The notes under the pieces are model-generated. The model searched no databases. It saw only the letters and a program-made list of their open reading frames with translations, and was not told the DNA's origin. Below, piece after piece: positions 1 to 64,000 of a stretch of DNA of 64,000 nt (positions within the stretch are counted from its first letter, which is position 1; each line of letters opens with the position of its first letter). The DNA comes from Alphaproteobacteria bacterium (GTDB lineage Bacteria > Pseudomonadota > Alphaproteobacteria > Rs-D84 > SZUA-605). The stretch spans positions 32,001 through 96,000 of the forward strand of contig JAVBPW010000005.1 in the NCBI GenBank assembly GCA_031549385.1, read 5' to 3'. Both the position numbers and the translations under genes were made by a program.

Positions 1-102
1 TTTTTCTCGGTTTATGGCAAGTTCTTCTATACCCTCGTTTTCATAGTAATGAGAAAGAGGTCCAAGGATTTTTTTTAAAACTATAAAATTATCGTTATTC
101 AT
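1..102 (-). CDS. 5' fragment of a VirB11/CpaF-like secretion ATPase (runs off window edge)
   Basis: Manual translation from ATG at 102: MNNDNFIVLKKILGPLSHYYENEGIEELAINREK, resembling the VirB11-family N-terminus (L.PL......V.EI.IN). Only 34 codons visible. Confidence 0.45.
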   Translation of the reverse strand, partial: MNNDNFIVLKKILGPLSHYYENEGIEELAINREK

Positions 103-225
103 TTTTTATTTGCAATTATTTCAAAATAGATTTGTAAAAAATCTTTTTTTTTGATATAATCTTTATGTCTCCTTTATACAAGAAAGGATACTCGAAATTT
201 GAATTAATTGCAAGGAAATTAAGTA

Positions 226-981
226 GTGGTTAAAATAGAAGACCTTAAAGCATTAGCAGGAGACTTTGGAATTGACGTTATGTCAGATTTCCTTGATACT
301 AACTTTTTAAAGGTTTTTTTAATTAATGAAAGTGATGAGTATTTTATTAAAAGAATTTTGATTAATTCACTATATTTGGAAAAAAAAGATTGCAATATTT
401 TTGTGTCTAATGAAATAGGGCAATTTATGGGGCAAAATGAATTTTGCTTTTATGCTGGTAAAATGTTGACTAAACATTTTCCTGGAGTTGATAAAATTAA
501 GTTCTTAGAAACTAACACTTCTTTGATGAGCAATTTTATTGAGGCTAAAGATAATATTGGTTTTATACCTTATTTTAAGAATCTTAAAAGTGCTTGGTGG
601 ATGAAGTTATTTTTAAATATTGAAAATCCACCGTCTATATTTGCTAAATTAATTGAAGGGGAATTAGTTTTTTATGGAGTTACTTCTGATATCATAAAAA
701 ATACAGGAGATGTTTCCGTTATTGTTGTTGAAGTATCACAAGCTGTACCTGTAGAATTTTTAAAAATGGCTTTAATAAGTGTTGATTTTAAAGTTAAAGA
801 GGTCGTTGATATTATGCCTACAAATGCTGGGAAGGTTTTATATCTTCTTGAAATTGATGGTGCTTATGATAATAAAGATCCTTTGATGGCTTTGAGTTTC
901 GATTTTGATGGTATATTATTTCAAGTGCTTAAAAAAGTCGGTGGATATCACAGCGAATATGGAGAAAAAGAAAATGAATAA
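226..981 (+). CDS. Divergent chorismate mutase/prephenate dehydratase-like protein or hypothetical protein
   Basis: 251 aa ORF; AWW...P.IFAKL and LYLLEIDG segments resemble the C-terminal part of alphaproteobacterial chorismate mutase-like proteins; weak similarity. Confidence 0.3.
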   Translation: MVKIEDLKALAGDFGIDVMSDFLDTNFLKVFLINESDEYFIKRILINSLYLEKKDCNIFVSNEIGQFMGQNEFCFYAGKMLTKHFPGVDKIKFLETNTSLMSNFIEAKDNIGFIPYFKNLKSAWWMKLFLNIENPPSIFAKLIEGELVFYGVTSDIIKNTGDVSVIVVEVSQAVPVEFLKMALISVDFKVKEVVDIMPTNAGKVLYLLEIDGAYDNKDPLMALSFDFDGILFQVLKKVGGYHSEYGEKENE

Positions 982-2224
982 AAGATTGCCTATTTATGTG
1001 CTTCCTAATGGAATTAGAGTTGTTGTTGATGTTTTAAAAAGTGTTGAAACTGTTTCTCTTGGTATGTTTATAAAAGCTGGGAGCAGAGATGATAAAATTG
1101 GCAAAAGTGGAACTGCTCATTTATTAGAACATATGATTTTTAAAGGTTGTAAAAATAAGCAAGGGCAAAATGTTATTAGAACATTAGAAGATGTTGGTGG
1201 ACAGGCTAATGCCTATACTACAAAAGAATTAACAGCATTTCATTTTAAGGTTTTAAAACAGGATTTTAATTTAGCTTTGAAGCTTTTAGCAAATATGCTT
1301 ATGGAGTCTAAATTTGAAGAAGTAGAATTTGAAAATGAAAAGAAAGTTATACTTCAAGAAATTGCTCAAGATAATGAGGATTTAGATTCATTATTCAATA
1401 ATTTGATGACTGAAATTGCCTATACTAATCAGGACTTAGGACGCCCAGTTTTGGGGACTTCTGATAGTGTTAAAAATATGAAAGTTAAAGATCTTTATGA
1501 TTTTATGAAAGATAATTATGCGTCAGATGAATGTGTTTTGTCTGTTAGTGGAAATGTAGATGAAAAGAAAATTTTAGACTTGATTTTAAAGTTGTTTTCT
1601 CCATGGCCATATAGGAAAAATAAGATTTCTAAAAAAGCAAAATATATTGGTGGAAAAAGAATAATAGAAAATAAGTTAGGAAATGGACAAGTTTATTTTT
1701 ATGCCTCTTATCCTGCACCTTCTTATGATAATATTAAGGAAGTTTATACTGCTAAACTTTTAAAAATTGCATTGACTGGTGGAATATTTGCTCGACTTTA
1801 TCAGGAACTTAGAGAAAAACGTGGGCTGGTTTATGGAATTAAATCTACATATATTAATTATACAGATAACGGAATATTTTCTATATTTTCATCTGTGGCA
1901 ACTGAGAAGTTTAATGAGTTCTTAAAGGTTCTTTTAAATGAATTAAAATTGTTTGGTAAAAATATTATGAAGGATGATGAGCTTAATAAAATAAAGGCTC
2001 AAATAAGAGCAGGAATTTCTTTCGAAATGGAAGGAACTTCTGCTAGAATTATGAGAAATGCATATCAAATAATATTTTATCATGATCTTTATCCTGTTAA
2101 AAATATTCTTGATTTGATTGATAGTATTACTGCTAAAGATATTGCAGCTATGGCAAAAAGAGTGTTTGATAATGGAGCTAAACCTACTATACTTGTGTAT
2201 GGTAATGTTGAAGTAAATATTTAA
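974..2224 (+). CDS. M16 family (pitrilysin/MPP-like) zinc peptidase
   Basis: HLLEH inverted zinc motif, NAYT, RLYQELREKRGLVY; likely start ATG 974 behind GGAG. Confidence 0.92.
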   Translation: MNKRLPIYVLPNGIRVVVDVLKSVETVSLGMFIKAGSRDDKIGKSGTAHLLEHMIFKGCKNKQGQNVIRTLEDVGGQANAYTTKELTAFHFKVLKQDFNLALKLLANMLMESKFEEVEFENEKKVILQEIAQDNEDLDSLFNNLMTEIAYTNQDLGRPVLGTSDSVKNMKVKDLYDFMKDNYASDECVLSVSGNVDEKKILDLILKLFSPWPYRKNKISKKAKYIGGKRIIENKLGNGQVYFYASYPAPSYDNIKEVYTAKLLKIALTGGIFARLYQELREKRGLVYGIKSTYINYTDNGIFSIFSSVATEKFNEFLKVLLNELKLFGKNIMKDDELNKIKAQIRAGISFEMEGTSARIMRNAYQIIFYHDLYPVKNILDLIDSITAKDIAAMAKRVFDNGAKPTILVYGNVEVNI

Positions 2225-2225
2225 A

Positions 2226-2705
2226 TTAGATTTTCTTTTGTTCTTCGTATTCTAAACAAACTGTTGGATTTGGTGTTGAAACTTCATTTGACCCTATTGC
2301 TTCTTTGCATTCTAGGATACCCATATTCATTACTCTGAATAAACCCTGAGCGCAGCATTTTTCACATCTTCCAGTATCTTTAGATGCTTTGTCATTGTAT
2401 ACCCAATATTCTCTATTTTCGTTTCTTGTTTTTTTAACACAATCTCTCATAGCATTCTTATCAGAAATGTTTTTTACATAAAACCCAGTTCCTGCTGCTA
2501 CAGCTCCTGTTGCTATAACTGTTCCTACGATTGCTACTGGATTTGCTCCTGTTTCAATATCACCTTTTTTTGTTTCATAATCATCGATTGTGAATGGAGC
2601 AGGGTATGTGTCTTGTTTCATATTTCTGAATGAATATGAATTTTGAGCATACGATGATGCCTGACACAATATAAAGATAGCTAAAAATAGTGCTAATTTC
2701 CTCAT
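2226..2705 (-). CDS. Secreted Cys-containing hypothetical protein
   Basis: Signal peptide (MRKLALFLAIFILCQASSYA), a hydrophobic Gly/Ala segment and several Cys. Confidence 0.6.
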   Translation of the reverse strand: MRKLALFLAIFILCQASSYAQNSYSFRNMKQDTYPAPFTIDDYETKKGDIETGANPVAIVGTVIATGAVAAGTGFYVKNISDKNAMRDCVKKTRNENREYWVYNDKASKDTGRCEKCCAQGLFRVMNMGILECKEAIGSNEVSTPNPTVCLEYEEQKKI

Positions 2706-2793
2706 GTATAGTATTGTATCATAAATTGAATAGAAATAAAATCTTTTTTATTCTTGCAAAATGAAAAAATATTCAATATATTATGTCAACGCT

Positions 2794-2883
2794 GGAAGGG
2801 TGGCAGAGCGGTTTAATGCACCGGTCTTGAAAACCGACGTAGGGGCAACTCTACCGTGAGTTCGAATCTCACCCCTTCCGCCA
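2794..2883 (+). tRNA. tRNA-Ser(TGA)
   Basis: GGAAGGG/CCCTTCC acceptor stem, anticodon loop CT-TGA-AA, long variable arm, TTCGAAT T-loop, encoded CCA. Confidence 0.97.
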
Positions 2884-2895
2884 GTATTATAAAAT

Positions 2896-2918
2896 GTCGC
2901 AGCTTTGCGGCTTTTTTT
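2896..2918 (+). terminator. Intrinsic terminator after tRNA-Ser, probably bidirectional
   Basis: GTCGCA-GCTT-TGCGGC hairpin followed by a T run. Confidence 0.7.
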
Positions 2919-3471
2919 ATTTAAACTTATGTTCACAATCAGGCATGTGGTCGTTGGTTAATCCTGCTGCTTGCATGAAAGCGTAACATATTGTTGTACC
3001 TATGAATTTAAAGCCTCTTTTTTTTAAATCTTTACTGATTTTGTCTGATATTTCTGTTCTTGTTGGAGTTTCGTTTATATTTTTGAAGTTATTGATTATT
3101 GGTTTATTGTCTACAAATGCCCAAATATATTTATCAAATGAGCCAAATTCTTTTTGAACTTTAATGAATGCCTCTGCATTTAGTTTTAGGGATGATAGTT
3201 TTAATCTGTTTCTTATTAGATTAGAATTTTGCATAAGTTCATTGACTTTTTTATCATCATATTTGACTATAGTTTTTGTGTCAAAATTATCAAAGGCTTT
3301 TTTCATAGATTCTCTTTTTGTTAATATTGTGCTCCAACTTAGACCTGCTTGCATGCCTTCTAATATTAACATTTCAAAAAGCTTTTTATCGTCATGTAAT
3401 GGCTTTCCCCATTCTTTATCGTGATAGATTATGTCTAATTCAGTTTTTGGCCAAGGGCAGCGTTTAGTCAT
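2917..3471 (-). CDS. tag: DNA-3-methyladenine glycosylase I
   Basis: RCPW, YHDKEWG, LEGMQAGLSW, NDH..DC motifs. Confidence 0.96.
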   Translation of the reverse strand: MTKRCPWPKTELDIIYHDKEWGKPLHDDKKLFEMLILEGMQAGLSWSTILTKRESMKKAFDNFDTKTIVKYDDKKVNELMQNSNLIRNRLKLSSLKLNAEAFIKVQKEFGSFDKYIWAFVDNKPIINNFKNINETPTRTEISDKISKDLKKRGFKFIGTTICYAFMQAAGLTNDHMPDCEHKFK

Positions 3472-3567
3472 GTTTTAATCTCCGTTTTATTTACATATAG
3501 TAACATATTAATTCTTTTTAAGATATTGAATTAATTTTTAATTAGAGCTAATATATTTGTATGAGAG

Positions 3568-3942
3568 GTGGGTATGGCTACAAAAAATGATTTGTTTGTT
3601 TATATAAGAGATAATTATGGCACTGAACCTGATTTTCCTTTTAAAGATGATATTGCTATTTTTCGTCAAAAAGGAAATAGAAAATGGTATGCTGCTGTAA
3701 TGTTTAAGTTAGATAAAAGGAAACTTGGAATTGATGTTGATGGTAAGTGTGATGTTGTCAATTTAAAATGTGATCCTGTTAAGTCCAGACCTTATCGTCA
3801 AATTAAAGGTATTCTTCCTGGATATCATATGAATAAACAACATTGGTTGACAGTTATGTTGGATGGGACTGTTAAATCTTCTGTATTGCAGGAACTTGTT
3901 GATGTAAGTTATCAATTAACTGCCCCTAAATTTAAAAAATAA
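3568..3942 (+). CDS. MmcQ/YjbR family DNA-binding protein
   Basis: NLKCDP and PGYHMNKQHW motifs. Confidence 0.92.
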   Translation: MGMATKNDLFVYIRDNYGTEPDFPFKDDIAIFRQKGNRKWYAAVMFKLDKRKLGIDVDGKCDVVNLKCDPVKSRPYRQIKGILPGYHMNKQHWLTVMLDGTVKSSVLQELVDVSYQLTAPKFKK

Positions 3943-4015
3943 AGGAATTTTCTATATTTTTATTGTTATAATAGAATGGTATGTTATCATTAAAAGAAAA
4001 ATATGAGGATATTGT

Positions 4016-5098
4016 ATGAAGAAAATTTGGATTTTATTAGTTGTTTTAATTATTGCAATAATTGTTGGAGTTTTTTTATTTAAACCAAAAACACAAAAAT
4101 CAGATAAACCTGTGGTTACTATTGGTGTTGGGTTACCTTTGACTGGAGATAGTGAAGAGTATGGAAATATTGCTAAACAGGCTATATTACTTTTTGAATC
4201 TGATTTAAAAAATATGGATAATTTAAAATATCAATATAAATTTGTTATAGAAGATGAAGATATAATGCAAATAAGAAAAATTATGTCTGCAACTAATAAA
4301 CTTATTACATATGATAAGGTTGACGCTATTATTTCTTATTGGAATAATCCTGGGATTCTTGTTTCTGAAATTTTAAAAGATAAAGATATATTACATGTTA
4401 GCTTTGGTAATGATGAAAAAATTTTAATATCTGAATATGATTTTACTTTTTACCCATACCCGCCTAAACAAATAGAAATGTTACTTTCAAGAATTAAAAG
4501 CCTTGGTCATAAAAAAGTTGCTGTTTTAGGGTGTAATAATGCTTGGTCAGAAATGGTTAGAAATCAAATAAGAAAACAATCTGCTGATTTTAAGTTAGAT
4601 ATTGTTAGTGAACAAGTTATTAATATTGGAGAAAGAGATTTTAAAACTGTGTTTGATAAAACCCAGGCTAAAAATCCTGATATATATATTTTAATGTTAG
4701 AAACACCAGAATTTGAAATTGCTAGAAAAAAGATGTTAGAGATGGGGATTAATGTTCCTATGACTGCAACTGATATGCCTGGATATACTGCAGAAAAAGA
4801 TTTGTTTGAAGGAGTTTGGTTTGTTGATATGGTTGATGGAGATAAAACGTTTGAAGAAAGATTTAAAGAACTTAGTAAAATGAGTAACCATTTTGGAGCT
4901 GCTAATATCTATGATATTGCATTTTTGATAGTTCAATCCTATGAAAAATCTGATGATAAAAAAGATGTTGCAAAGACTTTGTCTGAAATAAAAGAATTTT
5001 CAGGTAAATCTGGAAAAGTAAAACAACAAAAGAGATTTTTTGTTATTCCTTCTGAATATAAAAAAATAAAAAATGGAAAGGTTATTTCAGATAAATAG
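4016..5098 (+). CDS. Branched-chain amino acid ABC-type substrate-binding protein (LivJ/LivK-like), orphan
   Basis: N-terminal membrane anchor, IGVGLPLTG, DKVDAII, FSGKSG; no permease genes adjacent. Confidence 0.85.
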   Translation: MKKIWILLVVLIIAIIVGVFLFKPKTQKSDKPVVTIGVGLPLTGDSEEYGNIAKQAILLFESDLKNMDNLKYQYKFVIEDEDIMQIRKIMSATNKLITYDKVDAIISYWNNPGILVSEILKDKDILHVSFGNDEKILISEYDFTFYPYPPKQIEMLLSRIKSLGHKKVAVLGCNNAWSEMVRNQIRKQSADFKLDIVSEQVINIGERDFKTVFDKTQAKNPDIYILMLETPEFEIARKKMLEMGINVPMTATDMPGYTAEKDLFEGVWFVDMVDGDKTFEERFKELSKMSNHFGAANIYDIAFLIVQSYEKSDDKKDVAKTLSEIKEFSGKSGKVKQQKRFFVIPSEYKKIKNGKVISDK

Positions 5099-5165
5099 AT
5101 TTTGTTTTTGAAAATTTGATAAGTTTGTGCTATATATGGTTCGTATATAAAATAAGGAATCCAAA

Positions 5166-5963
5166 ATGAATGCACTTTTACACTATTTTAATTATAACAC
5201 TGTAACCAGTATTGTTGAGATTTTAATTATAATTGTTGTTACTTGGTTGTTTTATAATCGTTTTATTAAGGGAAAGAATTCTGCTAAATTTGTTAGGGGA
5301 ATTTTTGTTTTAGTCCTTTTGTGGTTCTTTAGTTTAGTATTGATAAGATTTAATTTCCTTATTCTTGGAACTTTTGTACGATATGGTGTTACATTCGTTT
5401 TATTTGGACTTGTTGTTATATTTCAACCAGAACTTCGTAAGTTTCTTGGAATGTTAGGACAAGCTAAATTCTTTTATTCATGGTTTTTGCCTAAATCAAA
5501 AAAAGGTGAAGATTATTTAAGTCATAGTTGTGATGAAATTATTAAAGCTGTTGAATATATGTCTTCAAAACAAATTGGTGGGTTGATATTGTTTAGAAGC
5601 GATATGTTGGGGACTATTGAAAACCCTGGAGTAGCTCTTAATGCTGATATATCTTCTGAATTGTTGCTTACTATATTTCATGATAAAACTCCGCTTCATG
5701 ATGGTTGTGTTATTATTAGTGGAAATAAAATTTTATCTGCTGGTGCTATTTTACCTTTGACTGAAAAAAATAAAATCAATTGGCAATATGGTACACGTCA
5801 CAGAGCTGCACTTGGAGCTAGTGAAGTTTTGGGTGTGAATGTTCTTGTGGTGTCTGAAGAAACTGGATGTGTTTCTGTTGCTTCAAAAGGAAATTTTAAG
5901 AAATATGACGACTTTAAAAAATTGAAATCTTCATTAAGAAATATTTTGGAAAAAACTGTATAG
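5166..5963 (+). CDS. cdaA: Diadenylate cyclase, CdaA/DacA type
   Basis: Three N-terminal TM helices, FQPELRK, TPLHDG, GTRHRAA, VSEETG. Confidence 0.93.
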   Translation: MNALLHYFNYNTVTSIVEILIIIVVTWLFYNRFIKGKNSAKFVRGIFVLVLLWFFSLVLIRFNFLILGTFVRYGVTFVLFGLVVIFQPELRKFLGMLGQAKFFYSWFLPKSKKGEDYLSHSCDEIIKAVEYMSSKQIGGLILFRSDMLGTIENPGVALNADISSELLLTIFHDKTPLHDGCVIISGNKILSAGAILPLTEKNKINWQYGTRHRAALGASEVLGVNVLVVSEETGCVSVASKGNFKKYDDFKKLKSSLRNILEKTV

Positions 5964-5972
5964 GAGTTTTAA

Positions 5973-6679
5973 ATGATAACAGCTGATATTGTTTTTAAAG
6001 ATTTGAAATCTCATAGTAATCCTGCTGAAGCTGAAAAATCTTTACGCTATTTTAAAGCAGGTAAGGGTGAATATGCTGAAGGGGATAAGTTTTTAGGAAT
6101 GCAACTTAAAGATGTTAATGATATTATAAAAAAATATGTAAAAGATATTTCATTGGCAGAAATTGAAAAACTTTTACAAAACCCTTGGCATGAAGCAAGA
6201 ACTACTGCAGTTTCTATGTTAGTAAAAAAATATGAAAAAGCAGATGAGAAAAAAAAGAAATTGTTAACCTTTATCTTAAAAATACAAAATATATTAATAA
6301 TTGGGATTTGGTTGATATTTCTTCCCCTAAAATTATTGGGCCTTATGTTTATGAAACTGGTAAGACTGATATATTATATAAGCTTGCCAAATCAAAACAT
6401 CTTTGGTCTGAGAGAATTTCTGTACTTGCTTGTCAGTATCTTATAAAACAAGGTGATTTTGATGATATTTTAAAATTAGCTGTCGATTTTATGTTGCATA
6501 AGCATGACTTAATGCATAAGGCTGTTGGTTGGATGTTACGTGAAGTTGGTAAAATGGATGAAAAAGTTTTGAAAGCTTTTTTAGATAAATATGCTTCGAA
6601 ATTACCACGAACAGCACTTCGTTATAGTTTGGAAAAATTAGATCCAAAAATACGCGAATATTATATGAAGAAAAAATAA
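5973..6679 (+). pseudogene. alkD: DNA alkylation repair protein (AlkD family), split by a single-base frameshift
   Basis: N-half (RYFKAGKGEYAEGDKFLG, PWHEAR) and C-half (YINNWDLVD, HDLMHKAVGWMLREVGK, PRTALRYSLE) lie in different frames; the switch is at the A8 run 6249-6256. Confidence 0.85.
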
Positions 6680-6750
6680 ATAGTTTTCTTGACTTTTCTT
6701 TGAACTCCTTTAAAATCTTGCTCTATAAATTGAGAAATAAGGAATTATAG

Positions 6751-9324
6751 ATGTTTAGATTTACTTCACTAAAAAACTTAGTATTTTTTTTATTTGCTTT
6801 GGTATCAATACCTGCTTTTGCTTACAATGGTGTAATTGATGGAACTAATTTATCAGTTGATAGAATTGTTTTAGAAAATTCTTCAACAGATTTAATATTT
6901 GAAGATGATACGGAAGTTACTGGATTTGATAGAAATGAAGGTGATGGTGGAGCTGTTTATGCTATTACTCTTTTTAATGTTGCAAATAATGTGAAATTTA
7001 ATTTGAACATTTCTGATGGAAATGGTGGTGCTGTTTATTCTGAACAATATCTTGTTATAGGAAATGAAGTTTTATTTGAAAGTAATGAGGCTGTTAATGG
7101 TGGTGCTTTGTATAATAAAGGTACTGTCACTATTGCTGAAAAGGCTTCTTTTAAAACTAATATAGCGAGTGGAGATGGTGGTGCGTTTTATAATGAAGCT
7201 GGAAGTATAACTTTTGGAACTGAGGCTTTATTCGAATCAAATGAAGCTGTTAATGGGGCAGGTGTTTATAATAAAGGTTCTGTAACTATTGCAGATAAGG
7301 CTAGTTTTAAAACAAACATAGCAACTGGTGATGGTGGAGCTATTTATAATTATGAAGGTGGTTCGATATCTATTGGAAAAGAATCTACATTTGATGGAAA
7401 TGAAGGTGTTAACGGTGGTGCTATTTATTCTAAAGGAAGACTTGATATAGATAGTTCAGGAACTTTTAAAAATAATATTGCTTCTGGAAATGGAGGAGCA
7501 ATTTATCTTGAAGGAACAAATTCATTTAGTTTGATGTCTGGAACTTTTGAAGCTAATGAAGCTGTAAATGGTGGCGCTTTCTATAATAATGGAGCGACTA
7601 CTTCTATTGGTAATGGAGTTCTTTTTAAAGGTAATATAGCTAGTGGTGATGGGGCTGCTATTTATAATGAAAGTGGGACTGTTACTATTTATTCTGGAAC
7701 ACAATTTGAAGGAAACCAAGCAAATGGTGGAGCTGGAAAAGGTGGTGCTATTTATACTAAAGGAACCGTGAATCTTTATGTTGGTATGGCTTCAATAAAA
7801 TTTATAACTGAAGATGATGATATATATGTTGATGGCGGAACACTTACTTCTGTTGGAACAGGAAGAATCGATGCTTCACTTGCTGACTTAACTGTAACAA
7901 ATTCTGGAACTTTAGATATTGGTGCTTCTAACTTTACTCTTGATACTGTTAATTTCTATGATAATACTACTTTGAAAGTTACTATTTCCAAAAGTGGTGG
8001 AAATGTAATTCATGGAACATTGACTGCTAATACTATTGCTGTTTCTGGTACTGGAACAAAATTACAATTTACGATTGATCGTTCTTCTTTAGAAAAATTT
8101 GTACCTTATGAACTTTCTGTTATTTCTGATGGGACTAATGATTTTAATGAAATAGCTACTAATGACAATAATTTGTATGAAATTGAAAAATTAGTTGATG
8201 GAAAATATAAAATAACTCGTAAAGATATCTCAACAGAACAACTTGTGCAAACTAATGGTGCTGATCAAAATATTTTAAATACTGCAAAGGCTTGGAATGA
8301 TGGTGCTGATTTTACTTTAGGTAGTAAGTCTGATGATGTAGCTGCTAAATTATATGCTCTTGCTCAAAGTGATGTTGATGCTTATATGGATGCTTTGGCT
8401 TTAATTTCACCTAATGCTGGCGCTATGGTTTATGAAATGACTACTGAAAAAATTAGCCAAATGTTTCGTATCACTTCGAATCGATTAGGGTCTTCATATG
8501 CTCAAGATAAAAAGTTTGGTGAACATTATGAAGGTTTCTGGATGGAAGGTATTTATAATCATGCTAAATACAATCAATCAAAGAATAATAAATTTGATAA
8601 TGATTCTGCAGGTTTTGTTTTGGGATACGATGGTGATGTAAACCACGATTTGAGAATGGGTGTTGCTTATTCTTATGTTGGTACTGATTCTGAAGCATTG
8701 CCCCGTGCAAGTAATATAAATTCTAATTCTTTCATGGTTTATGGACAATATACTATGTCTGATAATTGGTATATTGATGGAATATTAAGTTATGTTTATT
8801 CTACATTTGACGAAACAAAAGATGTGTTTGGAACTTTAGTAACTTCCGAATCTGATTTGGAAACTGTTGCTGCTCAAGTTTCTTCTGGTTATATATTTGA
8901 TTTAGGTTTTGTTAATTTAGTTCCTGAATTCGGACTTAGAACTGTTACTGTTTATCAAGGTGAATATAAAGATGCTTTAGGACAAGAAGTGAAAGGTAAT
9001 GTTTTTGGAACTGTTACTGGACTTGCTGATTTAAGTTTAAATAAAATTTATGAATTTTCTTCTGGTTATAAACTTAGATGGGAATTAAGATTTGGAGCTG
9101 GTTATGATCTTCTTGCTAGTGATGCCGAATATAAAATAGGATTGCCTAATGGTTCAGAATATGAAATTATGGCAGCTCATTTTGATGAATTAAGCTATGG
9201 AGTAGGGGCTAATGTAACTCTTTATACTTCCGGTAAACTTCGAATCACTTTTGGATATGATGGAAAAATGAGAAAAGATTATGAAAATCATATGGCTTCT
9301 GTAGTTTTAAGCTTCAAATTTTAA
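6751..9324 (+). CDS. Autotransporter with Pmp-like GGA(I/L/V/F)Y and FxxN repeats
   Basis: Signal peptide, about 10 GGAxY/FxxN repeat units, C-terminal beta-barrel ending in F. Confidence 0.9.
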   Translation: MFRFTSLKNLVFFLFALVSIPAFAYNGVIDGTNLSVDRIVLENSSTDLIFEDDTEVTGFDRNEGDGGAVYAITLFNVANNVKFNLNISDGNGGAVYSEQYLVIGNEVLFESNEAVNGGALYNKGTVTIAEKASFKTNIASGDGGAFYNEAGSITFGTEALFESNEAVNGAGVYNKGSVTIADKASFKTNIATGDGGAIYNYEGGSISIGKESTFDGNEGVNGGAIYSKGRLDIDSSGTFKNNIASGNGGAIYLEGTNSFSLMSGTFEANEAVNGGAFYNNGATTSIGNGVLFKGNIASGDGAAIYNESGTVTIYSGTQFEGNQANGGAGKGGAIYTKGTVNLYVGMASIKFITEDDDIYVDGGTLTSVGTGRIDASLADLTVTNSGTLDIGASNFTLDTVNFYDNTTLKVTISKSGGNVIHGTLTANTIAVSGTGTKLQFTIDRSSLEKFVPYELSVISDGTNDFNEIATNDNNLYEIEKLVDGKYKITRKDISTEQLVQTNGADQNILNTAKAWNDGADFTLGSKSDDVAAKLYALAQSDVDAYMDALALISPNAGAMVYEMTTEKISQMFRITSNRLGSSYAQDKKFGEHYEGFWMEGIYNHAKYNQSKNNKFDNDSAGFVLGYDGDVNHDLRMGVAYSYVGTDSEALPRASNINSNSFMVYGQYTMSDNWYIDGILSYVYSTFDETKDVFGTLVTSESDLETVAAQVSSGYIFDLGFVNLVPEFGLRTVTVYQGEYKDALGQEVKGNVFGTVTGLADLSLNKIYEFSSGYKLRWELRFGAGYDLLASDAEYKIGLPNGSEYEIMAAHFDELSYGVGANVTLYTSGKLRITFGYDGKMRKDYENHMASVVLSFKF

Positions 9325-9360
9325 TTTTAATTCTTGTTGTTTAGTTGAATTTGTGATATA

Positions 9361-10320
9361 ATGCATATTATGGATTTAGCTAAAATAAAAAAAAGACATA
9401 ATATTATAAGAGAAATTGGAACAGGAGATTTTTGTAAAATCTTCCTGATTGAACGTAATATTCATCCTGCTGTTTTAAAAGTTCCTATGAATGGAGTTGA
9501 TCCTAAAGATTGGAATGATGTTATACAGAGAGAGGTTATTGCGAATCAAATTCTTTCTAAATATAAAGGCAAAGTTTTTGTTCCTAAATTATTAGATGTT
9601 TCAAATGATTACTTAATAGAAGAATTAGCAAGAGGAACTGAATTAGCTCGACTTGAGAAACCTATGGATCAGATTGCTATTAGTGATCAAGCTTATGAAT
9701 TTGCAGATTTTTTAACTTTTTTGCATTCTTATGATACTAAGAAAAAAAATAGTAGACTTAATATTAGTAACGATTTTACTAATGATGAAATATTAGAGAG
9801 GTTGGAACAAGTTGTAGATAAACAAAATTTTAGAGAATTTAGAGATGATTTTGATTTTTGTGCTTTAAATCCTTTAAAAACTGATGTGCAAACCTTTTGC
9901 CATACTGATTTAAGACGAGAAAATGTTTTTTATGATAGAATAAGAAAACAAATGTCTGTTACTGGATTTGGATTATCTGGAATTACTTGCCCTTATACAG
10001 ATTTAATTCCTGAATTGCCTTCTCACGCTCTTCCACCAGAATTTTTGTCTAAGGTGATTACAAATTATAATAAAAATAATGGTGTTTTGCAATTTGATAA
10101 AGAAGCAGTTGGAAAACATTATTCAAAGGGAATTTTATATGACTATGTAAAAGAAGATCTTCAAAATAATGGAAAAGGTTCGAAATTAAAGTCTGATATT
10201 GAAAATATTGCAATACCAGAAATAGAAAAAATAAGAAAATCTTTTAACCCATTTTTTGAAAAAACTTTTAGACCCCGTAAGAAGAAAGCTTTAGAAAAAG
10301 AAACACTAGAAAGATATTGA
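9361..10320 (+). CDS. Aminoglycoside phosphotransferase/kinase-fold protein, possibly inactive
   Basis: IGTGDF Gly loop, VLK, HTDLRRENV catalytic loop; the DFG position reads TGFG. Confidence 0.7.
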   Translation: MHIMDLAKIKKRHNIIREIGTGDFCKIFLIERNIHPAVLKVPMNGVDPKDWNDVIQREVIANQILSKYKGKVFVPKLLDVSNDYLIEELARGTELARLEKPMDQIAISDQAYEFADFLTFLHSYDTKKKNSRLNISNDFTNDEILERLEQVVDKQNFREFRDDFDFCALNPLKTDVQTFCHTDLRRENVFYDRIRKQMSVTGFGLSGITCPYTDLIPELPSHALPPEFLSKVITNYNKNNGVLQFDKEAVGKHYSKGILYDYVKEDLQNNGKGSKLKSDIENIAIPEIEKIRKSFNPFFEKTFRPRKKKALEKETLERY

Positions 10321-10388
10321 TGATTTTAATAGACTTTATATAATTATATTTGCTATAATTTTCTTATAATGAAAAAGGAGAAGGAATT

Positions 10389-10982
10389 ATGCTTAAAAAA
10401 ATTTTAATTATAGTTGGAATCATACTTATTATATTTTTATTGTTTGCAAATTATATGGGAATGTTTAAAAAAATTAGTGTTAAACCAATCGCTTTGGCTG
10501 AAACATATGTTGTTTACATGTCATATACTGGTCCTTATTCAAAACAAAATGAAGTTTATAAGAAATTAGAAGCATTTGCTGGAAAAGAAAATTCTTCTGA
10601 AGGTATTGGAGTTTATTTTGATGATCCAAAGACTACTCCAAAAGAAAAAACAAGAGCTCTTGTTGGTTTAATAGTTACTGAAGAAGTTTATAATAAATTT
10701 ATGCTTTCTGCTGTTAAAGCTCCAGATGATATAAAATTTGCTAAATTGCCTGAATTTGCTGGATTTTATGCTCAATTTCCTTATAAAAATCCTATGTCTT
10801 TTATGGTTGGACCTATGAAGGTTTATCCTGCTTTTTATAAATATTATATTAAAGAAAAAATCAAGTTTTTAGATAAAATGGTAACTATTGAGGTTTATGA
10901 TGCTAAATTGAAATATATTAAATATTATATTCCTTATACTGTTGAAGCAGATGTTTATTTAAAACTTTATGAAGCTAAATAG
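10389..10982 (+). CDS. Membrane-anchored GyrI-like small-molecule-binding protein
   Basis: YTGPY, GIGVYFDDP...P, FPYKNPMSFMVGPMKVYP. Confidence 0.75.
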   Translation: MLKKILIIVGIILIIFLLFANYMGMFKKISVKPIALAETYVVYMSYTGPYSKQNEVYKKLEAFAGKENSSEGIGVYFDDPKTTPKEKTRALVGLIVTEEVYNKFMLSAVKAPDDIKFAKLPEFAGFYAQFPYKNPMSFMVGPMKVYPAFYKYYIKEKIKFLDKMVTIEVYDAKLKYIKYYIPYTVEADVYLKLYEAK

Positions 10983-10993
10983 GAGAAGTTATT

Positions 10994-11488
10994 ATGAAGA
11001 AGTTAATAGATGTTTATTTTAATACTACAGGAAGAATGGGAAGATTAGATTTTTTAATCTATAGTATTCCATTTGCTATTTTTGAAACTATTGTTTTTAG
11101 TTTAGCTTATTTTGTTAGCCCGTTTTTCTTGCTTTTGTTATTGTTAGAACTTTATCCTGGAATGGCTGTTATTATAAAAAGATTTCATGATATGAAAATA
11201 TCAGCTTTGGGGGCTGTAGGTGTAGCTCTTTTGACTGTATTTATTCTGTTTGTTTTGTATCTTAATCCAGAATCGATTTTTTGGCTATGTTTGTTTGATT
11301 TATATATCATAGTTTTATTGTATTGGATGTATATTGTGAAAGGTACAAAAGGGGCTAATAAATATGGACCAAATCCAATAAAAAAAGAAGAAAAAAAGCA
11401 AAATAAAAAAGTTCCGGCTAAGAAAGTTTTAAAAACACAACTTAAAGAGAAGAAATTAGTTAAAAACTCAAAAAATAAAAAGAAATAG
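10994..11488 (+). CDS. DUF805 membrane protein (copy 1)
   Basis: GRMGRLDF, IKRFHD, KGTKGANKYGPNP. Confidence 0.9.
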   Translation: MKKLIDVYFNTTGRMGRLDFLIYSIPFAIFETIVFSLAYFVSPFFLLLLLLELYPGMAVIIKRFHDMKISALGAVGVALLTVFILFVLYLNPESIFWLCLFDLYIIVLLYWMYIVKGTKGANKYGPNPIKKEEKKQNKKVPAKKVLKTQLKEKKLVKNSKNKKK

Positions 11489-11496
11489 GTGATATT

Positions 11497-12012
11497 ATGT
11501 ACAATATTAAAAATATTTATTTTAATGCAAAAGGTAGAATGGGAAGATTGGATTTTTTAATCTATACAATACCTTTGATACTTTATGAATTATTTTTGTT
11601 TACTGTTGCGTATTTTTTACAGACACCCCTTGTACTTGTTTTCTTGCTTTTAGGTATATGGCCAAGTCTTGTAATTAATGTGAAAAGACTTCATGATTTA
11701 AATTGTTCAGCTTGGACATTGGTTGCTTACTATATTGGCATGTTTGCTTTACTTGCTATGTATTATTTTAATCAATTTTCAGTGTTTTTATATGATTTGA
11801 TTATAATTTATAGTGTTGTTTATATTTATTTTGTTTACTTTAAAAAAGGAAGCACTAAGAAAAATCAATTTGGAATGCCTGTTGAAAAATCTGTTAAAGT
11901 AGAAGTTGTTTCAAAGAAAAAGACTGCAAAAGTTCAAAAAATTTCTAATAAGAAAGTTGTTAAAAAAACTGCTAAAAAAATAATAAAGAAGAAAAATAGG
12001 AGATTATTATGA
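11497..12012 (+). CDS. DUF805 membrane protein (copy 2)
   Basis: GRMGRLDF, VKRLHD, KGSTKKNQFG. Confidence 0.9.
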   Translation: MYNIKNIYFNAKGRMGRLDFLIYTIPLILYELFLFTVAYFLQTPLVLVFLLLGIWPSLVINVKRLHDLNCSAWTLVAYYIGMFALLAMYYFNQFSVFLYDLIIIYSVVYIYFVYFKKGSTKKNQFGMPVEKSVKVEVVSKKKTAKVQKISNKKVVKKTAKKIIKKKNRRLL

Positions 12013-12554
12013 AAACATTAATTAATACTTTTTTAAAATCACAAGGAAGAATGAATAGGTTACCTTACTTCTTGTGTAATATTGCATTATGGTTAGTTGC
12101 TGTTGTTTTTATTATGTTGTTTTACGTATTAATGCTCGCTGGTGGAGCAGTTGGAAGCTCTGTAATGGTAATTATTGGTTTTGCACTTTTAATTGCTGCA
12201 GTGTTAGTTTTTATATATTCTAACTTTATGCTTGATATTAAGAGATTTCATGACATGAGTATTTCGACTAAAAATGCCCTTATTATATTAATATCATTAA
12301 TTACTTTAAGAATAGTTACTGTTGTATTTGCTTTTATGTCTATTCCATTGATGGTAAGTTTTTTTTCTGTTATATCATTCATTTCTGGTTTGATTATTGG
12401 GTTATGGTTACTGTTTTTCAGAGGTACTGTTGGACCAAATAAATATGGTTTAGATCCATTATTGCCTATGATAAAAAAGCCAATTGATATGATTTATAAA
12501 CCAGAAGGTGAAAAGAAAAAGTCTTCTAAAAAGAAAGTGGCAAAGAAGAAATAA
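12009..12554 (+). CDS. DUF805 membrane protein (copy 3)
   Basis: GRMNRLPY, IKRFHD, RGTVGPNKYGLDP. Confidence 0.9.
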   Translation: MKTLINTFLKSQGRMNRLPYFLCNIALWLVAVVFIMLFYVLMLAGGAVGSSVMVIIGFALLIAAVLVFIYSNFMLDIKRFHDMSISTKNALIILISLITLRIVTVVFAFMSIPLMVSFFSVISFISGLIIGLWLLFFRGTVGPNKYGLDPLLPMIKKPIDMIYKPEGEKKKSSKKKVAKKK

Positions 12555-12580
12555 AAAAAAGAGGCATTTGCCTCTTTTTT
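12553..12580. terminator. Bidirectional intrinsic terminator
   Basis: AAAAAAAAGAGGC-ATTT-GCCTCTTTTTT between convergent genes. Confidence 0.85.
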
Positions 12581-13658
12581 ATTCTTTTACTAATTTTTCA
12601 AATTCTTTCAAAGTATCTGGTTGAGGTGGAACCTTTTTAGTTAACTTTAATGATTTTGGATTTTTTAGTAATGGTTCTATTACTGCTTTTGAATGTTCAA
12701 AATTAAAATCTTTTTCATTTATAACTATGTATCCGTAAGGTTCAAAAGTTCTTGCATTTAATTCTTGGTGTTTATCTGCTGCTATTGCTAGTGGAACAAA
12801 TATTGCTTTTTTCTCTAATGCTATTGTTTCAAAACAATTTCCTGCACCACTTCTTGAAATGACTAGATCTGCTTTATGAATTTTATCAAAAATATCTTCA
12901 AAGAATGGTTTGATTTCATGAGATATTCCAGTTTTTTCATATAATTCTGAAACTTCTTTTGCTGCATCTGTATCTGCTATTTGTTGTGTTACAAATATTT
13001 TTTTACGCAAGTCTTTATCAAGGTCAGCAAAGACATATGAAAGAGAGTTAAATAATCTTGCCCCTTGAGAGCCACCTATTACAAGTATATTTATTAATTT
13101 TGATTCTGTTGGTTTTTTATCTATAAATTTTTGAATTTCTTCTCTTAATGGGTAACCTGTATATACAGTTTTTTTGTTTGCAGGAATAGCTTTTGTATCT
13201 TTAAAACTTAATGCTATTACTGATGCAAATTTTGCTACTATTCTGTTTGTTTTTCCAAGAATTGCATTTTGTTCGTGTAATATTAATGGACGGCGAAAGA
13301 TTACTGCATTTACTGATGCTGGAAATGATGCATATCCACCAAAAGCAATTACTTTCTTTGGAAAGAATGTTAAAAAGTAATAAAATGCTTGAAGGGCACC
13401 TATTGATGTTACAAAAGCACCGAGTAATTTTTTCAATGGATTGCCAGAAATACTTTTTGATAAACATGTTTTGATTTTTATGCTTGAATCTATTTTAGTT
13501 TTTTTGAAATACCCAAGAGCACGTTTGTCAGTTATGAATAATATTTTATAACCATCTTTTGCTAATGCATTTGCTATTGCAATTCCTGGGAATACATGGC
13601 CACCTGTACCGCCAGCTGTGATTATTATTTTTTTGTTTTCTTGCTTTTCTTTCTTCAT
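12579..13658 (-). CDS. murG: UDP-GlcNAc:lipid I transferase
   Basis: GGTGGH, FGGYAS, HEQN, GGSQGA, RSGA, HQELNA. Confidence 0.97.
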   Translation of the reverse strand: MKKEKQENKKIIITAGGTGGHVFPGIAIANALAKDGYKILFITDKRALGYFKKTKIDSSIKIKTCLSKSISGNPLKKLLGAFVTSIGALQAFYYFLTFFPKKVIAFGGYASFPASVNAVIFRRPLILHEQNAILGKTNRIVAKFASVIALSFKDTKAIPANKKTVYTGYPLREEIQKFIDKKPTESKLINILVIGGSQGARLFNSLSYVFADLDKDLRKKIFVTQQIADTDAAKEVSELYEKTGISHEIKPFFEDIFDKIHKADLVISRSGAGNCFETIALEKKAIFVPLAIAADKHQELNARTFEPYGYIVINEKDFNFEHSKAVIEPLLKNPKSLKLTKKVPPQPDTLKEFEKLVKE

Positions 13659-14800
13659 ACCTTGTACCTCTCTGCTTTGTTGGATTTACTTAAAAAGTTA
13701 AGTAAGAACCCAAAATTTATACAAAAACTTAAAAATGATGATCCTCCGTAGGATACAAATGGAAGTGTCATACCTTTTGTTGGCATTATATTAAAGGTTG
13801 TTGCTATATTTATTATGCTTTGAAATGCAAATAGTAATATTAGTCCCGATCCTGCCAGAAATATAAATGTGGATTTTTTGTTTCTTAGTTTAAATAGTGT
13901 TTCATTTATTATGAAAAAATAAAATAATATTAAAAGAGTTGTTACTAATAATCCGAATTCTTCTGCAAAAACAGCTAATACAAAGTCTGTGTGAGAATCG
14001 GGAATGTTTTGTTTTAAATAACCTTGCCCTATTGATAAAGGAAGTAAACCTCCATTTTTAATTGCAGATATGGCTGACTTAACTTGATAATTATCTGTTT
14101 TATCTGGTTGTGTAAATTTTTGAATACGGTCATGAAAGTGAGAAGAGGTAAAATATAATGTTCCTCCTAAACAAATAAATAAGCCTCCTATAATCATTAT
14201 GAGGCGCATGTTTAAGCCAACTAAAAATAATTGGGCAGCAAATATTACTGCTATTGTTAATGCCATTCCATTATCTGGTTGTAGGAATGTTGCTATTGTT
14301 GCTGTTAAAAAAATAAAGAGTAGGGTGGATATTAGAATCGTTACTTGTTTCTTTTTTCCTTGTCCCCAAATCGCTTTTATTTTTGTTAGCATTATTCCTG
14401 TATAGACTATAAAAAATGGTTTGAATAATTCTGTTGGTTGTAATTTTATTATTCCAAAATCAAACCAACGAACAGATCCTTTTGAAGATGAACCTATAAA
14501 TAATACTAAGATTGTTAAAATCCACATTACTCCAAGCCCTGCGTAAGTTATTCTTTTTATCCATTCTGGCTTTGCCATAGAAAATCCTATTAGTAATACA
14601 AAGCCTGGGATTAAGAATGCAAAGAATCTTGTTAAGAAATGATAATCTGATAAACCTATTCTTCTTGCTGAATATGGTCCTGCTATCATAGTCATTAAAA
14701 GTCCGATGGCAACAAGAAGAATTACTGAGAAAAATAATGTACGGTCTACGTTATGCCACCATTTTGCTAGTAAAGAATCGTCTGTATGCGAAAATGCCAT
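13655..14800 (-). CDS. ftsW: Cell division SEDS protein FtsW
   Basis: LQPTE, QPD, HTDF, EEFG, PTKGMTLPFVSYGGSS; adjacent to murG. Confidence 0.95.
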   Translation of the reverse strand: MAFSHTDDSLLAKWWHNVDRTLFFSVILLVAIGLLMTMIAGPYSARRIGLSDYHFLTRFFAFLIPGFVLLIGFSMAKPEWIKRITYAGLGVMWILTILVLFIGSSSKGSVRWFDFGIIKLQPTELFKPFFIVYTGIMLTKIKAIWGQGKKKQVTILISTLLFIFLTATIATFLQPDNGMALTIAVIFAAQLFLVGLNMRLIMIIGGLFICLGGTLYFTSSHFHDRIQKFTQPDKTDNYQVKSAISAIKNGGLLPLSIGQGYLKQNIPDSHTDFVLAVFAEEFGLLVTTLLILFYFFIINETLFKLRNKKSTFIFLAGSGLILLFAFQSIINIATTFNIMPTKGMTLPFVSYGGSSFLSFCINFGFLLNFLSKSNKAERYKV

Positions 14801-14803
14801 TTA

Positions 14804-15886
14804 TTAAATCCTTACAAATAAACTTGTTAATGCTATTATTGAAAGAATTATTGATACTATAAAGAATCTTTCTACTACTTTTGTTTCTGGAATATTCATC
14901 ATTTCAAAATGGTGATGTAATGGAGCCATTTTAAATAATCTTTTTCCTTGTCCTGTTTTTTTACGGGTGTATTTGAAGTACATTGTTTGGAAGAATGATG
15001 AGCCTAATTCAGCTACAAATAAAAATCCGAAAATTCCATATAGCATTTCAATTTTTAACATTACTGCAAAAATTCCAAAAATTGAGCCTAAATATAATGA
15101 ACCTACATCACCCATAAAGATTGATGCTGGTTTTGCATTGAAGAATAAAAATCCAAGTAAGCTTCCAAATAAGGCTGATGCAAAGACTATTAATTCACCT
15201 GAGTTTTCTACGAATGAAAGATTGTGAGCTTGGGATGTAAACATATTTGCTGATAATAACATTAAAACTATAAATGTTAAAACTGAAGTCATAGATGTTT
15301 TTGTTGCAAGTCCATCCATTCCATCTGTGATATTTACTGCATTTGCTGAACCTACTATTACAATTGCTGCAAATGGGTAGTAGAACCACCATGCGTTAAA
15401 TGAGAGTGATGAAAGAAATGGTATGTTGATTATTGTTCTTGCTGCATCTGGAGTTGAAACTGAAATTGCAAAGATTGCTATTGCTGCTACTAAAAATTCG
15501 CCTAATAATCTTTTTTTTGCTGATAGTCCGTATTGGTTTTCATAATTTGGTAATGCTTTTCTTTTCATTTTATAAAAGTCGTCTATGAAACCAATTATTC
15601 CAAAACATAATGGAGCTAATAAAATTGTTAATATAAATGGGTTTGTTAAATTTGCAAAAAGCAGAGATGATATAAATGTTGCTACAATGATTAAAATTCC
15701 ACCTGCTGTTGGAGTTCCTATTTTTTCTTTGTGAGCTTCAAGCTGAATCGGTTGTCCCATTGTAGCTACTGACTTTATAAATCTGATGAATTTATTTCCA
15801 AAAATTAAACATAGCGAAAATGATGTGAGTAAACTTAGAATTGCTTTTAAATATAATGATGTGTCAGATAGTATGAAATCTAGCAT
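14804..15886 (-). CDS. mraY: Phospho-N-acetylmuramoyl-pentapeptide transferase
   Basis: GTPTAGG, DD, NAVNITDGMDGLA, FMGDVGS, MAPLHHHFE. Confidence 0.97.
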   Translation of the reverse strand: MLDFILSDTSLYLKAILSLLTSFSLCLIFGNKFIRFIKSVATMGQPIQLEAHKEKIGTPTAGGILIIVATFISSLLFANLTNPFILTILLAPLCFGIIGFIDDFYKMKRKALPNYENQYGLSAKKRLLGEFLVAAIAIFAISVSTPDAARTIINIPFLSSLSFNAWWFYYPFAAIVIVGSANAVNITDGMDGLATKTSMTSVLTFIVLMLLSANMFTSQAHNLSFVENSGELIVFASALFGSLLGFLFFNAKPASIFMGDVGSLYLGSIFGIFAVMLKIEMLYGIFGFLFVAELGSSFFQTMYFKYTRKKTGQGKRLFKMAPLHHHFEMMNIPETKVVERFFIVSIILSIIALTSLFVRI

Positions 15887-15904
15887 TGTTCTCTCCTTTT
15901 ATAA

Positions 15905-15991
15905 GCGCCAGAAGGTGACCCACTTGAATTCTATATGACTGCTTTCTTTCGAATCTGATCTGGTTACAAAACCTTATGCCCACCTCTGGCT
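15905..15991 (-). ncRNA. ffs: Signal recognition particle 4.5S RNA
   Basis: Minus strand reads GCCAGAGGTG...AACCAGATCAGATTC-GAAA-GAAAGCAGTC...CACCTTCTGGC: terminal stem plus a domain IV like CAGGTCC-GGAA-GGAAGCAG. Confidence 0.85.
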
Positions 15992-16157
15992 TTTTGATGA
16001 TAGTACACTAATTAAAAAAGGTAAAGAAAATTTTTCTTGACTTAGTGGTCATTTTACATATTATCCCCGCGGACCACTTTAACCTAACAAAAAAGTACTT
16101 CCATTTTTATTTTAAATATGATAAAATTATTAGGCTAAATTAATAAAGGATGAAATT

Positions 16158-17324
16158 ATGCCAAAACTTAAAAAAGAAATAGATATTAAACAAGAAATAG
16201 TTCCTGATACGAATGAGTTCAAAAAGGGATTAAAGAAAACTAAAGTAACAGAAGAGGTTGCTGAAGAAAAAGTAAAAAAGGTTGCTGTTAAAAAAACAAG
16301 CAAACCAGCAGAAGATAATGTAAAAGTTACAGAAGGAAGACTTTCTGATCTTGTCGACGATGAAACTGTCGAAAAACTTAAAAAAGATGATAATGGGGAT
16401 CCAAGAACTAAAACACCAGCTTGGTTGCAATACAGAATGGGATCTCGTCTGATTTCTAATGCTCAATACTCACAGGCTATTGCTGAACTTGATAAAGCTG
16501 CCGCATTAGATAAAAATAAAGAAATTTGGGAAATTCATAATTCTAAAGGTTTTGCTCTTATGAAAATGGGCAAATACAATGAAGCTATTGTTGAATACAA
16601 TGAAGCTTTAAAGATAAAACCACGTGCTGTTACTGTTTGGGCTAATAAAGGTATGGCTTATTCTTTATCAGGGCTTTTTTCAGATGCTTTTGAATCATTT
16701 GAAATTGCTCTTTCTATTGAGCCTAATAATTTAGATGTTCTTAATGGTAAAGCGGTTACTTATCAAAAATTATTCAAATACAAAGAAGCACTTGATGTGC
16801 TTGAATATATGCTCAAAGTTAATCCAAAAAGAATTGATACTTTGATGTCTATTGGAACTACATTACAAAAATTGAAGCTTTATGATAAGGCTATGATTTA
16901 TTTTGATAAAGTTATTTCTTTTGATAAAAAATATATTCCTGCGTGGAATTCTAAAGGTGTAGTTTATAGCTTTATGGGAGATACTGATAAAGCACTTGAG
17001 AGCTTTAATCATATATTAAAAATAGATAAAACTGCATTTGTAGCTCATGTTTCTATTGGTTATGTGTACCAAGCTCAAGAACAATATTTGATTGCTTTAG
17101 AGCACTACGAAAAAGCTAAAAAAATGAATTTAGGTCGTTACAGTCATAATATATGGGATGGAAAGGCTTCTTGTTTGACTAAATTAGGTCGATTTGATGA
17201 AGCTTTGAATACTTATAAAGAAATTATTAATCATGAGCAGGGGACTAAAAAGTTCGGTGCTGAAAGATCTTACCGTTTTGTAGAACGATTAATATCAAAG
17301 GGAGCTAAGCCCTTGCAAAATTAA
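16158..17324 (+). CDS. Tetratricopeptide repeat protein
   Basis: Repeated 34-aa units (W.NKG.AY..G...A...F..AL...P); charged N-terminal extension. Confidence 0.92.
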   Translation: MPKLKKEIDIKQEIVPDTNEFKKGLKKTKVTEEVAEEKVKKVAVKKTSKPAEDNVKVTEGRLSDLVDDETVEKLKKDDNGDPRTKTPAWLQYRMGSRLISNAQYSQAIAELDKAAALDKNKEIWEIHNSKGFALMKMGKYNEAIVEYNEALKIKPRAVTVWANKGMAYSLSGLFSDAFESFEIALSIEPNNLDVLNGKAVTYQKLFKYKEALDVLEYMLKVNPKRIDTLMSIGTTLQKLKLYDKAMIYFDKVISFDKKYIPAWNSKGVVYSFMGDTDKALESFNHILKIDKTAFVAHVSIGYVYQAQEQYLIALEHYEKAKKMNLGRYSHNIWDGKASCLTKLGRFDEALNTYKEIINHEQGTKKFGAERSYRFVERLISKGAKPLQN

Positions 17325-17329
17325 AAAGA

Positions 17330-17352
17330 GCCGTGCATAGCACGGTTTTTTT
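17330..17352 (+). terminator. Intrinsic terminator
   Basis: CCGTGC-ATA-GCACGG followed by a T run. Confidence 0.8.
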
Positions 17353-17440
17353 ATTGACAAAATTCTAGTTTGTGATAGTTTGTAGCTATTAAATTAAAAA
17401 ATCAATAAAAATAATCATAAATTTTAAAAACTTAAGAAAA

Positions 17441-18235
17441 ATGATAACTAATAAGGAATTTAGGTTCTTGAAGCGAGTTATGCTTATGAGCCAAGATGAA
17501 TTGGCTATGTGGATTTTGGCAACAGACATTTGTTCATATTTAGATGAGGCTCATGGGGATTTCGTTAAAAAGATTTGTTACCAATTTAAAACAAAAAAGG
17601 TTTGGGGGGAATTTATTGAAAAGTTTATTTCCCAAGAATTGTATTTTGAAGTTCTTACTGGTGAATTTCCTAAACTGAGGAAATTGCTTTTGAAAAAATT
17701 AAGCAATTCAATGAAAACTTGTACAGACAGGGAAGTTTGGTTTTATAATACTTGGAAGCCAAAATTTATTGCGGAGAAAATTTTAGAACAAGTGAAACTT
17801 TTGCCGGATTACAATGATTTGGTTCATTCGGATTACCCTTCATATTGGATTGAAGATAAGATTGAATTTCTTCGTGATTGTATTGTTTTGACATCGTTGA
17901 AGGGTAAAACCTTTGTTGATGAATGCGGAAAATATATGACTAAAGAAGGAGAGTTGTGGCGGAAATTGCTTTTCAAGAAACCTTGTACTGAAGCATACCG
18001 AAGTGCAATGATTCTTCCGGAAGACTTTTTTGTGGGCTATATCCACATGACGGTTTTATCGTGGAAAAAACTGGAAACAGATTCTGTAAATCATTTTATT
18101 CCAATTACCAATGTACTGTGTCAATATGCATACCGGGAAAGGTTATTTCGAGAAACTTTGGATCCGTTTTCAAGAGAAACTTTGATTATAAATGCAGGAT
18201 TAAGTGAGAAGATCGTGAATCACTTGTGCAAGTAA
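17441..18235 (+). CDS. Orphan hypothetical protein (solo-cassette type)
   Basis: 264 aa ORF, own TTGACA at 17354, A-rich leader without SD, more C/G-ending codons than neighbours; 3' end overlaps lpxK. Confidence 0.7.
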   Translation: MITNKEFRFLKRVMLMSQDELAMWILATDICSYLDEAHGDFVKKICYQFKTKKVWGEFIEKFISQELYFEVLTGEFPKLRKLLLKKLSNSMKTCTDREVWFYNTWKPKFIAEKILEQVKLLPDYNDLVHSDYPSYWIEDKIEFLRDCIVLTSLKGKTFVDECGKYMTKEGELWRKLLFKKPCTEAYRSAMILPEDFFVGYIHMTVLSWKKLETDSVNHFIPITNVLCQYAYRERLFRETLDPFSRETLIINAGLSEKIVNHLCK

Positions 18236-19132
18236 TTTTTCGTTTTCGATTTTATAAGTGATAGGCAAAAAGTCTATCACTTTTTTATATCTGTTTGGGA
18301 ATTTTACCCAATCTTTTGATGTGGTTATTGGAATTATGTTTTTAAATGTTGATATATCTTCTATTTCCTTTAATTCTTTATTTGTATATGCATGATGATC
18401 CATAAATGATTTAGCTACCGATATTTTTGCACCTGTTTCTCTTAGTGTATTATAAAATTTTTCTGGTTTGCCTATGCCTGCAAAAGCATAGTAAGCTTTG
18501 TATTTGCTTGGTTTGAACTTTGTTTGTACTTTTACTTCTATTACAGGGAAGTCTGTTAGTTTTTTCTTTATTCCTGTTTTGTCTGGACCTACTATTACAA
18601 ATGCATTGGCTCTTTTTTTACCAAATGATAGGTATTCTCTTAATGGGCCTGATGGAATTACTTGTCCATTGCCTAAACCTGTTTTACCGTCTATTACAAC
18701 GAATGAAAAATCTTTATAGATTGTTGGACTTTGAAAGCCGTCATCCATTATTAAAATGTTTGCTCCGTCTTTGATTGCCATTTGTGCTATTTTTGCTCGG
18801 TCTTCTCCTACATAGGTTGGAGCGGTGTAAGAGAGCATTAATGGTTCATCGCCTACATCTTTATAGTTATGAATTTTATTATTTACTTTTACGTATTTTA
18901 ATTTGCCTTTATAACCACGAGATAAAATTGCTGGTTTTAGTTTTTTTTCTTTTAAATAATTTGCTAAATATTCTGTGAATGGGGTTTTTCCTACGCCACC
19001 TACATTGATGTTTCCTACACAAATTACAGGAACACTTGCTTTGAATGGTTTTGAAAATTTAAGACGTAGTTGAGTGATTGCATTATATATTAAGCCTATT
19101 GGAATTAAAAAAAACTTTAATATTTCAATCAT
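18200..19132 (-). CDS. lpxK: Tetraacyldisaccharide 4'-kinase
   Basis: VGNINVGGVGKTP, SRGYKG, GDEP, MDDGFQ, PSGPLRE, TTSKD. Confidence 0.96.
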   Translation of the reverse strand: MIEILKFFLIPIGLIYNAITQLRLKFSKPFKASVPVICVGNINVGGVGKTPFTEYLANYLKEKKLKPAILSRGYKGKLKYVKVNNKIHNYKDVGDEPLMLSYTAPTYVGEDRAKIAQMAIKDGANILIMDDGFQSPTIYKDFSFVVIDGKTGLGNGQVIPSGPLREYLSFGKKRANAFVIVGPDKTGIKKKLTDFPVIEVKVQTKFKPSKYKAYYAFAGIGKPEKFYNTLRETGAKISVAKSFMDHHAYTNKELKEIEDISTFKNIIPITTSKDWVKFPNRYKKVIDFLPITYKIENEKLLAQVIHDLLT

Positions 19133-19884
19133 ATATCTTTACGCTTTTTTGTTAGGTCTCTTGGTTGTTGAGGTATTGGATCAAAACCAAATGTTGCGTC
19201 TGCCTCATGAAGTTCTTTTAACATCATTTTTTCATAATTGCGAGCTATTTCTTCAATTTCTTTGTCTGTTGCATCTTTTTTTACTATTAAAGGCTTGGAA
19301 AAATTTAAAACTGTTTTTCTGAAAAATCTTGGAATGAAGTATCTGTCCCAGTTTTTTGTTATTTTTCCTTTTTCGGAACTCCAAGCTAATGAATATATTG
19401 GGACTTGTAGTTTAGATGAAAAATAAAATGGTGAAAAAGCTTTTATTACAAATCTTGGTCCTGTTGGTCCATCGATTGTTAATGCAATTGAAGTATTGTT
19501 TTTTAGTGCTTTATAAATGGCTACTGCGGCGGCTTTTGAGTTTTCATTTGTTGAACCTCTTATTGCGCCTATTTTAAATCTTGTCATTATCTTTTCCATG
19601 AATATTCCATCACGATGAGTCGAAAAAATTGCTGCAGCATCATATTTACCTTTGAAAGTTGTTCTCCAAAATGGACCTACTACTAAACTTCTGCCATGCC
19701 AAAATAATAAAATCCCAGGACCTTTTGATAAAGTTTCTTTAAAGATGTCTATATTTTTGAATTTTATTCTTAGTGATTTATATAAGGCATATACATAAAG
19801 ATAGAGTATCCATGATACTATGAATACTACTACTTTACTAGTTCCGAGTGATTTGAAGAAATCATTTATGTAATTTTTTTTCAT
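19129..19884 (-). CDS. Lysophospholipid acyltransferase family protein (DUF374)
   Basis: FWHG, S.HRDG, IRGS, DGPTGP, WDRY.IP; next to lpxK. Confidence 0.88.
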   Translation of the reverse strand: MKKNYINDFFKSLGTSKVVVFIVSWILYLYVYALYKSLRIKFKNIDIFKETLSKGPGILLFWHGRSLVVGPFWRTTFKGKYDAAAIFSTHRDGIFMEKIMTRFKIGAIRGSTNENSKAAAVAIYKALKNNTSIALTIDGPTGPRFVIKAFSPFYFSSKLQVPIYSLAWSSEKGKITKNWDRYFIPRFFRKTVLNFSKPLIVKKDATDKEIEEIARNYEKMMLKELHEADATFGFDPIPQQPRDLTKKRKDI

Positions 19885-21085
19885 CTTTAATTTTTTGCTT
19901 TGTCTTTTCTAATTTTTTTTCTGTTTCTTTTACTTGTTTCTCAGAGATTTTACCTCTTTTTGAAGCATAATCTAAATTTTGCTCAATGTAAAGAGATTGT
20001 GAAGGGTAGGCAAAATGAGCACCATAACAATCAACTATATTCTTAATTGCAATAACAAGTCTTTCTTTTATTACTAAATATTCTGCCCATCTGTCTGAGG
20101 TTGTAAAGCAATAAATTAAAAGGTCTATTGATGATTTGCTGAATTCAGAAATTTTAACTTGAAATGGAAGTTTTCCTTTTTGAATACCTTCATCTTGTAA
20201 TAAATATGTTTCAATCTCATTTCTGATTGCTTGTAATTGCATAACTGATGTTCTGTATTCTAAACTTACAATCCATTCTATACGGCGATTTTGTCTTTCT
20301 GATAAATTTATAACAGCAAAATCAGCCAATTCAGAGTTTGGAATATAAATAGGCGCTTGGTCGTATTTTCTGATTTTTGTTGAACGGAAACCTATGTGTT
20401 CCACTGTTCCTGTTACTTCGTCTGATTTTTCTACTTTTATACGATCACCAACTGCAAATCGTTTTTCTGAAATGATTGTGATACCTGCTAAGATATTTTT
20501 AAATAAGTCTTTTGCACCTAATGCAACAGCCATACCAAATAGTCCTAATCCAGCTATGATTGGTCCAATTTGTACTCCCCAAATTTCAAGAATTAATGCA
20601 AAACCTGTAAATACAAGAACTATACGGAAGAATTTTATTATCCATTCTACTACTGGAGTTGTGAACTTTTTTGAATAGTTGTTCATTATCATTGCTATTG
20701 GATTTACAATGTTGTAGATAATCCAAAAAGATGAGAATATCCATAATGTCCTTATTATGTTGTGTTGAATGTTTAACCAAAATACAGAATTTGGTGTTAG
20801 TGATAAAAGTGCAAAATATAAACCTAATGCTATTGGTAAAAACTTTAATGGTTCTTCAAGTTCTTTTATTAATTCCATTCTGATATCTGGATGTTTGCGA
20901 AGAACTAATGTTTCTATATTTAAAACTATAAATTTTTTGATTAAATTTCGAAGAGTTAGAAAGAATACAACTATGATTAATGCCTTAATCCATTTAGCAT
21001 CTGGATTTATTAAAACCCAATTGATTGCTTGATATATATATTGATAGATTTGGTCAAACCATTGTATAGCGTTTTCTGTGTTCAT
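19862..21085 (-). CDS. Small-conductance mechanosensitive channel (MscS family)
   Basis: GLGLFGMAVALGAKD, F.VGD.I, GTVEHIGFRST, IPNS, FAYPS. Confidence 0.95.
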   Translation of the reverse strand: MNTENAIQWFDQIYQYIYQAINWVLINPDAKWIKALIIVVFFLTLRNLIKKFIVLNIETLVLRKHPDIRMELIKELEEPLKFLPIALGLYFALLSLTPNSVFWLNIQHNIIRTLWIFSSFWIIYNIVNPIAMIMNNYSKKFTTPVVEWIIKFFRIVLVFTGFALILEIWGVQIGPIIAGLGLFGMAVALGAKDLFKNILAGITIISEKRFAVGDRIKVEKSDEVTGTVEHIGFRSTKIRKYDQAPIYIPNSELADFAVINLSERQNRRIEWIVSLEYRTSVMQLQAIRNEIETYLLQDEGIQKGKLPFQVKISEFSKSSIDLLIYCFTTSDRWAEYLVIKERLVIAIKNIVDCYGAHFAYPSQSLYIEQNLDYASKRGKISEKQVKETEKKLEKTKQKIKDEKKLHK

Positions 21086-21151
21086 TTAAAATTCTCTCCT
21101 TACTTTTTTTATTGTAACATGTAGAGATTTGAAAATCAATAATATTGAAAT

Positions 21152-21176
21152 AAAAAAACCGGCATGGAAGCCGGTT
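21152..21176 (-). terminator. Intrinsic terminator of the orphan gene at 21209-21706
   Basis: Minus strand ACCGGC-TTCCAT-GCCGGT followed by a T run. Confidence 0.8.
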
Positions 21177-21208
21177 GTCATTGTTTGGATTTGTTGATTG
21201 GTTTTGAA

Positions 21209-21706
21209 CTACACGGTTGCCAATATCGGTGCCGTTACTTTTTCCAATACGAAAGGACCTCGTTCATTTTCACTTTTTCGATAAATAATCTCAGTGAAGT
21301 CGATTTCGGTGAAAGGAATTTCTCTTATTCCTCGAGGGCCGGCTACATAAAAATGGTCTTTTTTGGGTTCTATTTCAGAAGTGATGCTTTTTAAATAAGT
21401 CACATCTTCGGGAATGTTTCCCCAATAAAGTTTTTCTTTTATTGATCGGAAAACCTGACGAAAAACTTTCACTTTTTTGCTTTCTCCTTCACCTTCGGTG
21501 GTGTAGATGAGAAACATACACATCTTGTCTTCTTTTGTAGCAATTTCTATCAATTCTGAATTTGCTTCTCCAAGTGTGTCGAAGTCTTCAGTTAGTGGAA
21601 TTTCACCCGGATAAAAGCCCAACAGGTTGTTAGGGTTACGTTCTTGTCCTTCTTGAGGCATGAAAAATCCTTCAAGTAATAGTAATGCTTTGTATTTCTT
21701 GTCCAT
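21209..21706 (-). CDS. Orphan hypothetical protein (solo-cassette type)
   Basis: 165 aa ORF, own TTGACA (21771-21776), ACTTAAAAAT 8 nt before ATG, own terminator. Confidence 0.7.
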   Translation of the reverse strand: MDKKYKALLLLEGFFMPQEGQERNPNNLLGFYPGEIPLTEDFDTLGEANSELIEIATKEDKMCMFLIYTTEGEGESKKVKVFRQVFRSIKEKLYWGNIPEDVTYLKSITSEIEPKKDHFYVAGPRGIREIPFTEIDFTEIIYRKSENERGPFVLEKVTAPILATV

Positions 21707-21951
21707 TTTTTTTGATTTTTAAGTTTATAAATTATTGATTTGTTTAAAAATTAACTTTTATCTTTCAAAATGTCAAGAAAATTATAATATTTAAGAAATA
21801 TTATCGAAATTAGCTATTTTGCTTGACTTTGAGGCAAAAAGATTCTATTTTTACTTAGTTTTCTGGGGTACGACGGAAGACAATTAATTTTAACCGTGCA
21901 AGACCGACACAAATTAGTGTTTGGCGAAGTCAATATAAAGAAATTTTCAAA

Positions 21952-23640
21952 ATGGATAAAAAAAATTTAAATATGACTAATCAAGAATTTGAAGCATTGC
22001 TTGATTCTTATAAATCTCAACCTAAAGAAGGTTACTTAACTAAAGCTACTATTATCAATATCGATAAAAATATGGTTATCTTAGACGTTGGTCTTAAGAC
22101 AGAAAGCTATATTCCAAGACGTGAGTTTGGTGCTGATGAAATCAAAGCCGGCGATATTGTAGACGTGTTCGTTGAAAGATACGAAGGTCCTAATGGCTAT
22201 GTAGTTGCTTCTCGTGATAAAGCAAGACGTGAAGAAACTTGGTCTAAATTGGAAGAAAAAATTGCTAATAAAGAAAAAATCGAAGGTGTTATTACAGAAA
22301 GAATCCGTGGTGGATTTATTGTTGATCTTTACGGAGTGCTTGCATTCATGCCTGGATCACAAGCTGATGTAAGACCACTTCATAATCAAGATGAACTTGT
22401 TGGAAAAAAACAAGAATTCAAAGTTTTGAAAATGGATTATCAACGTTCAAATGTTATCGTTTCTCATCGTGCTGTGCTTGAAGAAGCTCAAGGTGAAAAA
22501 AGAAAAGAAATGATGAAAAACCTTAAAGTAGGGGATGTTGTTGAAGGAACTATTAAAAATATTACTGACTATGGTGTATTTATAGACCTTGGCGGAATTG
22601 ATGGACTTTTACATGTAATCGATCTTTCTTGGAAACGTGTTAATCACCCAAAAGAAATGTTGTCTGTTGGAGAAGCTATTAAAGTGAAAATCATCGGATA
22701 TGATGAAGAAACTCAAAGAATTTCTTTAGGATTAAAACAATTAACTGAAGATCCATACAAAGAATTAATGAAAAATATTAAAGTTGGAGACATTTTAGAT
22801 GGAAAAGTTTCATCTGTTGCTGACTATGGTGTTTTTGTTGAAATTGAAGGTGGTTTAGAAGGTTTAGTTCATGTGTCTGAAATGTCTTGGACTAAGAAAA
22901 ATGTTCATCCTTCAAAATTAGTTTCTGTTGGAGATAAAGTTAAAGTAAAAGTATTAGAAGAAGATGCTGAAAAAAGAAGACTATCATTTGGTATTAAACA
23001 AACTGAAGCTAATCCTTGGGATGCTTATGCTCAAAATCATAAATCAGGGGATGTAGTTGAGGGAATTGTTAAAAATATTACTGAATTCGGTTTATTCGTA
23101 TCTTTAGGTAATGATTTAGATGGTATGGTTCATATCGGAGATCTTGATTGGGACAGAAAAGGTGAAGAAGCTATTAAAGACTATAAAGTTGGTGATAAAG
23201 TTTCTGCTAAAATCTTGGAAATCAATCCTGAAAAAGAAAGAATTTCTCTTGGTATTAAACAAATCAAAGAAGATAGAGCTGAAGATAATTTGTCTAGATT
23301 AAAAAAGAATGATATTGTTACAGCTGTTATTAAAGAAATTACAGAAGATGCTTTAGTAGTAGATATTAATGGTATCAAAGGATTAATTGATAGAATTGAT
23401 TTGTCTATTGAAAAATCTGAACAAAGAACTGAAAGATTTGCAGTTGAAACTAAAATAGATGCTAAAGTTGTTTCAGTTTCTAAAAAAGATAAGACTGTTA
23501 AATTATCAGTAAAAGCTTTGGAACAAGACGAAGAAAAGAAAATGGTTAAAGAATATGGTTCTACTGAAAGTGGAGCTCAATTGAAAGACATTTTCGGAGC
23601 TGCGTTAGAAGAAGCTGAAGCTAAAAAGTTTAAGAAGTAA
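21952..23640 (+). CDS. rpsA: 30S ribosomal protein S1
   Basis: Six S1 repeats (DYGVFIDLGGIDGLLH, GLVHVSEMSW). Confidence 0.98.
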   Translation: MDKKNLNMTNQEFEALLDSYKSQPKEGYLTKATIINIDKNMVILDVGLKTESYIPRREFGADEIKAGDIVDVFVERYEGPNGYVVASRDKARREETWSKLEEKIANKEKIEGVITERIRGGFIVDLYGVLAFMPGSQADVRPLHNQDELVGKKQEFKVLKMDYQRSNVIVSHRAVLEEAQGEKRKEMMKNLKVGDVVEGTIKNITDYGVFIDLGGIDGLLHVIDLSWKRVNHPKEMLSVGEAIKVKIIGYDEETQRISLGLKQLTEDPYKELMKNIKVGDILDGKVSSVADYGVFVEIEGGLEGLVHVSEMSWTKKNVHPSKLVSVGDKVKVKVLEEDAEKRRLSFGIKQTEANPWDAYAQNHKSGDVVEGIVKNITEFGLFVSLGNDLDGMVHIGDLDWDRKGEEAIKDYKVGDKVSAKILEINPEKERISLGIKQIKEDRAEDNLSRLKKNDIVTAVIKEITEDALVVDINGIKGLIDRIDLSIEKSEQRTERFAVETKIDAKVVSVSKKDKTVKLSVKALEQDEEKKMVKEYGSTESGAQLKDIFGAALEEAEAKKFKK

Positions 23641-23781
23641 TAGTTTTACTTTTTAATATATTGGTTTTGAGTAATGTTATTTACTCAAAACCTTTTTCTT
23701 AATTTAAAATAGGAGGTTGTTTTCATTTATTGATTTTTATTTTTCAAATATGCTAAATTAACGCTTATAAAAGGAGTTTAT

Positions 23782-25242
23782 ATGTTTAAATATGGTGAAA
23801 AAGAAGTTCTTAAAGATTTAACTGATTTTGCTAAAGTAGGTTATGGTGCTGATTTTGTACCTTCATTTTATAAAAAAGTTAAAGAGTTTTTAACTCCAGA
23901 AATGAAAAATTTTAAAAAATACTATGAAGATAAAAACCATTTATTACAATTTTATTTTGTGGATGATTATTTTGATTATCGTGAAGAAGATATAAAAGAA
24001 AAACGAAAAACTATATATTGTTCAAAAGAATTTCAATCAAAAAAGTGGAGAAAAGATTTTGAAAAATATTATAAAAACTTTTTAAAGTTTTTACCAAATA
24101 AAGAAAGAAGAGATAGGTTTATAGACCCTAAGGTTGATTATATAATAAACTCTGGTCGAAGGGGAGCATTGGCTTTTACTTCTTTAGATTATATTTTAGG
24201 GAGGAATGAGTTGAATCATTGTACTTATATTTTTATGTTAAATAATTTTAATTCACCTTATACTATGATGCATACTTTTTTTCATGAAATGTGCCACATT
24301 GTTCAGATTAATAAGTACTATCCAAATATTTATAATGAATATAGGAAAAAAGTATGTGAAATACGTGAAAATGATTCTACAAGAATTAGAATTAATGAAT
24401 TTCGTAAAATAGATATAGAATATGATGATTTTTTTAGAAAATCAGATTATGAAAAAGAAGTTTGTGCTGATATATTTGGACCTTTTTGTGCTTTATTAAT
24501 TGCTTATAAAAGTCAAGATGTTGAGTTTATTAGATTTATAAAACATTTTATAAATAGAGTTAGTTTATATAAAGGCTTAAAAAAAGTAACTGGAAATAGT
24601 GATGGATTAGATTATTTTGCAAGACCTATTTTGAAATATATTATTCCTACTTTATCTGAAAAGAATTATGTGAAATTTTTTGATAAAAGTGGATATATTG
24701 ATTATGATTCTGTTTATGATTATTGCTTTAAATTTTTTAAAAAATATTGTTATAAATATGATGATTATAAGGATTTTGTTGATAAAGAAAGAAAACTTAT
24801 TGATGATGAAAAGAAAAAATTGAAAGACTTAAAAAAAGGAAAATCTGATGAAGAGGCTGAAAAACTTGAAATAAGAGCTTTTATGAATCTCCAAAAGAAA
24901 TATCCTAAAAATAAAATAATGAAAGATCTTATGGATGCTTATAATGAATATAAAAATTCTAAATTAACAAAAGAAGAACAGTTTTTTGAAGTATTTAGAG
25001 ATAAGTTATATAATGTTCCTTTAAATGTTTCTCTTAGAGATTGTAACGTTGTTAGAAATGAGCTTTTTGAAATTAGAAAAATTTCTAATAATTATTTAGA
25101 TAGAAAACAAAAATATAATAGAACGAAATTTGTAAAAAAAATGAAGAAGCAATACCCTTCACCTTTTATGAAAAAATATAAAAAATTAGAAAGTAGAGTG
25201 AAGAGTTTGTTTAGTAAAAAGAAAAGTGTTAAGAAAAAGTAA
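23782..25242 (+). CDS. Hypothetical Lys-rich protein with HExxH metallopeptidase-like motif
   Basis: FFHEMCHI and downstream EVCADIF; GGAG SD present. Confidence 0.55.
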   Translation: MFKYGEKEVLKDLTDFAKVGYGADFVPSFYKKVKEFLTPEMKNFKKYYEDKNHLLQFYFVDDYFDYREEDIKEKRKTIYCSKEFQSKKWRKDFEKYYKNFLKFLPNKERRDRFIDPKVDYIINSGRRGALAFTSLDYILGRNELNHCTYIFMLNNFNSPYTMMHTFFHEMCHIVQINKYYPNIYNEYRKKVCEIRENDSTRIRINEFRKIDIEYDDFFRKSDYEKEVCADIFGPFCALLIAYKSQDVEFIRFIKHFINRVSLYKGLKKVTGNSDGLDYFARPILKYIIPTLSEKNYVKFFDKSGYIDYDSVYDYCFKFFKKYCYKYDDYKDFVDKERKLIDDEKKKLKDLKKGKSDEEAEKLEIRAFMNLQKKYPKNKIMKDLMDAYNEYKNSKLTKEEQFFEVFRDKLYNVPLNVSLRDCNVVRNELFEIRKISNNYLDRKQKYNRTKFVKKMKKQYPSPFMKKYKKLESRVKSLFSKKKSVKKK

Positions 25243-25287
25243 ATAAAAAAATCCCGAAGTAAATAGGGATTTTTCTTTAGCTCCGTT

Positions 25288-27717
<2,430 letters not shown>

Positions 27718-27782
27718 TTAAAAAGCTTTCGGCAAGCAAAAAATTGTTGTTTTTTAGTCTTTTTTATAATATAATGATGTTT

Positions 27783-28391
27783 ATGAAGAGGGGAGTTTTT
27801 AGTTTTTGTTTTTTGATTGTAAGTGCTTATATTTCAAGCTCTTTTGCACAAAAAATTGTTGACAATGAAAAAGATTGTAATTTGATGCTACGTAGAAAAT
27901 TTTTGCAGTTTTGTGATAATGGTCAGGAATTGAATAATTACAAAGAATGTTTAGAATCAGAGTATGAACAAATGTCTAAATATTTAAATATAGAATCAGA
28001 AATGCCAGAGTGTATTAATGAAGCTAAGACAGAATATAATGCATTTAAAGTTCAACAAAAAGAATTGCAGAATAATCAGAGTCAAAATTCAAGTGAGTGT
28101 ATAAAATCAAAACAAAATTTAAGTGCTGTTGAATATTGTGTTAGGTATGCTAAATCACTTGGTGAATTTAGAATGAGAAGTTATTCTAATAGATATAAAA
28201 TTGATAATATGTGTGGTGAAAAAGTTATTGGAAATAACTCTGTGAGAAATGCTATATATAATTTAGTTTTTCAAAAAAATATAATTGTGATTGATCCATC
28301 ATTAATTATGCTTACTGAAGATTATAATAAAGGTATGGATAAAATTTATAATGAGTATTTGGCAAAAACCAAAATGTTTTGTGGGGAATAA
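27783..28391 (+). CDS. Secreted Cys-rich hypothetical protein
   Basis: Signal peptide MKRGVFSFCFLIVSAYISSSFA; about 8 spaced Cys in the mature part. Confidence 0.6.
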   Translation: MKRGVFSFCFLIVSAYISSSFAQKIVDNEKDCNLMLRRKFLQFCDNGQELNNYKECLESEYEQMSKYLNIESEMPECINEAKTEYNAFKVQQKELQNNQSQNSSECIKSKQNLSAVEYCVRYAKSLGEFRMRSYSNRYKIDNMCGEKVIGNNSVRNAIYNLVFQKNIIVIDPSLIMLTEDYNKGMDKIYNEYLAKTKMFCGE

Positions 28392-28524
28392 TTTTGAAAA
28401 TTTGTTGCGAAGCAAAAGAATTGAAAATTATTCTTGTTTTTATGAATTTTGTTAGGAATTTTTGTTTCTAGTTTTTAATCAAATTTTATGATATAATTAG
28501 CAAAATTATTTAAAGGAGTATCTT

Positions 28525-29259
28525 ATGTTTTTTACAGAAAAACCAGCAATTTCTATTATAGTTACTGTATATAATGATGCAAAACATTTAGAAGGTTGTA
28601 TCGAATCTATACTTGCTCAAACTTTTACCAGATTTGAAGTTATTATTGTTGATGATGGATCAACTGATAATAGTTTGAAAATATGCAAAGATTATGAATT
28701 ACAAGATAGAAGAATAAGAGTTTATCATCAAAAACATCAAGGAGCTATTGTTGCTCGTAATTTTGCTATTACTATTGCTAAAGGGGAATATATATTTCCT
28801 ATGTATGGTGATGATAAATTAAACGAAAGTGCTTTGTTTAAAATGTATGAAGCAATTCAAAACCAAGCGGCTGATGTGGTTTATTCTAATACTGAAACTT
28901 TTGATAACAGTAATGATATTATTGAAATGTCATTACCTGATAGAAATAACCCTTCAGGATGTGATATTAGTGTTTGCTCTGCGCTTTATAAAAAGGGAGA
29001 TTGGAAGAATTATCAAGGTTATGACCCTAATGTTGATTCTGATTTAAATCATTGGGAGTTTTGGCTTAACTTTATTGAAGATAGCAAGAAAATTGTAAAA
29101 CTTGATGATGCTTTGGTTTATTACAGAGAAAAAACAACTAATGTTTCTCCTGAAGATAAAAAACGAGTATTTGAATATTCTAAAAATAAACATAAGAAGC
29201 TTTATAATGCCCCTTTTGGAATGTTGCTTGATAGTGTTAAGAAATTATTCAAATTGTAA
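28525..29259 (+). CDS. Glycosyltransferase family 2
   Basis: ISIIVTVYN, SILAQT, VDDGSTD, ARN; the DxD region is degenerate (MYGDD). Confidence 0.9.
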   Translation: MFFTEKPAISIIVTVYNDAKHLEGCIESILAQTFTRFEVIIVDDGSTDNSLKICKDYELQDRRIRVYHQKHQGAIVARNFAITIAKGEYIFPMYGDDKLNESALFKMYEAIQNQAADVVYSNTETFDNSNDIIEMSLPDRNNPSGCDISVCSALYKKGDWKNYQGYDPNVDSDLNHWEFWLNFIEDSKKIVKLDDALVYYREKTTNVSPEDKKRVFEYSKNKHKKLYNAPFGMLLDSVKKLFKL

Positions 29260-29260
29260 T

Positions 29261-29286
29261 AAAAAAGGTGGCAAAAGCCACCTTTT
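29261..29286. terminator. Bidirectional terminator, left copy of a duplicated hairpin
   Basis: AAAAAAGGTGGC-AAAA-GCCACCTTTT. Confidence 0.85.
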
Positions 29287-29295
29287 GTTTTTTAT

Positions 29296-29712
29296 TTACC
29301 AGTCGATACATCGTCTTCCGGTTTTAACTTCTTTCCACTGACTATCATTTCCATATCCTTCAATAATATAACCAATGAGGAGTCCGTTGAAGTATAATTC
29401 AGTGTGGCGAAAATCTCCTAAAGCTGGATTTTTCTTTATTTCAACATTTCCTGTTTTCAGTTCGTCCATATAAAGAAGGGGAATTTTGGAAAGAGTGCCA
29501 CTGACAAGCCAACGCATTACAAAAGGCGCATCAATAAACCCGATTTTTTCTTTTTCTTCTGATAATAATTCAGCAGGTGCCAATTTTCCTTTGGGAGTAA
29601 ATTTGATTTTTAAGAACTTTTTGAGTTCTTTATTCCAGACTATACCAAGGTCTTCACCTGATTTGCTCATAAAATCATAAGCAATGCTTGTTTGGGGAAT
29701 TTTTGAATCCAT
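29296..29712 (-). CDS. Orphan hypothetical protein (solo-cassette type)
   Basis: 138 aa ORF, own TTGACA (29768-29773), ACTTAAAAAT 8 nt before ATG. Confidence 0.7.
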   Translation of the reverse strand: MDSKIPQTSIAYDFMSKSGEDLGIVWNKELKKFLKIKFTPKGKLAPAELLSEEKEKIGFIDAPFVMRWLVSGTLSKIPLLYMDELKTGNVEIKKNPALGDFRHTELYFNGLLIGYIIEGYGNDSQWKEVKTGRRCIDW

Positions 29713-29779
29713 AAAATTTGATTTTTAAGTTTTAGAATGTTTTTAAATTAATATAAGGGTTTAATTTTGTCAAGGAATT

Positions 29780-29803
29780 AAAAAAGGTGGCGTTAGCCAC
29801 CTT
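29780..29803 (-). terminator. Terminator of rpsF-rpsR-rplI, right copy of the duplicated hairpin
   Basis: AAAAAAGGTGGC-GTTA-GCCACCTT on the plus strand. Confidence 0.85.
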
Positions 29804-29822
29804 ATTTATTTTTTCAAAGATA

Positions 29823-30272
29823 TTATTCTTGAGTGTTTGTTACAACTACATCAATTAAAGCTGAAACTTCTGGGTGAAGAGCAATCTTCACTTTGAATGT
29901 TCCTAATTCTTTGATTGGGGTGTTAATTATTACATTGTGTGTAGTTAATTTGATACCTAAATCTTTTAACAATTCTAAGATATCTTTTGGAGATACTGAT
30001 CCAAATAATCGGCCTGTATCACCAGCTTGTCTTACGATTGTGAAAGATTTACCATTCAAAGTATCTGCTATGCTTTGTGCTTTTTCTTTTTGTAGTTTGC
30101 TTTCAAGTTCAATGTCTTTTTTCATATCTGCAAATACTTTTGTATTTTGAGCATTTGCTTTTAATGCTTTTTTTAGTGGAAACAAGAAGTTTCTTGCATA
30201 TCCTGCTTTTACTTCCACTGTATCGCCGAGATGACCTAATTTTTCTATTTTTTCTAATAATATTACTTTCAT
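29823..30272 (-). CDS. rplI: 50S ribosomal protein L9
   Basis: MKVILLE, VKAGYARNFLFP, GRLFGSV, LHPEV. Confidence 0.98.
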   Translation of the reverse strand: MKVILLEKIEKLGHLGDTVEVKAGYARNFLFPLKKALKANAQNTKVFADMKKDIELESKLQKEKAQSIADTLNGKSFTIVRQAGDTGRLFGSVSPKDILELLKDLGIKLTTHNVIINTPIKELGTFKVKIALHPEVSALIDVVVTNTQE

Positions 30273-30284
30273 ATTATTCACCTC

Positions 30285-30506
30285 TTATTTGTTGTTTCTT
30301 ACGAATGGAAGAAGACCAATTATTCTTGCTCTTTTAATTGCTAGTGCTAATTGTCTTTGGTTCTTTGGTTTTACCCCAGTTATACGTGATGGTAAAATTT
30401 TTCCACGTTCTGATATATATTTTTCTAATAAAACTATATTTTTATAGTCTATTACTTTACCTTCAAGTGGATCACTCTTCTTGCGAAATACTAATGATTT
30501 AACCAT
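30285..30506 (-). CDS. rpsR: 30S ribosomal protein S18
   Basis: [24 protein letters not shown]; no zinc-ribbon Cys. Confidence 0.98.
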
Positions 30507-30508
30507 AA

Positions 30509-30868
30509 TTATGCTCCTTCTTGTTCAGTTTCAGTTGTTTCTTCTTTTTTGTTTTTCAACATTGAAGAAATAGTTTTATCTTTTGAATCTAGAGATATTG
30601 TCATAAATCTGATAACGTCGTCAGAAATTCTTAAATTTCTTTCAAGTTCAGTAATTGCAGCAGCTGGGCCGTCAATTCTTAACATATGATAATATGCTTT
30701 TTTATTCTTGTTGATTGGGTATGCTAGTGATAACAACCCCCAGTTTTCTTTGTAGAAAACTTCAGCTTTTGAATTAGATAAGATTTTTTCAAAATTCTTT
30801 ACTAAGTCATCTGCTTGAGCGGGAGTTAAATCCCTACGTGATACTATCACGGTTTCAAAGTATGCCAT
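30509..30868 (-). CDS. rpsF: 30S ribosomal protein S6
   Basis: MAYFETV, WG...[22 protein letters not shown]; start at 30868 behind AAGGAG. Confidence 0.97.
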
Positions 30869-30874
30869 AATGTT

Positions 30875-30938
30875 CTCCTTATGGTTAGCGTTTAACTTAT
30901 TGTTAATGCCATCTGAGAAATCATTTCCCAGAAAGGAC
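30875..30938 (-). promoter_or_regulatory. S6:S18 ribosomal protein leader
   Basis: Leader GTCCTT...CCATAAGGAG: TCCTT/AAGGA pairing sequesters the SD, with the CCR motif next to it, as in the known rpsF leader. Confidence 0.65.
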
Positions 30939-31052
30939 ATGGGTAGAAGTTATATGTTTTTAGTCTATAAGTCAAGGAAAAAAGATGTTTATCCTTGTAA
31001 TTGTCAAATTATCATTTATATTAAATAGGAAATTTAATCCGAGGATAATTAT

Positions 31053-32948
31053 ATGTTTAAGAAAAAAATTCTAATTTGGTTGGCTGTTATTTTGGTTGTT
31101 TTTGGAGTGTCTGAGATTGTTGCTCGCAAAAACCCTGAATTGTTTGCATCTAAGAAAGAAAAAGAAGCAGCTTTAGTGTTTTCTGACTTTGTTAATGATG
31201 TTAAGGCAAAAAAGATAAAAAGTGTTATTATTTACGATAATAAAAAAGTTCAAGGTGAGTTTAAAGATGGAAAAAAATTCGAAACTCAAATAGTTGATTA
31301 TCCAAAACTTTATGAATTATTAGAAACCAATAAGGTTAGTGTTGAAATAAAAGATGCTAAAACAGGTATAGGATATTATCTTTTGAATATTTTGCCCACT
31401 TTACTTTGGGTTTTTGTATTACTTCTTATTATTAGAAGTTTTCGTTCATCATTTTCTGGTGGAAAAGGGGGAGGTGGTGGAAGTCCTTTTTCTTTTGGGG
31501 AGTCTAAAGCTAAGCTTTTAACCAAAGATAAATTGAAAATTACATTTGATGATGTAGCTGGTATTGATGAGGCTAAGAAAGATGTTGAGGAAATTGTAGA
31601 ATTTTTAAAGAATCCTAAGAAATTTGCTGATTTAGGTGGAAGAATTCCTAAAGGTGTACTTTTAACTGGTCACCCTGGAACAGGTAAGACTTTACTTGCT
31701 AAGGCTATTGCTGGGGAGGCGGATGTTCCTTTCTTTTCTATGAGTGGATCTGACTTTGTTGAAATGTTTGTTGGAGTTGGTGCTTCTCGTGTACGTGATT
31801 TATTCGAAAATGGTAAGAAGAATGCTCCTTGTATTATATTTATAGACGAAATTGATGCTGTGGGACGTCATAGAGGTGTGGGCTATGGTGGTGGAAATGA
31901 TGAAAGAGAACAAACTCTTAACCAATTACTTGTAGAAATGGATGGATTTGAAAGTAATGAAGGGGTTATCCTTATAGCTGCTACTAATAGGTCTGATGTT
32001 CTTGACTCTGCTTTGATGAGACCAGGGCGTTTTGATAGACAAATCTATGTATCTCTTCCAGATGTTAAGGGTAGGGAAGCTATATTAAAAATACATGCTA
32101 AAAAGATTAAGGCTGCTAATGATATAGACCTTAATGTAATTGCTAGAGGAACTGTTGGTTTTTCTGGGGCTGATTTAGCTAACCTTGTTAATGAAGCTGC
32201 TTTGATTGCTGCACGTAATAACCATAAGGAAGTTACTTCACATGATTTTGATATGGCAAGAGATAAAATCTTAATGGGAGCTGAGAGAGCAACAGTACTT
32301 GATCCTAAGGAATTAGAGCTTACAGCTTATCATGAAGCAGGGCATGCGTTTATTGGTACTGTGATTGAAGGGTTTGATCCTATACATAAGGCTACTATTA
32401 TTCCAAGAGGTGAAGCATTGGGTATGGTACAACATTTGCCTGAAAAAGATAAAGTATCCCAAAGTTTAAAACAAATTAAGGCTGATATATCTGTTTGTTG
32501 CGCTGGGAGAATTTGTGAAGAAACATTCTTTGGTAAAGAAAATGTTACTACTGGAGCTTATTCTGATATAAGACATGCTACTAATTTAGCTCGTAATGTT
32601 GTTACAGTTTGTGGACTTAGTGAAAACTTAGGTTTTATAGCATATAAAGAAAATGCGCTGGGTTATGGTGAAAGTGCGCCTAAATTTAATGTGTCTAATG
32701 AAACGGCATTGCTTATTGATAAGGAAGTTAAAAAACTTATTGATGATTGCTATGACGTGGCTAAGAAATTAGTTGTTAAAAATAAAGATAAAATAAAAGA
32801 ATTGGCAGAAGCATTGCTTAAATATGAAACTTTAACTGGTGATGAAATCAAAGATATTATTGCTGGTAAAAAGTTGGATAAAAAAATTGTTAAAAAGCCA
32901 GTTGAAGTTAAAAAGACTTCTGTTATGGATAAGGCTAAACAAATATAA
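31053..32948 (+). CDS. ftsH: ATP-dependent zinc metalloprotease FtsH
   Basis: Two TM helices, [27 protein letters not shown]. Confidence 0.98.
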
Positions 32949-32951
32949 AAT

Positions 32952-32980
32952 AAAAAAGCTCCTAAATAGGAGCTTTTTTT
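32952..32980. terminator. Bidirectional terminator
   Basis: AAAAAAGCTCCT-AAAT-AGGAGCTTTTTTT. Confidence 0.85.
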
Positions 32981-32992
32981 ATCTCAGTTTTA

Positions 32993-33685
32993 TTACCAAG
33001 TTTTTTCCCAAAATCCTAAATCTTTAAATGTTTGGATTTCGTTTTTACCTACTATGATGTGGTCTATTAATGTTATGCCTAATGGTGATAACATATTAAA
33101 TAAATCTTTTGTTATATTAATATCATTAATTGATGGTGTTAGATTACCACTTGGGTGATTGTGAATTAATAATAATGATTTTGCTTCTGTTTCCATTGCT
33201 TGCTTGATTATATTGCGTGGATAGATTGTTGCATAATCTATTGTTCCTGATGATATTGTTTCATCTTTTATTAATGCACCTTTAGTGTCTAAATATAATA
33301 CATGAAATTCTTCATGCTTTTTATGTGATAAATGAGAAATGCAATATAATTTTAAATCATTCCAAGTTTTTAATAAAGTTTTACCTTTTATTTGTTGAGA
33401 GGTAGAAAATTTACAAATTTGTGCTACTAAATTTAATAGCGTTGCTGATTTTTCTGATATGCCTTTTGTTTTACATAATTTTGATACATCTTCATTTAAT
33501 AAATCTTGGATGCTAGGATAGTTTTTTATTAATTCTTTTGCTATTGGTTTTACGTCTATTCTTGGTATTGAAAATGTTAGTAGTAATTCTATTAATTCGT
33601 AATCAGAAAAACTTTCTGGATTTTTTTGAAATTTTTCCAAAATTCTTTGTCTGTGACCTGTATAATGTGGATCTTGTTTTTCCAT
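32993..33685 (-). CDS. radC: RadC family JAB-domain protein
   Basis: GHRQR, DYELIELLL, DVKPIAK, HNHPSG...PS..D, DHIIVG. Confidence 0.95.
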   Translation of the reverse strand: MEKQDPHYTGHRQRILEKFQKNPESFSDYELIELLLTFSIPRIDVKPIAKELIKNYPSIQDLLNEDVSKLCKTKGISEKSATLLNLVAQICKFSTSQQIKGKTLLKTWNDLKLYCISHLSHKKHEEFHVLYLDTKGALIKDETISSGTIDYATIYPRNIIKQAMETEAKSLLLIHNHPSGNLTPSINDINITKDLFNMLSPLGITLIDHIIVGKNEIQTFKDLGFWEKTW

Positions 33686-33786
33686 GAAGATAATTTTAAC
33701 ATTATTAGGAATAAAATCAAATGAAATTATTTTGATATTAAATTTGACAAAGTTAGATTATTTTTATATCTTGTTTGCATACATTT

Positions 33787-33863
33787 GGGTGTATAGCTCA
33801 GTTGGTTAGAGCACTACCTCGACAAGGTAGGGGTCATAAGTTCGAGTCTTATTACACCCACCA
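33787..33863 (+). tRNA. tRNA-Val(GAC), with C at position 33
   Basis: GGGTGTA/TACACCC acceptor, CTACC-TCGACAA-GGTAG anticodon arm, TTCGAGT T-loop, ACCA end. Confidence 0.92.
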
Positions 33864-33888
33864 TTTTTTGTAGATATTTAAATAAAAA

Positions 33889-33909
33889 AGCACAACAATG
33901 TGTTGTGCT
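33889..33909. terminator. Hairpin between tRNA-Val and the convergent ncRNA
   Basis: AGCACAACA-ATG-TGTTGTGCT flanked by A runs. Confidence 0.65.
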
Positions 33910-33924
33910 GATAAAAAAAACAGG

Positions 33925-34001
33925 CTATGACCTCTTTTGATGTTTTATCAAATTGTAGGCGTCCCCAAAACTTTTATGCACGCCTCGTTGTGTTGTCATA
34001 A
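33925..34001 (-). ncRNA. Unassigned three-way-junction RNA motif, copy 1
   Basis: UUAUGAC-AACACAACG-AGGCGU(..)ACGCCU-ACAA-UUUGAU(AAAAC)AUCAAA-AGAG-GUCAUAG; own promoter TTGACT-16-TATAAT (34039-34012); followed by a U run. Confidence 0.7.
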
Positions 34002-34061
34002 GAAGACTTTTATTATATAACATTATTAAGCTAAGTCAATTATTTTAAAAATAAAGGTAAT

Positions 34062-34087
34062 AAAAAATCCTCCCTTTCGGGAGGATC
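34062..34087 (-). terminator. Intrinsic terminator of the ACP-like ORF
   Basis: Minus strand ATCCTCCC-GAAA-GGGAGGAT followed by a T run. Confidence 0.85.
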
Positions 34088-34118
34088 GCTGTCAGAGACA
34101 GACATCAAACGCAAGCTA

Positions 34119-34415
34119 CTACGAAAAGCATTGTGCGAAGCGCTTTACAGTCAAAGGCTTTTGGCCTTTATCGTACCAGCTGGAAGTTAATTCAGCTGGA
34201 GACATGGTGAACGTGGTATTTGTTACTCGTTCTATCCTTTGGGCGGCAGCTGCTACATCTAAGTAGTCAACTTCCAGGCCAGTGTAGATATCACCATTGC
34301 CTTTTCGGTAAACTGTTTTTGCTACGCATTCGGCAGTTGTGCCGGTTTCTCTTGCGAGAGCCATGTAACAGGCTCTTTCCATGTCCCTTATCGGGACTTT
34401 TCTTTGTTTGTTCAT
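34119..34415 (-). CDS. Acyl-carrier-protein-like orphan lacking the phosphopantetheine Ser
   Basis: 98 aa from ATG 34415; DIYTGLEVDYLDVAAAAQRIE aligns with the ACP D...LG.DSLD......IE motif; C-terminal LTV. The ORF track's TTG start at 34475 is the -35 box. Confidence 0.5.
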   Translation of the reverse strand: MNKQRKVPIRDMERACYMALARETGTTAECVAKTVYRKGNGDIYTGLEVDYLDVAAAAQRIERVTNTTFTMSPAELTSSWYDKGQKPLTVKRFAQCFS

Positions 34416-34500
34416 ATATATTAAATTTTTAAGGTTTGAGCTCAAGATATTACCATTTAATTTAAAAAATGTCAAATATTAATTTAAAAAATTAAAATAT

Positions 34501-34538
34501 AAGGAAAAGAAAAGGGCAGATTTACTTAAAAATCTGCC
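34501..34538 (-). terminator. Terminator of the tRNA-like/ncRNA operon
   Basis: Minus strand GGCAGATTT-TTAAGT-AAATCTGCC-CTTTTCTTTT. Confidence 0.8.
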
Positions 34539-34564
34539 TCAATCCTAACTGTTTCAGTTGGTGC

Positions 34565-34622
34565 ATGCAACCTCCACCTTTCGGCTTGTAGGCGTGCAAA
34601 AACGCCTCGTTATTTGTTGCAT
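34565..34622 (-). ncRNA. Unassigned three-way-junction RNA motif, copy 2
   Basis: AUGCAAC-AAAUAACG-AGGCGU(UUUUGC)ACGCCU-ACAA-GCC(GAAA)GGU-GGAG-GUUGCAU; starts 4 nt after the second tRNA-like gene. Confidence 0.7.
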
Positions 34623-34626
34623 TTTG

Positions 34627-34697
34627 AAAGGGTGACGGGCACTGATCCCGCGACCTTCTCCTAGCAAGGAGCTGCTCTACCTCTGAGCTACACCCTT
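34627..34697 (-). tRNA. Aberrant tRNA-like gene (Gly-like body, 6-nt anticodon loop TTGCTA)
   Basis: AAGGGTG/CACCCTT acceptor, GCTC/GAGC D-stem, CTCC/GGAG anticodon stem, GCGGG/CCCGT T-stem with non-canonical loop ATCAGTG; no CCA. Confidence 0.7.
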
Positions 34698-34723
34698 TGT
34701 CCTATAGGGTTTTAATAACCCTG

Positions 34724-34796
34724 CGGGCATGACTGGATTTGAACCAGCTACCTGGTCGTTTAGAATGACTTGCTTTACCAAATCAGCTTCATGCCC
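34724..34796 (-). tRNA. tRNA-like gene with CUA (amber suppressor-type) anticodon
   Basis: GGGCATG/CATGCCC acceptor, D-loop with GG, anticodon loop TT-CTA-AA (CTA at 34763-34761), GCTGG-TTCAAAT-CCAGT T-arm, G73; A8 and two anticodon-stem mismatches; no CCA. Confidence 0.75.
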
Positions 34797-34833
34797 CTTT
34801 GAATTTATATATAATTCGTAAGTAACTGAGTTA

Positions 34834-34862
34834 GTTATATGAAAGATTTTCGAATTTGTCAA
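34834..34862 (-). promoter_or_regulatory. Sigma70-type promoter of the tRNA-like/ncRNA operon
   Basis: TTGACA (34862-34857), 17 nt spacer, TATAAC (34839-34834). Confidence 0.75.
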
Positions 34863-35417
34863 TTAAAATTTTAGCGAATAACCATTATCGTCAGTTTGTA
34901 TTAAATTGGCTTGAGTTGTGAGTTCTAGCTTTTGACGAAGGTTGTAAATGTGAGTCTTCAAAGTGTTTGTTTGAATGTTTTTGTCGTATCCCCAAATATT
35001 TTTCAATATTTCATCAGGGGTTGCATAGTGATTTGGTTGTTTTAATAAGAATAATAGTAATTCTTGTTCTTTTTGAGTTAATTCTATTTCTTGTTTGTTG
35101 CAAAAGAATGTGTTGTCTTTGATTTTGAACTTATCACAAGTAAAGGAATCTTCTGAAACTAATAAATCTTTTATTTTTTGCTTTAATTCAGATGGAAGAA
35201 TAGGGAGCTTTATAAAATGTGGTCCTTCTTTTTCGTCTGAAACTACTAGGTATCTCTTTGAATTTTGAGGAATATCTTTTTCATTGATTGTTATAATAAA
35301 AGAATCTTTATCATTAGTTTTGCTTTTTGTTGTGGAAATTGTTTTAAACATACCTTTAAGTAAGGATGTTAATAACCCTTCTTCCAATTTATCAAAACCT
35401 ATTAAGATTAAATTCAT
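34863..35417 (-). CDS. OmpR/PhoB-type winged-helix protein with degenerate receiver domain
   Basis: LTQKEQELLLFL, IWGY, TNTLKTHIYNLRQKL, GYSL; likely start ATG 35417. Confidence 0.85.
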   Translation of the reverse strand: MNLILIGFDKLEEGLLTSLLKGMFKTISTTKSKTNDKDSFIITINEKDIPQNSKRYLVVSDEKEGPHFIKLPILPSELKQKIKDLLVSEDSFTCDKFKIKDNTFFCNKQEIELTQKEQELLLFLLKQPNHYATPDEILKNIWGYDKNIQTNTLKTHIYNLRQKLELTTQANLIQTDDNGYSLKF

Positions 35418-35441
35418 GCGATTTTCAATGTTTAGTGTTAG

Positions 35442-35515
35442 TGGAGGCCGGTACCGGAGTCGAACCGATCTAGAAGGATTTGCAGTCCTCTGCATAACCG
35501 CTCTGCTAACCGGCC
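35442..35515 (-). tRNA. tRNA-Cys(GCA)
   Basis: GGCCGGT/ACCGGCC acceptor, CT-GCA-AA loop, TTCGACT T-loop, U73, CCA. Confidence 0.97.
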
Positions 35516-35660
35516 TCATTTTTTAACTTGCTTAGTTTATTATATTTATATTTTTGTGTCAATTGTAAAAATGGGAGTTTTTTCAGCTTTTTTGAAAGTC
35601 AACCCTAAATTTCTGATTTTTTTAATTATTTTTTTGTTTTTTAGGTTTTTAAAAGTCTGA

Positions 35661-36761
<1,101 letters not shown>

Positions 36762-36762
36762 A

Positions 36763-37629
36763 ATGGAAATAAAAAAATTATTTGGTGGAAATTCACTTGT
36801 CAGAGATTTAAAAAAAGGTGATGCTTATTCTTTAGGTAAAAATATTTATGGAAATGAACAGACTATAGAATTAGACAATATGTCTGCATTAGATGGTTTA
36901 GCTAATCAACTTTATGCTTCTTCTAAAGAATATGACTTGAAGGAAATTGCTAAACGATATTCTGGACAAGATCCTAAAACTTTAGCTAAGATGATGGCTG
37001 TTAATACATATATGATTGGTGAAAATCTTGATAATGCAGAAGCTAAAAAAATTAATTTGAAAATGCAAAGAGAAGATTTTGCTTTTTCACAGTTGCATGG
37101 AAATCATGTTGTTAATCCTGCGGTAACTAATTTGACTACTCAATATCTTTTACAAAAGATGGGTGCAGATAGTAGAATATTCAATGGAAAAATTGGTTTT
37201 ATCGAAGATGAAGTACAAATTGAAAATACTTCTGTTGTCGTGAGAGATGAAAATGGTAATCCTATGATGTTGGATTTTAATGATGATAATATAGACCCAA
37301 TTAACGATAGGAATATTCCTATATTTAATGTTAAAGGTGGGGCTGGAAATTATGATAAACTTCTTGAACAAGGTGAAAAACAAGCAGCTTTTGTTCAATG
37401 GGATGGAGTTGGTTATAATAAGGGAAGTTACCTTTATGGAGTGGATAGAAAAAGTTCTATTGAAATTGATGAAAGAAGTATTATTGGAAATAGTGCTTTT
37501 GAAGGAAAATATAAAGCTTTCAAAAGAAAATCTGATAATCAATTTGAACAGACGTTCCAAAATACAGATGAAGAACTTCAAAGATTTATTGAATTTGCTA
37601 TTAGAAATAAATTTGAATCTCCAGAATAA
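36763..37629 (+). CDS. Hypothetical protein
   Basis: 288 aa ORF with host-like codon usage, starting 1 nt after ccrM. Confidence 0.65.
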   Translation: MEIKKLFGGNSLVRDLKKGDAYSLGKNIYGNEQTIELDNMSALDGLANQLYASSKEYDLKEIAKRYSGQDPKTLAKMMAVNTYMIGENLDNAEAKKINLKMQREDFAFSQLHGNHVVNPAVTNLTTQYLLQKMGADSRIFNGKIGFIEDEVQIENTSVVVRDENGNPMMLDFNDDNIDPINDRNIPIFNVKGGAGNYDKLLEQGEKQAAFVQWDGVGYNKGSYLYGVDRKSSIEIDERSIIGNSAFEGKYKAFKRKSDNQFEQTFQNTDEELQRFIEFAIRNKFESPE

Positions 37630-37701
37630 ATTCGTTCTTGTAATATCTTAAATATTTATGTATTATAACCTCATATTTAATTTAAAGTATGAGGTTTTAT
37701 T

Positions 37702-37935
37702 ATGAGTGAATTTAAAGATTTAACTTTCGAAGATGCTATGAAAAGATTAGATGAAATTATTGCTAAGATGGAAGGTGGTAATGTTCCTTTAGAAAAATCT
37801 GTTGAAATGTATGAGATGGGAATGAAATTAAAAGAGTTTTGCAGTACTAAACTTAATGAAGCACGTCTTAAAGTTGAACAAATTGAAAATTTGGGTGATG
37901 GAAAAGTTGCTTTAAAGGAATTTAACGTAGAATAA
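37702..37935 (+). CDS. xseB: Exodeoxyribonuclease VII small subunit
   Basis: TFEDAM.RL.EII..ME.G..PLE.S...YE.G..L...C...L..A. Confidence 0.95.
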   Translation: MSEFKDLTFEDAMKRLDEIIAKMEGGNVPLEKSVEMYEMGMKLKEFCSTKLNEARLKVEQIENLGDGKVALKEFNVE

Positions 37936-37936
37936 T

Positions 37937-38716
37937 ATGATTGAAGAAAAACGAGCAGAAATTGTTAAGAGTGCTAAGAAGTCTTTAGGGCAAAATTTCT
38001 TACTGGATGTTGGTATTGTTGATAAGATAGCAGGGCAGTTAAAATATTTAGATAAGGTTGTTGAAATTGGACCTGGAGTTGCTACTCTTACTGAAGCAGT
38101 GTTGCGTAGAAAGCCTAAAAAAATGGTTTCTATTGAAAAAGATGAGCGATTGTCTGAATTGCTTGATGAAGTTAAAATAAAATACCCTAATTTTGATTAT
38201 AAAAATATTGATGCTTTGAAAATTAATTGGAGCAAAGATTTTGAAGGTAAATATAGTTTGATTTCTAATTTGCCTTATAATATTTCTACTGTTTTAATGG
38301 TTAGTTTTGTTTATAACTATAGTGTTTTTAATGAACTTGTTTTAATGTTTCAAAAAGAAGTTGGAATGAGGATTTTAGCTAAGTCTGGAAGTGAATATGG
38401 AAGACTTTCTGTTATGGTGCAATCTGTGTTTGATGTTAATAAAGTAATGGACTTGAAACCTGGTGCGTTTTATCCTGCACCTAAAGTTGAAAGTAGTGTT
38501 TTGTATTTTAAGCCTAATGGAAATAAATTATCTTTAAAGCAATTGGAAAGATTAGATATTATTAGTAAAGTTGCATTTGAAAATAGACGTAAAAAAGTAA
38601 TTACTGGTTTGAAAAAAATTATTCCTAATGCAGAAGAAAAATTTAATGAACTTAAAATATCTTTAGATAGTAGGGCAGAGCAAATTACTGTTGAGCAGTA
38701 TTTAAAATTAATATAA
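37937..38716 (+). CDS. rsmA: 16S rRNA dimethyladenosine transferase
   Basis: KSLGQNFL, EIGPG, NLPYNIS, MFQKEV, FYPAPKVES. Confidence 0.97.
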   Translation: MIEEKRAEIVKSAKKSLGQNFLLDVGIVDKIAGQLKYLDKVVEIGPGVATLTEAVLRRKPKKMVSIEKDERLSELLDEVKIKYPNFDYKNIDALKINWSKDFEGKYSLISNLPYNISTVLMVSFVYNYSVFNELVLMFQKEVGMRILAKSGSEYGRLSVMVQSVFDVNKVMDLKPGAFYPAPKVESSVLYFKPNGNKLSLKQLERLDIISKVAFENRRKKVITGLKKIIPNAEEKFNELKISLDSRAEQITVEQYLKLI

Positions 38717-38743
38717 AAAAGCTCCTGTTTAGGAGCTTTTTTT
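38715..38743. terminator. Bidirectional terminator
   Basis: AAAAAAGCTCCT-GTTT-AGGAGCTTTTTTT. Confidence 0.85.
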
Positions 38744-38756
38744 ATTTATCTAACTA

Positions 38757-41630
38757 TTAAAATCTATATCCTAGGTCTATTCTGAATTCTTGAGATTCAT
38801 AGTTCTCTCTTACATCCATTTCAAATCCTAATCCTACTGTCGAACCGTTCTTTGTTACATAGTTTATCTTTGCTCCAAATCTTTGTGTTAAATCTCCTAA
38901 GTCATAATAATTTTCCATCATTACTATTCCTGTTTGTTGAGATACTTCAAATGTCTTTTCTAAATTATCTGACAATTCATATCCAATTTCATAGAACAAT
39001 GTTGGTAAGATTTTTGCATTGTTGCCTAGTTTAAATGCATACTTTAAATCTCCACCTAATGATAATACATTAGATACTGATGTTTCTTTTTCTATGTTTG
39101 TATAAGCATAATCATACTTTCCATACAAATCAAAGATAAAGTTTTGAACCATGAACATTCTTCCAACGATACCTTCTGCTGATAATACATAACCAGATTG
39201 ATCAGGTGTTTGAGTTAATGTATAAATGTCTGTATCAATTTTAGAATTTAAGTATCCAAAATTACCTAATGCAAACCATTTACCGTATGAGTATCCACCA
39301 TAGATATTTCCACCAACTGTTTTAGATGATGATTTATAGTCTACTGATTTTCCATCATCACCTGAATATGATAATGCAACTCCGAGTACTGCACGTCCTA
39401 CTTGTCTGTCATAACCTAATACAAATCCTTGGTAATCATTTGTGAATTTGCTTACGTTACCTTGAGCAGCATATTCTTCAGATCCATTATAGTATTGTAA
39501 CCAAAAACCATTCTTTTTGTTCTTATATGCATCGTTTAAATACGCATCATAAGTAATGTTTCTTGAGTTTTGAGCATAAGCTAATCTTAAGTCTTTTTTA
39601 AGATTGTTTGCTACAAGGTCTGTCATTTGGTTTTCGAAAATAACTCTTCCTACTCTTCTTGCACCTGCTAAACCAGATGAAGACATAGATGATGAATTGA
39701 TTTTATCTACTTCTCCTGATGGTGCTGGTGGAACATCTGGTAAATTAACAGCATCTAACCATAATTCTTTATTTCCATTTTCATATCTTAATGTATAATA
39801 TGACATATCAAGTATTACTCCGTTATTATATAAAGAAATGTAATTTCCAAATACTTGAGTATTAGAAGAGGCTAATAAATAAGATCCATCTTCCATATAC
39901 CAGTTATTTAAAGTTAAGTTAAGTTTAATATTTCCATAAGTAGAATCTCCTAATGTTAAATCACCTATATTAGAAATAATTTTTGCATGATCCATATCAA
40001 CACTTGTATAACTTAAATTAAGTTGAGTGTCTCCACCTTTATTAGAGTATTTAATACCGTTAGCTCCATTTGCTGCATTAAATTTAGTTAACATAGCTTG
40101 AGTTGCTGTCATATTAGAAAATACCCAACCTCCATCTGAATGAATAGCTCCTGTTAAAGTTCCATTTCCTTGATAATTAATACTGTTAGCTGTATTTAAA
40201 TTATAAATAGAGTGTTCACTTCCTGAAATTGTTCCAGTTGCATTATTAACAATTGCTCCTGCAAAAATAGCGCTTGCATCAAAATATATAGCTTTTTTAA
40301 ATCCTATAATATCTTTATTGTTTATAATATTTCCGTTCATAACAGGTGCAGGTTTTGTAATTTCAGTTTGCATATATATTGCATAAAGTTCATCACTTTT
40401 TATAATCCCTGAATTTAAAATACTTCCATTTATTGTAGTTTCTCCCATAATATAAATTCCATAGTTTTTAGCAGAAATTACACCTGAGTTGTTATTGATA
40501 ATGTTAAAATCATTTGCTATTACTTTAACTCTGCTAAAATAAATTCCAACTCCTTCACCTCCTCCAATACCAGTACCTGTACCAATTATTGTTCCACTGT
40601 TTTCAAAATTTCCTGATATAGCTCCGTAATTATTTGTTACAACAATGCCATTCGGTCCTGAAATTAAGGCATTTTGTGCATTTAGAATAATATAATCATT
40701 ACTAGATTTTATAAGATGATCCATTGAAATTCCAGTACTTCCTAAAGTAGTTATAGTACCGTAATTTATTATACTTCCTGCAACATTATAGATGGAAACA
40801 CCATGTCCTCTTCCTGTGTTAGAAATTATAGCTTTTGTATTATCAGATAAACCATTTGCGCTTCCATTAACTATATTAACATTAGAAAGAATTGAAAAGG
40901 AAGCAATATCAATTCCAGATGTGTAATCTGCCTCAATTTTAGCATAATTATATATATTTGTATTAGCTTTAGTTAATGCAATACCAGTACTTCCATAAAT
41001 TAAAATATTAGAATTATCAATAGAATTATCAGCTGTTCCATTAATTATATCTCCTTCAAAAAAAGTGTCCGCATAAGATCCGCTTCCTCCAATTGCAATA
41101 TGAGATATGTTTGAAACTGTATTATTACCTCTTATAATTCCATAATTTTTAATATCACCATAATAAGTACCACCAATTAAAATTGCTGCGTGAGAGAGGT
41201 TTGTCATTGCTCCTGTTATGGTTCCATAATTAATAATATTGCCATTTAAAACACTCCCTGTTCCAATATTTATTGAATATGTTCCACTAGCTAAAATACC
41301 GTTTAAATTATTTACAATATTAATATAATTAGTTCCTGAAAAATTTATGCCATAACCAAAAAAAGACGAATTTTTAATTTCATTGTTTATTTCTAATTTA
41401 GCATAGGAACTTGATAAACCAACTCCGTTTAAATTTATAAGTCCACTGTTAATACTAAGAATGTAATCATTAGCACTTGTGCAATTATATCCGTCGGCAC
41501 ATGTAAAATACCCACCTGTTGTCATTCCTGTATTATTTGTACCTGTCCAAGTTAGTTGAGCTTGGGAGTTTGTTGTTAAAAGCAATGATGAAATTGCTGT
41601 TAAATTGTATATTATCTTCTTGAATTTCAT
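38757..41630 (-). CDS. Autotransporter with Asn/Gly-rich beta-helical passenger
   Basis: Signal peptide, repeated I.N.GTI.G units, Pro-rich linker, beta-barrel ending in GYRF. Confidence 0.88.
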   Translation of the reverse strand: MKFKKIIYNLTAISSLLLTTNSQAQLTWTGTNNTGMTTGGYFTCADGYNCTSANDYILSINSGLINLNGVGLSSSYAKLEINNEIKNSSFFGYGINFSGTNYINIVNNLNGILASGTYSINIGTGSVLNGNIINYGTITGAMTNLSHAAILIGGTYYGDIKNYGIIRGNNTVSNISHIAIGGSGSYADTFFEGDIINGTADNSIDNSNILIYGSTGIALTKANTNIYNYAKIEADYTSGIDIASFSILSNVNIVNGSANGLSDNTKAIISNTGRGHGVSIYNVAGSIINYGTITTLGSTGISMDHLIKSSNDYIILNAQNALISGPNGIVVTNNYGAISGNFENSGTIIGTGTGIGGGEGVGIYFSRVKVIANDFNIINNNSGVISAKNYGIYIMGETTINGSILNSGIIKSDELYAIYMQTEITKPAPVMNGNIINNKDIIGFKKAIYFDASAIFAGAIVNNATGTISGSEHSIYNLNTANSINYQGNGTLTGAIHSDGGWVFSNMTATQAMLTKFNAANGANGIKYSNKGGDTQLNLSYTSVDMDHAKIISNIGDLTLGDSTYGNIKLNLTLNNWYMEDGSYLLASSNTQVFGNYISLYNNGVILDMSYYTLRYENGNKELWLDAVNLPDVPPAPSGEVDKINSSSMSSSGLAGARRVGRVIFENQMTDLVANNLKKDLRLAYAQNSRNITYDAYLNDAYKNKKNGFWLQYYNGSEEYAAQGNVSKFTNDYQGFVLGYDRQVGRAVLGVALSYSGDDGKSVDYKSSSKTVGGNIYGGYSYGKWFALGNFGYLNSKIDTDIYTLTQTPDQSGYVLSAEGIVGRMFMVQNFIFDLYGKYDYAYTNIEKETSVSNVLSLGGDLKYAFKLGNNAKILPTLFYEIGYELSDNLEKTFEVSQQTGIVMMENYYDLGDLTQRFGAKINYVTKNGSTVGLGFEMDVRENYESQEFRIDLGYRF

Positions 41631-41850
41631 ATAAAAATCTCCTTTAAATAGAATCGTTTACAGAATCTATTATATCATAAAAGAAAATTATTTGATAGTT
41701 ATATAATTATCAAATTATTATTTAATTCAAAAAATATAATATTTTCAATGGAAGAAAATGTTTTTTTTATTTTGCCTTTTGTATTGAAATTTTTATTGCT
41801 GTTACTACATAAAGCTAAAGAATAAATAATTAAACTTAAAAATTAAATGT

Positions 41851-42102
41851 ATGACTTTTGTAATATTTTATAGCGGTGATGAAATAGCTGTGTTATATCC
41901 ATCATTTCAAAAAACAGAATTAGGTTGGGAACATAAATTTTATTCTCCAACTTATTTTATGGCTATTAGAAAATTCATTGTAGCACTTATAGCAGTGTTA
42001 ACAGATTTTAACCACAGTATAAAACCAGTTAAAATGTCCTTATTTAGAGAAGATAATGGAAATAGAGAAATCGTAAATGAAATTGTTATTCCTTCTGAGT
42101 AG
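41851..42102 (+). CDS. Small orphan protein (solo-cassette type)
   Basis: 83 aa, ACTTAAAAAT 7 nt before ATG, followed by hairpin GAGTCCAGA-GAAA-TCTGGGCTC and a T run. Confidence 0.55.
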   Translation: MTFVIFYSGDEIAVLYPSFQKTELGWEHKFYSPTYFMAIRKFIVALIAVLTDFNHSIKPVKMSLFREDNGNREIVNEIVIPSE

Positions 42103-42225
42103 TGTGTGGAAAAAGTAGAGGTTAGTGTAAAGTTGGGAGTCCAGAGAAATCTGGGCTCTTTTTTATTCTATTTTTTACTTTATTTTAATAAATATATTAT
42201 TATAATCTTGGTTTAAGGGGAGAAA

Positions 42226-43710
42226 ATGAGGGAAATCCGCAATAAAGGTGCTGTTTTATTAGAAGTTTTATTTGTGCTTGCTGTTATGGTGCTTGCACTT
42301 CCTATTGTTGCATCTCAACGTTTTAAAATTAGTGAAGAAAATAAAATCCAAACTGTTGCTCATAAAATGAAATTATTATCTCTTGCTACTTCAAATTATC
42401 TTCAAGGCATTCCTGATGATTTAGAAGATGGGCTTAATGTTATTCAAGGTGAAGATATTTTAACTCGATTAGTTCCTTATGGATTGCCTTCTAATTTTAC
42501 TGATACTGATGCCTTTAAACAATCTTATCAAGTTCAAATAGATAAAACTGTTGATGAAACTTCTGTTAGCTTTAATGCTATTATTTTAGTTTATTCTGAT
42601 ACTAATAAGTTATCTATGCTAATAAGAAAAAAACTTGTTTCGTATCTTGGTGTGCTTGGTGGAATGAAAGAAGAAGACGGAACTATTGTTTCTGGTGCTG
42701 GACCTTGGGATGAAAAAGAATTTAATTGGAATTATTCTTTGCCTGATGATGCTATTATTGTACGTGTTAGGATTTTGAATTTCTTTAATAACTATGTTTC
42801 AAGATCAAAAACTGATAGTATTGCATCGTCTAATACTATGCTTGCTGATCTTTATATGGGGTATCATGATATTACTATGATTAATGCTTTTAGTGCTGAT
42901 AAAGTTGAAACTTTCTCCGTTTCTGGTGTTGGTAGTATGATTGTTAATGGTTTCTTTGGAATTGAAGACGAATCTAATCATTCTTCTGACTTTATAGATA
43001 AGTTGGAAGATAAATTGAAAAATGCAAAATTTGAAAATGTTATTGTGGAACAATTTGCAGGGCAACTTGCAAGTACTCAACCAGAAAAAGCTTTAGTTAT
43101 AGATAGTGAATTGAATGTTGAAAATATTTTGAAGTTTAATAAAAATGGTCCTGAAATTGATAATACTTTTTCTATTGGAACTATTAGAACTAAAAGTCTT
43201 TCTGGAGTTAAACATTTAAATTATGAAGGTAAGAAGGTCGCTGATCAACCTGCTGGGACTAAATCTGTTACTTTTGGAGTTGATCCAGTTTATAATAATG
43301 CTTCTGAAAATGTTGTTGTAAATAGAATGTATATTCTTGGGCTTTATCCTTCTGAAAAAGTATGGCCTGCAAGTATGTCTGTTATTGAAAATGATAGTGT
43401 TTATGTTTCTATTTCTAATTTTGATGTAAATGGTAATACTTCTATTTATTATAATGTATATCTTGAAAACGTTCTTAATCCAAATCCTAATTTGGTTATA
43501 CAAAATATTAATACAGATTATGTGCAATTTGATATTGATCCTGCTAAAAGAGCTTTTGAAAAATATAGAATTGACTTAATTGGAAGTAGTAGTAGGGTTT
43601 GGGATGTTAATTTAGGTGGACGTTATATTACAGATAGACTTTTAGAAATATCAGGACATTTGGAAACTATATTTAAAAAATATAGAGAAGAATTAGATAA
43701 GGGATATTAA
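42226..43710 (+). CDS. PilV-like type IV minor pilin/adhesin (paralog 1)
   Basis: Class III signal KG|AVLLEVL, YGLPSNF..TDAF.QSY, GG....G.I.SG.G.W, NTMLADLYMG. Confidence 0.75.
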   Translation: MREIRNKGAVLLEVLFVLAVMVLALPIVASQRFKISEENKIQTVAHKMKLLSLATSNYLQGIPDDLEDGLNVIQGEDILTRLVPYGLPSNFTDTDAFKQSYQVQIDKTVDETSVSFNAIILVYSDTNKLSMLIRKKLVSYLGVLGGMKEEDGTIVSGAGPWDEKEFNWNYSLPDDAIIVRVRILNFFNNYVSRSKTDSIASSNTMLADLYMGYHDITMINAFSADKVETFSVSGVGSMIVNGFFGIEDESNHSSDFIDKLEDKLKNAKFENVIVEQFAGQLASTQPEKALVIDSELNVENILKFNKNGPEIDNTFSIGTIRTKSLSGVKHLNYEGKKVADQPAGTKSVTFGVDPVYNNASENVVVNRMYILGLYPSEKVWPASMSVIENDSVYVSISNFDVNGNTSIYYNVYLENVLNPNPNLVIQNINTDYVQFDIDPAKRAFEKYRIDLIGSSSRVWDVNLGGRYITDRLLEISGHLETIFKKYREELDKGY

Positions 43711-43713
43711 TTT

Positions 43714-45195
43714 ATGAAAATTATGAATAAAAGAATTGCAGGTATGAGTATAATGGAAGTGATGATGGCACTTGCTATTATGCTTATGCTTTTACCTTTT
43801 GTTTATAAACAAGTTACTAAACAAACTTATGATGCACAAAATGTGGTTATTGCTAATACTATTAATGATGTTGCAAATGTTTCAGAAAACTATATTAAAG
43901 TTAATGAAAAAGGTTGGAAGGGTGATTATGAAGAAATGTTAGATGGGTATTATTTACTTACTAAGATGCAAGATTATGGTTTGAAGTTACCTATACCTCT
44001 TTATCCTAATTATTTTTATAATATATATTTGATGGTTTCAAAAAAGGAAAAAGAAATTAGTACTGATAAAATTGAAACATTTAATCAGGTTCAAGCTTAT
44101 TTAATATATGAATTAACTTTAGAAATGGATGATGTTAGAGCCTGGAAAATTGTTTCTTCTATTGGAGAAAAGGCTGGATTTCTTAATGAAGGTTTATTAG
44201 AAGGATTCCAAGGGTCTTGGCAGATTTCAGGTTTTGAATCTCCTGCAAAAAGAGCTATTGTTATTAGACTTTCTTATTTAAATCCTTTTAAAGAAAAGAA
44301 AAAACATCTTTATGCTAATGTTATTGGGGGTTATGTGTCAGAAGATCAACCTGTGGATACTTCTTTTAATACTATGGAAGCTGATTTGTATTTAGGAACT
44401 TATGAAAATAAATTTAATATAGACGGTGTTAGAACAGCTTATTCAAGTATCTTGAAGTTTGATACTATGTATGTTTCAAATTTAGCTTTTGATGAAAATA
44501 TCTCTGGATTACAATTTTCTGCTAAAAATGCAAAATTTGATAATGGACTTCGTGTTGGTAATTTAACTTTAAATAAATTTGAAACTGAAAAGAATATTTA
44601 TGGGGATATTAATGACATTAATGTTAAAGAACTTAAGGTGGAACAAATTAGTGTTGGGAACTTTATATTAGAGCGAGGGTTATCTATAGGTTCTTATATA
44701 CATTCATTCTCTCTTGAATTAGATAATGATATGTATGTTTATAGTAATCCACTTAATTATCTTTATTCATGTAACTTTAGAATTAGTAAATCTTTATATT
44801 TTAATGCTCAAATGTATATACAACGATTAAATATTGTTTCTGCATTAGACCAAGAAAATAAATGTACTGTGCAACGAGATGCAAATGGTAATGTTGTGTT
44901 TTTAGATGAAGCAGGGAATCCTATTGATGTTACAAGCCAAGAGTATCTTGATAACCCTGTGGATTTATATGCTGTTTGTACTGAACCTGCTGATTCTAGT
45001 GATTTAGCAGGCCAGGGGGCTGAAAAATTTGCTAAATTTACTTATTTACCAAGTAATCCTATTACAGGACATTCTTCACCTTTAATTGTTGATAAACCTT
45101 TTGTTGATGGAAAAGAAGTTTTAAATTTAAAAACTGATAATCTTTATCTTAAAGATGTTGATGTTAATACTATGTTGAATAATTTATTGAATTGA
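43714..45195 (+). CDS. PilV-like type IV minor pilin/adhesin (paralog 2)
   Basis: AG|MSIMEVM, DYGL, IGEKAGF..EG...G..GSW, NTMEADLYLG. Confidence 0.72.
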   Translation: MKIMNKRIAGMSIMEVMMALAIMLMLLPFVYKQVTKQTYDAQNVVIANTINDVANVSENYIKVNEKGWKGDYEEMLDGYYLLTKMQDYGLKLPIPLYPNYFYNIYLMVSKKEKEISTDKIETFNQVQAYLIYELTLEMDDVRAWKIVSSIGEKAGFLNEGLLEGFQGSWQISGFESPAKRAIVIRLSYLNPFKEKKKHLYANVIGGYVSEDQPVDTSFNTMEADLYLGTYENKFNIDGVRTAYSSILKFDTMYVSNLAFDENISGLQFSAKNAKFDNGLRVGNLTLNKFETEKNIYGDINDINVKELKVEQISVGNFILERGLSIGSYIHSFSLELDNDMYVYSNPLNYLYSCNFRISKSLYFNAQMYIQRLNIVSALDQENKCTVQRDANGNVVFLDEAGNPIDVTSQEYLDNPVDLYAVCTEPADSSDLAGQGAEKFAKFTYLPSNPITGHSSPLIVDKPFVDGKEVLNLKTDNLYLKDVDVNTMLNNLLN

Positions 45196-45203
45196 GGTTG
45201 AAT

Positions 45204-46658
45204 ATGAAAACGTTAAAACGACTTTATGGTGGAATGCTTTTAGAAATGCTCTTAATGATCGTTGTTTTGGGTTCTATTTTGCCTTTTATATATCGTCAAA
45301 ATATTGCTAAGAATGAAAATATTGAAAACGCTGCTGTGGCTTCTGATTTAGTTAGAATTAAATTGGCTGTTGAAAATTATATCTCTCTAATAGACCCTCA
45401 TCAGATGACAGATGGACAGGTTAGAGATGTTGATATTCCAACTCTTTATGATTATGGTCTTCCATCTTCTATATCAAGAGTTAATAAATATGACCAACCT
45501 TATTATATAAAAATTAAAAAAGTTACTAATCCTAAGGGAGATAGTTATATTTATGGATTTGCCTATGTGCTTAGAAAAGCTAAGAGTACGGTGTTGAAAA
45601 GTTTTGATGTGTTGAAATTTACTGGTCCTTCTGGTGGAGTGTTGGAAGATGGATTTATTGTAGGAGCAGGCGGTGCTTGGATGGAAAACCCTGTTTCATG
45701 GGGAATTCCAGAGTCTTTACATGGAGCGGTATTTATTAGAATTTCACCAGCTGTTGAAAATCAGATTTATATTGTGCGTAATGGAAATGTGTCTGAAAGG
45801 ACTATGATGACTGATTTAGTATTACTTTATAAAGATATTAAAGATGCTAATCTTATTAACGGTTCAGTTTTGAATACTCCAATATTAAAATTCAAAGGTC
45901 CTGTTAGTGAAAAAGAATATAATATTGATAGTTTGCTTTTAGAAGGTATTTCATCAGATGATATTAATATTAGAGCTTATATAGAAAATATGACTGCAAC
46001 TAATTTAGTAGTTAATGGGAATATTTATCTTAATGGTGCTGGAAATTTTGGTGGGAATACTATTGAAGCTAAAATTTTAGAAAATGTTGGATCTATTAAT
46101 ATTTCTTCTTTAATGGATAATGAAGGTTTGTGGATTTATGCTGATAAACTTGATTGTATTGAAAGATATAATAGAAGCTATAACAATGGTTTAAAGAGTT
46201 ATATAACATCAGCTTCAGCTTATTTTTATAATAAAAATGTTAAAATAGAAGAACTTAATACATATTTGTTTTCTTACACATTTGATCCTGATAATTCACC
46301 ATATTCTATGGAATCTATTGATAATACAAATGGGAATATGGTTACTATGAGCAATACAAAACTTAGAGATATTACATTATCAAAAATTAATACATGTTTT
46401 TCTACTGATACTAATATAAGGTCTCATTGTGATATGCCTAATGATGAACAATTCAATAATTTGAAGAGAATGTTGATGTGTTGCCAAAGTTCTATGAACT
46501 ATGGAGAATGTTATGAAGCAAAGGCTGGAAATGAAAATTCTATTAAAAATGTTACTTTGGGTGAGATTTTAACTTGTCTTGAAATTCAAAAAGAGTATAA
46601 TAGTAAGTTGTGTCAGGAGATAAAAACAAAAAAAGACCCGATGTACAATTGTAACTAA
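45204..46658 (+). CDS. PilV-like type IV minor pilin/adhesin (paralog 3) with Cys-rich C-terminus
   Basis: YG|GMLLEML, DYGLPSS...VNKYDQPY, GPSGGV.EDG.IVGAGGAW, RTMMTDL. Confidence 0.72.
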   Translation: MKTLKRLYGGMLLEMLLMIVVLGSILPFIYRQNIAKNENIENAAVASDLVRIKLAVENYISLIDPHQMTDGQVRDVDIPTLYDYGLPSSISRVNKYDQPYYIKIKKVTNPKGDSYIYGFAYVLRKAKSTVLKSFDVLKFTGPSGGVLEDGFIVGAGGAWMENPVSWGIPESLHGAVFIRISPAVENQIYIVRNGNVSERTMMTDLVLLYKDIKDANLINGSVLNTPILKFKGPVSEKEYNIDSLLLEGISSDDINIRAYIENMTATNLVVNGNIYLNGAGNFGGNTIEAKILENVGSINISSLMDNEGLWIYADKLDCIERYNRSYNNGLKSYITSASAYFYNKNVKIEELNTYLFSYTFDPDNSPYSMESIDNTNGNMVTMSNTKLRDITLSKINTCFSTDTNIRSHCDMPNDEQFNNLKRMLMCCQSSMNYGECYEAKAGNENSIKNVTLGEILTCLEIQKEYNSKLCQEIKTKKDPMYNCN

Positions 46659-46659
46659 A

Positions 46660-47376
46660 ATGAACCAAATAATTGATAGTGCATTATTGCTGAGAAAGGA
46701 AAATTTTTGCGAACATCATTTGTTGGCATATTTCTTTTCACAATCTCATGGGCTTGTAAAAGGTATTTTACAATATGGAGCAAATGGAAAAAATTCTGCT
46801 GATTTACAAAATTTTAATCTGTTTGAAATTCATTGGAAAGGTAAAAATGAGGATTTAGGTAAGTTGAAAGTTGGACTTGCTAGGAGTAATCAATCTAAAT
46901 TCTTGTTTTGTAAAGAACGTCTTTATATTGTTAATCTTATTAATAATCTTTTACTTGATCTTATTTGTGAGCGAGAAAATAATAGTGAAGTTTATTCTTG
47001 TACTATTAAATTTTTAGATACTTTATCTGCAAATAAAAAAGAAAATCTGAAAAATTACTATATTTATGAGGCTAATTTATTGAATCACCTTGGTTTTTCA
47101 TATGATCTTTCAAGATGTGCTTTGACAGGTTCATGTTCTGGGCTTTATTATGTATCGCCTAATACTGGGGCAGCATGCACTAAAGAAGCAGGAGATGTTA
47201 TGAAGGAAAAACTTTTTGTTCTTCCTCAGTTTTTTGTTGGGCAAGAAGATGACTTGGATCAAGACTTAAAAAATGCCGATAAACTTAATTTTTACTTTCT
47301 ACAGAAAAATTTTCACACTTTGTCAAGCGGGTTTTTGAAAAATAGATCTAATCTTTTGAAAACTTTTGGATTGTAA
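46660..47376 (+). CDS. recO: DNA repair protein RecO
   Basis: HGLVKG, LGFSYDLSRCALTG...LYYVSPNTGAA (alphaproteobacterial type); upstream of parC. Confidence 0.92.
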   Translation: MNQIIDSALLLRKENFCEHHLLAYFFSQSHGLVKGILQYGANGKNSADLQNFNLFEIHWKGKNEDLGKLKVGLARSNQSKFLFCKERLYIVNLINNLLLDLICERENNSEVYSCTIKFLDTLSANKKENLKNYYIYEANLLNHLGFSYDLSRCALTGSCSGLYYVSPNTGAACTKEAGDVMKEKLFVLPQFFVGQEDDLDQDLKNADKLNFYFLQKNFHTLSSGFLKNRSNLLKTFGL

Positions 47377-47424
47377 TTTATTTTTAAATTAGTAAAATGT
47401 CCTAGTAAATAATTAGGATAGAAA

Positions 47425-49650
47425 ATGTCAGAACAAAACAAATTAGATATAAAAGAAGAACAATTATTAGATGCATTATCTAAAAGATATTTAGATTATG
47501 CTATTTCGACTATTGTAGATCGTGCTTTACCTGATGTGCGTGATGGTTTAAAGCCTGTGCACCGAAGACTTTTATATGCTATGAGAGTTCTTAGACTTAA
47601 TCCTAAAACTGCTTTTAAAAAGTGTGCCAGAGTTGTTGGTGATGTTATTGGTAAATATCATCCTCATGGGGATGTTGCTGTTTATGAAGCTATGGTACGT
47701 TTAGCGCAAAATTTCTCTGTAAGATATCCTCTTGTTGATGGACAAGGTAATTTTGGAAATATCGATGGAGATAGTGCTGCTGCTATGCGATATACAGAAG
47801 CACGTCTTACTGAAGCTGGCGAAGTTTTAATGAGAGATTTGGATAAAGATACTGTGGACTTTATCGATAATTATGATGGTTCAGAAGAAGAGCCTGTTGT
47901 AATGCCTGCTGCTTTTCCTAATTTGTTGGCTAATGGTGCTATGGGGATTGCTGTGGGGATGGCGACTAATATTCCTCCACATAATGTAGATGAATTATGT
48001 ACCGCTCTTACACATTTGATTAAAAATCCAGATATGACTGTTGCTAAATTGGTTGATTACGTTAAAGGTCCTGATTTTCCAACTGGTGGAACTGTTATTG
48101 ATAAAAAAGCTCATATCGTTAATATATATGAAAAAGGAATGGGTGCTTTTACTATTAGAGCTAAATGGGAAAAAGAAGAACTTTCTTATGGAAATTATCA
48201 AATTGTTATAACTGAAATTCCTTATGGAGTTGTTAAATCTAAATTAATTGAAAAAATTGCAGATTTGATGGAGCAAAAAAAACTTCCGTTCATCAATGAC
48301 ATTAGAGATGAATCTGCTGAAGATGTAAGAATTGTTATTGAACCTAAAAATAGAACTATTGAAGTTGATATTTTAATGGCTCATTTGTTTAAAACTACTG
48401 ATTTAGAATCTAAGTTTAATATGAATATGAATGTTCTTGATGCACAATCTGTTCCTCGTGTTATGAACTTAAAAGAAGTATTAGTTGAATTTTTAGCTCA
48501 CAGACGTATTGTTTTGACAAGAAAATCTAATTTCAGATTGAAAAATATTGAAAATAGACTTGAAGTGTTAGATGGGTTCTTAAAGGCTTATCTTAATTTA
48601 GATAGAGTTATTGCTATTATCAGGGAGAATGATGAACCTAAACCACTTCTTATAAAAGAATTTGAATTAACTGATACTCAAGCTGATGCTATACTTGATA
48701 TGAAGTTGCGTTCTCTTCGTAAATTGGAAGAAATGGAACTTAAAAATGAACATGCTAAACTTTCTAAAGAAAGAAAAGAACTTTTGGAATTACTTGGTTC
48801 TGATTTGAAAATAGATGAAGCATTAATTGCTGAATTTGATGAAATCAAAGAAATTATGGGAAAGAAAACTAAGTTTGGAAAAAGAAGAACTCAGTTGCAA
48901 GAAGCAGATACAGATATTGTTATCGATGAAAATGCTTTTATTGAAAAAGAGCCTATTACAGTTTTACTTTCAAAGCGAAATTGGATAAGGGCAGTTAAAG
49001 GCCATCAAGATTTGAATGAAAAATTTCCTGCTAAAGAAGGTGATGAAAATAAATTTGCTTTCCATGTTATGACTAATGAAAAGATTTTAATTGCTGCTAA
49101 TAATGGTAAGTTTTATACAATTGGAGCAGATAAAATTAGTCGAGGTAAGGGATTTGGAGAGCCTATTTCATTATTGATAGATATTGAAGATGGTGTGGAA
49201 ATTCTTGATGCATTCAAATATGAAGAAGGTCAAAAATTATTGCTTGTTAATGATAACGGTGTTGGTTTTGTGACTAATACAGATAATGTCTTGGCTGTTA
49301 CAAAAACAGGGCGTATTGTATTTAACCTAAACATATCAGAAAAATTAGAAAAAATATTTAAAATTACTGATGGCGATGATAAAGTTGCTATTATTAGTGA
49401 TGATAGAAAACTTTTAATCTTTAATTTAGAAGAAATACCAGAACTTTCAAAAGGAAAGGGTGTTATCTTACAAAAATATCGTGAAAATAAAATGTCAGAT
49501 GTGATTACTTTTAACAGTAAAGAAGGGTTATACTGGATTACTGGAAGAGGAAAGACTGTGGTTGATAATTATGTACTTTGGGAAAGTAAACGTGCTAACC
49601 AAGGGTATTTTGCGATGCCAAATTTTCCAAAATCCAATAAGTTTATCTAA
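47425..49650 (+). CDS. parC: DNA topoisomerase IV subunit A
   Basis: [45 protein letters not shown], 741 aa with no GyrA-box evident. Confidence 0.95.
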
Positions 49651-49769
49651 TTTGCTGCAAGCCAAAAGGATTCAAAATTTTAAGACACATCACGTATTTT
49701 AATACACTCAGGTCTAAAATTTTAAATACTTTCGTTTTCACTAAACTATCTAAACTTGTTTAAAATTTG

Positions 49770-50093
49770 TTATATTTTTAAAGACATGATGTCGATTTTG
49801 TCTTTTAAATTTTGAATTTTTTCATTTAAATTTTCTACTTCCCTTGGGTCGAGTTGTGGAGCAGTTGGTTCTGATGGTTTGATTTGTTCTTTTGCTGCTG
49901 TTAGTTCGTCTGATAATACTATTGACAACATCACAAGTAACATTTCATGAGTTATATTTCCATGAAAAGCTTGGAAAATTTCAGCTTCTTTTTTAGAAAT
50001 TAAAGATTGTAATTGCATTAATCTTTCTTCTTGGCCTTCTTTGCAAGATATTGGATATGTCTTTGAATTTATTTGAAAATTTACTTGTGGCAT
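49770..50093 (-). CDS. zapA: Cell division protein ZapA
   Basis: IN.K.Y.ISC.EGQE.RL, LLVM.S....DEL. Confidence 0.9.
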   Translation of the reverse strand: MPQVNFQINSKTYPISCKEGQEERLMQLQSLISKKEAEIFQAFHGNITHEMLLVMLSIVLSDELTAAKEQIKPSEPTAPQLDPREVENLNEKIQNLKDKIDIMSLKI

Positions 50094-50095
50094 GA

Positions 50096-50305
50096 TTAAA
50101 ATCCTCTTTCTAATTCTTCTATCTTTGATAAAAGGGAATTGATTATTATTAATGCTTTAGCTTTGCTTCTTTTGAAGTTTTGAATTTGTTCTTTAATTTC
50201 ATCATAATCAGATGTGTCTTCTTTTGGTTTTAAAGAAATTTTTCTTTCAAGTTGTGATAATGAATTTTCAAGAAGTTGTAATGATTGATTTAATTCTTCT
50301 AACAT
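50096..50305 (-). CDS. Short coiled-coil protein upstream of zapA (ZauP/ZapB-like)
   Basis: 69 aa heptad pattern; synteny with zapA. Confidence 0.55.
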   Translation of the reverse strand: MLEELNQSLQLLENSLSQLERKISLKPKEDTSDYDEIKEQIQNFKRSKAKALIIINSLLSKIEELERGF

Positions 50306-51465
50306 TTTTTATCCCATCCTTTTGTTAATAATTCATTATACAAATCTAATGTTTCTTGGCATTTTTCATCCATAGAAAAATATTTTGCACGCTCTTTGCA
50401 ATTTTTTTGTAGTTTCTCGTATTCCTTTGCTGGTAAGTTTAACACATAGTCTAATGCTTTTGCAAGACTTTCTGTGTCATCAGGTTTAATTAACCAGCCT
50501 GACTTGTTCTCTTGGATTATTTCTCTTGGTCCACCTATGTTTGTGCAAATACATGGAACGCCTGTTGCAAATGATTCTACTATTGTTCTTCCAAAAGTTT
50601 CTTCAGTTGTTGCTGCATTAATAGATACATAAGCAAATGGAAATAAATATTCTGGTTGAGATGACATTTGAGAGTTAAAGAAAACTTTGTCTTCAAGTTT
50701 TAAATCTTTTACTAATTTTTTTACTTCATCATAGTACTCTTGATTTTTTAATTTTCCTACATTGATTATGCAGTAATAATTTCCTTTTAATTTTGCCATT
50801 GCTTTTATTATAGTATGTGAACCTTTTACTCGTGAAAAACGAGAAGGATTTACTATTACTTTTGCGTCTTTTGGAATTTTGAAATACTGTCTATATTCTT
50901 CCAATTTTTTCTTGTCTAAATTTTTAGAATCGTATTTTTCAAGGTCTACCCAACGGTAAATTACTTTTAAATTACAAGGTTTTACTCCATAATTCTCAGC
51001 TATAAAATTTTTTGTATATTTAGACGGAGTGATTGTTGGAATACTTGTACACATTATTGAGTTATAATACTTTTTAAAGAATCTTAAAATCGAATTTTTA
51101 GGTAAATTTCCAGCTCCATGAAATGTTGTTAAAAATTTTGCATTTGTTCCTTTTGAGGCCCAATAAGATGCCCATGCTGGAGCTCTTGATCTTGCGTGTA
51201 TTATATCTACATCATAATCTTTGATTAATTGTTTTAATTTTCGAGAATTAAGCCACATTTTAATTGGATTTTTTGAACCAACTTGCATTTGAATATGTTT
51301 TACACCTGTATTATCAAGTTCATGTAACCAAACACCACCATTTGAAATCACTATTGAATTGCAATTATGTTTTGCTAAAAATTTTGAAAGGTCTATTGTG
51401 CCACGTTCTACGCCACCTTGATTTAAAGATGGAAGAACTTGCATGATTGTTAGTTTTTTGTTCAT
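50299..51465 (-). CDS. Glycosyltransferase family 4
   Basis: QVLPSL..GGVERGT, HARSRAPAW, ETFGRTIVE. Confidence 0.93.
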   Translation of the reverse strand: MNKKLTIMQVLPSLNQGGVERGTIDLSKFLAKHNCNSIVISNGGVWLHELDNTGVKHIQMQVGSKNPIKMWLNSRKLKQLIKDYDVDIIHARSRAPAWASYWASKGTNAKFLTTFHGAGNLPKNSILRFFKKYYNSIMCTSIPTITPSKYTKNFIAENYGVKPCNLKVIYRWVDLEKYDSKNLDKKKLEEYRQYFKIPKDAKVIVNPSRFSRVKGSHTIIKAMAKLKGNYYCIINVGKLKNQEYYDEVKKLVKDLKLEDKVFFNSQMSSQPEYLFPFAYVSINAATTEETFGRTIVESFATGVPCICTNIGGPREIIQENKSGWLIKPDDTESLAKALDYVLNLPAKEYEKLQKNCKERAKYFSMDEKCQETLDLYNELLTKGWDKKC

Positions 51466-51466
51466 T

Positions 51467-52375
51467 TTAATTCCCATATGCTTTTGCTTCTTTACCAAAT
51501 GTACCTTTGAAATATCCAAAAGTTTTTGCTATTTTACATAATCTTTTATATAAAGTATGTTTTTGAAAAATACTTATTGGTAATAATACTATATAAAATA
51601 ACATAGCTAAAAGGTTTTGTAAATTTTTTAATATCACTTTTGAGGGTGTATATTTTTTTGTTTTGATTGCTCTGTTGTTACCTATACGAAAATCGCGTTT
51701 TAAAACGTATTTAAGAGTACAGCGTTCTGCTGGAATTATTTCATAAGCAAGAGCTTTTTGATTGTGCAGAATTAATCCTTTAGCATCATAAACTGATTTG
51801 AAAAAATCTGTGTCTTCTCCACCACAAAAATTAAATCGTGGGTCGAATTTTAAATTGTGTTTTCGTACAAAATCTAGATCGAGAGCGAAGTTTCCACCTG
51901 CAGAAGTTTTTAGAGGTCTTTTATCTTCCTTTTTATCTGATAATTTGAAGAATTTTCCCTTAATTATCCATCTTGGACAATTAGCTGGAAGTATTGATAG
52001 TGTTGGACCAGAGGAAACTGTGCAATTATTTTTTATTAAAAATTCTAAATGGTTTTTAATCCAATCTTTTTCTACTACTTCATCATCATCAAATGATAGT
52101 AAATATTTTGCTTTTAAAAGAGTTGCTTCTGATAAAATTTTGTTCCTTACATTTACTAGACCAGGAGATGGTTCGCTTACATAATGAATAGTTGTTTTTA
52201 CATCTCTTTTTAAACTTTCAACTGCATCGTATGCTGATTTTTGTGGATCATTGTCGACTATTAAAATTTCTATGTTTAGATTTGATAGTTCTTTATTGTG
52301 TGATAACGATTCAACTGCCTTTTGAACTCCAAAAGGTCTTTTATATGTTGGAATTGAAATTATTATTTTATCCAT
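51467..52375 (-). CDS. Glycosyltransferase family 2 (ExoM-like)
   Basis: IPTYKRP, IVDND, FDDDE, GGEDTDFF. Confidence 0.9.
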   Translation of the reverse strand: MDKIIISIPTYKRPFGVQKAVESLSHNKELSNLNIEILIVDNDPQKSAYDAVESLKRDVKTTIHYVSEPSPGLVNVRNKILSEATLLKAKYLLSFDDDEVVEKDWIKNHLEFLIKNNCTVSSGPTLSILPANCPRWIIKGKFFKLSDKKEDKRPLKTSAGGNFALDLDFVRKHNLKFDPRFNFCGGEDTDFFKSVYDAKGLILHNQKALAYEIIPAERCTLKYVLKRDFRIGNNRAIKTKKYTPSKVILKNLQNLLAMLFYIVLLPISIFQKHTLYKRLCKIAKTFGYFKGTFGKEAKAYGN

Positions 52376-52376
52376 T

Positions 52377-53189
52377 TTACCACCAAAAGCATTTTACCCA
52401 TAAAGTAGGGCGAATATGTTTATAAATCTTCTTAAATCCTTTTGGATATTTACGATCTGTTTTTGGTCCCCATTGACCTATTACAGCTTCTGCCATGCTT
52501 GGAAGTCCATGGAATGAAATCATTTGAAGTCCATCCCAATTTGGAATTGATGGTGTTATAAACCAACGTAAAATTCCAATTGGCATACAATGAAAACGAA
52601 ATGATGCTACCCAGTTTTCTGGCCAGAAATTTAATTTTCCATATTTTTCTATTACTTTTGCTGATAGGTATTCTTGAGATGCTGTGTAGTACTTTTCAAA
52701 TACTGGTTTTGCATTCTTTTCAAAATATGTTTTTGCAAATCCTAATGTTCCTACTACCCATGAATATAATGATGCTTGTCCAACTGAACCGTCTTTATGT
52801 GCCCAATCTTTAATTATATAAAATTTATCTTCTATTGGGTAAGAAAATAATGGATCTAGGTTTCCTATGATTACTGTATCAAGGTCGAAAAAGAAAACAC
52901 GTTGTCCATTTAATCCACCTAAATTATCGTCGCATAATCCTGCTTCTTTTCTGTATGCCCATTTGCAATCTGCCATGTCCATATGCATAACTGGAAGAGG
53001 ATGAACATTTACATCGCTATCTAATCCTTCTGATACCTCAGTAAAACAATGAAAGTTTACATTGTAGTTAGTATTCCTTTTTATCATATTTTTTAATTTA
53101 TTTACATATTCTGGGCCATATAGTGTTCCCCATTTAATACAAATAACATTTACTTCTTTATCGTTTTTTTTAATTTGATTGTGTGACAT
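52377..53189 (-). CDS. Putative GT-A glycosyltransferase
   Basis: VICIKWGTLYGPEYVNKL, FFDLDTVI, FHG.P. Confidence 0.8.
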   Translation of the reverse strand: MSHNQIKKNDKEVNVICIKWGTLYGPEYVNKLKNMIKRNTNYNVNFHCFTEVSEGLDSDVNVHPLPVMHMDMADCKWAYRKEAGLCDDNLGGLNGQRVFFFDLDTVIIGNLDPLFSYPIEDKFYIIKDWAHKDGSVGQASLYSWVVGTLGFAKTYFEKNAKPVFEKYYTASQEYLSAKVIEKYGKLNFWPENWVASFRFHCMPIGILRWFITPSIPNWDGLQMISFHGLPSMAEAVIGQWGPKTDRKYPKGFKKIYKHIRPTLWVKCFWW

Positions 53190-53190
53190 G

Positions 53191-54087
53191 CTATTTCCCT
53201 TTTATTTGTACATATTGAACTTTGTTTTCTCTGTATCCATCAACTCTTCCATGTGTAAAGATTCCTGTTGGAACTGCTATTTTAAAATGTTGATTACGCC
53301 ACCAGTCATTGTTTAAAATTATTTCTGGAACTTGGAACCCATTTAGTGTTCTTGAACTTGGATGTTCATTTATATATTTACAAATTACATTCAAAAAGAA
53401 ATCTCTTTTCATCATGAATGGTTGTTCTGAATAGTTTATGCAACATGAGTCAACTATAAATGTGTCGTCTATTTTCTTTATGTATTTTGGAAACAATAGA
53501 GCAGGATTGTCTTCAATGAAAACGGAACGTCCTAATAACTTTTTTGCTTTTGATGGGCGAATTAATCTTTTGAAAAATTTAAGTGGATTGTATTTTAAAT
53601 CTTTTTCACATATAGGGTGAGCTTGAGTTATAAATCTTTTAGATATTTTTTGAACATTATAATATTTTAAATACTTTTTTACATCAGAAAAAGATTCACC
53701 AACTTGATAGCGGTGGCGGAGGCGGACTATATCAGCTTGTCCTGTTTTTAACAAATTTTCAGCAAAATCAAGTTGTTCTTTTATTTCTTTTTTATCTTGA
53801 ACATATAATGGACAATCATTTTGAAGTATTACTATATAATCTGTGTTTAAACTTTGTGCTATATTTTCTTCTGCTACAAAACATAGATTTCTTTCATCCC
53901 CAAATGGTGTGTAACCATATTTTTTTGCTATTTTATCGTCTTCCTCAGTTCTTTCGTTAAACCATATGATTTTTTCATCAAAAAATGATGTTAATTGTCC
54001 TTCTTCGTATGAATTTAGTGTGGAAATTAGAGTTTGGTGAGATTTCCAGCTTAAAATGCCTACACCTTTTGTTTTTTTATTTTGCAA
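53191..54087 (-). CDS. Putative glycosyltransferase-like protein
   Basis: GILSWK...TL..TL.SY, LQND; first gene of the GT operon; TTG start behind GGAG. Confidence 0.55.
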   Translation of the reverse strand: MQNKKTKGVGILSWKSHQTLISTLNSYEEGQLTSFFDEKIIWFNERTEEDDKIAKKYGYTPFGDERNLCFVAEENIAQSLNTDYIVILQNDCPLYVQDKKEIKEQLDFAENLLKTGQADIVRLRHRYQVGESFSDVKKYLKYYNVQKISKRFITQAHPICEKDLKYNPLKFFKRLIRPSKAKKLLGRSVFIEDNPALLFPKYIKKIDDTFIVDSCCINYSEQPFMMKRDFFLNVICKYINEHPSSRTLNGFQVPEIILNNDWWRNQHFKIAVPTGIFTHGRVDGYRENKVQYVQIKGK

Positions 54088-54172
54088 GCTATCTCTCCTT
54101 TTTCTTGAAAATATATAATTCTGAGTATAGAATGAATTGGTAAAAAATCAATATAAAAAAGGTTTTTAGATT

Positions 54173-55516
54173 ATGTTTGAAAATTTAACAAAAAAAATTA
54201 GTGGTATTTTTAATGTTTTTGCTTCTTCTACTATTACAGAGGAAGTGTTGGAAAAGGCTTTGAGAGAAATAAAAATTGCTCTTTTGGAAGCTGATACTTC
54301 TTTGGAAGTTGTTAAAAGTATTATAGATGAGATAAAAGAGAAAACTTTGGGAACTTCTGCAGTTAAGGGAGTGGATAGAGCTGATTACATCATAAAAGTT
54401 GTTAATGATGCATTAGTCGAGAAACTGGGTTCAGAAAATAATGAACTTAATTTGTCTGGAAAACCTGCTGTTATATTGATGGTTGGGTTACAAGGTAGTG
54501 GAAAGACTACAACTGCTGGAAAACTGGCTAATTTTTTGAAAACTAAAAAAGATAAAAAGGTTTTACTTGCTTCAACTGACATTTATAGACCTCAAGCTCG
54601 TGAACAATTGTCTATATTGGCTGAGAGAGCAGGTGTTGAGAGTTTAGAAATCAAAGAAAAAGAAAGTGTTGAAGATATTACTAAGAGGGCTCTAAAATCT
54701 GGAAAAGATTATGATTGTTTGATTATTGATACAGCGGGACGATTGCAAATTGATGATGCTATGATGAAAGAAATAGCAGAAATAAAGAAGATTAGTAAGC
54801 CTGATAACGTTGTTTTATGTGTTGATGCTGTTATGGGACAGGAAAGTGTTAATGTTGCTAAAGCTTTTCATGATGCGCTAAATATTACTGGGATTATTAT
54901 GACACGCGCAGATGGTGATGCGAGAGGTGGTGCATTGCTTTCTATGAAAATGGTTTCTGGGGCTAGTATCTTATTCCTTGGAGTTGGAGAAAAGATTTCT
55001 GATTTGGAAGTTTTCCACAGAGAACGTATGGCGCAAAGAATTCTTGGAATGGGGGATATTGTTTCCCTTGTTGAACAGGCTCAAGAAAAAATGGACAGTC
55101 AGGAAGTTGAAAAAGTTTCAAATCGTATGATGTCTGGACAATTTGACTTTAATGATATGCTATCTCAATTTAAACAAATGAAAAAAATGGGCAATATTAA
55201 AGGAATTTTAAAGTATATTCCTGGAATTTCTGGAGTGATGGATAAGATTAATTCTATGGGGCTTGCTGATGATAATACATTTAAGAAACAGGAAGCTATT
55301 ATATTGTCTATGACTGAGAAGGAAAGGGCTAACCCAAAGTTGCTTTATTTATCACGTAAAGAAAGGATTGCTAAAGGATCTGGGACTTCACTTAAAGATG
55401 TTGATTCTTTGATTAAACAATATGAAAAAATGCGTGATATGATGAATAAAATGAATTCATTAGGCGGAATTGAAGGTATGCAAAAAATGATGGAAGAAAT
55501 GCAGAATAAGAAATAA
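54173..55516 (+). CDS. ffh: Signal recognition particle protein
   Basis: ALLEAD, GLQGSGKTT, DTAGR, DGDARGG, RILGMGD, Met-rich M domain. Confidence 0.98.
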   Translation: MFENLTKKISGIFNVFASSTITEEVLEKALREIKIALLEADTSLEVVKSIIDEIKEKTLGTSAVKGVDRADYIIKVVNDALVEKLGSENNELNLSGKPAVILMVGLQGSGKTTTAGKLANFLKTKKDKKVLLASTDIYRPQAREQLSILAERAGVESLEIKEKESVEDITKRALKSGKDYDCLIIDTAGRLQIDDAMMKEIAEIKKISKPDNVVLCVDAVMGQESVNVAKAFHDALNITGIIMTRADGDARGGALLSMKMVSGASILFLGVGEKISDLEVFHRERMAQRILGMGDIVSLVEQAQEKMDSQEVEKVSNRMMSGQFDFNDMLSQFKQMKKMGNIKGILKYIPGISGVMDKINSMGLADDNTFKKQEAIILSMTEKERANPKLLYLSRKERIAKGSGTSLKDVDSLIKQYEKMRDMMNKMNSLGGIEGMQKMMEEMQNKK

Positions 55517-56785
55517 TTATCTTTCTTTTTCTTGTTGGTTTTCTTTATGCGTTTTGATGTTTTCTAATATATTTAAAAGAACTAAAGCTTTTTGCAATTT
55601 TTGTTTTTCTTTCTTTCGTTTTATATAATTTGCATTGTTTATTCGATTTCTTTCTTTGAGTGCTTCTGCTTGTTCAGGTGTCATATTTGCTTTTCTTTTA
55701 TTATAACTTTCTTTTTTGCTTTTGCTAACTTTTTCTTTATTGTTTTCACGATAGTTTTTTTCATATTGTAGTCTAGATTCCAAGTTGTCTTGTCTGTATT
55801 GTTCTTGATATTCAGCTATTTGTTCAAAATGATTTTTATAGTATTTTTTGTTTACTTTATCAACTTTACTTTTGTTGTTTTTATAATAATTTACTTTGTA
55901 ATTATGAGATTCTTCCTTGTGTTGATTTTCGTATTCTCTTTGTTTCAAAATAAGAGCTTCTCTGTTTTTCTTATAATACTTTTTTCTACGAATTGTTTTT
56001 TCTAATTCTTTTATTTCATCTAATATTTTTATAGATAAATTGATTTTGTACTTATTTTTTAAGTAAATTACTTTCTTTCTTAAAGAAATTATATTTTTAT
56101 TAATTGTTCTATAATTTTTTTCATATTGTAACAAAAATTCAAGATTTTCCTGCCTGTATTCTTTTCTGTAAGTAGTCATTTTTTCTGGATTTTCTTGTGC
56201 GTATTTTTTTGACCTTTGTGCATAAGCATCTTTGTTATTTATGTAATGATTGTGTCTTTTTTCTTTTAAAGCTTCTTTATTATTTTCTCTGTAATTTTTT
56301 CCGTGTTCTTTAATTTTTTCTTTTATTTCTCTGTTTTTCTTTTGAATTCTGCTATTTGTTTGTATTTCTACTTTTTTTTCATCTGTTTCGTAAAGATATG
56401 ACTTTCTGTTTAATTCTATTTTAGAACTTAAATATTTTACTTTGCTTGCAGTTATTGGAATTGGAGATGATGCTGCTATTAATTCACAAAGGTTTTCAGA
56501 AAGGAAAACTTTTTCATTTAAAATATCAAGAAAGGCTTTTTCAGAGAAAATGTTTTCTAAATTTTCAGATTTGAGGAAGTCTGAAATTGATTTTTCTTTA
56601 GATGAATCATATAAATACCACTCTGTGAACAGTTCAGGAAGAGAATTTATTGATTTACGAACACTTTCTTTTGAAATATAAATACTATTAAAACCACTTG
56701 TAAATTCTTGATAAACTGAATCATTTGAAGAAGTAGTTTCTTCAAATATATCTAATATTTCAGTGTCTAAATTATCATAAGGCAT
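55517..56785 (-). CDS. Hypothetical protein with Lys/Tyr-rich ~15-aa helical repeats
   Basis: Recurrent K.Y...NKE units; duplicated YRQENLEFLLQYEKNYR / YRQDNLESRLQYEKNYR. Confidence 0.65.
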   Translation of the reverse strand: MPYDNLDTEILDIFEETTSSNDSVYQEFTSGFNSIYISKESVRKSINSLPELFTEWYLYDSSKEKSISDFLKSENLENIFSEKAFLDILNEKVFLSENLCELIAASSPIPITASKVKYLSSKIELNRKSYLYETDEKKVEIQTNSRIQKKNREIKEKIKEHGKNYRENNKEALKEKRHNHYINNKDAYAQRSKKYAQENPEKMTTYRKEYRQENLEFLLQYEKNYRTINKNIISLRKKVIYLKNKYKINLSIKILDEIKELEKTIRRKKYYKKNREALILKQREYENQHKEESHNYKVNYYKNNKSKVDKVNKKYYKNHFEQIAEYQEQYRQDNLESRLQYEKNYRENNKEKVSKSKKESYNKRKANMTPEQAEALKERNRINNANYIKRKKEKQKLQKALVLLNILENIKTHKENQQEKER

Positions 56786-56917
56786 TAAAATTCCTTTATA
56801 TTTTATATAAAAGATAATAAATATTAATTATTTGTCAAGTTTTATTTGATTGATTATAGAAAATGGTGTGTTAATAATTGATTTAACAAATAAAAATCAA
56901 ATTTAATAAATACTTAT

Positions 56918-57670
56918 ATGAAAAATGTTATAATTGTTGGATTTGGCAGCATGGGAAAAATGATTGCCAAGAATATCTATGAGTCTGAAGATTTTAAACT
57001 CATTGATATTGTTGATCCGGAAAAAATTGAGCAAACCATTTATGGGCTGAAAGTGAAAGAAAGTATTCATGATACAGATTATGATAAAGCAAATTTGGTT
57101 ATTGATGCTAGTTTACCCAAATGTGTGTTTGAAAATTGTTTACAGTCTATTGGACTTGGGCTTGAAGTTTTGGTTGTTGCCACTGGTTTGAGTAAAGAAC
57201 AAGTTGATGAATTGGGAAAATCAAAAAGAATATTTATTTCATCAAATTATTCGATTGGAATGAATATGTTGTTCAAATCGGTTCGTCAATTAGCCCCGTT
57301 ATATGCTTATGTGGAAATTATGGAGACTCATGCAGATACAAAAGCTGAAGTGCCTTCTGGGACGGCTATTACAACATCTCGAATATTGGTAGAAGCAAAC
57401 CCTGAACTAGCCAACAGAGTTTATAAAGGTGTTGAATTATATCCTGGTTCTCTTGGGGCAAATGTCAATGGTATTCGTGTTTGTGCTCGTCGGGTTCCTC
57501 CCGGGTATCCTACCGTGCAAACTGTGAAGTTTTATTCAACAAGCGGTGAAACGTTTGAGTTGCATCATGAGGTTTTGGGGCGGGAGTCTTATTGGGATGG
57601 TATTAAAATTGCTGCTGAACATTTGCTCGAAAATGGGGGGTTTTACAGGAGCCTTGAAGAAATCCTGTAA
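56918..57670 (+). CDS. Divergent dihydrodipicolinate reductase (DapB-like)
   Basis: G.GSMGK, VVATG, SNYSIG, ETHADTKAEVPSGTA (canonical E.HH..K.DAPSGTA). Confidence 0.8.
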   Translation: MKNVIIVGFGSMGKMIAKNIYESEDFKLIDIVDPEKIEQTIYGLKVKESIHDTDYDKANLVIDASLPKCVFENCLQSIGLGLEVLVVATGLSKEQVDELGKSKRIFISSNYSIGMNMLFKSVRQLAPLYAYVEIMETHADTKAEVPSGTAITTSRILVEANPELANRVYKGVELYPGSLGANVNGIRVCARRVPPGYPTVQTVKFYSTSGETFELHHEVLGRESYWDGIKIAAEHLLENGGFYRSLEEIL

Positions 57671-57689
57671 CTTGTTACGCTATAAATTA

Positions 57690-57712
57690 AGGCCTCTTTC
57701 GAGGCCTTTTTT
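57690..57712 (+). terminator. Intrinsic terminator
   Basis: AGGCCTC-TTTC-GAGGCCT followed by a T run. Confidence 0.85.
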
Positions 57713-58937
57713 AATCATATAAATTTTGAGTTGAGGAAGATTGTTTGTTTAAATCTTTTCCACGAAGTTTTGCTCTTTTATTTATTTCTATTTGAACCTT
57801 TGCTTGAATAGATTCAATTATTTCTGGTTTGTTAGCAAAACGTGTATTCATTTGATTTGTTTCTCTTACGCATTGTGTTTGTATAATATTGTCTATTTCT
57901 GATTGGAAAGAACAATTGCTCCAATTTAAATCACAGATTTCTGCTACACATGTTACTATTTTATCTGTGTATTCTTTAATGTCTGCATCTTCCATATCGT
58001 CTGATAATTTTTGAACGGTTCTTAAAGTTGCTGAGAAATTACCGTTTACACTTGTTAGTAAATCTTGAAATGCTAATTCAAAGTTTTCTTTTCCACATTT
58101 TTGACCTATTTCAGCAAAAACACGAGTTTTACGGTCTTGGAAATTTTTTTGAACTTCTTTTTTACATGTGTCTTCTGAATTTACACTTGTGCATTTAATA
58201 CAATTCTTATAATCAAATCCACTGCATTCACGAACATAGAATTCTTTTAATTTGTTTGAACATGTTAGAATATTATATGATCCGCCAATTGCTAAATCTT
58301 TGTATGATTTTTTCATTTTTTTAGCTTGCATATTGTCATATGCTATTGTTTCTTCTTCTTTATTTAAGTGGTCTAAATAATCATTACATGTATCGTTGAT
58401 TCTTGATTTATAGCTTTCTAAAATCTTTGTTGCATTTGTGCTTGAACATGATTTTGCTATTTTCTCACATGCATTTTTTGCTTTTGTGTATAATGATGTA
58501 CCTTTTTCAAGAAAATCACCAGTTTTTCCAGCTGTGTTTATTGTTATAGCACTGTATGTCATTTCAAATTCTTCATCATCATCACCCCAAGCTCCTGCTT
58601 GTTTTAATGTAGCTTTTTGAGTTTTTAATTTTGGAATGTCTGTATTTATTATTTTTTCTGTTTCTTCTTGCATTTTTAATAGTTTGCTTCTTTTTGGCAT
58701 GATTGTATTTTCAAAGTATGAAGCACAGATACAACGTCCTGTTTTAGAGTTATTACAAATTTCATCCATACAATCTGTAACTTTTTCTAAACAGAGGGCG
58801 TCTTGTTGGATATCAAGTGAAACACTATCAAAAGCATTTTGAATTTTTGCTTTTTTTGCTTCTATATCAACTAAATCATCAGCTGCAAATGAATAAGAGC
58901 TCGCAATTAATGTCAATAATAATAGAATTTTCTTCAT
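57711..58937 (-). CDS. Secreted Cys-rich hypothetical protein
   Basis: Signal peptide; many Cys in C...CM..IC...GRCIC patterns. Confidence 0.65.
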   Translation of the reverse strand: MKKILLLLTLIASSYSFAADDLVDIEAKKAKIQNAFDSVSLDIQQDALCLEKVTDCMDEICNNSKTGRCICASYFENTIMPKRSKLLKMQEETEKIINTDIPKLKTQKATLKQAGAWGDDDEEFEMTYSAITINTAGKTGDFLEKGTSLYTKAKNACEKIAKSCSSTNATKILESYKSRINDTCNDYLDHLNKEEETIAYDNMQAKKMKKSYKDLAIGGSYNILTCSNKLKEFYVRECSGFDYKNCIKCTSVNSEDTCKKEVQKNFQDRKTRVFAEIGQKCGKENFELAFQDLLTSVNGNFSATLRTVQKLSDDMEDADIKEYTDKIVTCVAEICDLNWSNCSFQSEIDNIIQTQCVRETNQMNTRFANKPEIIESIQAKVQIEINKRAKLRGKDLNKQSSSTQNLYD

Positions 58938-59078
58938 GTTTCCTTCCTCACTTTGCTTAGTATATCACAAAATTGATTTAAAAAAAAGTGTTTTTTGTTT
59001 GAGATTTGTTTTTTTATATCTATATAAGTTATATAGTTTAGAGTATAATTAATGTGTAGTAAAAAAAGGAGTAATGTT

Positions 59079-59396
59079 ATGTCTATATTTAATATTTCAG
59101 GGTCTTTTGATTTAGGGTCTTTAGCAGAATTAACAAAAATGGAGGTTGAACAACATCTTTTTAAATATGGTGAAAAAAAACCAGAAAAAGTAACGGTGGT
59201 TTATAAAAAAGAACATAAAGGTGACTTTTCTTGCCATATGTTAATTAGATCTATGAATAAAGAATTTATTGCAGAAGAAATTGCAGTTGATCCGAAAGTA
59301 GCTTTGGGACATGCATTGGAAAATATGGAAAAACAACTTAGACGTCATCATGACAAGATTTATAATCGTAAAGAAATAAAACGTGAAGTTGTTTAA
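59079..59396 (+). CDS. Ribosome hibernation factor (HPF/RaiA family)
   Basis: ISG.FDLG.L, A...ALE.MEKQLRRHH; start at 59079 behind AGGAG. Confidence 0.82.
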   Translation: MSIFNISGSFDLGSLAELTKMEVEQHLFKYGEKKPEKVTVVYKKEHKGDFSCHMLIRSMNKEFIAEEIAVDPKVALGHALENMEKQLRRHHDKIYNRKEIKREVV

Positions 59397-59473
59397 AACA
59401 ATTAAGAAAAAAATAGGCTTGATAAAAGCCTATTTTTCTTTATAATAAGTATTATCAGAGAAAAGGAAGTCAT

Positions 59474-60325
59474 ATGAATCAACAAACATTTAAAGAAGCT
59501 TTTCAAATTGAAGGTATTGGACTACATTCAGGAAAACCTGTGGTTTTAAAATTTAAACCAGCAGATTTTGATTTTGGAATTAAATTCAAAAGAATTGATT
59601 TGAAAGATCAACCTTTGATTCCTGCACTTTATTCTTCTGTTATTAATACTAAAATGTCTACTTTAGTTGGAACTTCTGCTGAAAATAGTGTTTCTACTAT
59701 TGAACATCTTATGGCTGCTCTTTGGGCCTATGGGGTGGATAATTGTGAAATAGAAATAGAATCTGTGGAAATTCCTATTATGGATGGTGGATCTTCTGCT
59801 TTTATTGAAGAATTTAAAAAAATTGGTCTTGTTGATCAAGGAGTGGCTCGAAAATATCTTAAAATCAAAAAAGAAGTTTCTTTTTCTGATGAACGTGCAA
59901 CTGTTAAGTTTTTACCTTTGAAAGAAGGTTTCGAAATTAAAACTTATATTAATTTTGAACGTAAGATGGTTGGAGAACAACAATTTGAATCTAAAATTGA
60001 TGGCAGAATTTTCGAAAAAGAAGTTGGTCCTGCTCGTACTCATGGACATGTCGATGATCATGAAAAGTTGAAATCTATGGGGCTTGCTAAAGGGGCTAGC
60101 TTGGATAATTTACTTGTTTATGATGATGAATCTATTCTTTCAACTGAAAAATTACGCTTTGTTAATGAAGTTGTAAGACATACTACACTTGATGCTATTG
60201 GTGATTTGTATACATCAGGTTATTTTATAATTGGCAGATATGAAACTTCAAAAGGTGGGCACTATTATAATAATATGGTGCTTAGAAAACTTTTCGAAGA
60301 TCCGTCAAATTATGAAATAGTTTAA
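59474..60325 (+). CDS. lpxC: UDP-3-O-acyl-GlcNAc deacetylase
   Basis: GIGLHSG, TIEHLMAAL, PIMDG, ART, RHTTLDAIGDL, GGH. Confidence 0.95.
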   Translation: MNQQTFKEAFQIEGIGLHSGKPVVLKFKPADFDFGIKFKRIDLKDQPLIPALYSSVINTKMSTLVGTSAENSVSTIEHLMAALWAYGVDNCEIEIESVEIPIMDGGSSAFIEEFKKIGLVDQGVARKYLKIKKEVSFSDERATVKFLPLKEGFEIKTYINFERKMVGEQQFESKIDGRIFEKEVGPARTHGHVDDHEKLKSMGLAKGASLDNLLVYDDESILSTEKLRFVNEVVRHTTLDAIGDLYTSGYFIIGRYETSKGGHYYNNMVLRKLFEDPSNYEIV

Positions 60326-60429
60326 TAAATTTCAAATTATTTTAACTTTTCGCTTTTATTAGACCTAATTTTGTGATATTATTAACTCACGAATATATTT
60401 TTAGGGCCTTTTTAGGGGAGGGGTTCAAG

Positions 60430-61059
60430 TTGACAGTATTTAAAAAATACTTTGTTGTATTATCTGCATTACTGCTTAGTGCTTGCGAGCCTGAGCCGGT
60501 TATGTCTTATGAAGACTTTCTTGCTAATTATCCTGAAGCTAAAAAATTTGAAATTGATGCTACACCTGAAGCTAAAATAGAATCGGTGAGCAGAAAAGAA
60601 ACAATTACATACACAGAAGATAGAGAAGAAATTAAAAATATTGAAACAAAGTATGTAGAAGAAGATAAAGGGGAAACCAAAGAAGTTGATATAAAACAAG
60701 TGGAAGTTAAAAAACTGCCAGAACCTAAACCAGATTATGCAGGTTTTCATTTTGAAGGGTTGGTTTTTCCGCATAACTCAAGGTTAGATCCAGAAAGTAC
60801 TAAGATTTATAACAAAGAATCAAAAACCTTGTGGTTTGGGCATATAAGAGCATATAGTCCTTTTAATTTAAAAGATGCTTTTGCTTTTTATGTGAATGCT
60901 ATGCCAAGAAATGGCTGGGCTATGAAAACATATATGCTTGATAAAACTAAAGGAAATTTGGTTTTTGAAAAAGAAAACCGTCTTGTTCAGATTAATTTAG
61001 AATCTGGCGGTGATAAGAGTTCTTATTTAAATATAATAGTTTCTATTTTAAAGGAGTAG
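60430..61059 (+). CDS. Putative lipoprotein with one copy of an FY...MP.NGW domain
   Basis: LLSAC lipobox; TTG start at 60430 behind GGGGAGGGG. Confidence 0.7.
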   Translation: MTVFKKYFVVLSALLLSACEPEPVMSYEDFLANYPEAKKFEIDATPEAKIESVSRKETITYTEDREEIKNIETKYVEEDKGETKEVDIKQVEVKKLPEPKPDYAGFHFEGLVFPHNSRLDPESTKIYNKESKTLWFGHIRAYSPFNLKDAFAFYVNAMPRNGWAMKTYMLDKTKGNLVFEKENRLVQINLESGGDKSSYLNIIVSILKE

Positions 61060-61072
61060 AGAAGGGGGAAGT

Positions 61073-62104
61073 ATGAGACAACAAGTAATGAGAAGAAATA
61101 TGGTAAAAGAGTTAATTCAAGATTCTGCGGTGTTTGCGGTAGTATTCTTAATGTTGATGGGAATGTATGATACATTAGTTCCTAAAAAATTAAAGAAAGC
61201 TGAGCCTGTGGTTGAAATGGTTGCTAAAAATATTGGTAGTGGAAGGGGAAGGGTTGCTGAACAGCCTAAAGCTAGGGTGGTTTCACAAGATAAGGCTGCT
61301 GTGGCTAAATCAGAACCTGTGGTTGTTTCTTATATTGCACAAGGGTCAAAGGAAGTTATGAAACCTGTTGATACTTCTGCTATTAAAAACCCACCTGTGC
61401 TTGTTAGTGAAATGGATCCAAATGCATACTTCAGAGATGTTGTGTTTCCTGGAGAATCTGCTGTAGATATGTCTTCTACAAATGTTTATAAAGATCCAAC
61501 AACTGGTGATAATTTTGGAGTTTTAACTGTTAATGCTCCTTATGCTATTACTGGATTGTTTGAATATTATATAAATCAAATGCCTGCAAATGGTTGGGAA
61601 ATGGCTTCATACCAAGTTAATGAAAGTGAAAAAGGTGAAATACACTTTATTAATCACACAAGAAAACTTGATATGGTTATGGAAGATAATGGTGCTGAAG
61701 GGACTATTATAAGAGCTCATGTTACTCCAAAAGTTGAAGATGGAAGTTCTGCAAAAGGTCTTTTACCAGTGCTTGTTCGTGATACAGATCCAAATGCTTA
61801 CTTTAAAGATGTTTTGTTTGCTAATGGTACTGTTGTTGATATGGCTAAAACACAAGTTTATAAAGACTTAAAAACTGGAGAAACATTCGGAAATATGACA
61901 GTGAAAATACCTTATGCTATTCGTGGTGTGTTTGAATTCTACTTAAATAAAATGCACATGTTTGGATGGGATTTGGATACTTACAGTGTAGAAGATGAAA
62001 AAGGTGAAATACACTATAAAGCTGGAAGCCGTAGACTTGATATAGTAATGGAAGATGCTGGATCTGAAGGTACTGTTATGAAAGTTAGCGTAAGCATACA
62101 ATAA
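61073..62104 (+). CDS. Membrane-anchored protein with two copies of the same domain
   Basis: TM helix, then two ~120-aa repeats (DPNAYF.DV.F...VDM..T.VYKD..TG..FG...PYAI.G.FE.Y..GW...EKGEIH). Confidence 0.75.
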   Translation: MRQQVMRRNMVKELIQDSAVFAVVFLMLMGMYDTLVPKKLKKAEPVVEMVAKNIGSGRGRVAEQPKARVVSQDKAAVAKSEPVVVSYIAQGSKEVMKPVDTSAIKNPPVLVSEMDPNAYFRDVVFPGESAVDMSSTNVYKDPTTGDNFGVLTVNAPYAITGLFEYYINQMPANGWEMASYQVNESEKGEIHFINHTRKLDMVMEDNGAEGTIIRAHVTPKVEDGSSAKGLLPVLVRDTDPNAYFKDVLFANGTVVDMAKTQVYKDLKTGETFGNMTVKIPYAIRGVFEFYLNKMHMFGWDLDTYSVEDEKGEIHYKAGSRRLDIVMEDAGSEGTVMKVSVSIQ

Positions 62105-62127
62105 CTTGAACTTGGGAGGGGGAAGTT

Positions 62128-63114
62128 ATGGAATTACATAATGTAAATAATGGCGGAGGCCAAAGTAATAATAACCAATCAGGAGTGGGACAAAGTGTCC
62201 CTCCTTCTGGTGGAAAGAAAAAAATTATAATACAATTGTTTTATATTTTAATGATTGTGTTTGTAATAGCTTTGTTTTGGATTTATGCGACAAAAGATAT
62301 TGGACTATCAAATTTAGATTTTGTTAAAAATACTAAGAATTTTTTCACAAAAAAATCTGGTGATACATCTTTGCCTATGAAAGGAAAAGAAGGTGGAGAT
62401 AAGAAAGTAGCAAAAGCCGAAAATTGTGATAAGACTGATAGAAAAGAAAAAGAGAAAGTTCGTGTTGCAATTTTAGTTGGTAAAAATGTAGATGAGTTTT
62501 TTGTTACTACTATGATGTGTAGTGGAAATAATATATTTAAACTTCATGAAGGTAAAACTGAATGGTATGGTGATGTTGCTATAGTTGATGCAGACAAAAT
62601 GTCTTATAACATAGATACAGAAAAGGTAATAGATTTATATTTTTCATGCTTAGATGGATTTGTCGATCAATTTCCAAATGGGATGAAGGGAGAAATACTT
62701 TATATGGTAGCTGGTGATAGTGTTTTAGGTATAATGCCAGAAAAAGGATTGGCGTTTGACTTTGAAACTATTAAACCTACTGTGCGTGGACGTGAAGTTA
62801 TGGTTAAGAATTTTAGTATAATCTATAAAGATAATGGCGAAGTTTTATATAGCCCAAAAGATATACAAATTGAACCTGTTAATAATTTTCAAGCTCCTGT
62901 TTATCAACCACCAATTCAACCTGAACCAGTAGTTGTTAATGATATGCCTTATTTTGAAGCAAATCAAAGTACTGATTATGTGGTAGATTCACAAGAAGAA
63001 TTTGATGACCAAGGTCAAGATGAGTATTATGATGAAGCTCAAGGTGAGTTTGATGATGGTGGAGATGAATATGATGATTATCCAGAAGAAGAATTAGACG
63101 AAGGTCAATATTAG
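62128..63114 (+). CDS. Membrane-anchored hypothetical protein with acidic C-terminal tail
   Basis: Single TM helix; Pro-rich linker; D/E/Y/G-rich tail. Confidence 0.65.
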   Translation: MELHNVNNGGGQSNNNQSGVGQSVPPSGGKKKIIIQLFYILMIVFVIALFWIYATKDIGLSNLDFVKNTKNFFTKKSGDTSLPMKGKEGGDKKVAKAENCDKTDRKEKEKVRVAILVGKNVDEFFVTTMMCSGNNIFKLHEGKTEWYGDVAIVDADKMSYNIDTEKVIDLYFSCLDGFVDQFPNGMKGEILYMVAGDSVLGIMPEKGLAFDFETIKPTVRGREVMVKNFSIIYKDNGEVLYSPKDIQIEPVNNFQAPVYQPPIQPEPVVVNDMPYFEANQSTDYVVDSQEEFDDQGQDEYYDEAQGEFDDGGDEYDDYPEEELDEGQY

Positions 63115-63141
63115 TTTTCTTTATAAAAGAGAAAAGGGAGA

Positions 63142-63375
63142 TTAAAATCTCCCTTTTTTTGTTTTTGTATTATTTGTTATTGTATCTACAATTATTTTTG
63201 CAATAATTGCAGAAATTCCAACATATAAAAATACTGGAATTATAGTTGAAATTGTTTTTGATAGTTCTGTTTCCTGAAATTTAGGTAAAAGATTTATTAC
63301 ATAAATTGCAAATAATACAGTTACAATACTCCATACAAATAAACAAGAAAGTGTACTAACTACTTTGGTTTTCAT
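63142..63375 (-). CDS. Small two-TM membrane protein
   Basis: 77 aa with two hydrophobic helices; own TTGACA at 63433-63438; A-rich leader without SD. Confidence 0.55.
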   Translation of the reverse strand: MKTKVVSTLSCLFVWSIVTVLFAIYVINLLPKFQETELSKTISTIIPVFLYVGISAIIAKIIVDTITNNTKTKKGRF

Positions 63376-63516
63376 TTTTTAATTTTAATTTATTATTATC
63401 TGTACTTTTAATATAGTGAATAAAGCTTTATTTGTCAAGTGTTTAATATAAAATATATTGTAATAAAAAATGGCTCATATTGAGCCATTTAGTGTTTTTA
63501 TTACTGTTTTTAGAAA

Positions 63517-64000
63517 TTATTTCTTGTTTCTTATTACAGCTTGAGCTGCGGCTAGCCTCGCAACTGGAACTCTGTATGGTGAACATGATACAAAATCCAT
63601 TCCACATTTATGGAAGAAATTTATTGATTCTGGATCACCACCGTGTTCTCCACATACTCCAATATGAATATTGTGACCTTTAGTTTGACGGCCTAATTTA
63701 ACGCCTGTTTCAACTAATTTTCCTACACCTTGTTCATCAATAGATGCAAATGGGTCTGCTACATAAATGCCTTTTGTACGGTATTCGTCCAAAATAGTGC
63801 CTGTATCGTCACGGCTCATTCCTAATGTTGTTTGTGTTAAGTCGTTTGTTCCAAAGCCAAAAAAATCTGCACTTTGTGCTATTTCATCTGCTAATAATGC
63901 TGCACGTGGAAGTTCAATCATGCTTCCTACTTTATATTCGATTTTCATGCCTTTTTCTTCGAATATCTTTTGTGCTGTTGTATCGATTACTTCTTTACAT
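63517..64000 (-). CDS. ppdK: Pyruvate phosphate dikinase, 3' part (runs off window edge)
   Basis: [47 protein letters not shown]. Confidence 0.96.

Follow-up and report, generated by a model that had tools for sequence, protein, structure and literature searches.

Expression Units in the Window

The window (the whole stretch of 64,000 nucleotides analysed here) contains five expression units with orphan open reading frames (ORFs), whose leaders lack a Shine-Dalgarno (SD) sequence and carry a short box with the core AAACTTAA (a variant of it in unit 4), the usual longer form being YAAACTTAAAAAT(CAA) (Table 1). In a typical member of the class, a consensus sigma-70 promoter (TTGACAAA-17-TAnnnT) is followed by a leader of 20–35 nt, G-free and unstructured, which contains the box; next come the ATG, a small ORF with a median length of 132 aa, and an intrinsic terminator. 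Those of the window were also found by a terminator scan; upstream of unit 5 there was only a weak -35 element (TTGAAA).

Table 1. Coordinates of the expression units and of other sites in the window.
Feature	Position	Strand	Remarks
Unit 1	17354..18292	+	whole expression unit; orphan ORF 17441-18235, 264 aa
Unit 1 promoter	TTGACA 17354-17359, TAGTTT 17376-17381	+	
Unit 1 box	17428-17435	+	AAACTTAA; ends 5 nt 5' of ATG
Unit 1 terminator	18256-18282	+	hairpin, with T-run
Unit 2	21157..21776	-	orphan ORF, ATG 21706 to 21209, 165 aa
Unit 2 promoter	TTGACA 21776-21771, TAATTT 21753-21748	-	
Unit 2 box	21726-21719	-	AAACTTAA
Unit 2 terminator	21176-21157	-	
Unit 3	29263..29773	-	orphan ORF, ATG 29712 to 29296, 138 aa
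Unit 3 promoter	TTGACA 29773-29768, TAATTT 29750-29745	-	
Unit 3 box	29732-29725	-	AAACTTAA
Unit 3 terminator	29263-29286		two-way
Unit 4	34066..34475	-	orphan ORF, ATG 34415 to 34119, 98 aa; variant box
Unit 4 promoter	TTGACA 34475-34470, TAATAT 34452-34447	-	
Unit 4 box	34437-34425	-	variant, AAACCTTAAAAAT
Unit 4 terminator	34087-34066	-	
Unit 5	41832..42165	+	orphan ORF, ATG 41851 to 42102, 83 aa
Unit 5 box	41832-41839	+	AAACTTAA
Unit 5 terminator	near 42135-42165	+	hairpin and T-run
dapB	56918..57670	+	dihydrodipicolinate reductase (Pfam); outside strict class
77-aa hydrophobic ORF	63142..63375	-	TTGACA-17-TATATT promoter, box absent; outside class
Chance 10-mer copy	13727-13736	+	within coding DNA
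Chance 10-mer copy	34524-34533		inside terminator hairpin 34538-34515
Chance 10-mer copy	48738-48747		within parC

A preliminary description of this DNA had placed four copies of a 10-mer shortly before start codons, and all four were recovered: ACTTAAAAAT at 21715-21724 (-), 29721-29730 (-) and 41834-41843 (+), and CCTTAAAAAT at 34425-34434 (-), ending, as had been given, 8, 8, 7 and 9 nt before the ATGs 21706, 29712, 41851 and 34415, respectively. Among the looser sites listed there, the one before 17441 belongs to a full member (unit 1), whereas 56918 is the start of dapB, as identified by Pfam, and 63375 is not preceded by a box. The caution that the 10-mer also occurs by chance, e.g., in parC, was justified, since three of its seven matches in the window are such copies. 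The leader of dapB is SD-less and has the AAAAATCAA half without AAACTTAA; the gene has a GC3 of 0.28 and no match in the nearest genus.

No Pfam or PHROG match was obtained for the proteins of units 1 and 5. Those of units 1 and 3 matched only themselves in 5.8 billion proteins, and that of unit 2, whose ORF was found in none of 40 relatives, matched only itself among 1.84 billion representatives; the protein of unit 4 was wholly absent from the public protein collection searched. All four of the four box proteins tested in such billion-protein libraries thereby yielded themselves or nothing. The public gene call for unit 1 comprises 255 aa (264 aa here), i.e., its start lies further 3'; the start of unit 2 is putative, the public call beginning at Met16 behind GAAGGA (150 vs. 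165 aa).

Metatranscriptome contigs coincided with four units at 0 mismatches, namely 17425-18142 (unit 1), 21184-21722 (unit 2), 29338-29713 (unit 3) and 34079-34422 (unit 4), the last being, with a depth of 55, the deepest among the eight X1 pieces listed. These contigs are assemblies, which give no strand or end information and may include DNA carry-over. They end 16 nt (units 1 and 2), 7 nt (unit 4) and 1 nt (unit 3) 5' of the ATGs; in unit 1 the contig extends 3 nt beyond the box and alone includes it completely, in unit 2 it ends within the box, and in units 4 and 3 it stops 2 and 12 nt short of it.

At the place equivalent to unit 3, the nearest genus has an unrelated, different ORF of 130 aa. 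The terminator of rplI (29803-29784), just upstream of unit 3, has a stem nearly identical to that of the unit 3 terminator. Unit 4 is adjoined by two odd tRNA genes, and an OmpR-type response regulator is encoded beside it.

Recurrence and Position of the Box in the Genome

Definition of the gene set: Genes and starts were called with our own crude ORF caller, ATG starts alone being taken. Box genes were selected by the exact AAACTTAA before an ATG and by the lack of GGAG, GAGG, AGGA or AAGG, which makes the conservation of the core inside the set partly circular. Of 61 strict sites obtained at first, one false positive was removed, and three flagged sites were added. The resulting 63 genes of the 931 kb genome (about 7%), in which the core stands 3–19 nt (mode 11) 5' of the ATG without an SD, are a minimum, further genes having versions of the box with one mismatch. 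An SD-like 4-mer was present in 62% of the 894 called genes.

Could an A/T-rich word recur by chance in A/T-rich leaders, or could the class be an artefact of gene calling? The crude caller would speak for the latter, and the count of the 10-mer in the window (7 vs. 3.09 expected; 7 reached by 4 of 100 shuffles) is weak by itself and falls short of significance. However, genome-wide, the core was found in the region -25..-1 of 47 of the 337 non-SD genes, where 2.2 would be expected from intergenic DNA. AACTTAA was first among 105 letter permutations for a position 5–19 nt 5' of called starts, with 55 of its 384 copies there (best unrelated permutation: 10 of 280). The 12-mer occurred 22 times in this genome and its reversed control 6 times, whereas the counts in 30 relatives were near those of their own reversed controls. 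The identical method yielded no such signal, nor a second motif, in 400 kb of a genome from another family with the same GC content, and the box is independently associated with GC3, CGG use and orphan status. Chance and artefact, which we consider to be of negligible probability, are already refuted by these tests; the SD-less orphan genes with the box form a real class, and vertically inherited genes are nearly devoid of it. Direct observations on this class are its position rules, composition, absence from relatives and presence in an RNA library. Of the 41 genomic copies of MCTTAAAAAT, 23 have the ATG of an ORF of at least 60 aa within 0–12 nt 3', although two of these ATGs seem to encode Met residues within long genes.

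The distance from the end of the box to the ATG has a mode of 11 nt (38 of 61 at 10–13 nt) and a standard deviation of 3.2, and that from the -10 element to the box is far looser (standard deviation 11.1). The latter is discrete, with 6–8 nt in 11 and 17–24 nt in 21 of 38 units, and the spacing to the ATG is equal in both groups. Such discreteness is not required of a pure ribosome-binding site and could point to a role at the DNA level or one dependent on the 5' end. In the region -40..-1 of starts there were 55 forward and 2 reverse-complement copies. Twelve of the 63 box genes lie no more than 70 nt behind a gene on the same strand, and nine of them have retained the box with no promoter in between. 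Some leaders contain two or three box-like copies, 13–15 nt apart, and several intergenic copies stand 25–32 nt from the next ATG.

In the leaders, G amounts to 1.9% of the positions -25..-1, compared with 11.7% in other non-SD genes, and most of the positions between -21 and -6 have none; the minimum free energy of the region -30..+30 was -2.1 kcal/mol, compared with -3.9 for SD genes and -4.3 for other non-SD genes. With about 11 nt between its end and the ATG, the box has its AAA at -13, -12 and -11, where A was found in 48, 56 and 53 of 63 leaders (76%, 89% and 84%; other gene sets 40–62%). Whereas the eight core positions are identical through the selection of the set, conservation extends beyond them: A stands at +8 in 56 and at +10 in 54 of the 63 leaders, and T or C immediately precedes the box in 57.

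The box is not an SD sequence, G being nearly absent although the 16S rRNA carries the canonical CCTCC. Neither TTAAGTT, TAAGTTT nor TTTAAGT was present in 16S rRNA, and the scanned region of the rRNA operon (C6:1001-7000) did not contain TTAAGTT, TAAGTTT or TTAGGTT; therefore, pairing with rRNA cannot explain the box. The best antiparallel match between box and 16S rRNA, with G-U pairs counted, was 9 of 12. Leaderless or -10-proximal starts (GeneMarkS-2 group C) were rejected: what is conserved is AAACTTAA and not TAnnnT, 40 of 63 members have a distinct consensus promoter 30–45 nt upstream, and the RNA contigs reach 7–16 nt 5' of the ATG in three of four units. CtrA- or PmrA-type boxes have the form TTAA-N7-TTAA; this type was likewise rejected, since no TTAA signal was found at positions 15–18 after the box start.

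Promoters of the type TTGACA (at most one mismatch)-16..18-TAnnnT precede 38 of 61 strict members and 108 of 844 other genes (40 of 63 members after revision of the set), and terminators follow 35 of 61 and 156 of 833, respectively, in agreement with the earlier statement that most members have both. The members were also described as solo; this holds within the window, but genome-wide 23 of 63 are in small arrays.

Composition and Origin of the Box Genes

The box genes are unrelated to one another, and none of the orphans matched a phage family. Clear Pfam matches were found for three of 63 (and one borderline case), compared with 39 of 54 other ORFs of the window. An equal frequency of the box before core genes, which the preliminary description had named as evidence against its proposal, was not observed, a homologue in the nearest genus existing for two of 65 box genes and for 481 of 842 others. 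The proposed preference for codons ending in G or C was borne out, GC3 being 0.292 in box genes and 0.171 in others (P = 5e-31), with values of at least 0.26 in 40 of 63 and 31 of 842 genes, respectively. CGG was 42-fold enriched (35 in 9018 codons vs. 24 in 261957), and no tRNA-Arg(CCG) was found among 37 tRNA genes. Three enzymes in the class, KdsA, Dcd and PyrF-PyrE, have a GC3 of 0.34–0.37; kdsA of the nearest genus is led by a normal SD.

The nearest genus has sites of 12, 108, 167 and 184 bp which are empty where units stand here. On its own non-SD genes it shows a degenerate related signal (TTAAAC 25 vs. 3.6 expected; AAACCTA 7 vs. 0.6). The 16S rRNA of the genome described here is of alphaproteobacterial type, its best matches in a plasmid collection being those to Thalassospira and Rhizobium (84%), with a canonical CCTCC anti-SD, and an earlier remark on Bacteroidota is not applicable.

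With respect to spread, the suggestion of a common donor fits the foreign codon usage of the class. That of a capture mechanism, by integron-like cassettes or otherwise, found no support: the longest word common to the two flanks of a unit averages 10.9, compared with 11.1 in mismatched pairs, and the 95th percentile of the control is passed by 5 of the 63 units. Copying and pasting of one promoter-leader module found no support either: in ten units of equal spacing, the 20 nt between -10 and box had an identity of 0.39, compared with 0.37 after shuffling. Only one near-identical pair was seen (C5:76685 with C6:23726).

Possible Modes of Action

An SD-independent box for initiation or control of translation, which marks a class of acquired genes, would appear to have an even chance of being the correct reading. 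We infer an action on translation, a factor in trans and co-regulation: the element 5'-YAAACUUAAAAA(UCAA)-3' would be a signal at the mRNA level, in place of an SD, on a distinct class of genes; the leader could recruit 30S subunits without anti-SD pairing, and the invariant AAACUU could be read by a lineage-specific factor, be it a protein or a ribosomal state, so that all members of the class would be translated, or silenced, together. The box genes would be recent foreign arrivals, and their products may be substrates of type IV secretion, because a VirB4 gene is present. The earlier proposal of a regulon read by an RNA-binding protein or by S1 is consistent with a box placed like an mRNA-level signal; S1 is not known to recognise a defined 8-mer. 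Donor origin and regulon are compatible, and the data favour both, i.e., foreign genes with a box kept by selection in the host.

The box could also be a DNA operator, at which a transcription factor bound just 3' of the promoter (about +2..+9 or +15..+22) would repress or activate the class. This is unlikely: the two discrete distances from the -10 element, with unconserved sequence in between, the repeated copies in some leaders and the gene for an OmpR-type regulator beside unit 4 would suit an operator, but in both distance groups the spacing is fixed to the ATG and not to the promoter, the nine operon-internal genes have no promoter in front, strand bias and a G-free, unstructured context would be needless for a DNA site, and the second half-site is lacking, positions 15–18 being unconserved. 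No greater probability is assigned to a passive signature of a single unsampled pool of donors, such as a phage or plasmid lineage belonging to the host, with the box as a merely tolerated leader. The single non-host codon usage with its CGG excess, the composition shared by KdsA, Dcd and PyrF-PyrE (with an SD before kdsA of the nearest genus), the empty sites in that genus and the odd tRNA genes beside unit 4 are in its favour. However, the surroundings have diverged so far that they are no more alike than shuffled sequence, with box and spacing intact, and therefore selection in this host is needed; moreover, phage family matches are lacking, and when viral and genome collections were scanned for the extended leader, each listed stretch showed a single match only, the taxa being unrelated. 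Transcription in phages is usually polycistronic, unlike that of the present genes with one promoter and terminator each. Even less probable is a role in mRNA fate, the box being a 5' stabiliser or a site of endoribonuclease cleavage or processing which sets the half-life. In 11 units the box, 6–8 nt after the -10 element, would be at the extreme 5' end of the predicted transcript, and RNA contigs end in or beside it in three of four units; yet contig ends are not RNA ends and their relation to the box is inconsistent, 21 of 38 units have the box in the interior of the leader, and its fixed distance from the ATG would be left unexplained.

Several known systems bear comparison with the proposed mRNA-level box. 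CsrA/RsmA (GGA) and Hfq-Crc (an A-rich CA motif) govern post-transcriptional regulons through short motifs at the ribosome-binding site, which in Legionella include horizontally acquired effector genes. The box resembles them as a short word at a fixed distance from the start codon of many unrelated genes; unlike the targets of CsrA/RsmA, its leaders are without GGA and without G. No non-coding cluster of at least three boxes, as in a sponge RNA, was found outside gene leaders. The epsilon enhancer of the T7 gene 10 leader, UUAACUUUA, is said to pair with helix 17 of 16S rRNA and enhances initiation independently of an SD, yet works together with one. It has AACUU in common with the box and is likewise A/U-rich and upstream of the start, whereas the box has neither an SD partner nor a complement in 16S rRNA. 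Like phage morons and the dispersed effectors of Legionella, the box genes are single, lineage-specific foreign genes of atypical composition between residents, each with a promoter and terminator of its own and with a cis element in common. Morons, however, sit in prophages, and the PmrA box of the Legionella effectors is a DNA site upstream of -10, the element described here being in the leader, tied to the ATG.

Further parallels are in Bacteroidia. In Flavobacterium, A residues at -14..-11 promote SD-independent initiation, and the mRNA there is predicted to be near S1 (Baez et al. 2019, PMC6847099); the A enrichment of the box at -13..-11 matches this element. SD-less initiation regions of Bacteroidia (GeneMarkS-2 group B, PMC6028130; profiling of F. 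johnsoniae, PMC6847099) resemble the box in lacking an SD despite a canonical anti-SD, in an A-rich element centred at about -12, in low local structure and few G, and in preceding operon-internal genes as well, which speaks against a promoter role. In those accounts, however, the signal is a loose A-rich pattern serving nearly every gene and promoters are of the type TAnnTTTG, whereas here promoters are of the TTGACA type, 62% of genes have an SD, and a sharp 8–12-mer with invariant C and TT precedes about 7%, which are orphans of foreign composition. Of the features of group B, the A-rich element and the low structure were thus present, but a motif before most genes was not. Flavobacteriia also read SD and SD-less mRNAs differently by ribosomes with and without bS21, and their rpsU carries the strongest SD of the genome (PMC9976891; PMC7797042). 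Here, too, rpsU ranks first of 894 genes by SD strength (-17.0 kcal/mol), yet a relative from another family has an identical rpsU SD and no box class; a link to the box is conjectural. In group B the anti-SD is sequestered by bS21, bS18 and bS6, for which the rpsU SD would be no more than an indirect hint in this genome.

SD-independent initiation has so far been known mainly as a genome-wide habit, as in Bacteroidia, or as a loose effect of A/U-rich sequence. Here a sharp box splits one small genome into two classes of genes, whose origin, codon usage and conservation differ as well; the sharing of one box by about 60 small, mutually unrelated genes specific to the species points to a separate way of translating or controlling new genes. 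In an extended, rather doubtful form, two initiation channels would share one pool of ribosomes: core genes would use the SD, and acquired genes would be accessible only via YAAACUUAAAAA at -22..-11, read by a lineage-specific factor or ribosome state (e.g., with or without bS21), so that a set of foreign orphan proteins, 60 to 90 in number and perhaps substrates of type IV secretion, could be switched as a block apart from housekeeping translation. Should a specific factor recognise the box, this would amount to a naturally occurring translation channel private to acquired genes, and it would offer direct access to the way in which foreign genes are expressed or quarantined in the reduced genome of a symbiont. 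The box also provides a sequence rule for small orphan genes and starts which standard gene callers miss, for example, the expressed 98-aa gene absent from the public collection and two others publicly called shorter.

Definition and layout of the box class

Genes of the genome under study (G000; 931,143 bp in 8 contigs, about 30% GC, 97% complete), in which the window corresponds to C2:32001-96000, were called with a custom ORF and codon-score script. All statistics for called starts rest on its output of 894 genes, with a genome coverage of 88%. An SD-like 4-mer at -17 to -4 was present in 62% of the called genes, compared with 11% of random positions, with the consensus AAAGGAG; the 3' end of the 16S rRNA is the canonical GGATCACCTCCTTTC. 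This 16S rRNA is alphaproteobacterial, and its top match in a plasmid and chromid collection was 84%, to Thalassospira and Rhizobium.

In the 337 genes that lack an SD-like 4-mer, the top enriched words all represented one motif, termed here the box. AAACTTAA was found in 47 of them (2.2 expected) and AACTTAAA in 45 (1.7 expected), with intergenic DNA as background, and AACTTAA ranked first of 105 letter permutations for a position 5–19 nt upstream of a start (55 of 384; 10 of 280 for the best unrelated permutation). The enrichment upstream of starts that the preliminary description had left to a genome-wide motif search is thus present. The four 10-mers reported there were correctly placed, 7–9 nt upstream of the ATGs of ORFs of 83–165 aa. 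The frequency of the 10-mer within the window was not significant (7 copies, 3.09 expected; 4 of 100 shuffles reached 7). Genome-wide, 23 of 41 copies of MCTTAAAAAT were followed within 0–12 nt by the ATG of an ORF with 60 aa or more. There is very little doubt in our view that the class is real.

For the definition of the set, every AACTTAA was collected for which an ATG 3–19 nt on starts an ORF with 40 aa or more, which gave 84 sites, 12 of them seemingly internal to longer ORFs. Variants with T, C or G for the first A mostly had a real SD behind them, and therefore the box proper was taken to be AAACTTAA; this word with no SD 4-mer behind it left 61 sites. Three flagged sites with clear promoters were added and one site, a box with ATG inside murG antisense, was discarded as a false positive, so that the final set contained 63 members.

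Alignment of the 63 leaders on the box showed T or C as the preceding base in 57, and never G; A stood at +8 in 56 and at +10 in 54, frequently with ATCAA next, and between the box and the ATG G was missing at most positions. The distance from the box end to the ATG had a mode of 11 nt (sd 3.2) and was 10–13 nt for 38 of 61 members. Promoters of the type TTGACA (at most 1 mismatch)-16 to 18-TAnnnT were located upstream of 38 of 61 members and of 108 of 844 other genes (40 of 63 in the final set, by manual count), and terminator-like hairpins 3' of 35 of 61 members and 156 of 833 others; the terminators in the window and the promoter at 34475 were recovered by a separate promoter and terminator scan, too. 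The distance from the -10 element to the box was bimodal, with 6–8 nt in 11 and 17–24 nt in 21 of 38 cases, and the intervening sequences had an identity of 0.39, compared with 0.37 after shuffling. Median protein length was 132 aa, versus 242 aa in other genes; 40 of the 63 units were solo and 23 occurred in small arrays.

Locations of features (window, positions in the 64,000-nt stretch; C, contigs of G000; L068, contig of G001; X1, metatranscriptome)
Feature	Location	Strand	X1 contig (window)
Unit 1, 264 aa (255 aa in public collection)	window 17441-18232	+	17425-18142
Unit 2, 165 aa (150 aa in public collection)	window 21212-21706	-	21184-21722
Unit 3, 138 aa	window, ATG at 29712	-	29338-29713
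Unit 4, 98 aa	window 34122-34415	-	34079-34422
Hairpin ending rplI	window 29784-29803		
Hairpin ending unit 3 orphan	window 29263-29286		
Discarded site in murG antisense	window 13223-13471 (C2:45223)		
Large autotransporter	window 6751-9324	+	
Large autotransporter	window 38757-41630	-	
tRNA gene, CTA anticodon	window 34723-34796	-	
tRNA-like gene	window 34626-34697	-	
PyrF-PyrE fusion	G000:C5:46095-47426	-	
rpsU (bS21)	G000:C7:157211-157417	+	
VirB4-like gene	C7:273139-273723		
AAACTTAAA in 16S rRNA	G000:C6:2138-2146		
rRNA operon region searched	C6:1001-7000		
Solo units, site empty in G001	C5:68990; C7:429413		
Pairs of units, site empty in G001	C6:23726-24741; C5:57696-59795		
130-aa ORF of G001	L068:861-1253	-	

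Composition, origin and products of the box genes

The more frequent C/G-ending codons ascribed earlier to the orphans were found throughout the class, with a GC3 of 0.292 versus 0.171 (P = 5e-31). Comparisons were made with G001, an 84% complete genome from the nearest genus, in the same family, of which 671 kb were retrieved and whose RpsA is 69% identical. Since 361 other genes without a match in G001 had a GC3 of 0.172, lineage specificity does not explain the value of the members. Codons avoided by the host were enriched, namely CGG 42-fold, CCG 6.9-fold, CTG 6.2-fold and AGG 4.3-fold; 35 CGG codons occurred in the 63 members and 24 in the remaining 842 genes combined. ARAGORN detected tRNA-Arg with the anticodons ACG, TCT and CCT, and no tRNA-Arg(CCG), among 37 tRNA genes. 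The 60 most conserved genes showed the opposite shift at G-ending codons, and thus the bias of the members is not selection for expression. The three enzymes of the class had the same composition (GC3 0.34–0.37); an ordinary AAAGGAG precedes kdsA in G001. Occupied and empty sites, a comparison proposed in the preliminary description, could be seen where both conserved flanks lie on one G001 contig: four sites with six units were empty there (12–184 bp). From the foreign codon use together with these empty sites, the units look like recent foreign insertions, and a foreign origin of the class is quite probable.

A common capture mechanism, as suggested previously, was not borne out, since the flanks of a unit shared words no longer than mismatched flanks (10.9 vs 11.1). 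Flanking repeats or att-like sites above control were not found, nor was homology of whole promoter-leader modules, one pair excepted. Unit 3 is flanked by near-identical terminator hairpins with the stem GGTGGC/GCCACC in both and different loops; this looks like a duplicated terminator, a pattern which is not general across the class. When viral and genome collections were scanned for AAACTTAAAAATCAAN{2,8}ATG, the matches listed were single per stretch and from unrelated taxa, with Bacteroidota accounting for 38 of 80 genome matches listed (manual count of titles); we read these matches as background.

Clear Pfam domains were present in three of the 63 products (KdsA, dCTP deaminase and a PyrF-PyrE fusion) and a borderline match in one (SAICAR_synt, 21.8 bits, cut-off 20); 39 of 54 other window ORFs had a domain at 1e-5. 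No orphan was matched in the PHROG search. All-against-all BLAST placed 65 proteins in 62 components, and tblastn matches in G001 were obtained for 2 of 65 members versus 481 of 842 other genes and 185 of 401 others of up to 233 aa. Against libraries with 5.8 and 1.84 billion sequences, the 138-, 264- and 165-aa proteins matched only themselves; the 165-aa protein was absent from 40 relatives, and the 98-aa protein had no match in a billion-sequence library search and was absent from the public protein collection, which contains two of the others with shorter N-termini. Box-led genes appear to be overlooked, or given a wrong start, by standard gene callers.

The PyrF-PyrE fusion (444 aa, in the order OMP decarboxylase-phosphoribosyltransferase), encoded outside the window, has a box leader and a GC3 of 0.37; its match in G001 comprised the transferase part only, with 34% identity over 169 aa. 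Two large autotransporters, one with Chlamydia-PMP-type repeats, and a VirB4-like gene are possible routes for secreted proteins; the T6SS marker TssC was not found.

Transcripts of the four window units may be represented in X1, an invertebrate gut metatranscriptome stored as contigs and the only run with matches to the stretch, in which 25% of sampled words of window 21001–31000 occurred. Four of the eight pieces listed for window 17001–37000 matched units 1–4 with 0 mismatches; neither strand nor transcript ends can be read from contigs, DNA carry-over is possible, and window parts without listed pieces are uninformative. The depth was 55 for unit 4 versus 3.5–5.9 for the rest of the pieces listed. 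The two contigs reaching the 3' end of the ORF (units 2 and 4) end at or inside the predicted terminators.

The box and translation initiation

That the box acts on the mRNA at initiation is our best reading, at about even chances. In the region -40 to -1 of starts, 55 box copies were forward and 2 reverse complement. The box-ATG distance was unchanged in both promoter-distance classes, and the box was kept ahead of 9 genes situated 17–67 nt behind another gene with a promoter-free gap; by the same operon-internal argument GeneMarkS-2 calls a non-SD motif a ribosome-binding signal (PMC6028130). The rival explanation of a DNA operator has to be weighed against these counts. Alternatively, the box could be a passive signature of the donor, in keeping with the foreign codon use; retention by selection in this host is likely, because everything around the box is randomised. 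An element for the fate of the mRNA would be a further rival.

The leaders of the members contained 1.9% G, versus 11.7% in other non-SD genes, and were predicted to be less structured at -30 to +30 (-2.1 vs -3.9 kcal/mol in SD genes and -4.3 kcal/mol in other non-SD genes). The strongest ATG-anchored positions were A at -13 (76%), -12 (89%) and -11 (84%), compared with 40–62% in other gene sets. In Flavobacterium johnsoniae, A at -14 to -11, above all at -12 and -13, correlates with translation efficiency, and this part of the mRNA is predicted near S1 (PMC6847099). With the A residues at -13 to -11, the operon-internal use and the G-poor, weakly folded leaders of the box genes, the box in its 3' half resembles an element of the Bacteroidia type for SD-less initiation; the invariant AAACUU 5' half is without counterpart there. 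To our knowledge, S1 alone does not account for a defined 8-mer. Relative to what is known, the box would represent a novel form either of SD-independent initiation or of a regulon marked in its leaders. A link of AAACTTAA with translation initiation was not found in the literature searched, with only unrelated papers among the matches listed, but may nonetheless have been published.

Pairing with rRNA was rejected for the 16S rRNA and the rRNA operon region, from which the complement of the box is absent, and a non-coding cluster of boxes, as expected for a sponge RNA, was not found. In the 16S rRNA, the conserved segment AAACTYAAAGGAATTGACGG includes AAACTTAAA, presumably at about position 907–915 in E. 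coli numbering. Its strand is that of the leader box, hence mimicry and not complementarity; by a rough estimate, for an observation made post hoc, a 9-mer would match by chance within 1.5 kb with a probability of <1%.

The box in relatives, and observations on tRNA genes and rpsU

The 12-mer AAACTTAAAAAT occurred 22 times in G000, versus 6 for its reversed counterpart; for 30 relatives, 12-mer and reversed control had similar counts. With the same pipeline, the non-SD genes of G001 were found to carry a looser form related to the box (TTAAAC 25 vs 3.6 expected, AAACCTA 7 vs 0.6 expected); many of the copies follow TTGACA-type promoters and precede genes of no recognised type. One such gene in G001, a 130-aa ORF whose protein is unrelated to that of unit 3, lies in the very place of unit 3 downstream of rplI, with the layout terminator, TTGCCA-16-TAATCT, 21 nt, TAAACGGTA, 5 nt, ATG; each genus seems to have filled this site with an orphan gene of its own. 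In 400 kb of G020, a relative from another family (30.5% GC), no second motif was found. The DNA retrieved for G001 and G020 contained no 16S rRNA, and at the rpsA locus synteny with G001 is not kept.

Directly upstream of unit 4 there are two odd tRNA genes, one whose anticodon, CTA, is amber-reading and whose anticodon stem has an A-C mismatch (Rfam tRNA, 54.7 bits), the other tRNA-like with a shortened anticodon loop (Rfam tRNA, 44.5 bits). TAG ends 143 of the 894 called genes and is thus not generally reassigned.

Outside the window, rpsU showed the strongest predicted SD/anti-SD pairing of the 894 called genes, its SD GGGGGTGAT reaching -17.0 kcal/mol (next gene -15.1, median -6.0). In Bacteroidota, an exceptional SD of rpsU is the mark of bS21 autoregulation via ribosomes without bS21; no statement on Alphaproteobacteria was found in the available part of that source (PMC9976891). 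The rpsU gene of G020 is preceded by the same GGGGGTGA.

What the first reader, a model, noticed from the sequence alone, without database searches (positions are those of the whole stretch)
33889..34862. Candidate new system: ncRNA island with two tRNA-like genes, a duplicated structured RNA and an ACP-like ORF
Seen in sequence: three minus-strand transcription units lie between tRNA-Val and the winged-helix gene, each with a near-consensus -35 box and a terminator or U run. Unit 1 is promoter (34862-34834), tRNA-like CUA, spacer hairpin AGGGTT-ATTAA-AACCCT, second tRNA-like gene, junction RNA, short hairpin, terminator. Unit 2 is the ACP-like ORF ending TAG-TAG. Unit 3 is a second junction RNA with its own promoter. 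The island is GC-richer than its flanks (34141-34200 counts 27/60 G+C) and has no integrase. Inference: intact expression signals and compensatory stem changes suggest selection on the RNAs rather than decay. It could be a domesticated phage tRNA-array fragment or a translation-modulating/decoy RNA module, for example tRNA mimics for anticodon nucleases, or tRNA bodies acting as RNase P/Z processing signals that release the downstream RNA.
Basis: partly seen in the sequence, partly recalled or inferred. Interest (0 to 1): 0.9.

Follow-up and report, generated by a model that had tools for sequence, protein, structure and literature searches.

The report
Phage-type tRNA-linked small-RNA island
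A one-kilobase foreign insert in a tiny gut bacterium carries two odd tRNA look-alikes, two copies of a small three-armed RNA that otherwise sits behind odd tRNA look-alikes in many phages and is in no RNA catalogue searched, and a strongly folded transcript, so it points to an undescribed class of phage RNA.

Summary
ARAGORN and Rfam find two CCA-less tRNA-like genes: one has a CUA anticodon, the other a 6-nt anticodon loop. The "duplicated junction RNA" is real. It is a three-way junction: P1, AAYNAAC, P2 (GAGGCG..CGCCUAC), AA, P3, RGAG, P1'. P1 and P3 covary strongly.

The family matches no Rfam 15 model. It occurs in 13 of 122 sampled genomes of a sister family, downstream of ychF. It also occurs in many IMG/VR phage contigs and in Tetrasphaera phage TJE1.

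In phages it lies 1-5 nt behind a tRNA-like gene with normal acceptor, D and T arms but an aberrant anticodon region. Copy A follows tRNA-like 2 in the same way. The P2 base stayed invariant even when the search did not require it.

An RNA-library contig bridges both tRNA-likes, and another covers the ORF unit. The "ACP-like" label fails: no Pfam hit and no relative among 1.84 billion proteins. The ORF region folds far better than shuffles (z -4.25).

RF1 is present and TAG ends 98 of 573 long ORFs, so the code is not reassigned.

Best reading: a phage tRNA-array-type cassette whose tRNA-like bodies serve as handles for a new small RNA of unknown function.

The parts
34834..34862 (-). Promoter-like site of unit 1 (TTGACA, 17 nt, TATAAC), directly after the stop codon of the winged-helix gene
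   Evidence: Read. Not listed by the consensus scan, which demands T at the last -10 position.
34723..34796 (-). tRNA-like gene 1: anticodon CUA, no encoded CCA, A at position 8, two A.C mismatches in the anticodon stem
   Evidence: ARAGORN. Rfam tRNA 54.7 bits with NC marks on two stem pairs. No CCA, unlike all 35 other tRNAs of the genome.
34706..34722 (-). Spacer hairpin AGGGUU-AUUAA-AACCCU between the two tRNA-like genes
   Evidence: Folded in the minimum-energy structure.
34626..34697 (-). tRNA-like gene 2: 6-nt anticodon loop UUGCUA, G3:U70, T-loop AUCAGUG, no CCA. This is the 'handle' in front of copy A.
   Evidence: ARAGORN. Rfam 44.5 bits with one loop position missing. The closest host tRNA is Gly-GCC, 56 identical positions.
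34557..34624 (-). Copy A of the three-way-junction RNA, phage subtype: P1 AUGCAAC/GUUGCAU (34622-34616 with 34571-34565), short P2 with a 6-nt loop, P3 GCC-GAAA-GGU, J3/1 GGAG
   Evidence: Core pattern. Alignments. Model R1 32.7 bits, E 3.4e-4 over the genome. Same build as phage members such as L087 and L160.
34505..34560 (-). Short hairpin CAACUG-AAA-CAGUUag (34560-34545), then the terminator-like hairpin of unit 1 (34538-34515) with its U run
34447..34475 (-). Promoter-like site of unit 2 (TTGACA, 17 nt, TAATAT, TG before the -10)
   Evidence: 10 of 12.
34079..34422 (-). Unit 2 transcript as seen in an RNA library. It holds the 98-codon ORF 34119-34415 (ends TAG TAG) and is a strongly folding, G+C-richer stretch.
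   Evidence: 344-nt contig of metatranscriptome X2, 0 differences. ORF. Fold z -4.25, against +0.47 and +1.77 for two host coding stretches. G+C 43.8%.
34066..34087 (-). Terminator-like hairpin of unit 2 (9 pairs, GAAA loop, U run)
34012..34039 (-). Promoter-like site of unit 3 (TTGACT, 16 nt, TATAAT)
   Evidence: 11 of 12.
33917..34003 (-). Copy B of the three-way-junction RNA, chromosomal subtype: P1 UAUGAC/GUCAUA (34000-33995 with 33931-33926), long P2 with a UGGGGA internal loop, P3 UUUGAU/AUCAAA, J3/1 AGAG, U run
   Evidence: Model R1 86.5 bits, E 1.1e-17. Alignment and covariation.
33889..33909 (-). Second terminator-like hairpin behind copy B, facing the 3' end of tRNA-Val (33787-33863, + strand)

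Best explanation
The G+C-richer block between tRNA-Val and the winged-helix gene is a small foreign cassette of the phage tRNA-array kind. It is kept and transcribed in the chromosome of a reduced (0.93 Mb, 30% G+C) alphaproteobacterium from an invertebrate gut.

Unit 1 is one precursor RNA. It holds a CCA-less tRNA-like gene with a CUA anticodon, then a second CCA-less tRNA-like gene with a 6-nt anticodon loop. Five bases after that gene's discriminator comes a 58-nt three-way-junction RNA (copy A).

This junction RNA belongs to an RNA family that matches no Rfam 15 model. In phage contigs it nearly always lies directly behind a tRNA-like gene whose acceptor, D and T arms are normal but whose anticodon region is aberrant.

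Inferred mechanism: the tRNA-like bodies are not decoders. They are folding and processing handles, cut by RNase P at their 5' sides and by an endonuclease behind the discriminator, and these cuts set the junction RNA free as a small stable RNA.

Unit 3 is a second copy with its own promoter. It is of the chromosomal subtype that a sister family carries downstream of ychF.

Unit 2 is a transcribed, unusually structured 0.35-kb RNA with an orphan 98-codon ORF. Whether it is translated is open.

What the junction RNA does is not shown. Its invariant core (AAC-GAGGCG...CGCCUAC-AA...RGAG), set in otherwise free helices, argues that it binds a widely conserved partner of the translation or RNA-processing machinery, or that it is catalytic.

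Shown: the elements, the family, its covariation, its link to tRNA-like genes, and presence in an RNA library. Inferred: foreign origin, the handle role, release of the RNA, and any function.
For: Two tRNA-like genes are called. They are the only 2 of 37 tRNA calls in the genome without an encoded CCA.

The host needs neither gene for decoding:
- 35 ordinary tRNAs are present.
- RF1 is present at 511.7 bits.
- TAG ends 98 of 573 long ORFs.

The junction RNA is real:
- On 15 chromosomal members, 99.0% of cells pair, against 40.0-48.2% with slid partners. 5 of 6 P1 pairs and 4 of 5 P3 pairs change on both sides, and 0 of 500 shuffles reach the observed score.
- On 22 phage matches aligned to the model, 96.9% of cells pair, against 33.6-46.0% slid (this alignment is fitted to the model).
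- RNAalifold finds the same three helices on its own.

No Rfam 15 family matches either copy, a phage member, or 12 phage loci other than by tRNA.

Distribution of model R1:
- 13 of 122 genomes of family f5, plus G000.
- 0 of 28 genomes of the other families of the order.
- 0 of 149 genomes of other alphaproteobacterial families.

Phage members:
A crude P1 rule marked 35 of 109 distinct hits as family-like, about four of them falsely by eye.
- A pattern that left P2 free gave 72 distinct hits. 56 of them have the P2 base GCG..CGC; the other 16 look like coding chance hits.

Link to tRNA-like genes:
- A T-loop-like word lies within 75 nt upstream in 45 of 56 members.
30 of those 31 need a 30-71-nt insertion in the anticodon region.
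- In L078 the preceding tRNA has a UUA anticodon and, as read from the output, C at position 33.
- Copy A has the phage build and follows tRNA-like 2 in the same way.

Foreign composition: 39.1% G+C against 25-30% in the flanks.

RNA library: a 159-nt contig of metatranscriptome X2, with 0 differences, covers 34627-34785 and so bridges both tRNA-likes and the spacer. A 344-nt contig covers 34079-34422.

A cultured phage carries a member: Tetrasphaera phage TJE1, R1 43.7 bits, E 2e-9.
Against: - No relative of the island as a whole was found, so conservation of the two tRNA-like genes and of unit 2 cannot be judged.
- Both tRNA-like genes depart from the tRNA consensus (A8, A.C pairs, 6-nt loop, odd T-loop). 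Plain decay would produce the same.
- There is no integrase, no att repeat and no phage gene beside the island. The phage origin rests on composition and on likeness of layout.
- Copy B has its own promoter and no tRNA in front, so a handle is not needed for every member. TJE1 and L087 also lack a called tRNA upstream.
- The RNA evidence is contigs from one study of the probable source sample. Contigs cannot show ends, strand or level, and DNA can be present in an RNA library.
- RNase Z was not found in this 97%-complete genome, so the enzyme for the 3' cut is unnamed.
- That the family is undescribed rests on Rfam 15 and three text searches only.
Confidence: 0.55

Rival explanations
1. Inert debris. 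The block is a decaying remnant of a phage or mobile tRNA array. The tRNA-like genes are pseudogenes and the transcripts are noise from chance AT-rich promoters.
For: Both tRNA-like genes break consensus features. No relatives of the island were found in relatives' genomes, phages, plasmids, viral or metagenome contigs. No integrase or att sites are present. The ORF is an orphan.
Against: - Both junction RNA copies keep every core position and all helices of a family under clear structural selection.
- Three promoter-like and three terminator-like sites are intact in a 0.93-Mb genome that has little spare DNA.
- RNA-library contigs cover two of the units.
Confidence: 0.2
2. Translation module. 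The CUA gene is a working amber suppressor, and the 6-nt-loop gene a frameshift-prone or special-purpose tRNA. Together they tune read-through of TAG in the host or in a phage with a changed code.
For: - The CUA anticodon sits in a 7-nt loop with U33. The acceptor stem is perfect, the T-loop canonical, and the score is 54.7 bits.
- A CCA-adding enzyme family protein is present.
- The RNA-library contig covers 34627-34785, which takes in 34723-34785 of the 34723-34796 gene.
- The neighbouring ORF ends in a double TAG.
- One phage member, L078, has a UUA-anticodon tRNA in the same position.
Against: - RF1 is present and TAG ends 98 of 573 long ORFs.
- A8 and two A.C pairs weaken the CUA gene.
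- In phages the tRNA-like gene in front of the motif has no constant anticodon, and usually no normal anticodon arm at all. Decoding is therefore not the conserved feature.
Confidence: 0.1
3. Self-cleaving ribozyme. The junction RNA cuts at its own 5' border and so trims the CCA-less tRNA-like gene in front of it without a host RNase Z.
For: - It is a small multi-helix junction whose junction and P2 base are invariant while helix lengths and loops are free. It comes in three-way and four-way versions.
- It has a fixed position 1-5 nt behind a tRNA-like discriminator.
- RNase Z was not found in the host.
Against: - No match to any ribozyme family of Rfam 15.
- Copy B, and the chromosomal copies in family f5, stand alone behind their own promoters, where 5' self-cleavage has no obvious use.
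- No biochemical evidence. Contig ends cannot be used as evidence.
Confidence: 0.1
4. Unit 2 is an ordinary small protein gene, for example a helix-turn-helix DNA binder or the remnant of a homing endonuclease of the kind found in phage tRNA clusters, rather than a structured RNA.
For: - An open frame of 98-118 codons with its own promoter and terminator.
- A weak PADLOC match to a homing-endonuclease model: E 0.0056, 15 bits, residues 22-65.
- The single-sequence model is all-helical.
- The language-model recognition value is 2587, above the 2300 mark.
Against: - 0 relatives in the 5.8-billion-cluster word search and in 1.84 billion representatives by HMMER.
- None in metagenome or viral contigs.
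- No Pfam, NCBIfam or PDB match.
- pLDDT 42.
- G+C is flat over codon positions: 0.465, 0.465, 0.444.
- No Shine-Dalgarno-like purine run before the ATG.
- Fold z is -4.25, against +0.47 and +1.77 for host coding controls.
Confidence: 0.3
5. Defence or counter-defence decoys. The tRNA-like RNAs soak up anticodon nucleases or other tRNA-targeting toxins.
For: tRNA look-alikes with non-decoding anticodon regions are what a decoy would look like. Phage tRNA arrays are thought to offset tRNA-cleaving defences (recalled knowledge, not from a call).
Against: No nuclease or defence gene was found beside the island: 0 PADLOC families for the neighbouring proteins, and only the weak match named above for the ORF. 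In phages the anticodon region of the handle is replaced by varied long insertions, which does not mimic any one target.
Confidence: 0.05

Closest known systems
Structured non-coding RNAs beside phage tRNA islands (GOLLD, ROOL)
   Same: They are encoded in phages and prophages, often near tRNA islands, sometimes with tRNAs inside or next to the RNA, and their function is unknown (passages read in PMC12286853). Here too a conserved structured RNA lies in or beside tRNA arrays.
   Different: GOLLD and ROOL are about 600-800 nt or more and form multimeric cages (same passages). This RNA is 55-95 nt, a simple three- or four-way junction, and matches neither Rfam model.
Small stable RNAs in the tRNA gene cluster of phage T4 (species 1 and 2 RNAs; recalled, no paper read)
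   Same: Small RNAs of unknown function, co-transcribed with tRNAs and released by the tRNA-processing enzymes.
   Different: No sequence comparison was made here. The likeness is one of layout only and comes from memory.
tRNA-like processing handles such as MALAT1-mascRNA or tRNA-flanked guide RNA cassettes (recalled; the listing shows one such paper by title only)
   Same: A tRNA-shaped body next to another RNA recruits RNase P or RNase Z, so that both are cut apart.
   Different: Those are eukaryotic or engineered. Here the handle lies 5' of the cargo, in phages and one bacterium, and cleavage is not shown.
Suppressor tRNAs of phages with reassigned stop codons (recalled)
   Same: A CUA-anticodon tRNA gene of foreign look in a gut bacterium. 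One phage member has a UUA-anticodon tRNA in front of the motif.
   Different: The host keeps RF1 and uses TAG as a stop. The gene has A8 and two A.C stem pairs. No recoded phage genes lie nearby.
Bacterial Y RNA-like RNA YrlA (Rfam RF02553)
   Same: A non-coding RNA that contains a tRNA-like module and occurs in phages. It gave a weak match over the spacer between the two tRNA-likes (20.5 bits).
   Different: The score is far below the gathering score of 69. In YrlA the tRNA-like module lies inside a closing stem, whereas here a complete tRNA-like gene is followed by a separate junction domain.

Membership tests
Canonical decoding tRNA (Rfam RF00005) | Cloverleaf that scores above the Rfam gathering score (29 bits) | tested here: met
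   54.7 bits (34724-34796) and 44.5 bits (34627-34697). They rank 31st and last of 37 tRNA matches in the genome.
Canonical decoding tRNA (Rfam RF00005) | Seven-base anticodon loop with U33 on a five-pair stem | tested here: not met
   Gene 2 has a 6-nt loop UUGCUA. Gene 1 has a 7-nt loop with U33, but both end pairs of its stem are A.C (NC marks).
Canonical decoding tRNA (Rfam RF00005) | U8 and a T-loop of the UUCRANY type (consensus recalled) | tested here: not met
   Gene 1 has A8. Gene 2 has the T-loop AUCAGUG (sequence).
Canonical decoding tRNA (Rfam RF00005) | 3' CCA encoded, as in this host's own tRNA genes (a host habit, not a general rule) | tested here: not met
   35 of 37 ARAGORN genes end in CCA. 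The two island genes do not.
Canonical decoding tRNA (Rfam RF00005) | Aminoacylation and use on the ribosome | not testable with these tools
   G3:U70 in gene 2 (sequence) is a lead for alanine charging only. That identity rule is recalled.
Stop-codon TAG reassignment or suppressor system | Loss of release factor 1 and loss of TAG as a stop | tested here: not met
   prfA scores 511.7 bits, over its cut-off. TAG ends 98 of 573 ORFs of 600 nt or more.
Acyl carrier protein (Pfam PF00550) | Match to the PP-binding model and the serine of the D-S-L motif (motif recalled) | tested here: not met
   0 Pfam families at E<=1. The sequence reads D-Y-L-D. The only trace is an Atlas cluster at 0.86 in which 18% of members carry PF00550, which is below the 0.9 mark.
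Any described RNA family of Rfam 15 (including GOLLD, ROOL, YrlA and the small ribozymes) | Model score at or above gathering on copy A, copy B, unit 2 or phage members | tested here: not met
   Only tRNA passes in the window and in 12 phage loci. At E<=10 nothing relevant appears on 33700-35000 or on a four-way phage member.
tRNA-linked junction RNA (family defined here, model R1) | P1, AAYNAAC, P2 with GAGGCG..CGCCUAC and a bulged A, AA, P3, RGAG, P1' | tested here: met
   Both copies have every element. R1 gives 86.5 bits for copy B and 32.7 bits for copy A.
tRNA-linked junction RNA (family defined here, model R1) | Lies directly behind a tRNA-like gene with an aberrant anticodon region | tested here: met
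   Copy A starts 5 nt after the discriminator of tRNA-like 2, as in at least 31 of 56 phage members. Copy B does not: it has its own promoter, like the chromosomal copies of family f5.
Integrated prophage or integrative island | Adjacent integrase and att direct repeats at a tRNA 3' end | tested here: not met
   The nearest integrase-family match is at C2:108393, about 42 kb away. No second copy of the tRNA-Val 3' end with up to 3 mismatches exists in the window. Only short AT-rich repeats were found. Foreign composition is met.
Homing endonuclease (PADLOC PDLC03704) for the ORF | Significant match over the catalytic part of the model | tested here: inconclusive
   E 0.0056, 15 bits, residues 22-65 on profile positions 31-74 of 131. 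No support from Pfam, NCBIfam or PDB.

The most novel reading that the evidence does not exclude
The tRNA-like handle plus the three- or four-way junction is an undescribed, widespread class of phage RNA. About 20 positions are invariant across phages of very different G+C content and habitat. It acts on a universal partner of the translation or RNA-processing machinery, or it is a small ribozyme that frees itself from the handle. Reduced gut alphaproteobacteria have domesticated it: this genome keeps both a phage-type and a chromosomal-type copy, next to a further novel, highly structured 0.35-kb RNA.
Probability: 0.4. Interest if true: 0.8.

Novelty: new variant of a known kind. Interest (0 to 1): 0.66.

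Why it matters
Phage tRNA arrays are common, and the non-coding RNAs that travel with them (GOLLD, ROOL, the old T4 stable RNAs) are among the least understood RNAs in biology.

This island led to a compact RNA of 55-95 nt with a fixed core and clear covariation. It is physically tied to tRNA look-alikes that cannot decode.

It is small enough for direct biochemistry: self-cleavage, in-line probing, pull-downs and structure determination. It also occurs in a cultured phage, Tetrasphaera phage TJE1, and in a bacterial lineage where it has its own promoter.

If the handle model is right, it is a natural bacterial and phage case of tRNA-guided release of a cargo RNA. If the core binds the ribosome or a processing enzyme, it is a new way for phages to touch host translation.

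For genome annotation, tRNA calls with 'introns' in phage contigs may mark this composite RNA rather than real tRNAs.

Tried and rejected
1. Two-piece tmRNA. I considered this because of the G3:U70 pair and the alphaproteobacterial host. It is rejected: the genome has its own alpha tmRNA on another contig (166.8 bits) and SmpB.

2. Known RNA families. Rfam at gathering and at E<=10 gave nothing but tRNA and chance rows.

3. DNA likeness. The island gave only generic tRNA matches in phages (42 records) and plasmids (3 records). In 40 relatives it gave only the copy B stretch plus AT-rich or tRNA pieces.

4. Relatives of the ORF. All of the following were empty or weak:
- the word-indexed search
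- the full HMMER search
- PHROGs (one row at E 0.066)
- NCBIfam
- PDB sequences
- metagenome and viral back-translation scans
- nhmmer against all held loci and the genome (self only)

The single-sequence fold had pLDDT 42, so I ran no fold search because matches would be meaningless. The Atlas gave no hit at 0.9 or more.

5. Relatives of tRNA-like 2. An exact scan for its T-arm found 0 viral contigs. The scan for its T-loop plus the core found 19 metagenome stretches, all G+C-rich coding chance hits by eye.

6. Genome-contig scan of the core. Most listed hits were coding chance hits. My crude rule marked 9 as family-like, several of them wrongly. By eye there were a handful of true members, among them L221 (an uncultured alphaproteobacterium), L211, L246, L264 and L237.

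7. A recurrent protein gene next to the phage members. Clustering of 540 ORFs from 47 loci gave only clusters shared by closely related contigs, at most 4 loci each.

8. att sites and integrase. None at the island.

9. Read laying.
- No RNA-library contig lay on copy A, on copy B, or on the flanking RadC and winged-helix genes. This is no evidence of absence.
- The 159-nt contig stops at 34627, the discriminator of tRNA-like 2, and the contigs carry depth figures of 55 and 2.4. Contigs show neither ends nor levels, so I use neither observation as evidence.
- X1 is probably the source sample, so it is not independent.

10. Literature. Three text searches found no description of the motif. I saw listings only, except for passages of PMC12286853. 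Supplements were not opened. This does not prove the motif is unpublished.


Full report
**Setting.** The window is part of contig C2 of a 931,143-base genome in 8 contigs. The genome is 97% complete and about 30% G+C. It carries alphaproteobacterial marks: an alpha-type tmRNA on another contig and, in the window, a DNA methylase with a RAMA domain of the CcrM kind (that naming is my recollection). A public DNA run of an invertebrate gut metagenome holds the stretch completely and is probably its source. The finding lies between tRNA-Val (33787-33863, + strand) and a winged-helix gene (34863-35420, - strand).

**Observation.**
- ARAGORN calls two minus-strand tRNA genes, 34723-34796 (anticodon CUA) and 34626-34697 (a loop too short to give an anticodon). 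Rfam's tRNA model scores them 54.7 and 44.5 bits.
- The spacer hairpin, the short hairpin, three terminator-like hairpins and the promoter-like sites of units 2 and 3 are found. The scan gave 6 terminator-like sites against 0.9 expected and 8 promoter-like sites against 3.8.
- The unit 1 site is TTGACA-17-TATAAC. The scan skips it because the last -10 base is C.
- The ORF ends TAG TAG.
- The G+C count of 27 of 60 is exact. The island has 39.1% G+C, against 25.2% and 30.4% beside it.

**The tRNA-like genes.** The genome has 37 ARAGORN tRNA genes. 35 of them form an ordinary set and all of those encode CCA. The two island genes do not.
- Gene 1 has a perfect acceptor stem and a canonical T-loop. 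It also has A at position 8 and A.C at both ends of the anticodon stem.
- Gene 2 has a 6-nt anticodon loop, a G3:U70 pair and the T-loop AUCAGUG. Its nearest host tRNA is Gly-GCC.
- RF1 is present and TAG ends 98 of 573 ORFs of 600 nt or more, so the organism reads TAG as stop.
- A CCA-adding enzyme family protein is present. RNase Z was not found.

**The junction RNA is a family.**
- The two copies share the words ACGAGGCG and CGCCUACAA, and they are the only two such places in the genome.
- A search of 40 relatives with the island hit the copy B stretch in three genomes of another family. The exact core pattern hit 15 of 172 genomes of that family, f5, and none of 28 genomes of the other families.
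- In most of these genomes the RNA lies just downstream of a gene whose end reads like the C-terminus of ychF (my reading of the flank; no family search was run on it). The -35 box overlaps the stop codon there.
- RNAalifold on 16 sequences gives a three-way junction.
- On 15 chromosomal members, a structure I wrote down pairs in 99.0% of cells, against 40.0-48.2% when partners are slid. 5 of 6 P1 pairs and 4 of 5 P3 pairs change on both sides, and 0 of 500 shuffles reach the score.
- P2 never varied in that set, but the pattern had required it.
- A covariance model (R1) found the RNA in 13 of 122 f5 genomes and in G000. It found it in 0 of 28 genomes of the other families of the order and in 0 of 149 genomes of other alphaproteobacterial families. 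These scans used strict filters.
- Copy B scores 86.5 bits, inside the range of the f5 copies (75.6-100.8). Copy A scores 32.7 bits.

**The same RNA in phages.**
Many are G+C-rich coding chance hits. A clear set with short P2 loops has all the family features.
- These members come in two forms. One is a three-way junction like copy A. The other is a four-way junction with an extra hairpin set between GUA and GAA in the first joining strand.
- R1, built from chromosomal copies only, finds 22 matches at E<=1 in 100 phage loci. Aligned to the model, they pair in 96.9% of cells against 33.6-46.0% slid, with both-side changes in all P1 and P3 pairs (the alignment is fitted to the model).
- A second scan required only GAACAACGAG, CUACAA and GAGAG and left P2 free. 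It gave 72 distinct hits. 56 of them have GCG..CGC at the base of P2, and the other 16 look like coding chance hits. The P2 base is therefore conserved in sequence and is not an artefact of my pattern.
- No Rfam family matches a four-way member at E<=10. In 12 phage loci only tRNAs pass gathering.
- One cultured phage has a member: Tetrasphaera phage TJE1, R1 43.7 bits, E 2e-9. It lies in a 1.7-kb gap without annotation.

**The tie to tRNA look-alikes.**
- In the 12 phage loci scanned with Rfam, the motif lies inside or beside tRNA arrays in L078, L087, L092, L104 and L115.
- Upstream of most members lies a T-arm and an acceptor 3' strand, then one to five bases, then P1.
- Among 56 four-way members, 45 have a T-loop-like word within 75 nt upstream. 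30 of these 31 need an insertion of 30-71 nt in the anticodon region, and the anticodon calls scatter (the script stopped after printing, hence 'at least').
- Drawn out, these genes have normal acceptor, D and T arms and a large, varied domain in place of the anticodon arm.
- In L078 the gene in front is of normal length, but it has a UUA anticodon and, as read from the output, C at position 33.
- The conserved partner of the motif is therefore a tRNA-shaped body that cannot decode normally. tRNA-like 2 of the window, with its 6-nt loop, fits this, and copy A starts 5 nt after its discriminator.
- No protein family recurs beside the motif.

**RNA evidence.** One metatranscriptome run of the same study (X2) holds part of the stretch. 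Laid on 33500-35300, a 159-nt contig without differences covers 34627-34785. It bridges tRNA-like 1, the spacer and tRNA-like 2. A 344-nt contig without differences covers 34079-34422, the ORF unit. Contigs cannot show ends, strand or level, and DNA can be present in such libraries. I take this only as showing that these two stretches occur in an RNA library.

**Unit 2.**
- The 98-aa product has no Pfam family at E<=1. It has no relative in the word-indexed search and none among 1.84 billion representatives. It has none in metagenome or viral contigs and none in PDB. So it is not ACP-like by any test.
- The only traces are a PADLOC homing-endonuclease row at E 0.0056 and an Atlas cluster at 0.86.
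- The fold model is poor, with pLDDT 42.
- G+C is flat over the three codon positions.
- The RNA folds far better than shuffles: z -5.07 with the terminator and -4.25 without it. The opposite strand gives -3.98. Two host coding stretches of the same length give +0.47 and +1.77.
- I therefore leave open whether unit 2 is a structured RNA, a small protein gene, or both.

**Origin.** Several points argue that the block is foreign and that unit 1 is of the phage tRNA-array kind: composition, the CCA-less genes, the phage build of copy A, and the patchy spread of copy B's subtype, which is found in one other family only. Against this, there is no integrase within 42 kb, no att repeat and no phage gene at the site. 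No relative of the whole island was found.

**Mechanism, with odds.** I commit to the handle model at about 0.55. Unit 1 is made as one precursor. The two tRNA-shaped bodies are recognised by the tRNA-processing enzymes. The cuts release the junction RNA as a small stable RNA. That RNA then acts through its invariant core on a conserved partner.
- Shown: the parts, the family, the covariation, the tie to aberrant tRNA-like genes, and the bridging RNA-library contig.
- Inferred: the cuts, the release, and any action.
- Rivals: inert debris (0.2); a working suppressor module (0.1); self-cleavage by the junction RNA (0.1, which is compatible with the handle layout); decoys for tRNA-targeting nucleases (0.05).
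- A separate question is whether unit 2 is an ordinary protein gene (0.3).

**Comparison and novelty.** The nearest known things are the large RNAs GOLLD and ROOL, which also travel with phage tRNA islands and have no known function (passages of PMC12286853). Also close are the stable RNAs of the T4 tRNA cluster and tRNA-like processing handles such as mascRNA (both recalled). The RNA here is much smaller, has its own fixed core, matches no Rfam 15 model, and is coupled to a non-decoding tRNA look-alike. Three text searches found no description. This is weak proof of absence from print, and supplements were not seen. I rate it a new variant of a known kind (non-coding RNA of phage tRNA arrays), with a fair chance that it is a new functional class.

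Noticed in passing
Phage loci L075, L086, L094, L141, L315, L316, L319, L333 and others (insertion inside the tRNA-like handle): The long insertion that replaces the anticodon arm often holds a small hairpin whose loop is a palindromic hexamer. The hexamer differs between lineages (UGAUCA, UAAUUA, ACUAGU). Such loops could let two RNAs kiss. This is unexplained.
   Followed up: no
Loci L016-L030 (genomes of family f5), just upstream of the chromosomal junction RNA: The -35 box TTGACA of the small RNA overlaps the stop codon of the upstream gene (ychF by my reading of its end), in the string AATAATTGACA. A similar string, AAAATAATTGAC, precedes copy B in the window although no ychF is there. 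This may be a trace of transfer of copy B together with its promoter.
   Followed up: partly
L394 = Tetrasphaera phage TJE1 HQ225832.1, record about 36876-38602: A 1.7-kb stretch without annotated genes holds the junction RNA (locus 1500-1568). ARAGORN calls no tRNA in it. The rest of the gap was not examined for other RNAs.
   Followed up: partly
L237 (contig of a Methanobacteriota MAG) and L211 (Candidatus Paceibacterota MAG): Family-like four-way members occur outside Pseudomonadota. In L237 the member lies behind a T-arm and an acceptor strand that ends in CCA. They may be proviral. This was not examined.
   Followed up: no
window 34863-35420 (- strand): The neighbouring regulator has only the OmpR/PhoB-type winged-helix output domain (Trans_reg_C, E 1.1e-18, residues 110-178) and no receiver domain match. 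It also matches phrog_731. The longest ORF call runs into tRNA-Cys, so the true start is further in.
   Followed up: partly
window 36763-37629 (+ strand): A 288-aa ORF directly behind the CcrM-like methylase has no Pfam, PHROG, PADLOC or NCBIfam family at useful E-values.
   Followed up: no
G000:C7:103162-104169: The second release-factor match (270.7 bits to the prfA model, presumably prfB) carries one in-frame TAA. The usual programmed frameshift site of prfB has TGA (recalled). Not looked at.
   Followed up: no
window 34565-34572: The 3' strand of P1 of copy A lies inside an 8-base palindrome (UGCAUGCA). This could compete with P1 or let two molecules pair.
   Followed up: no
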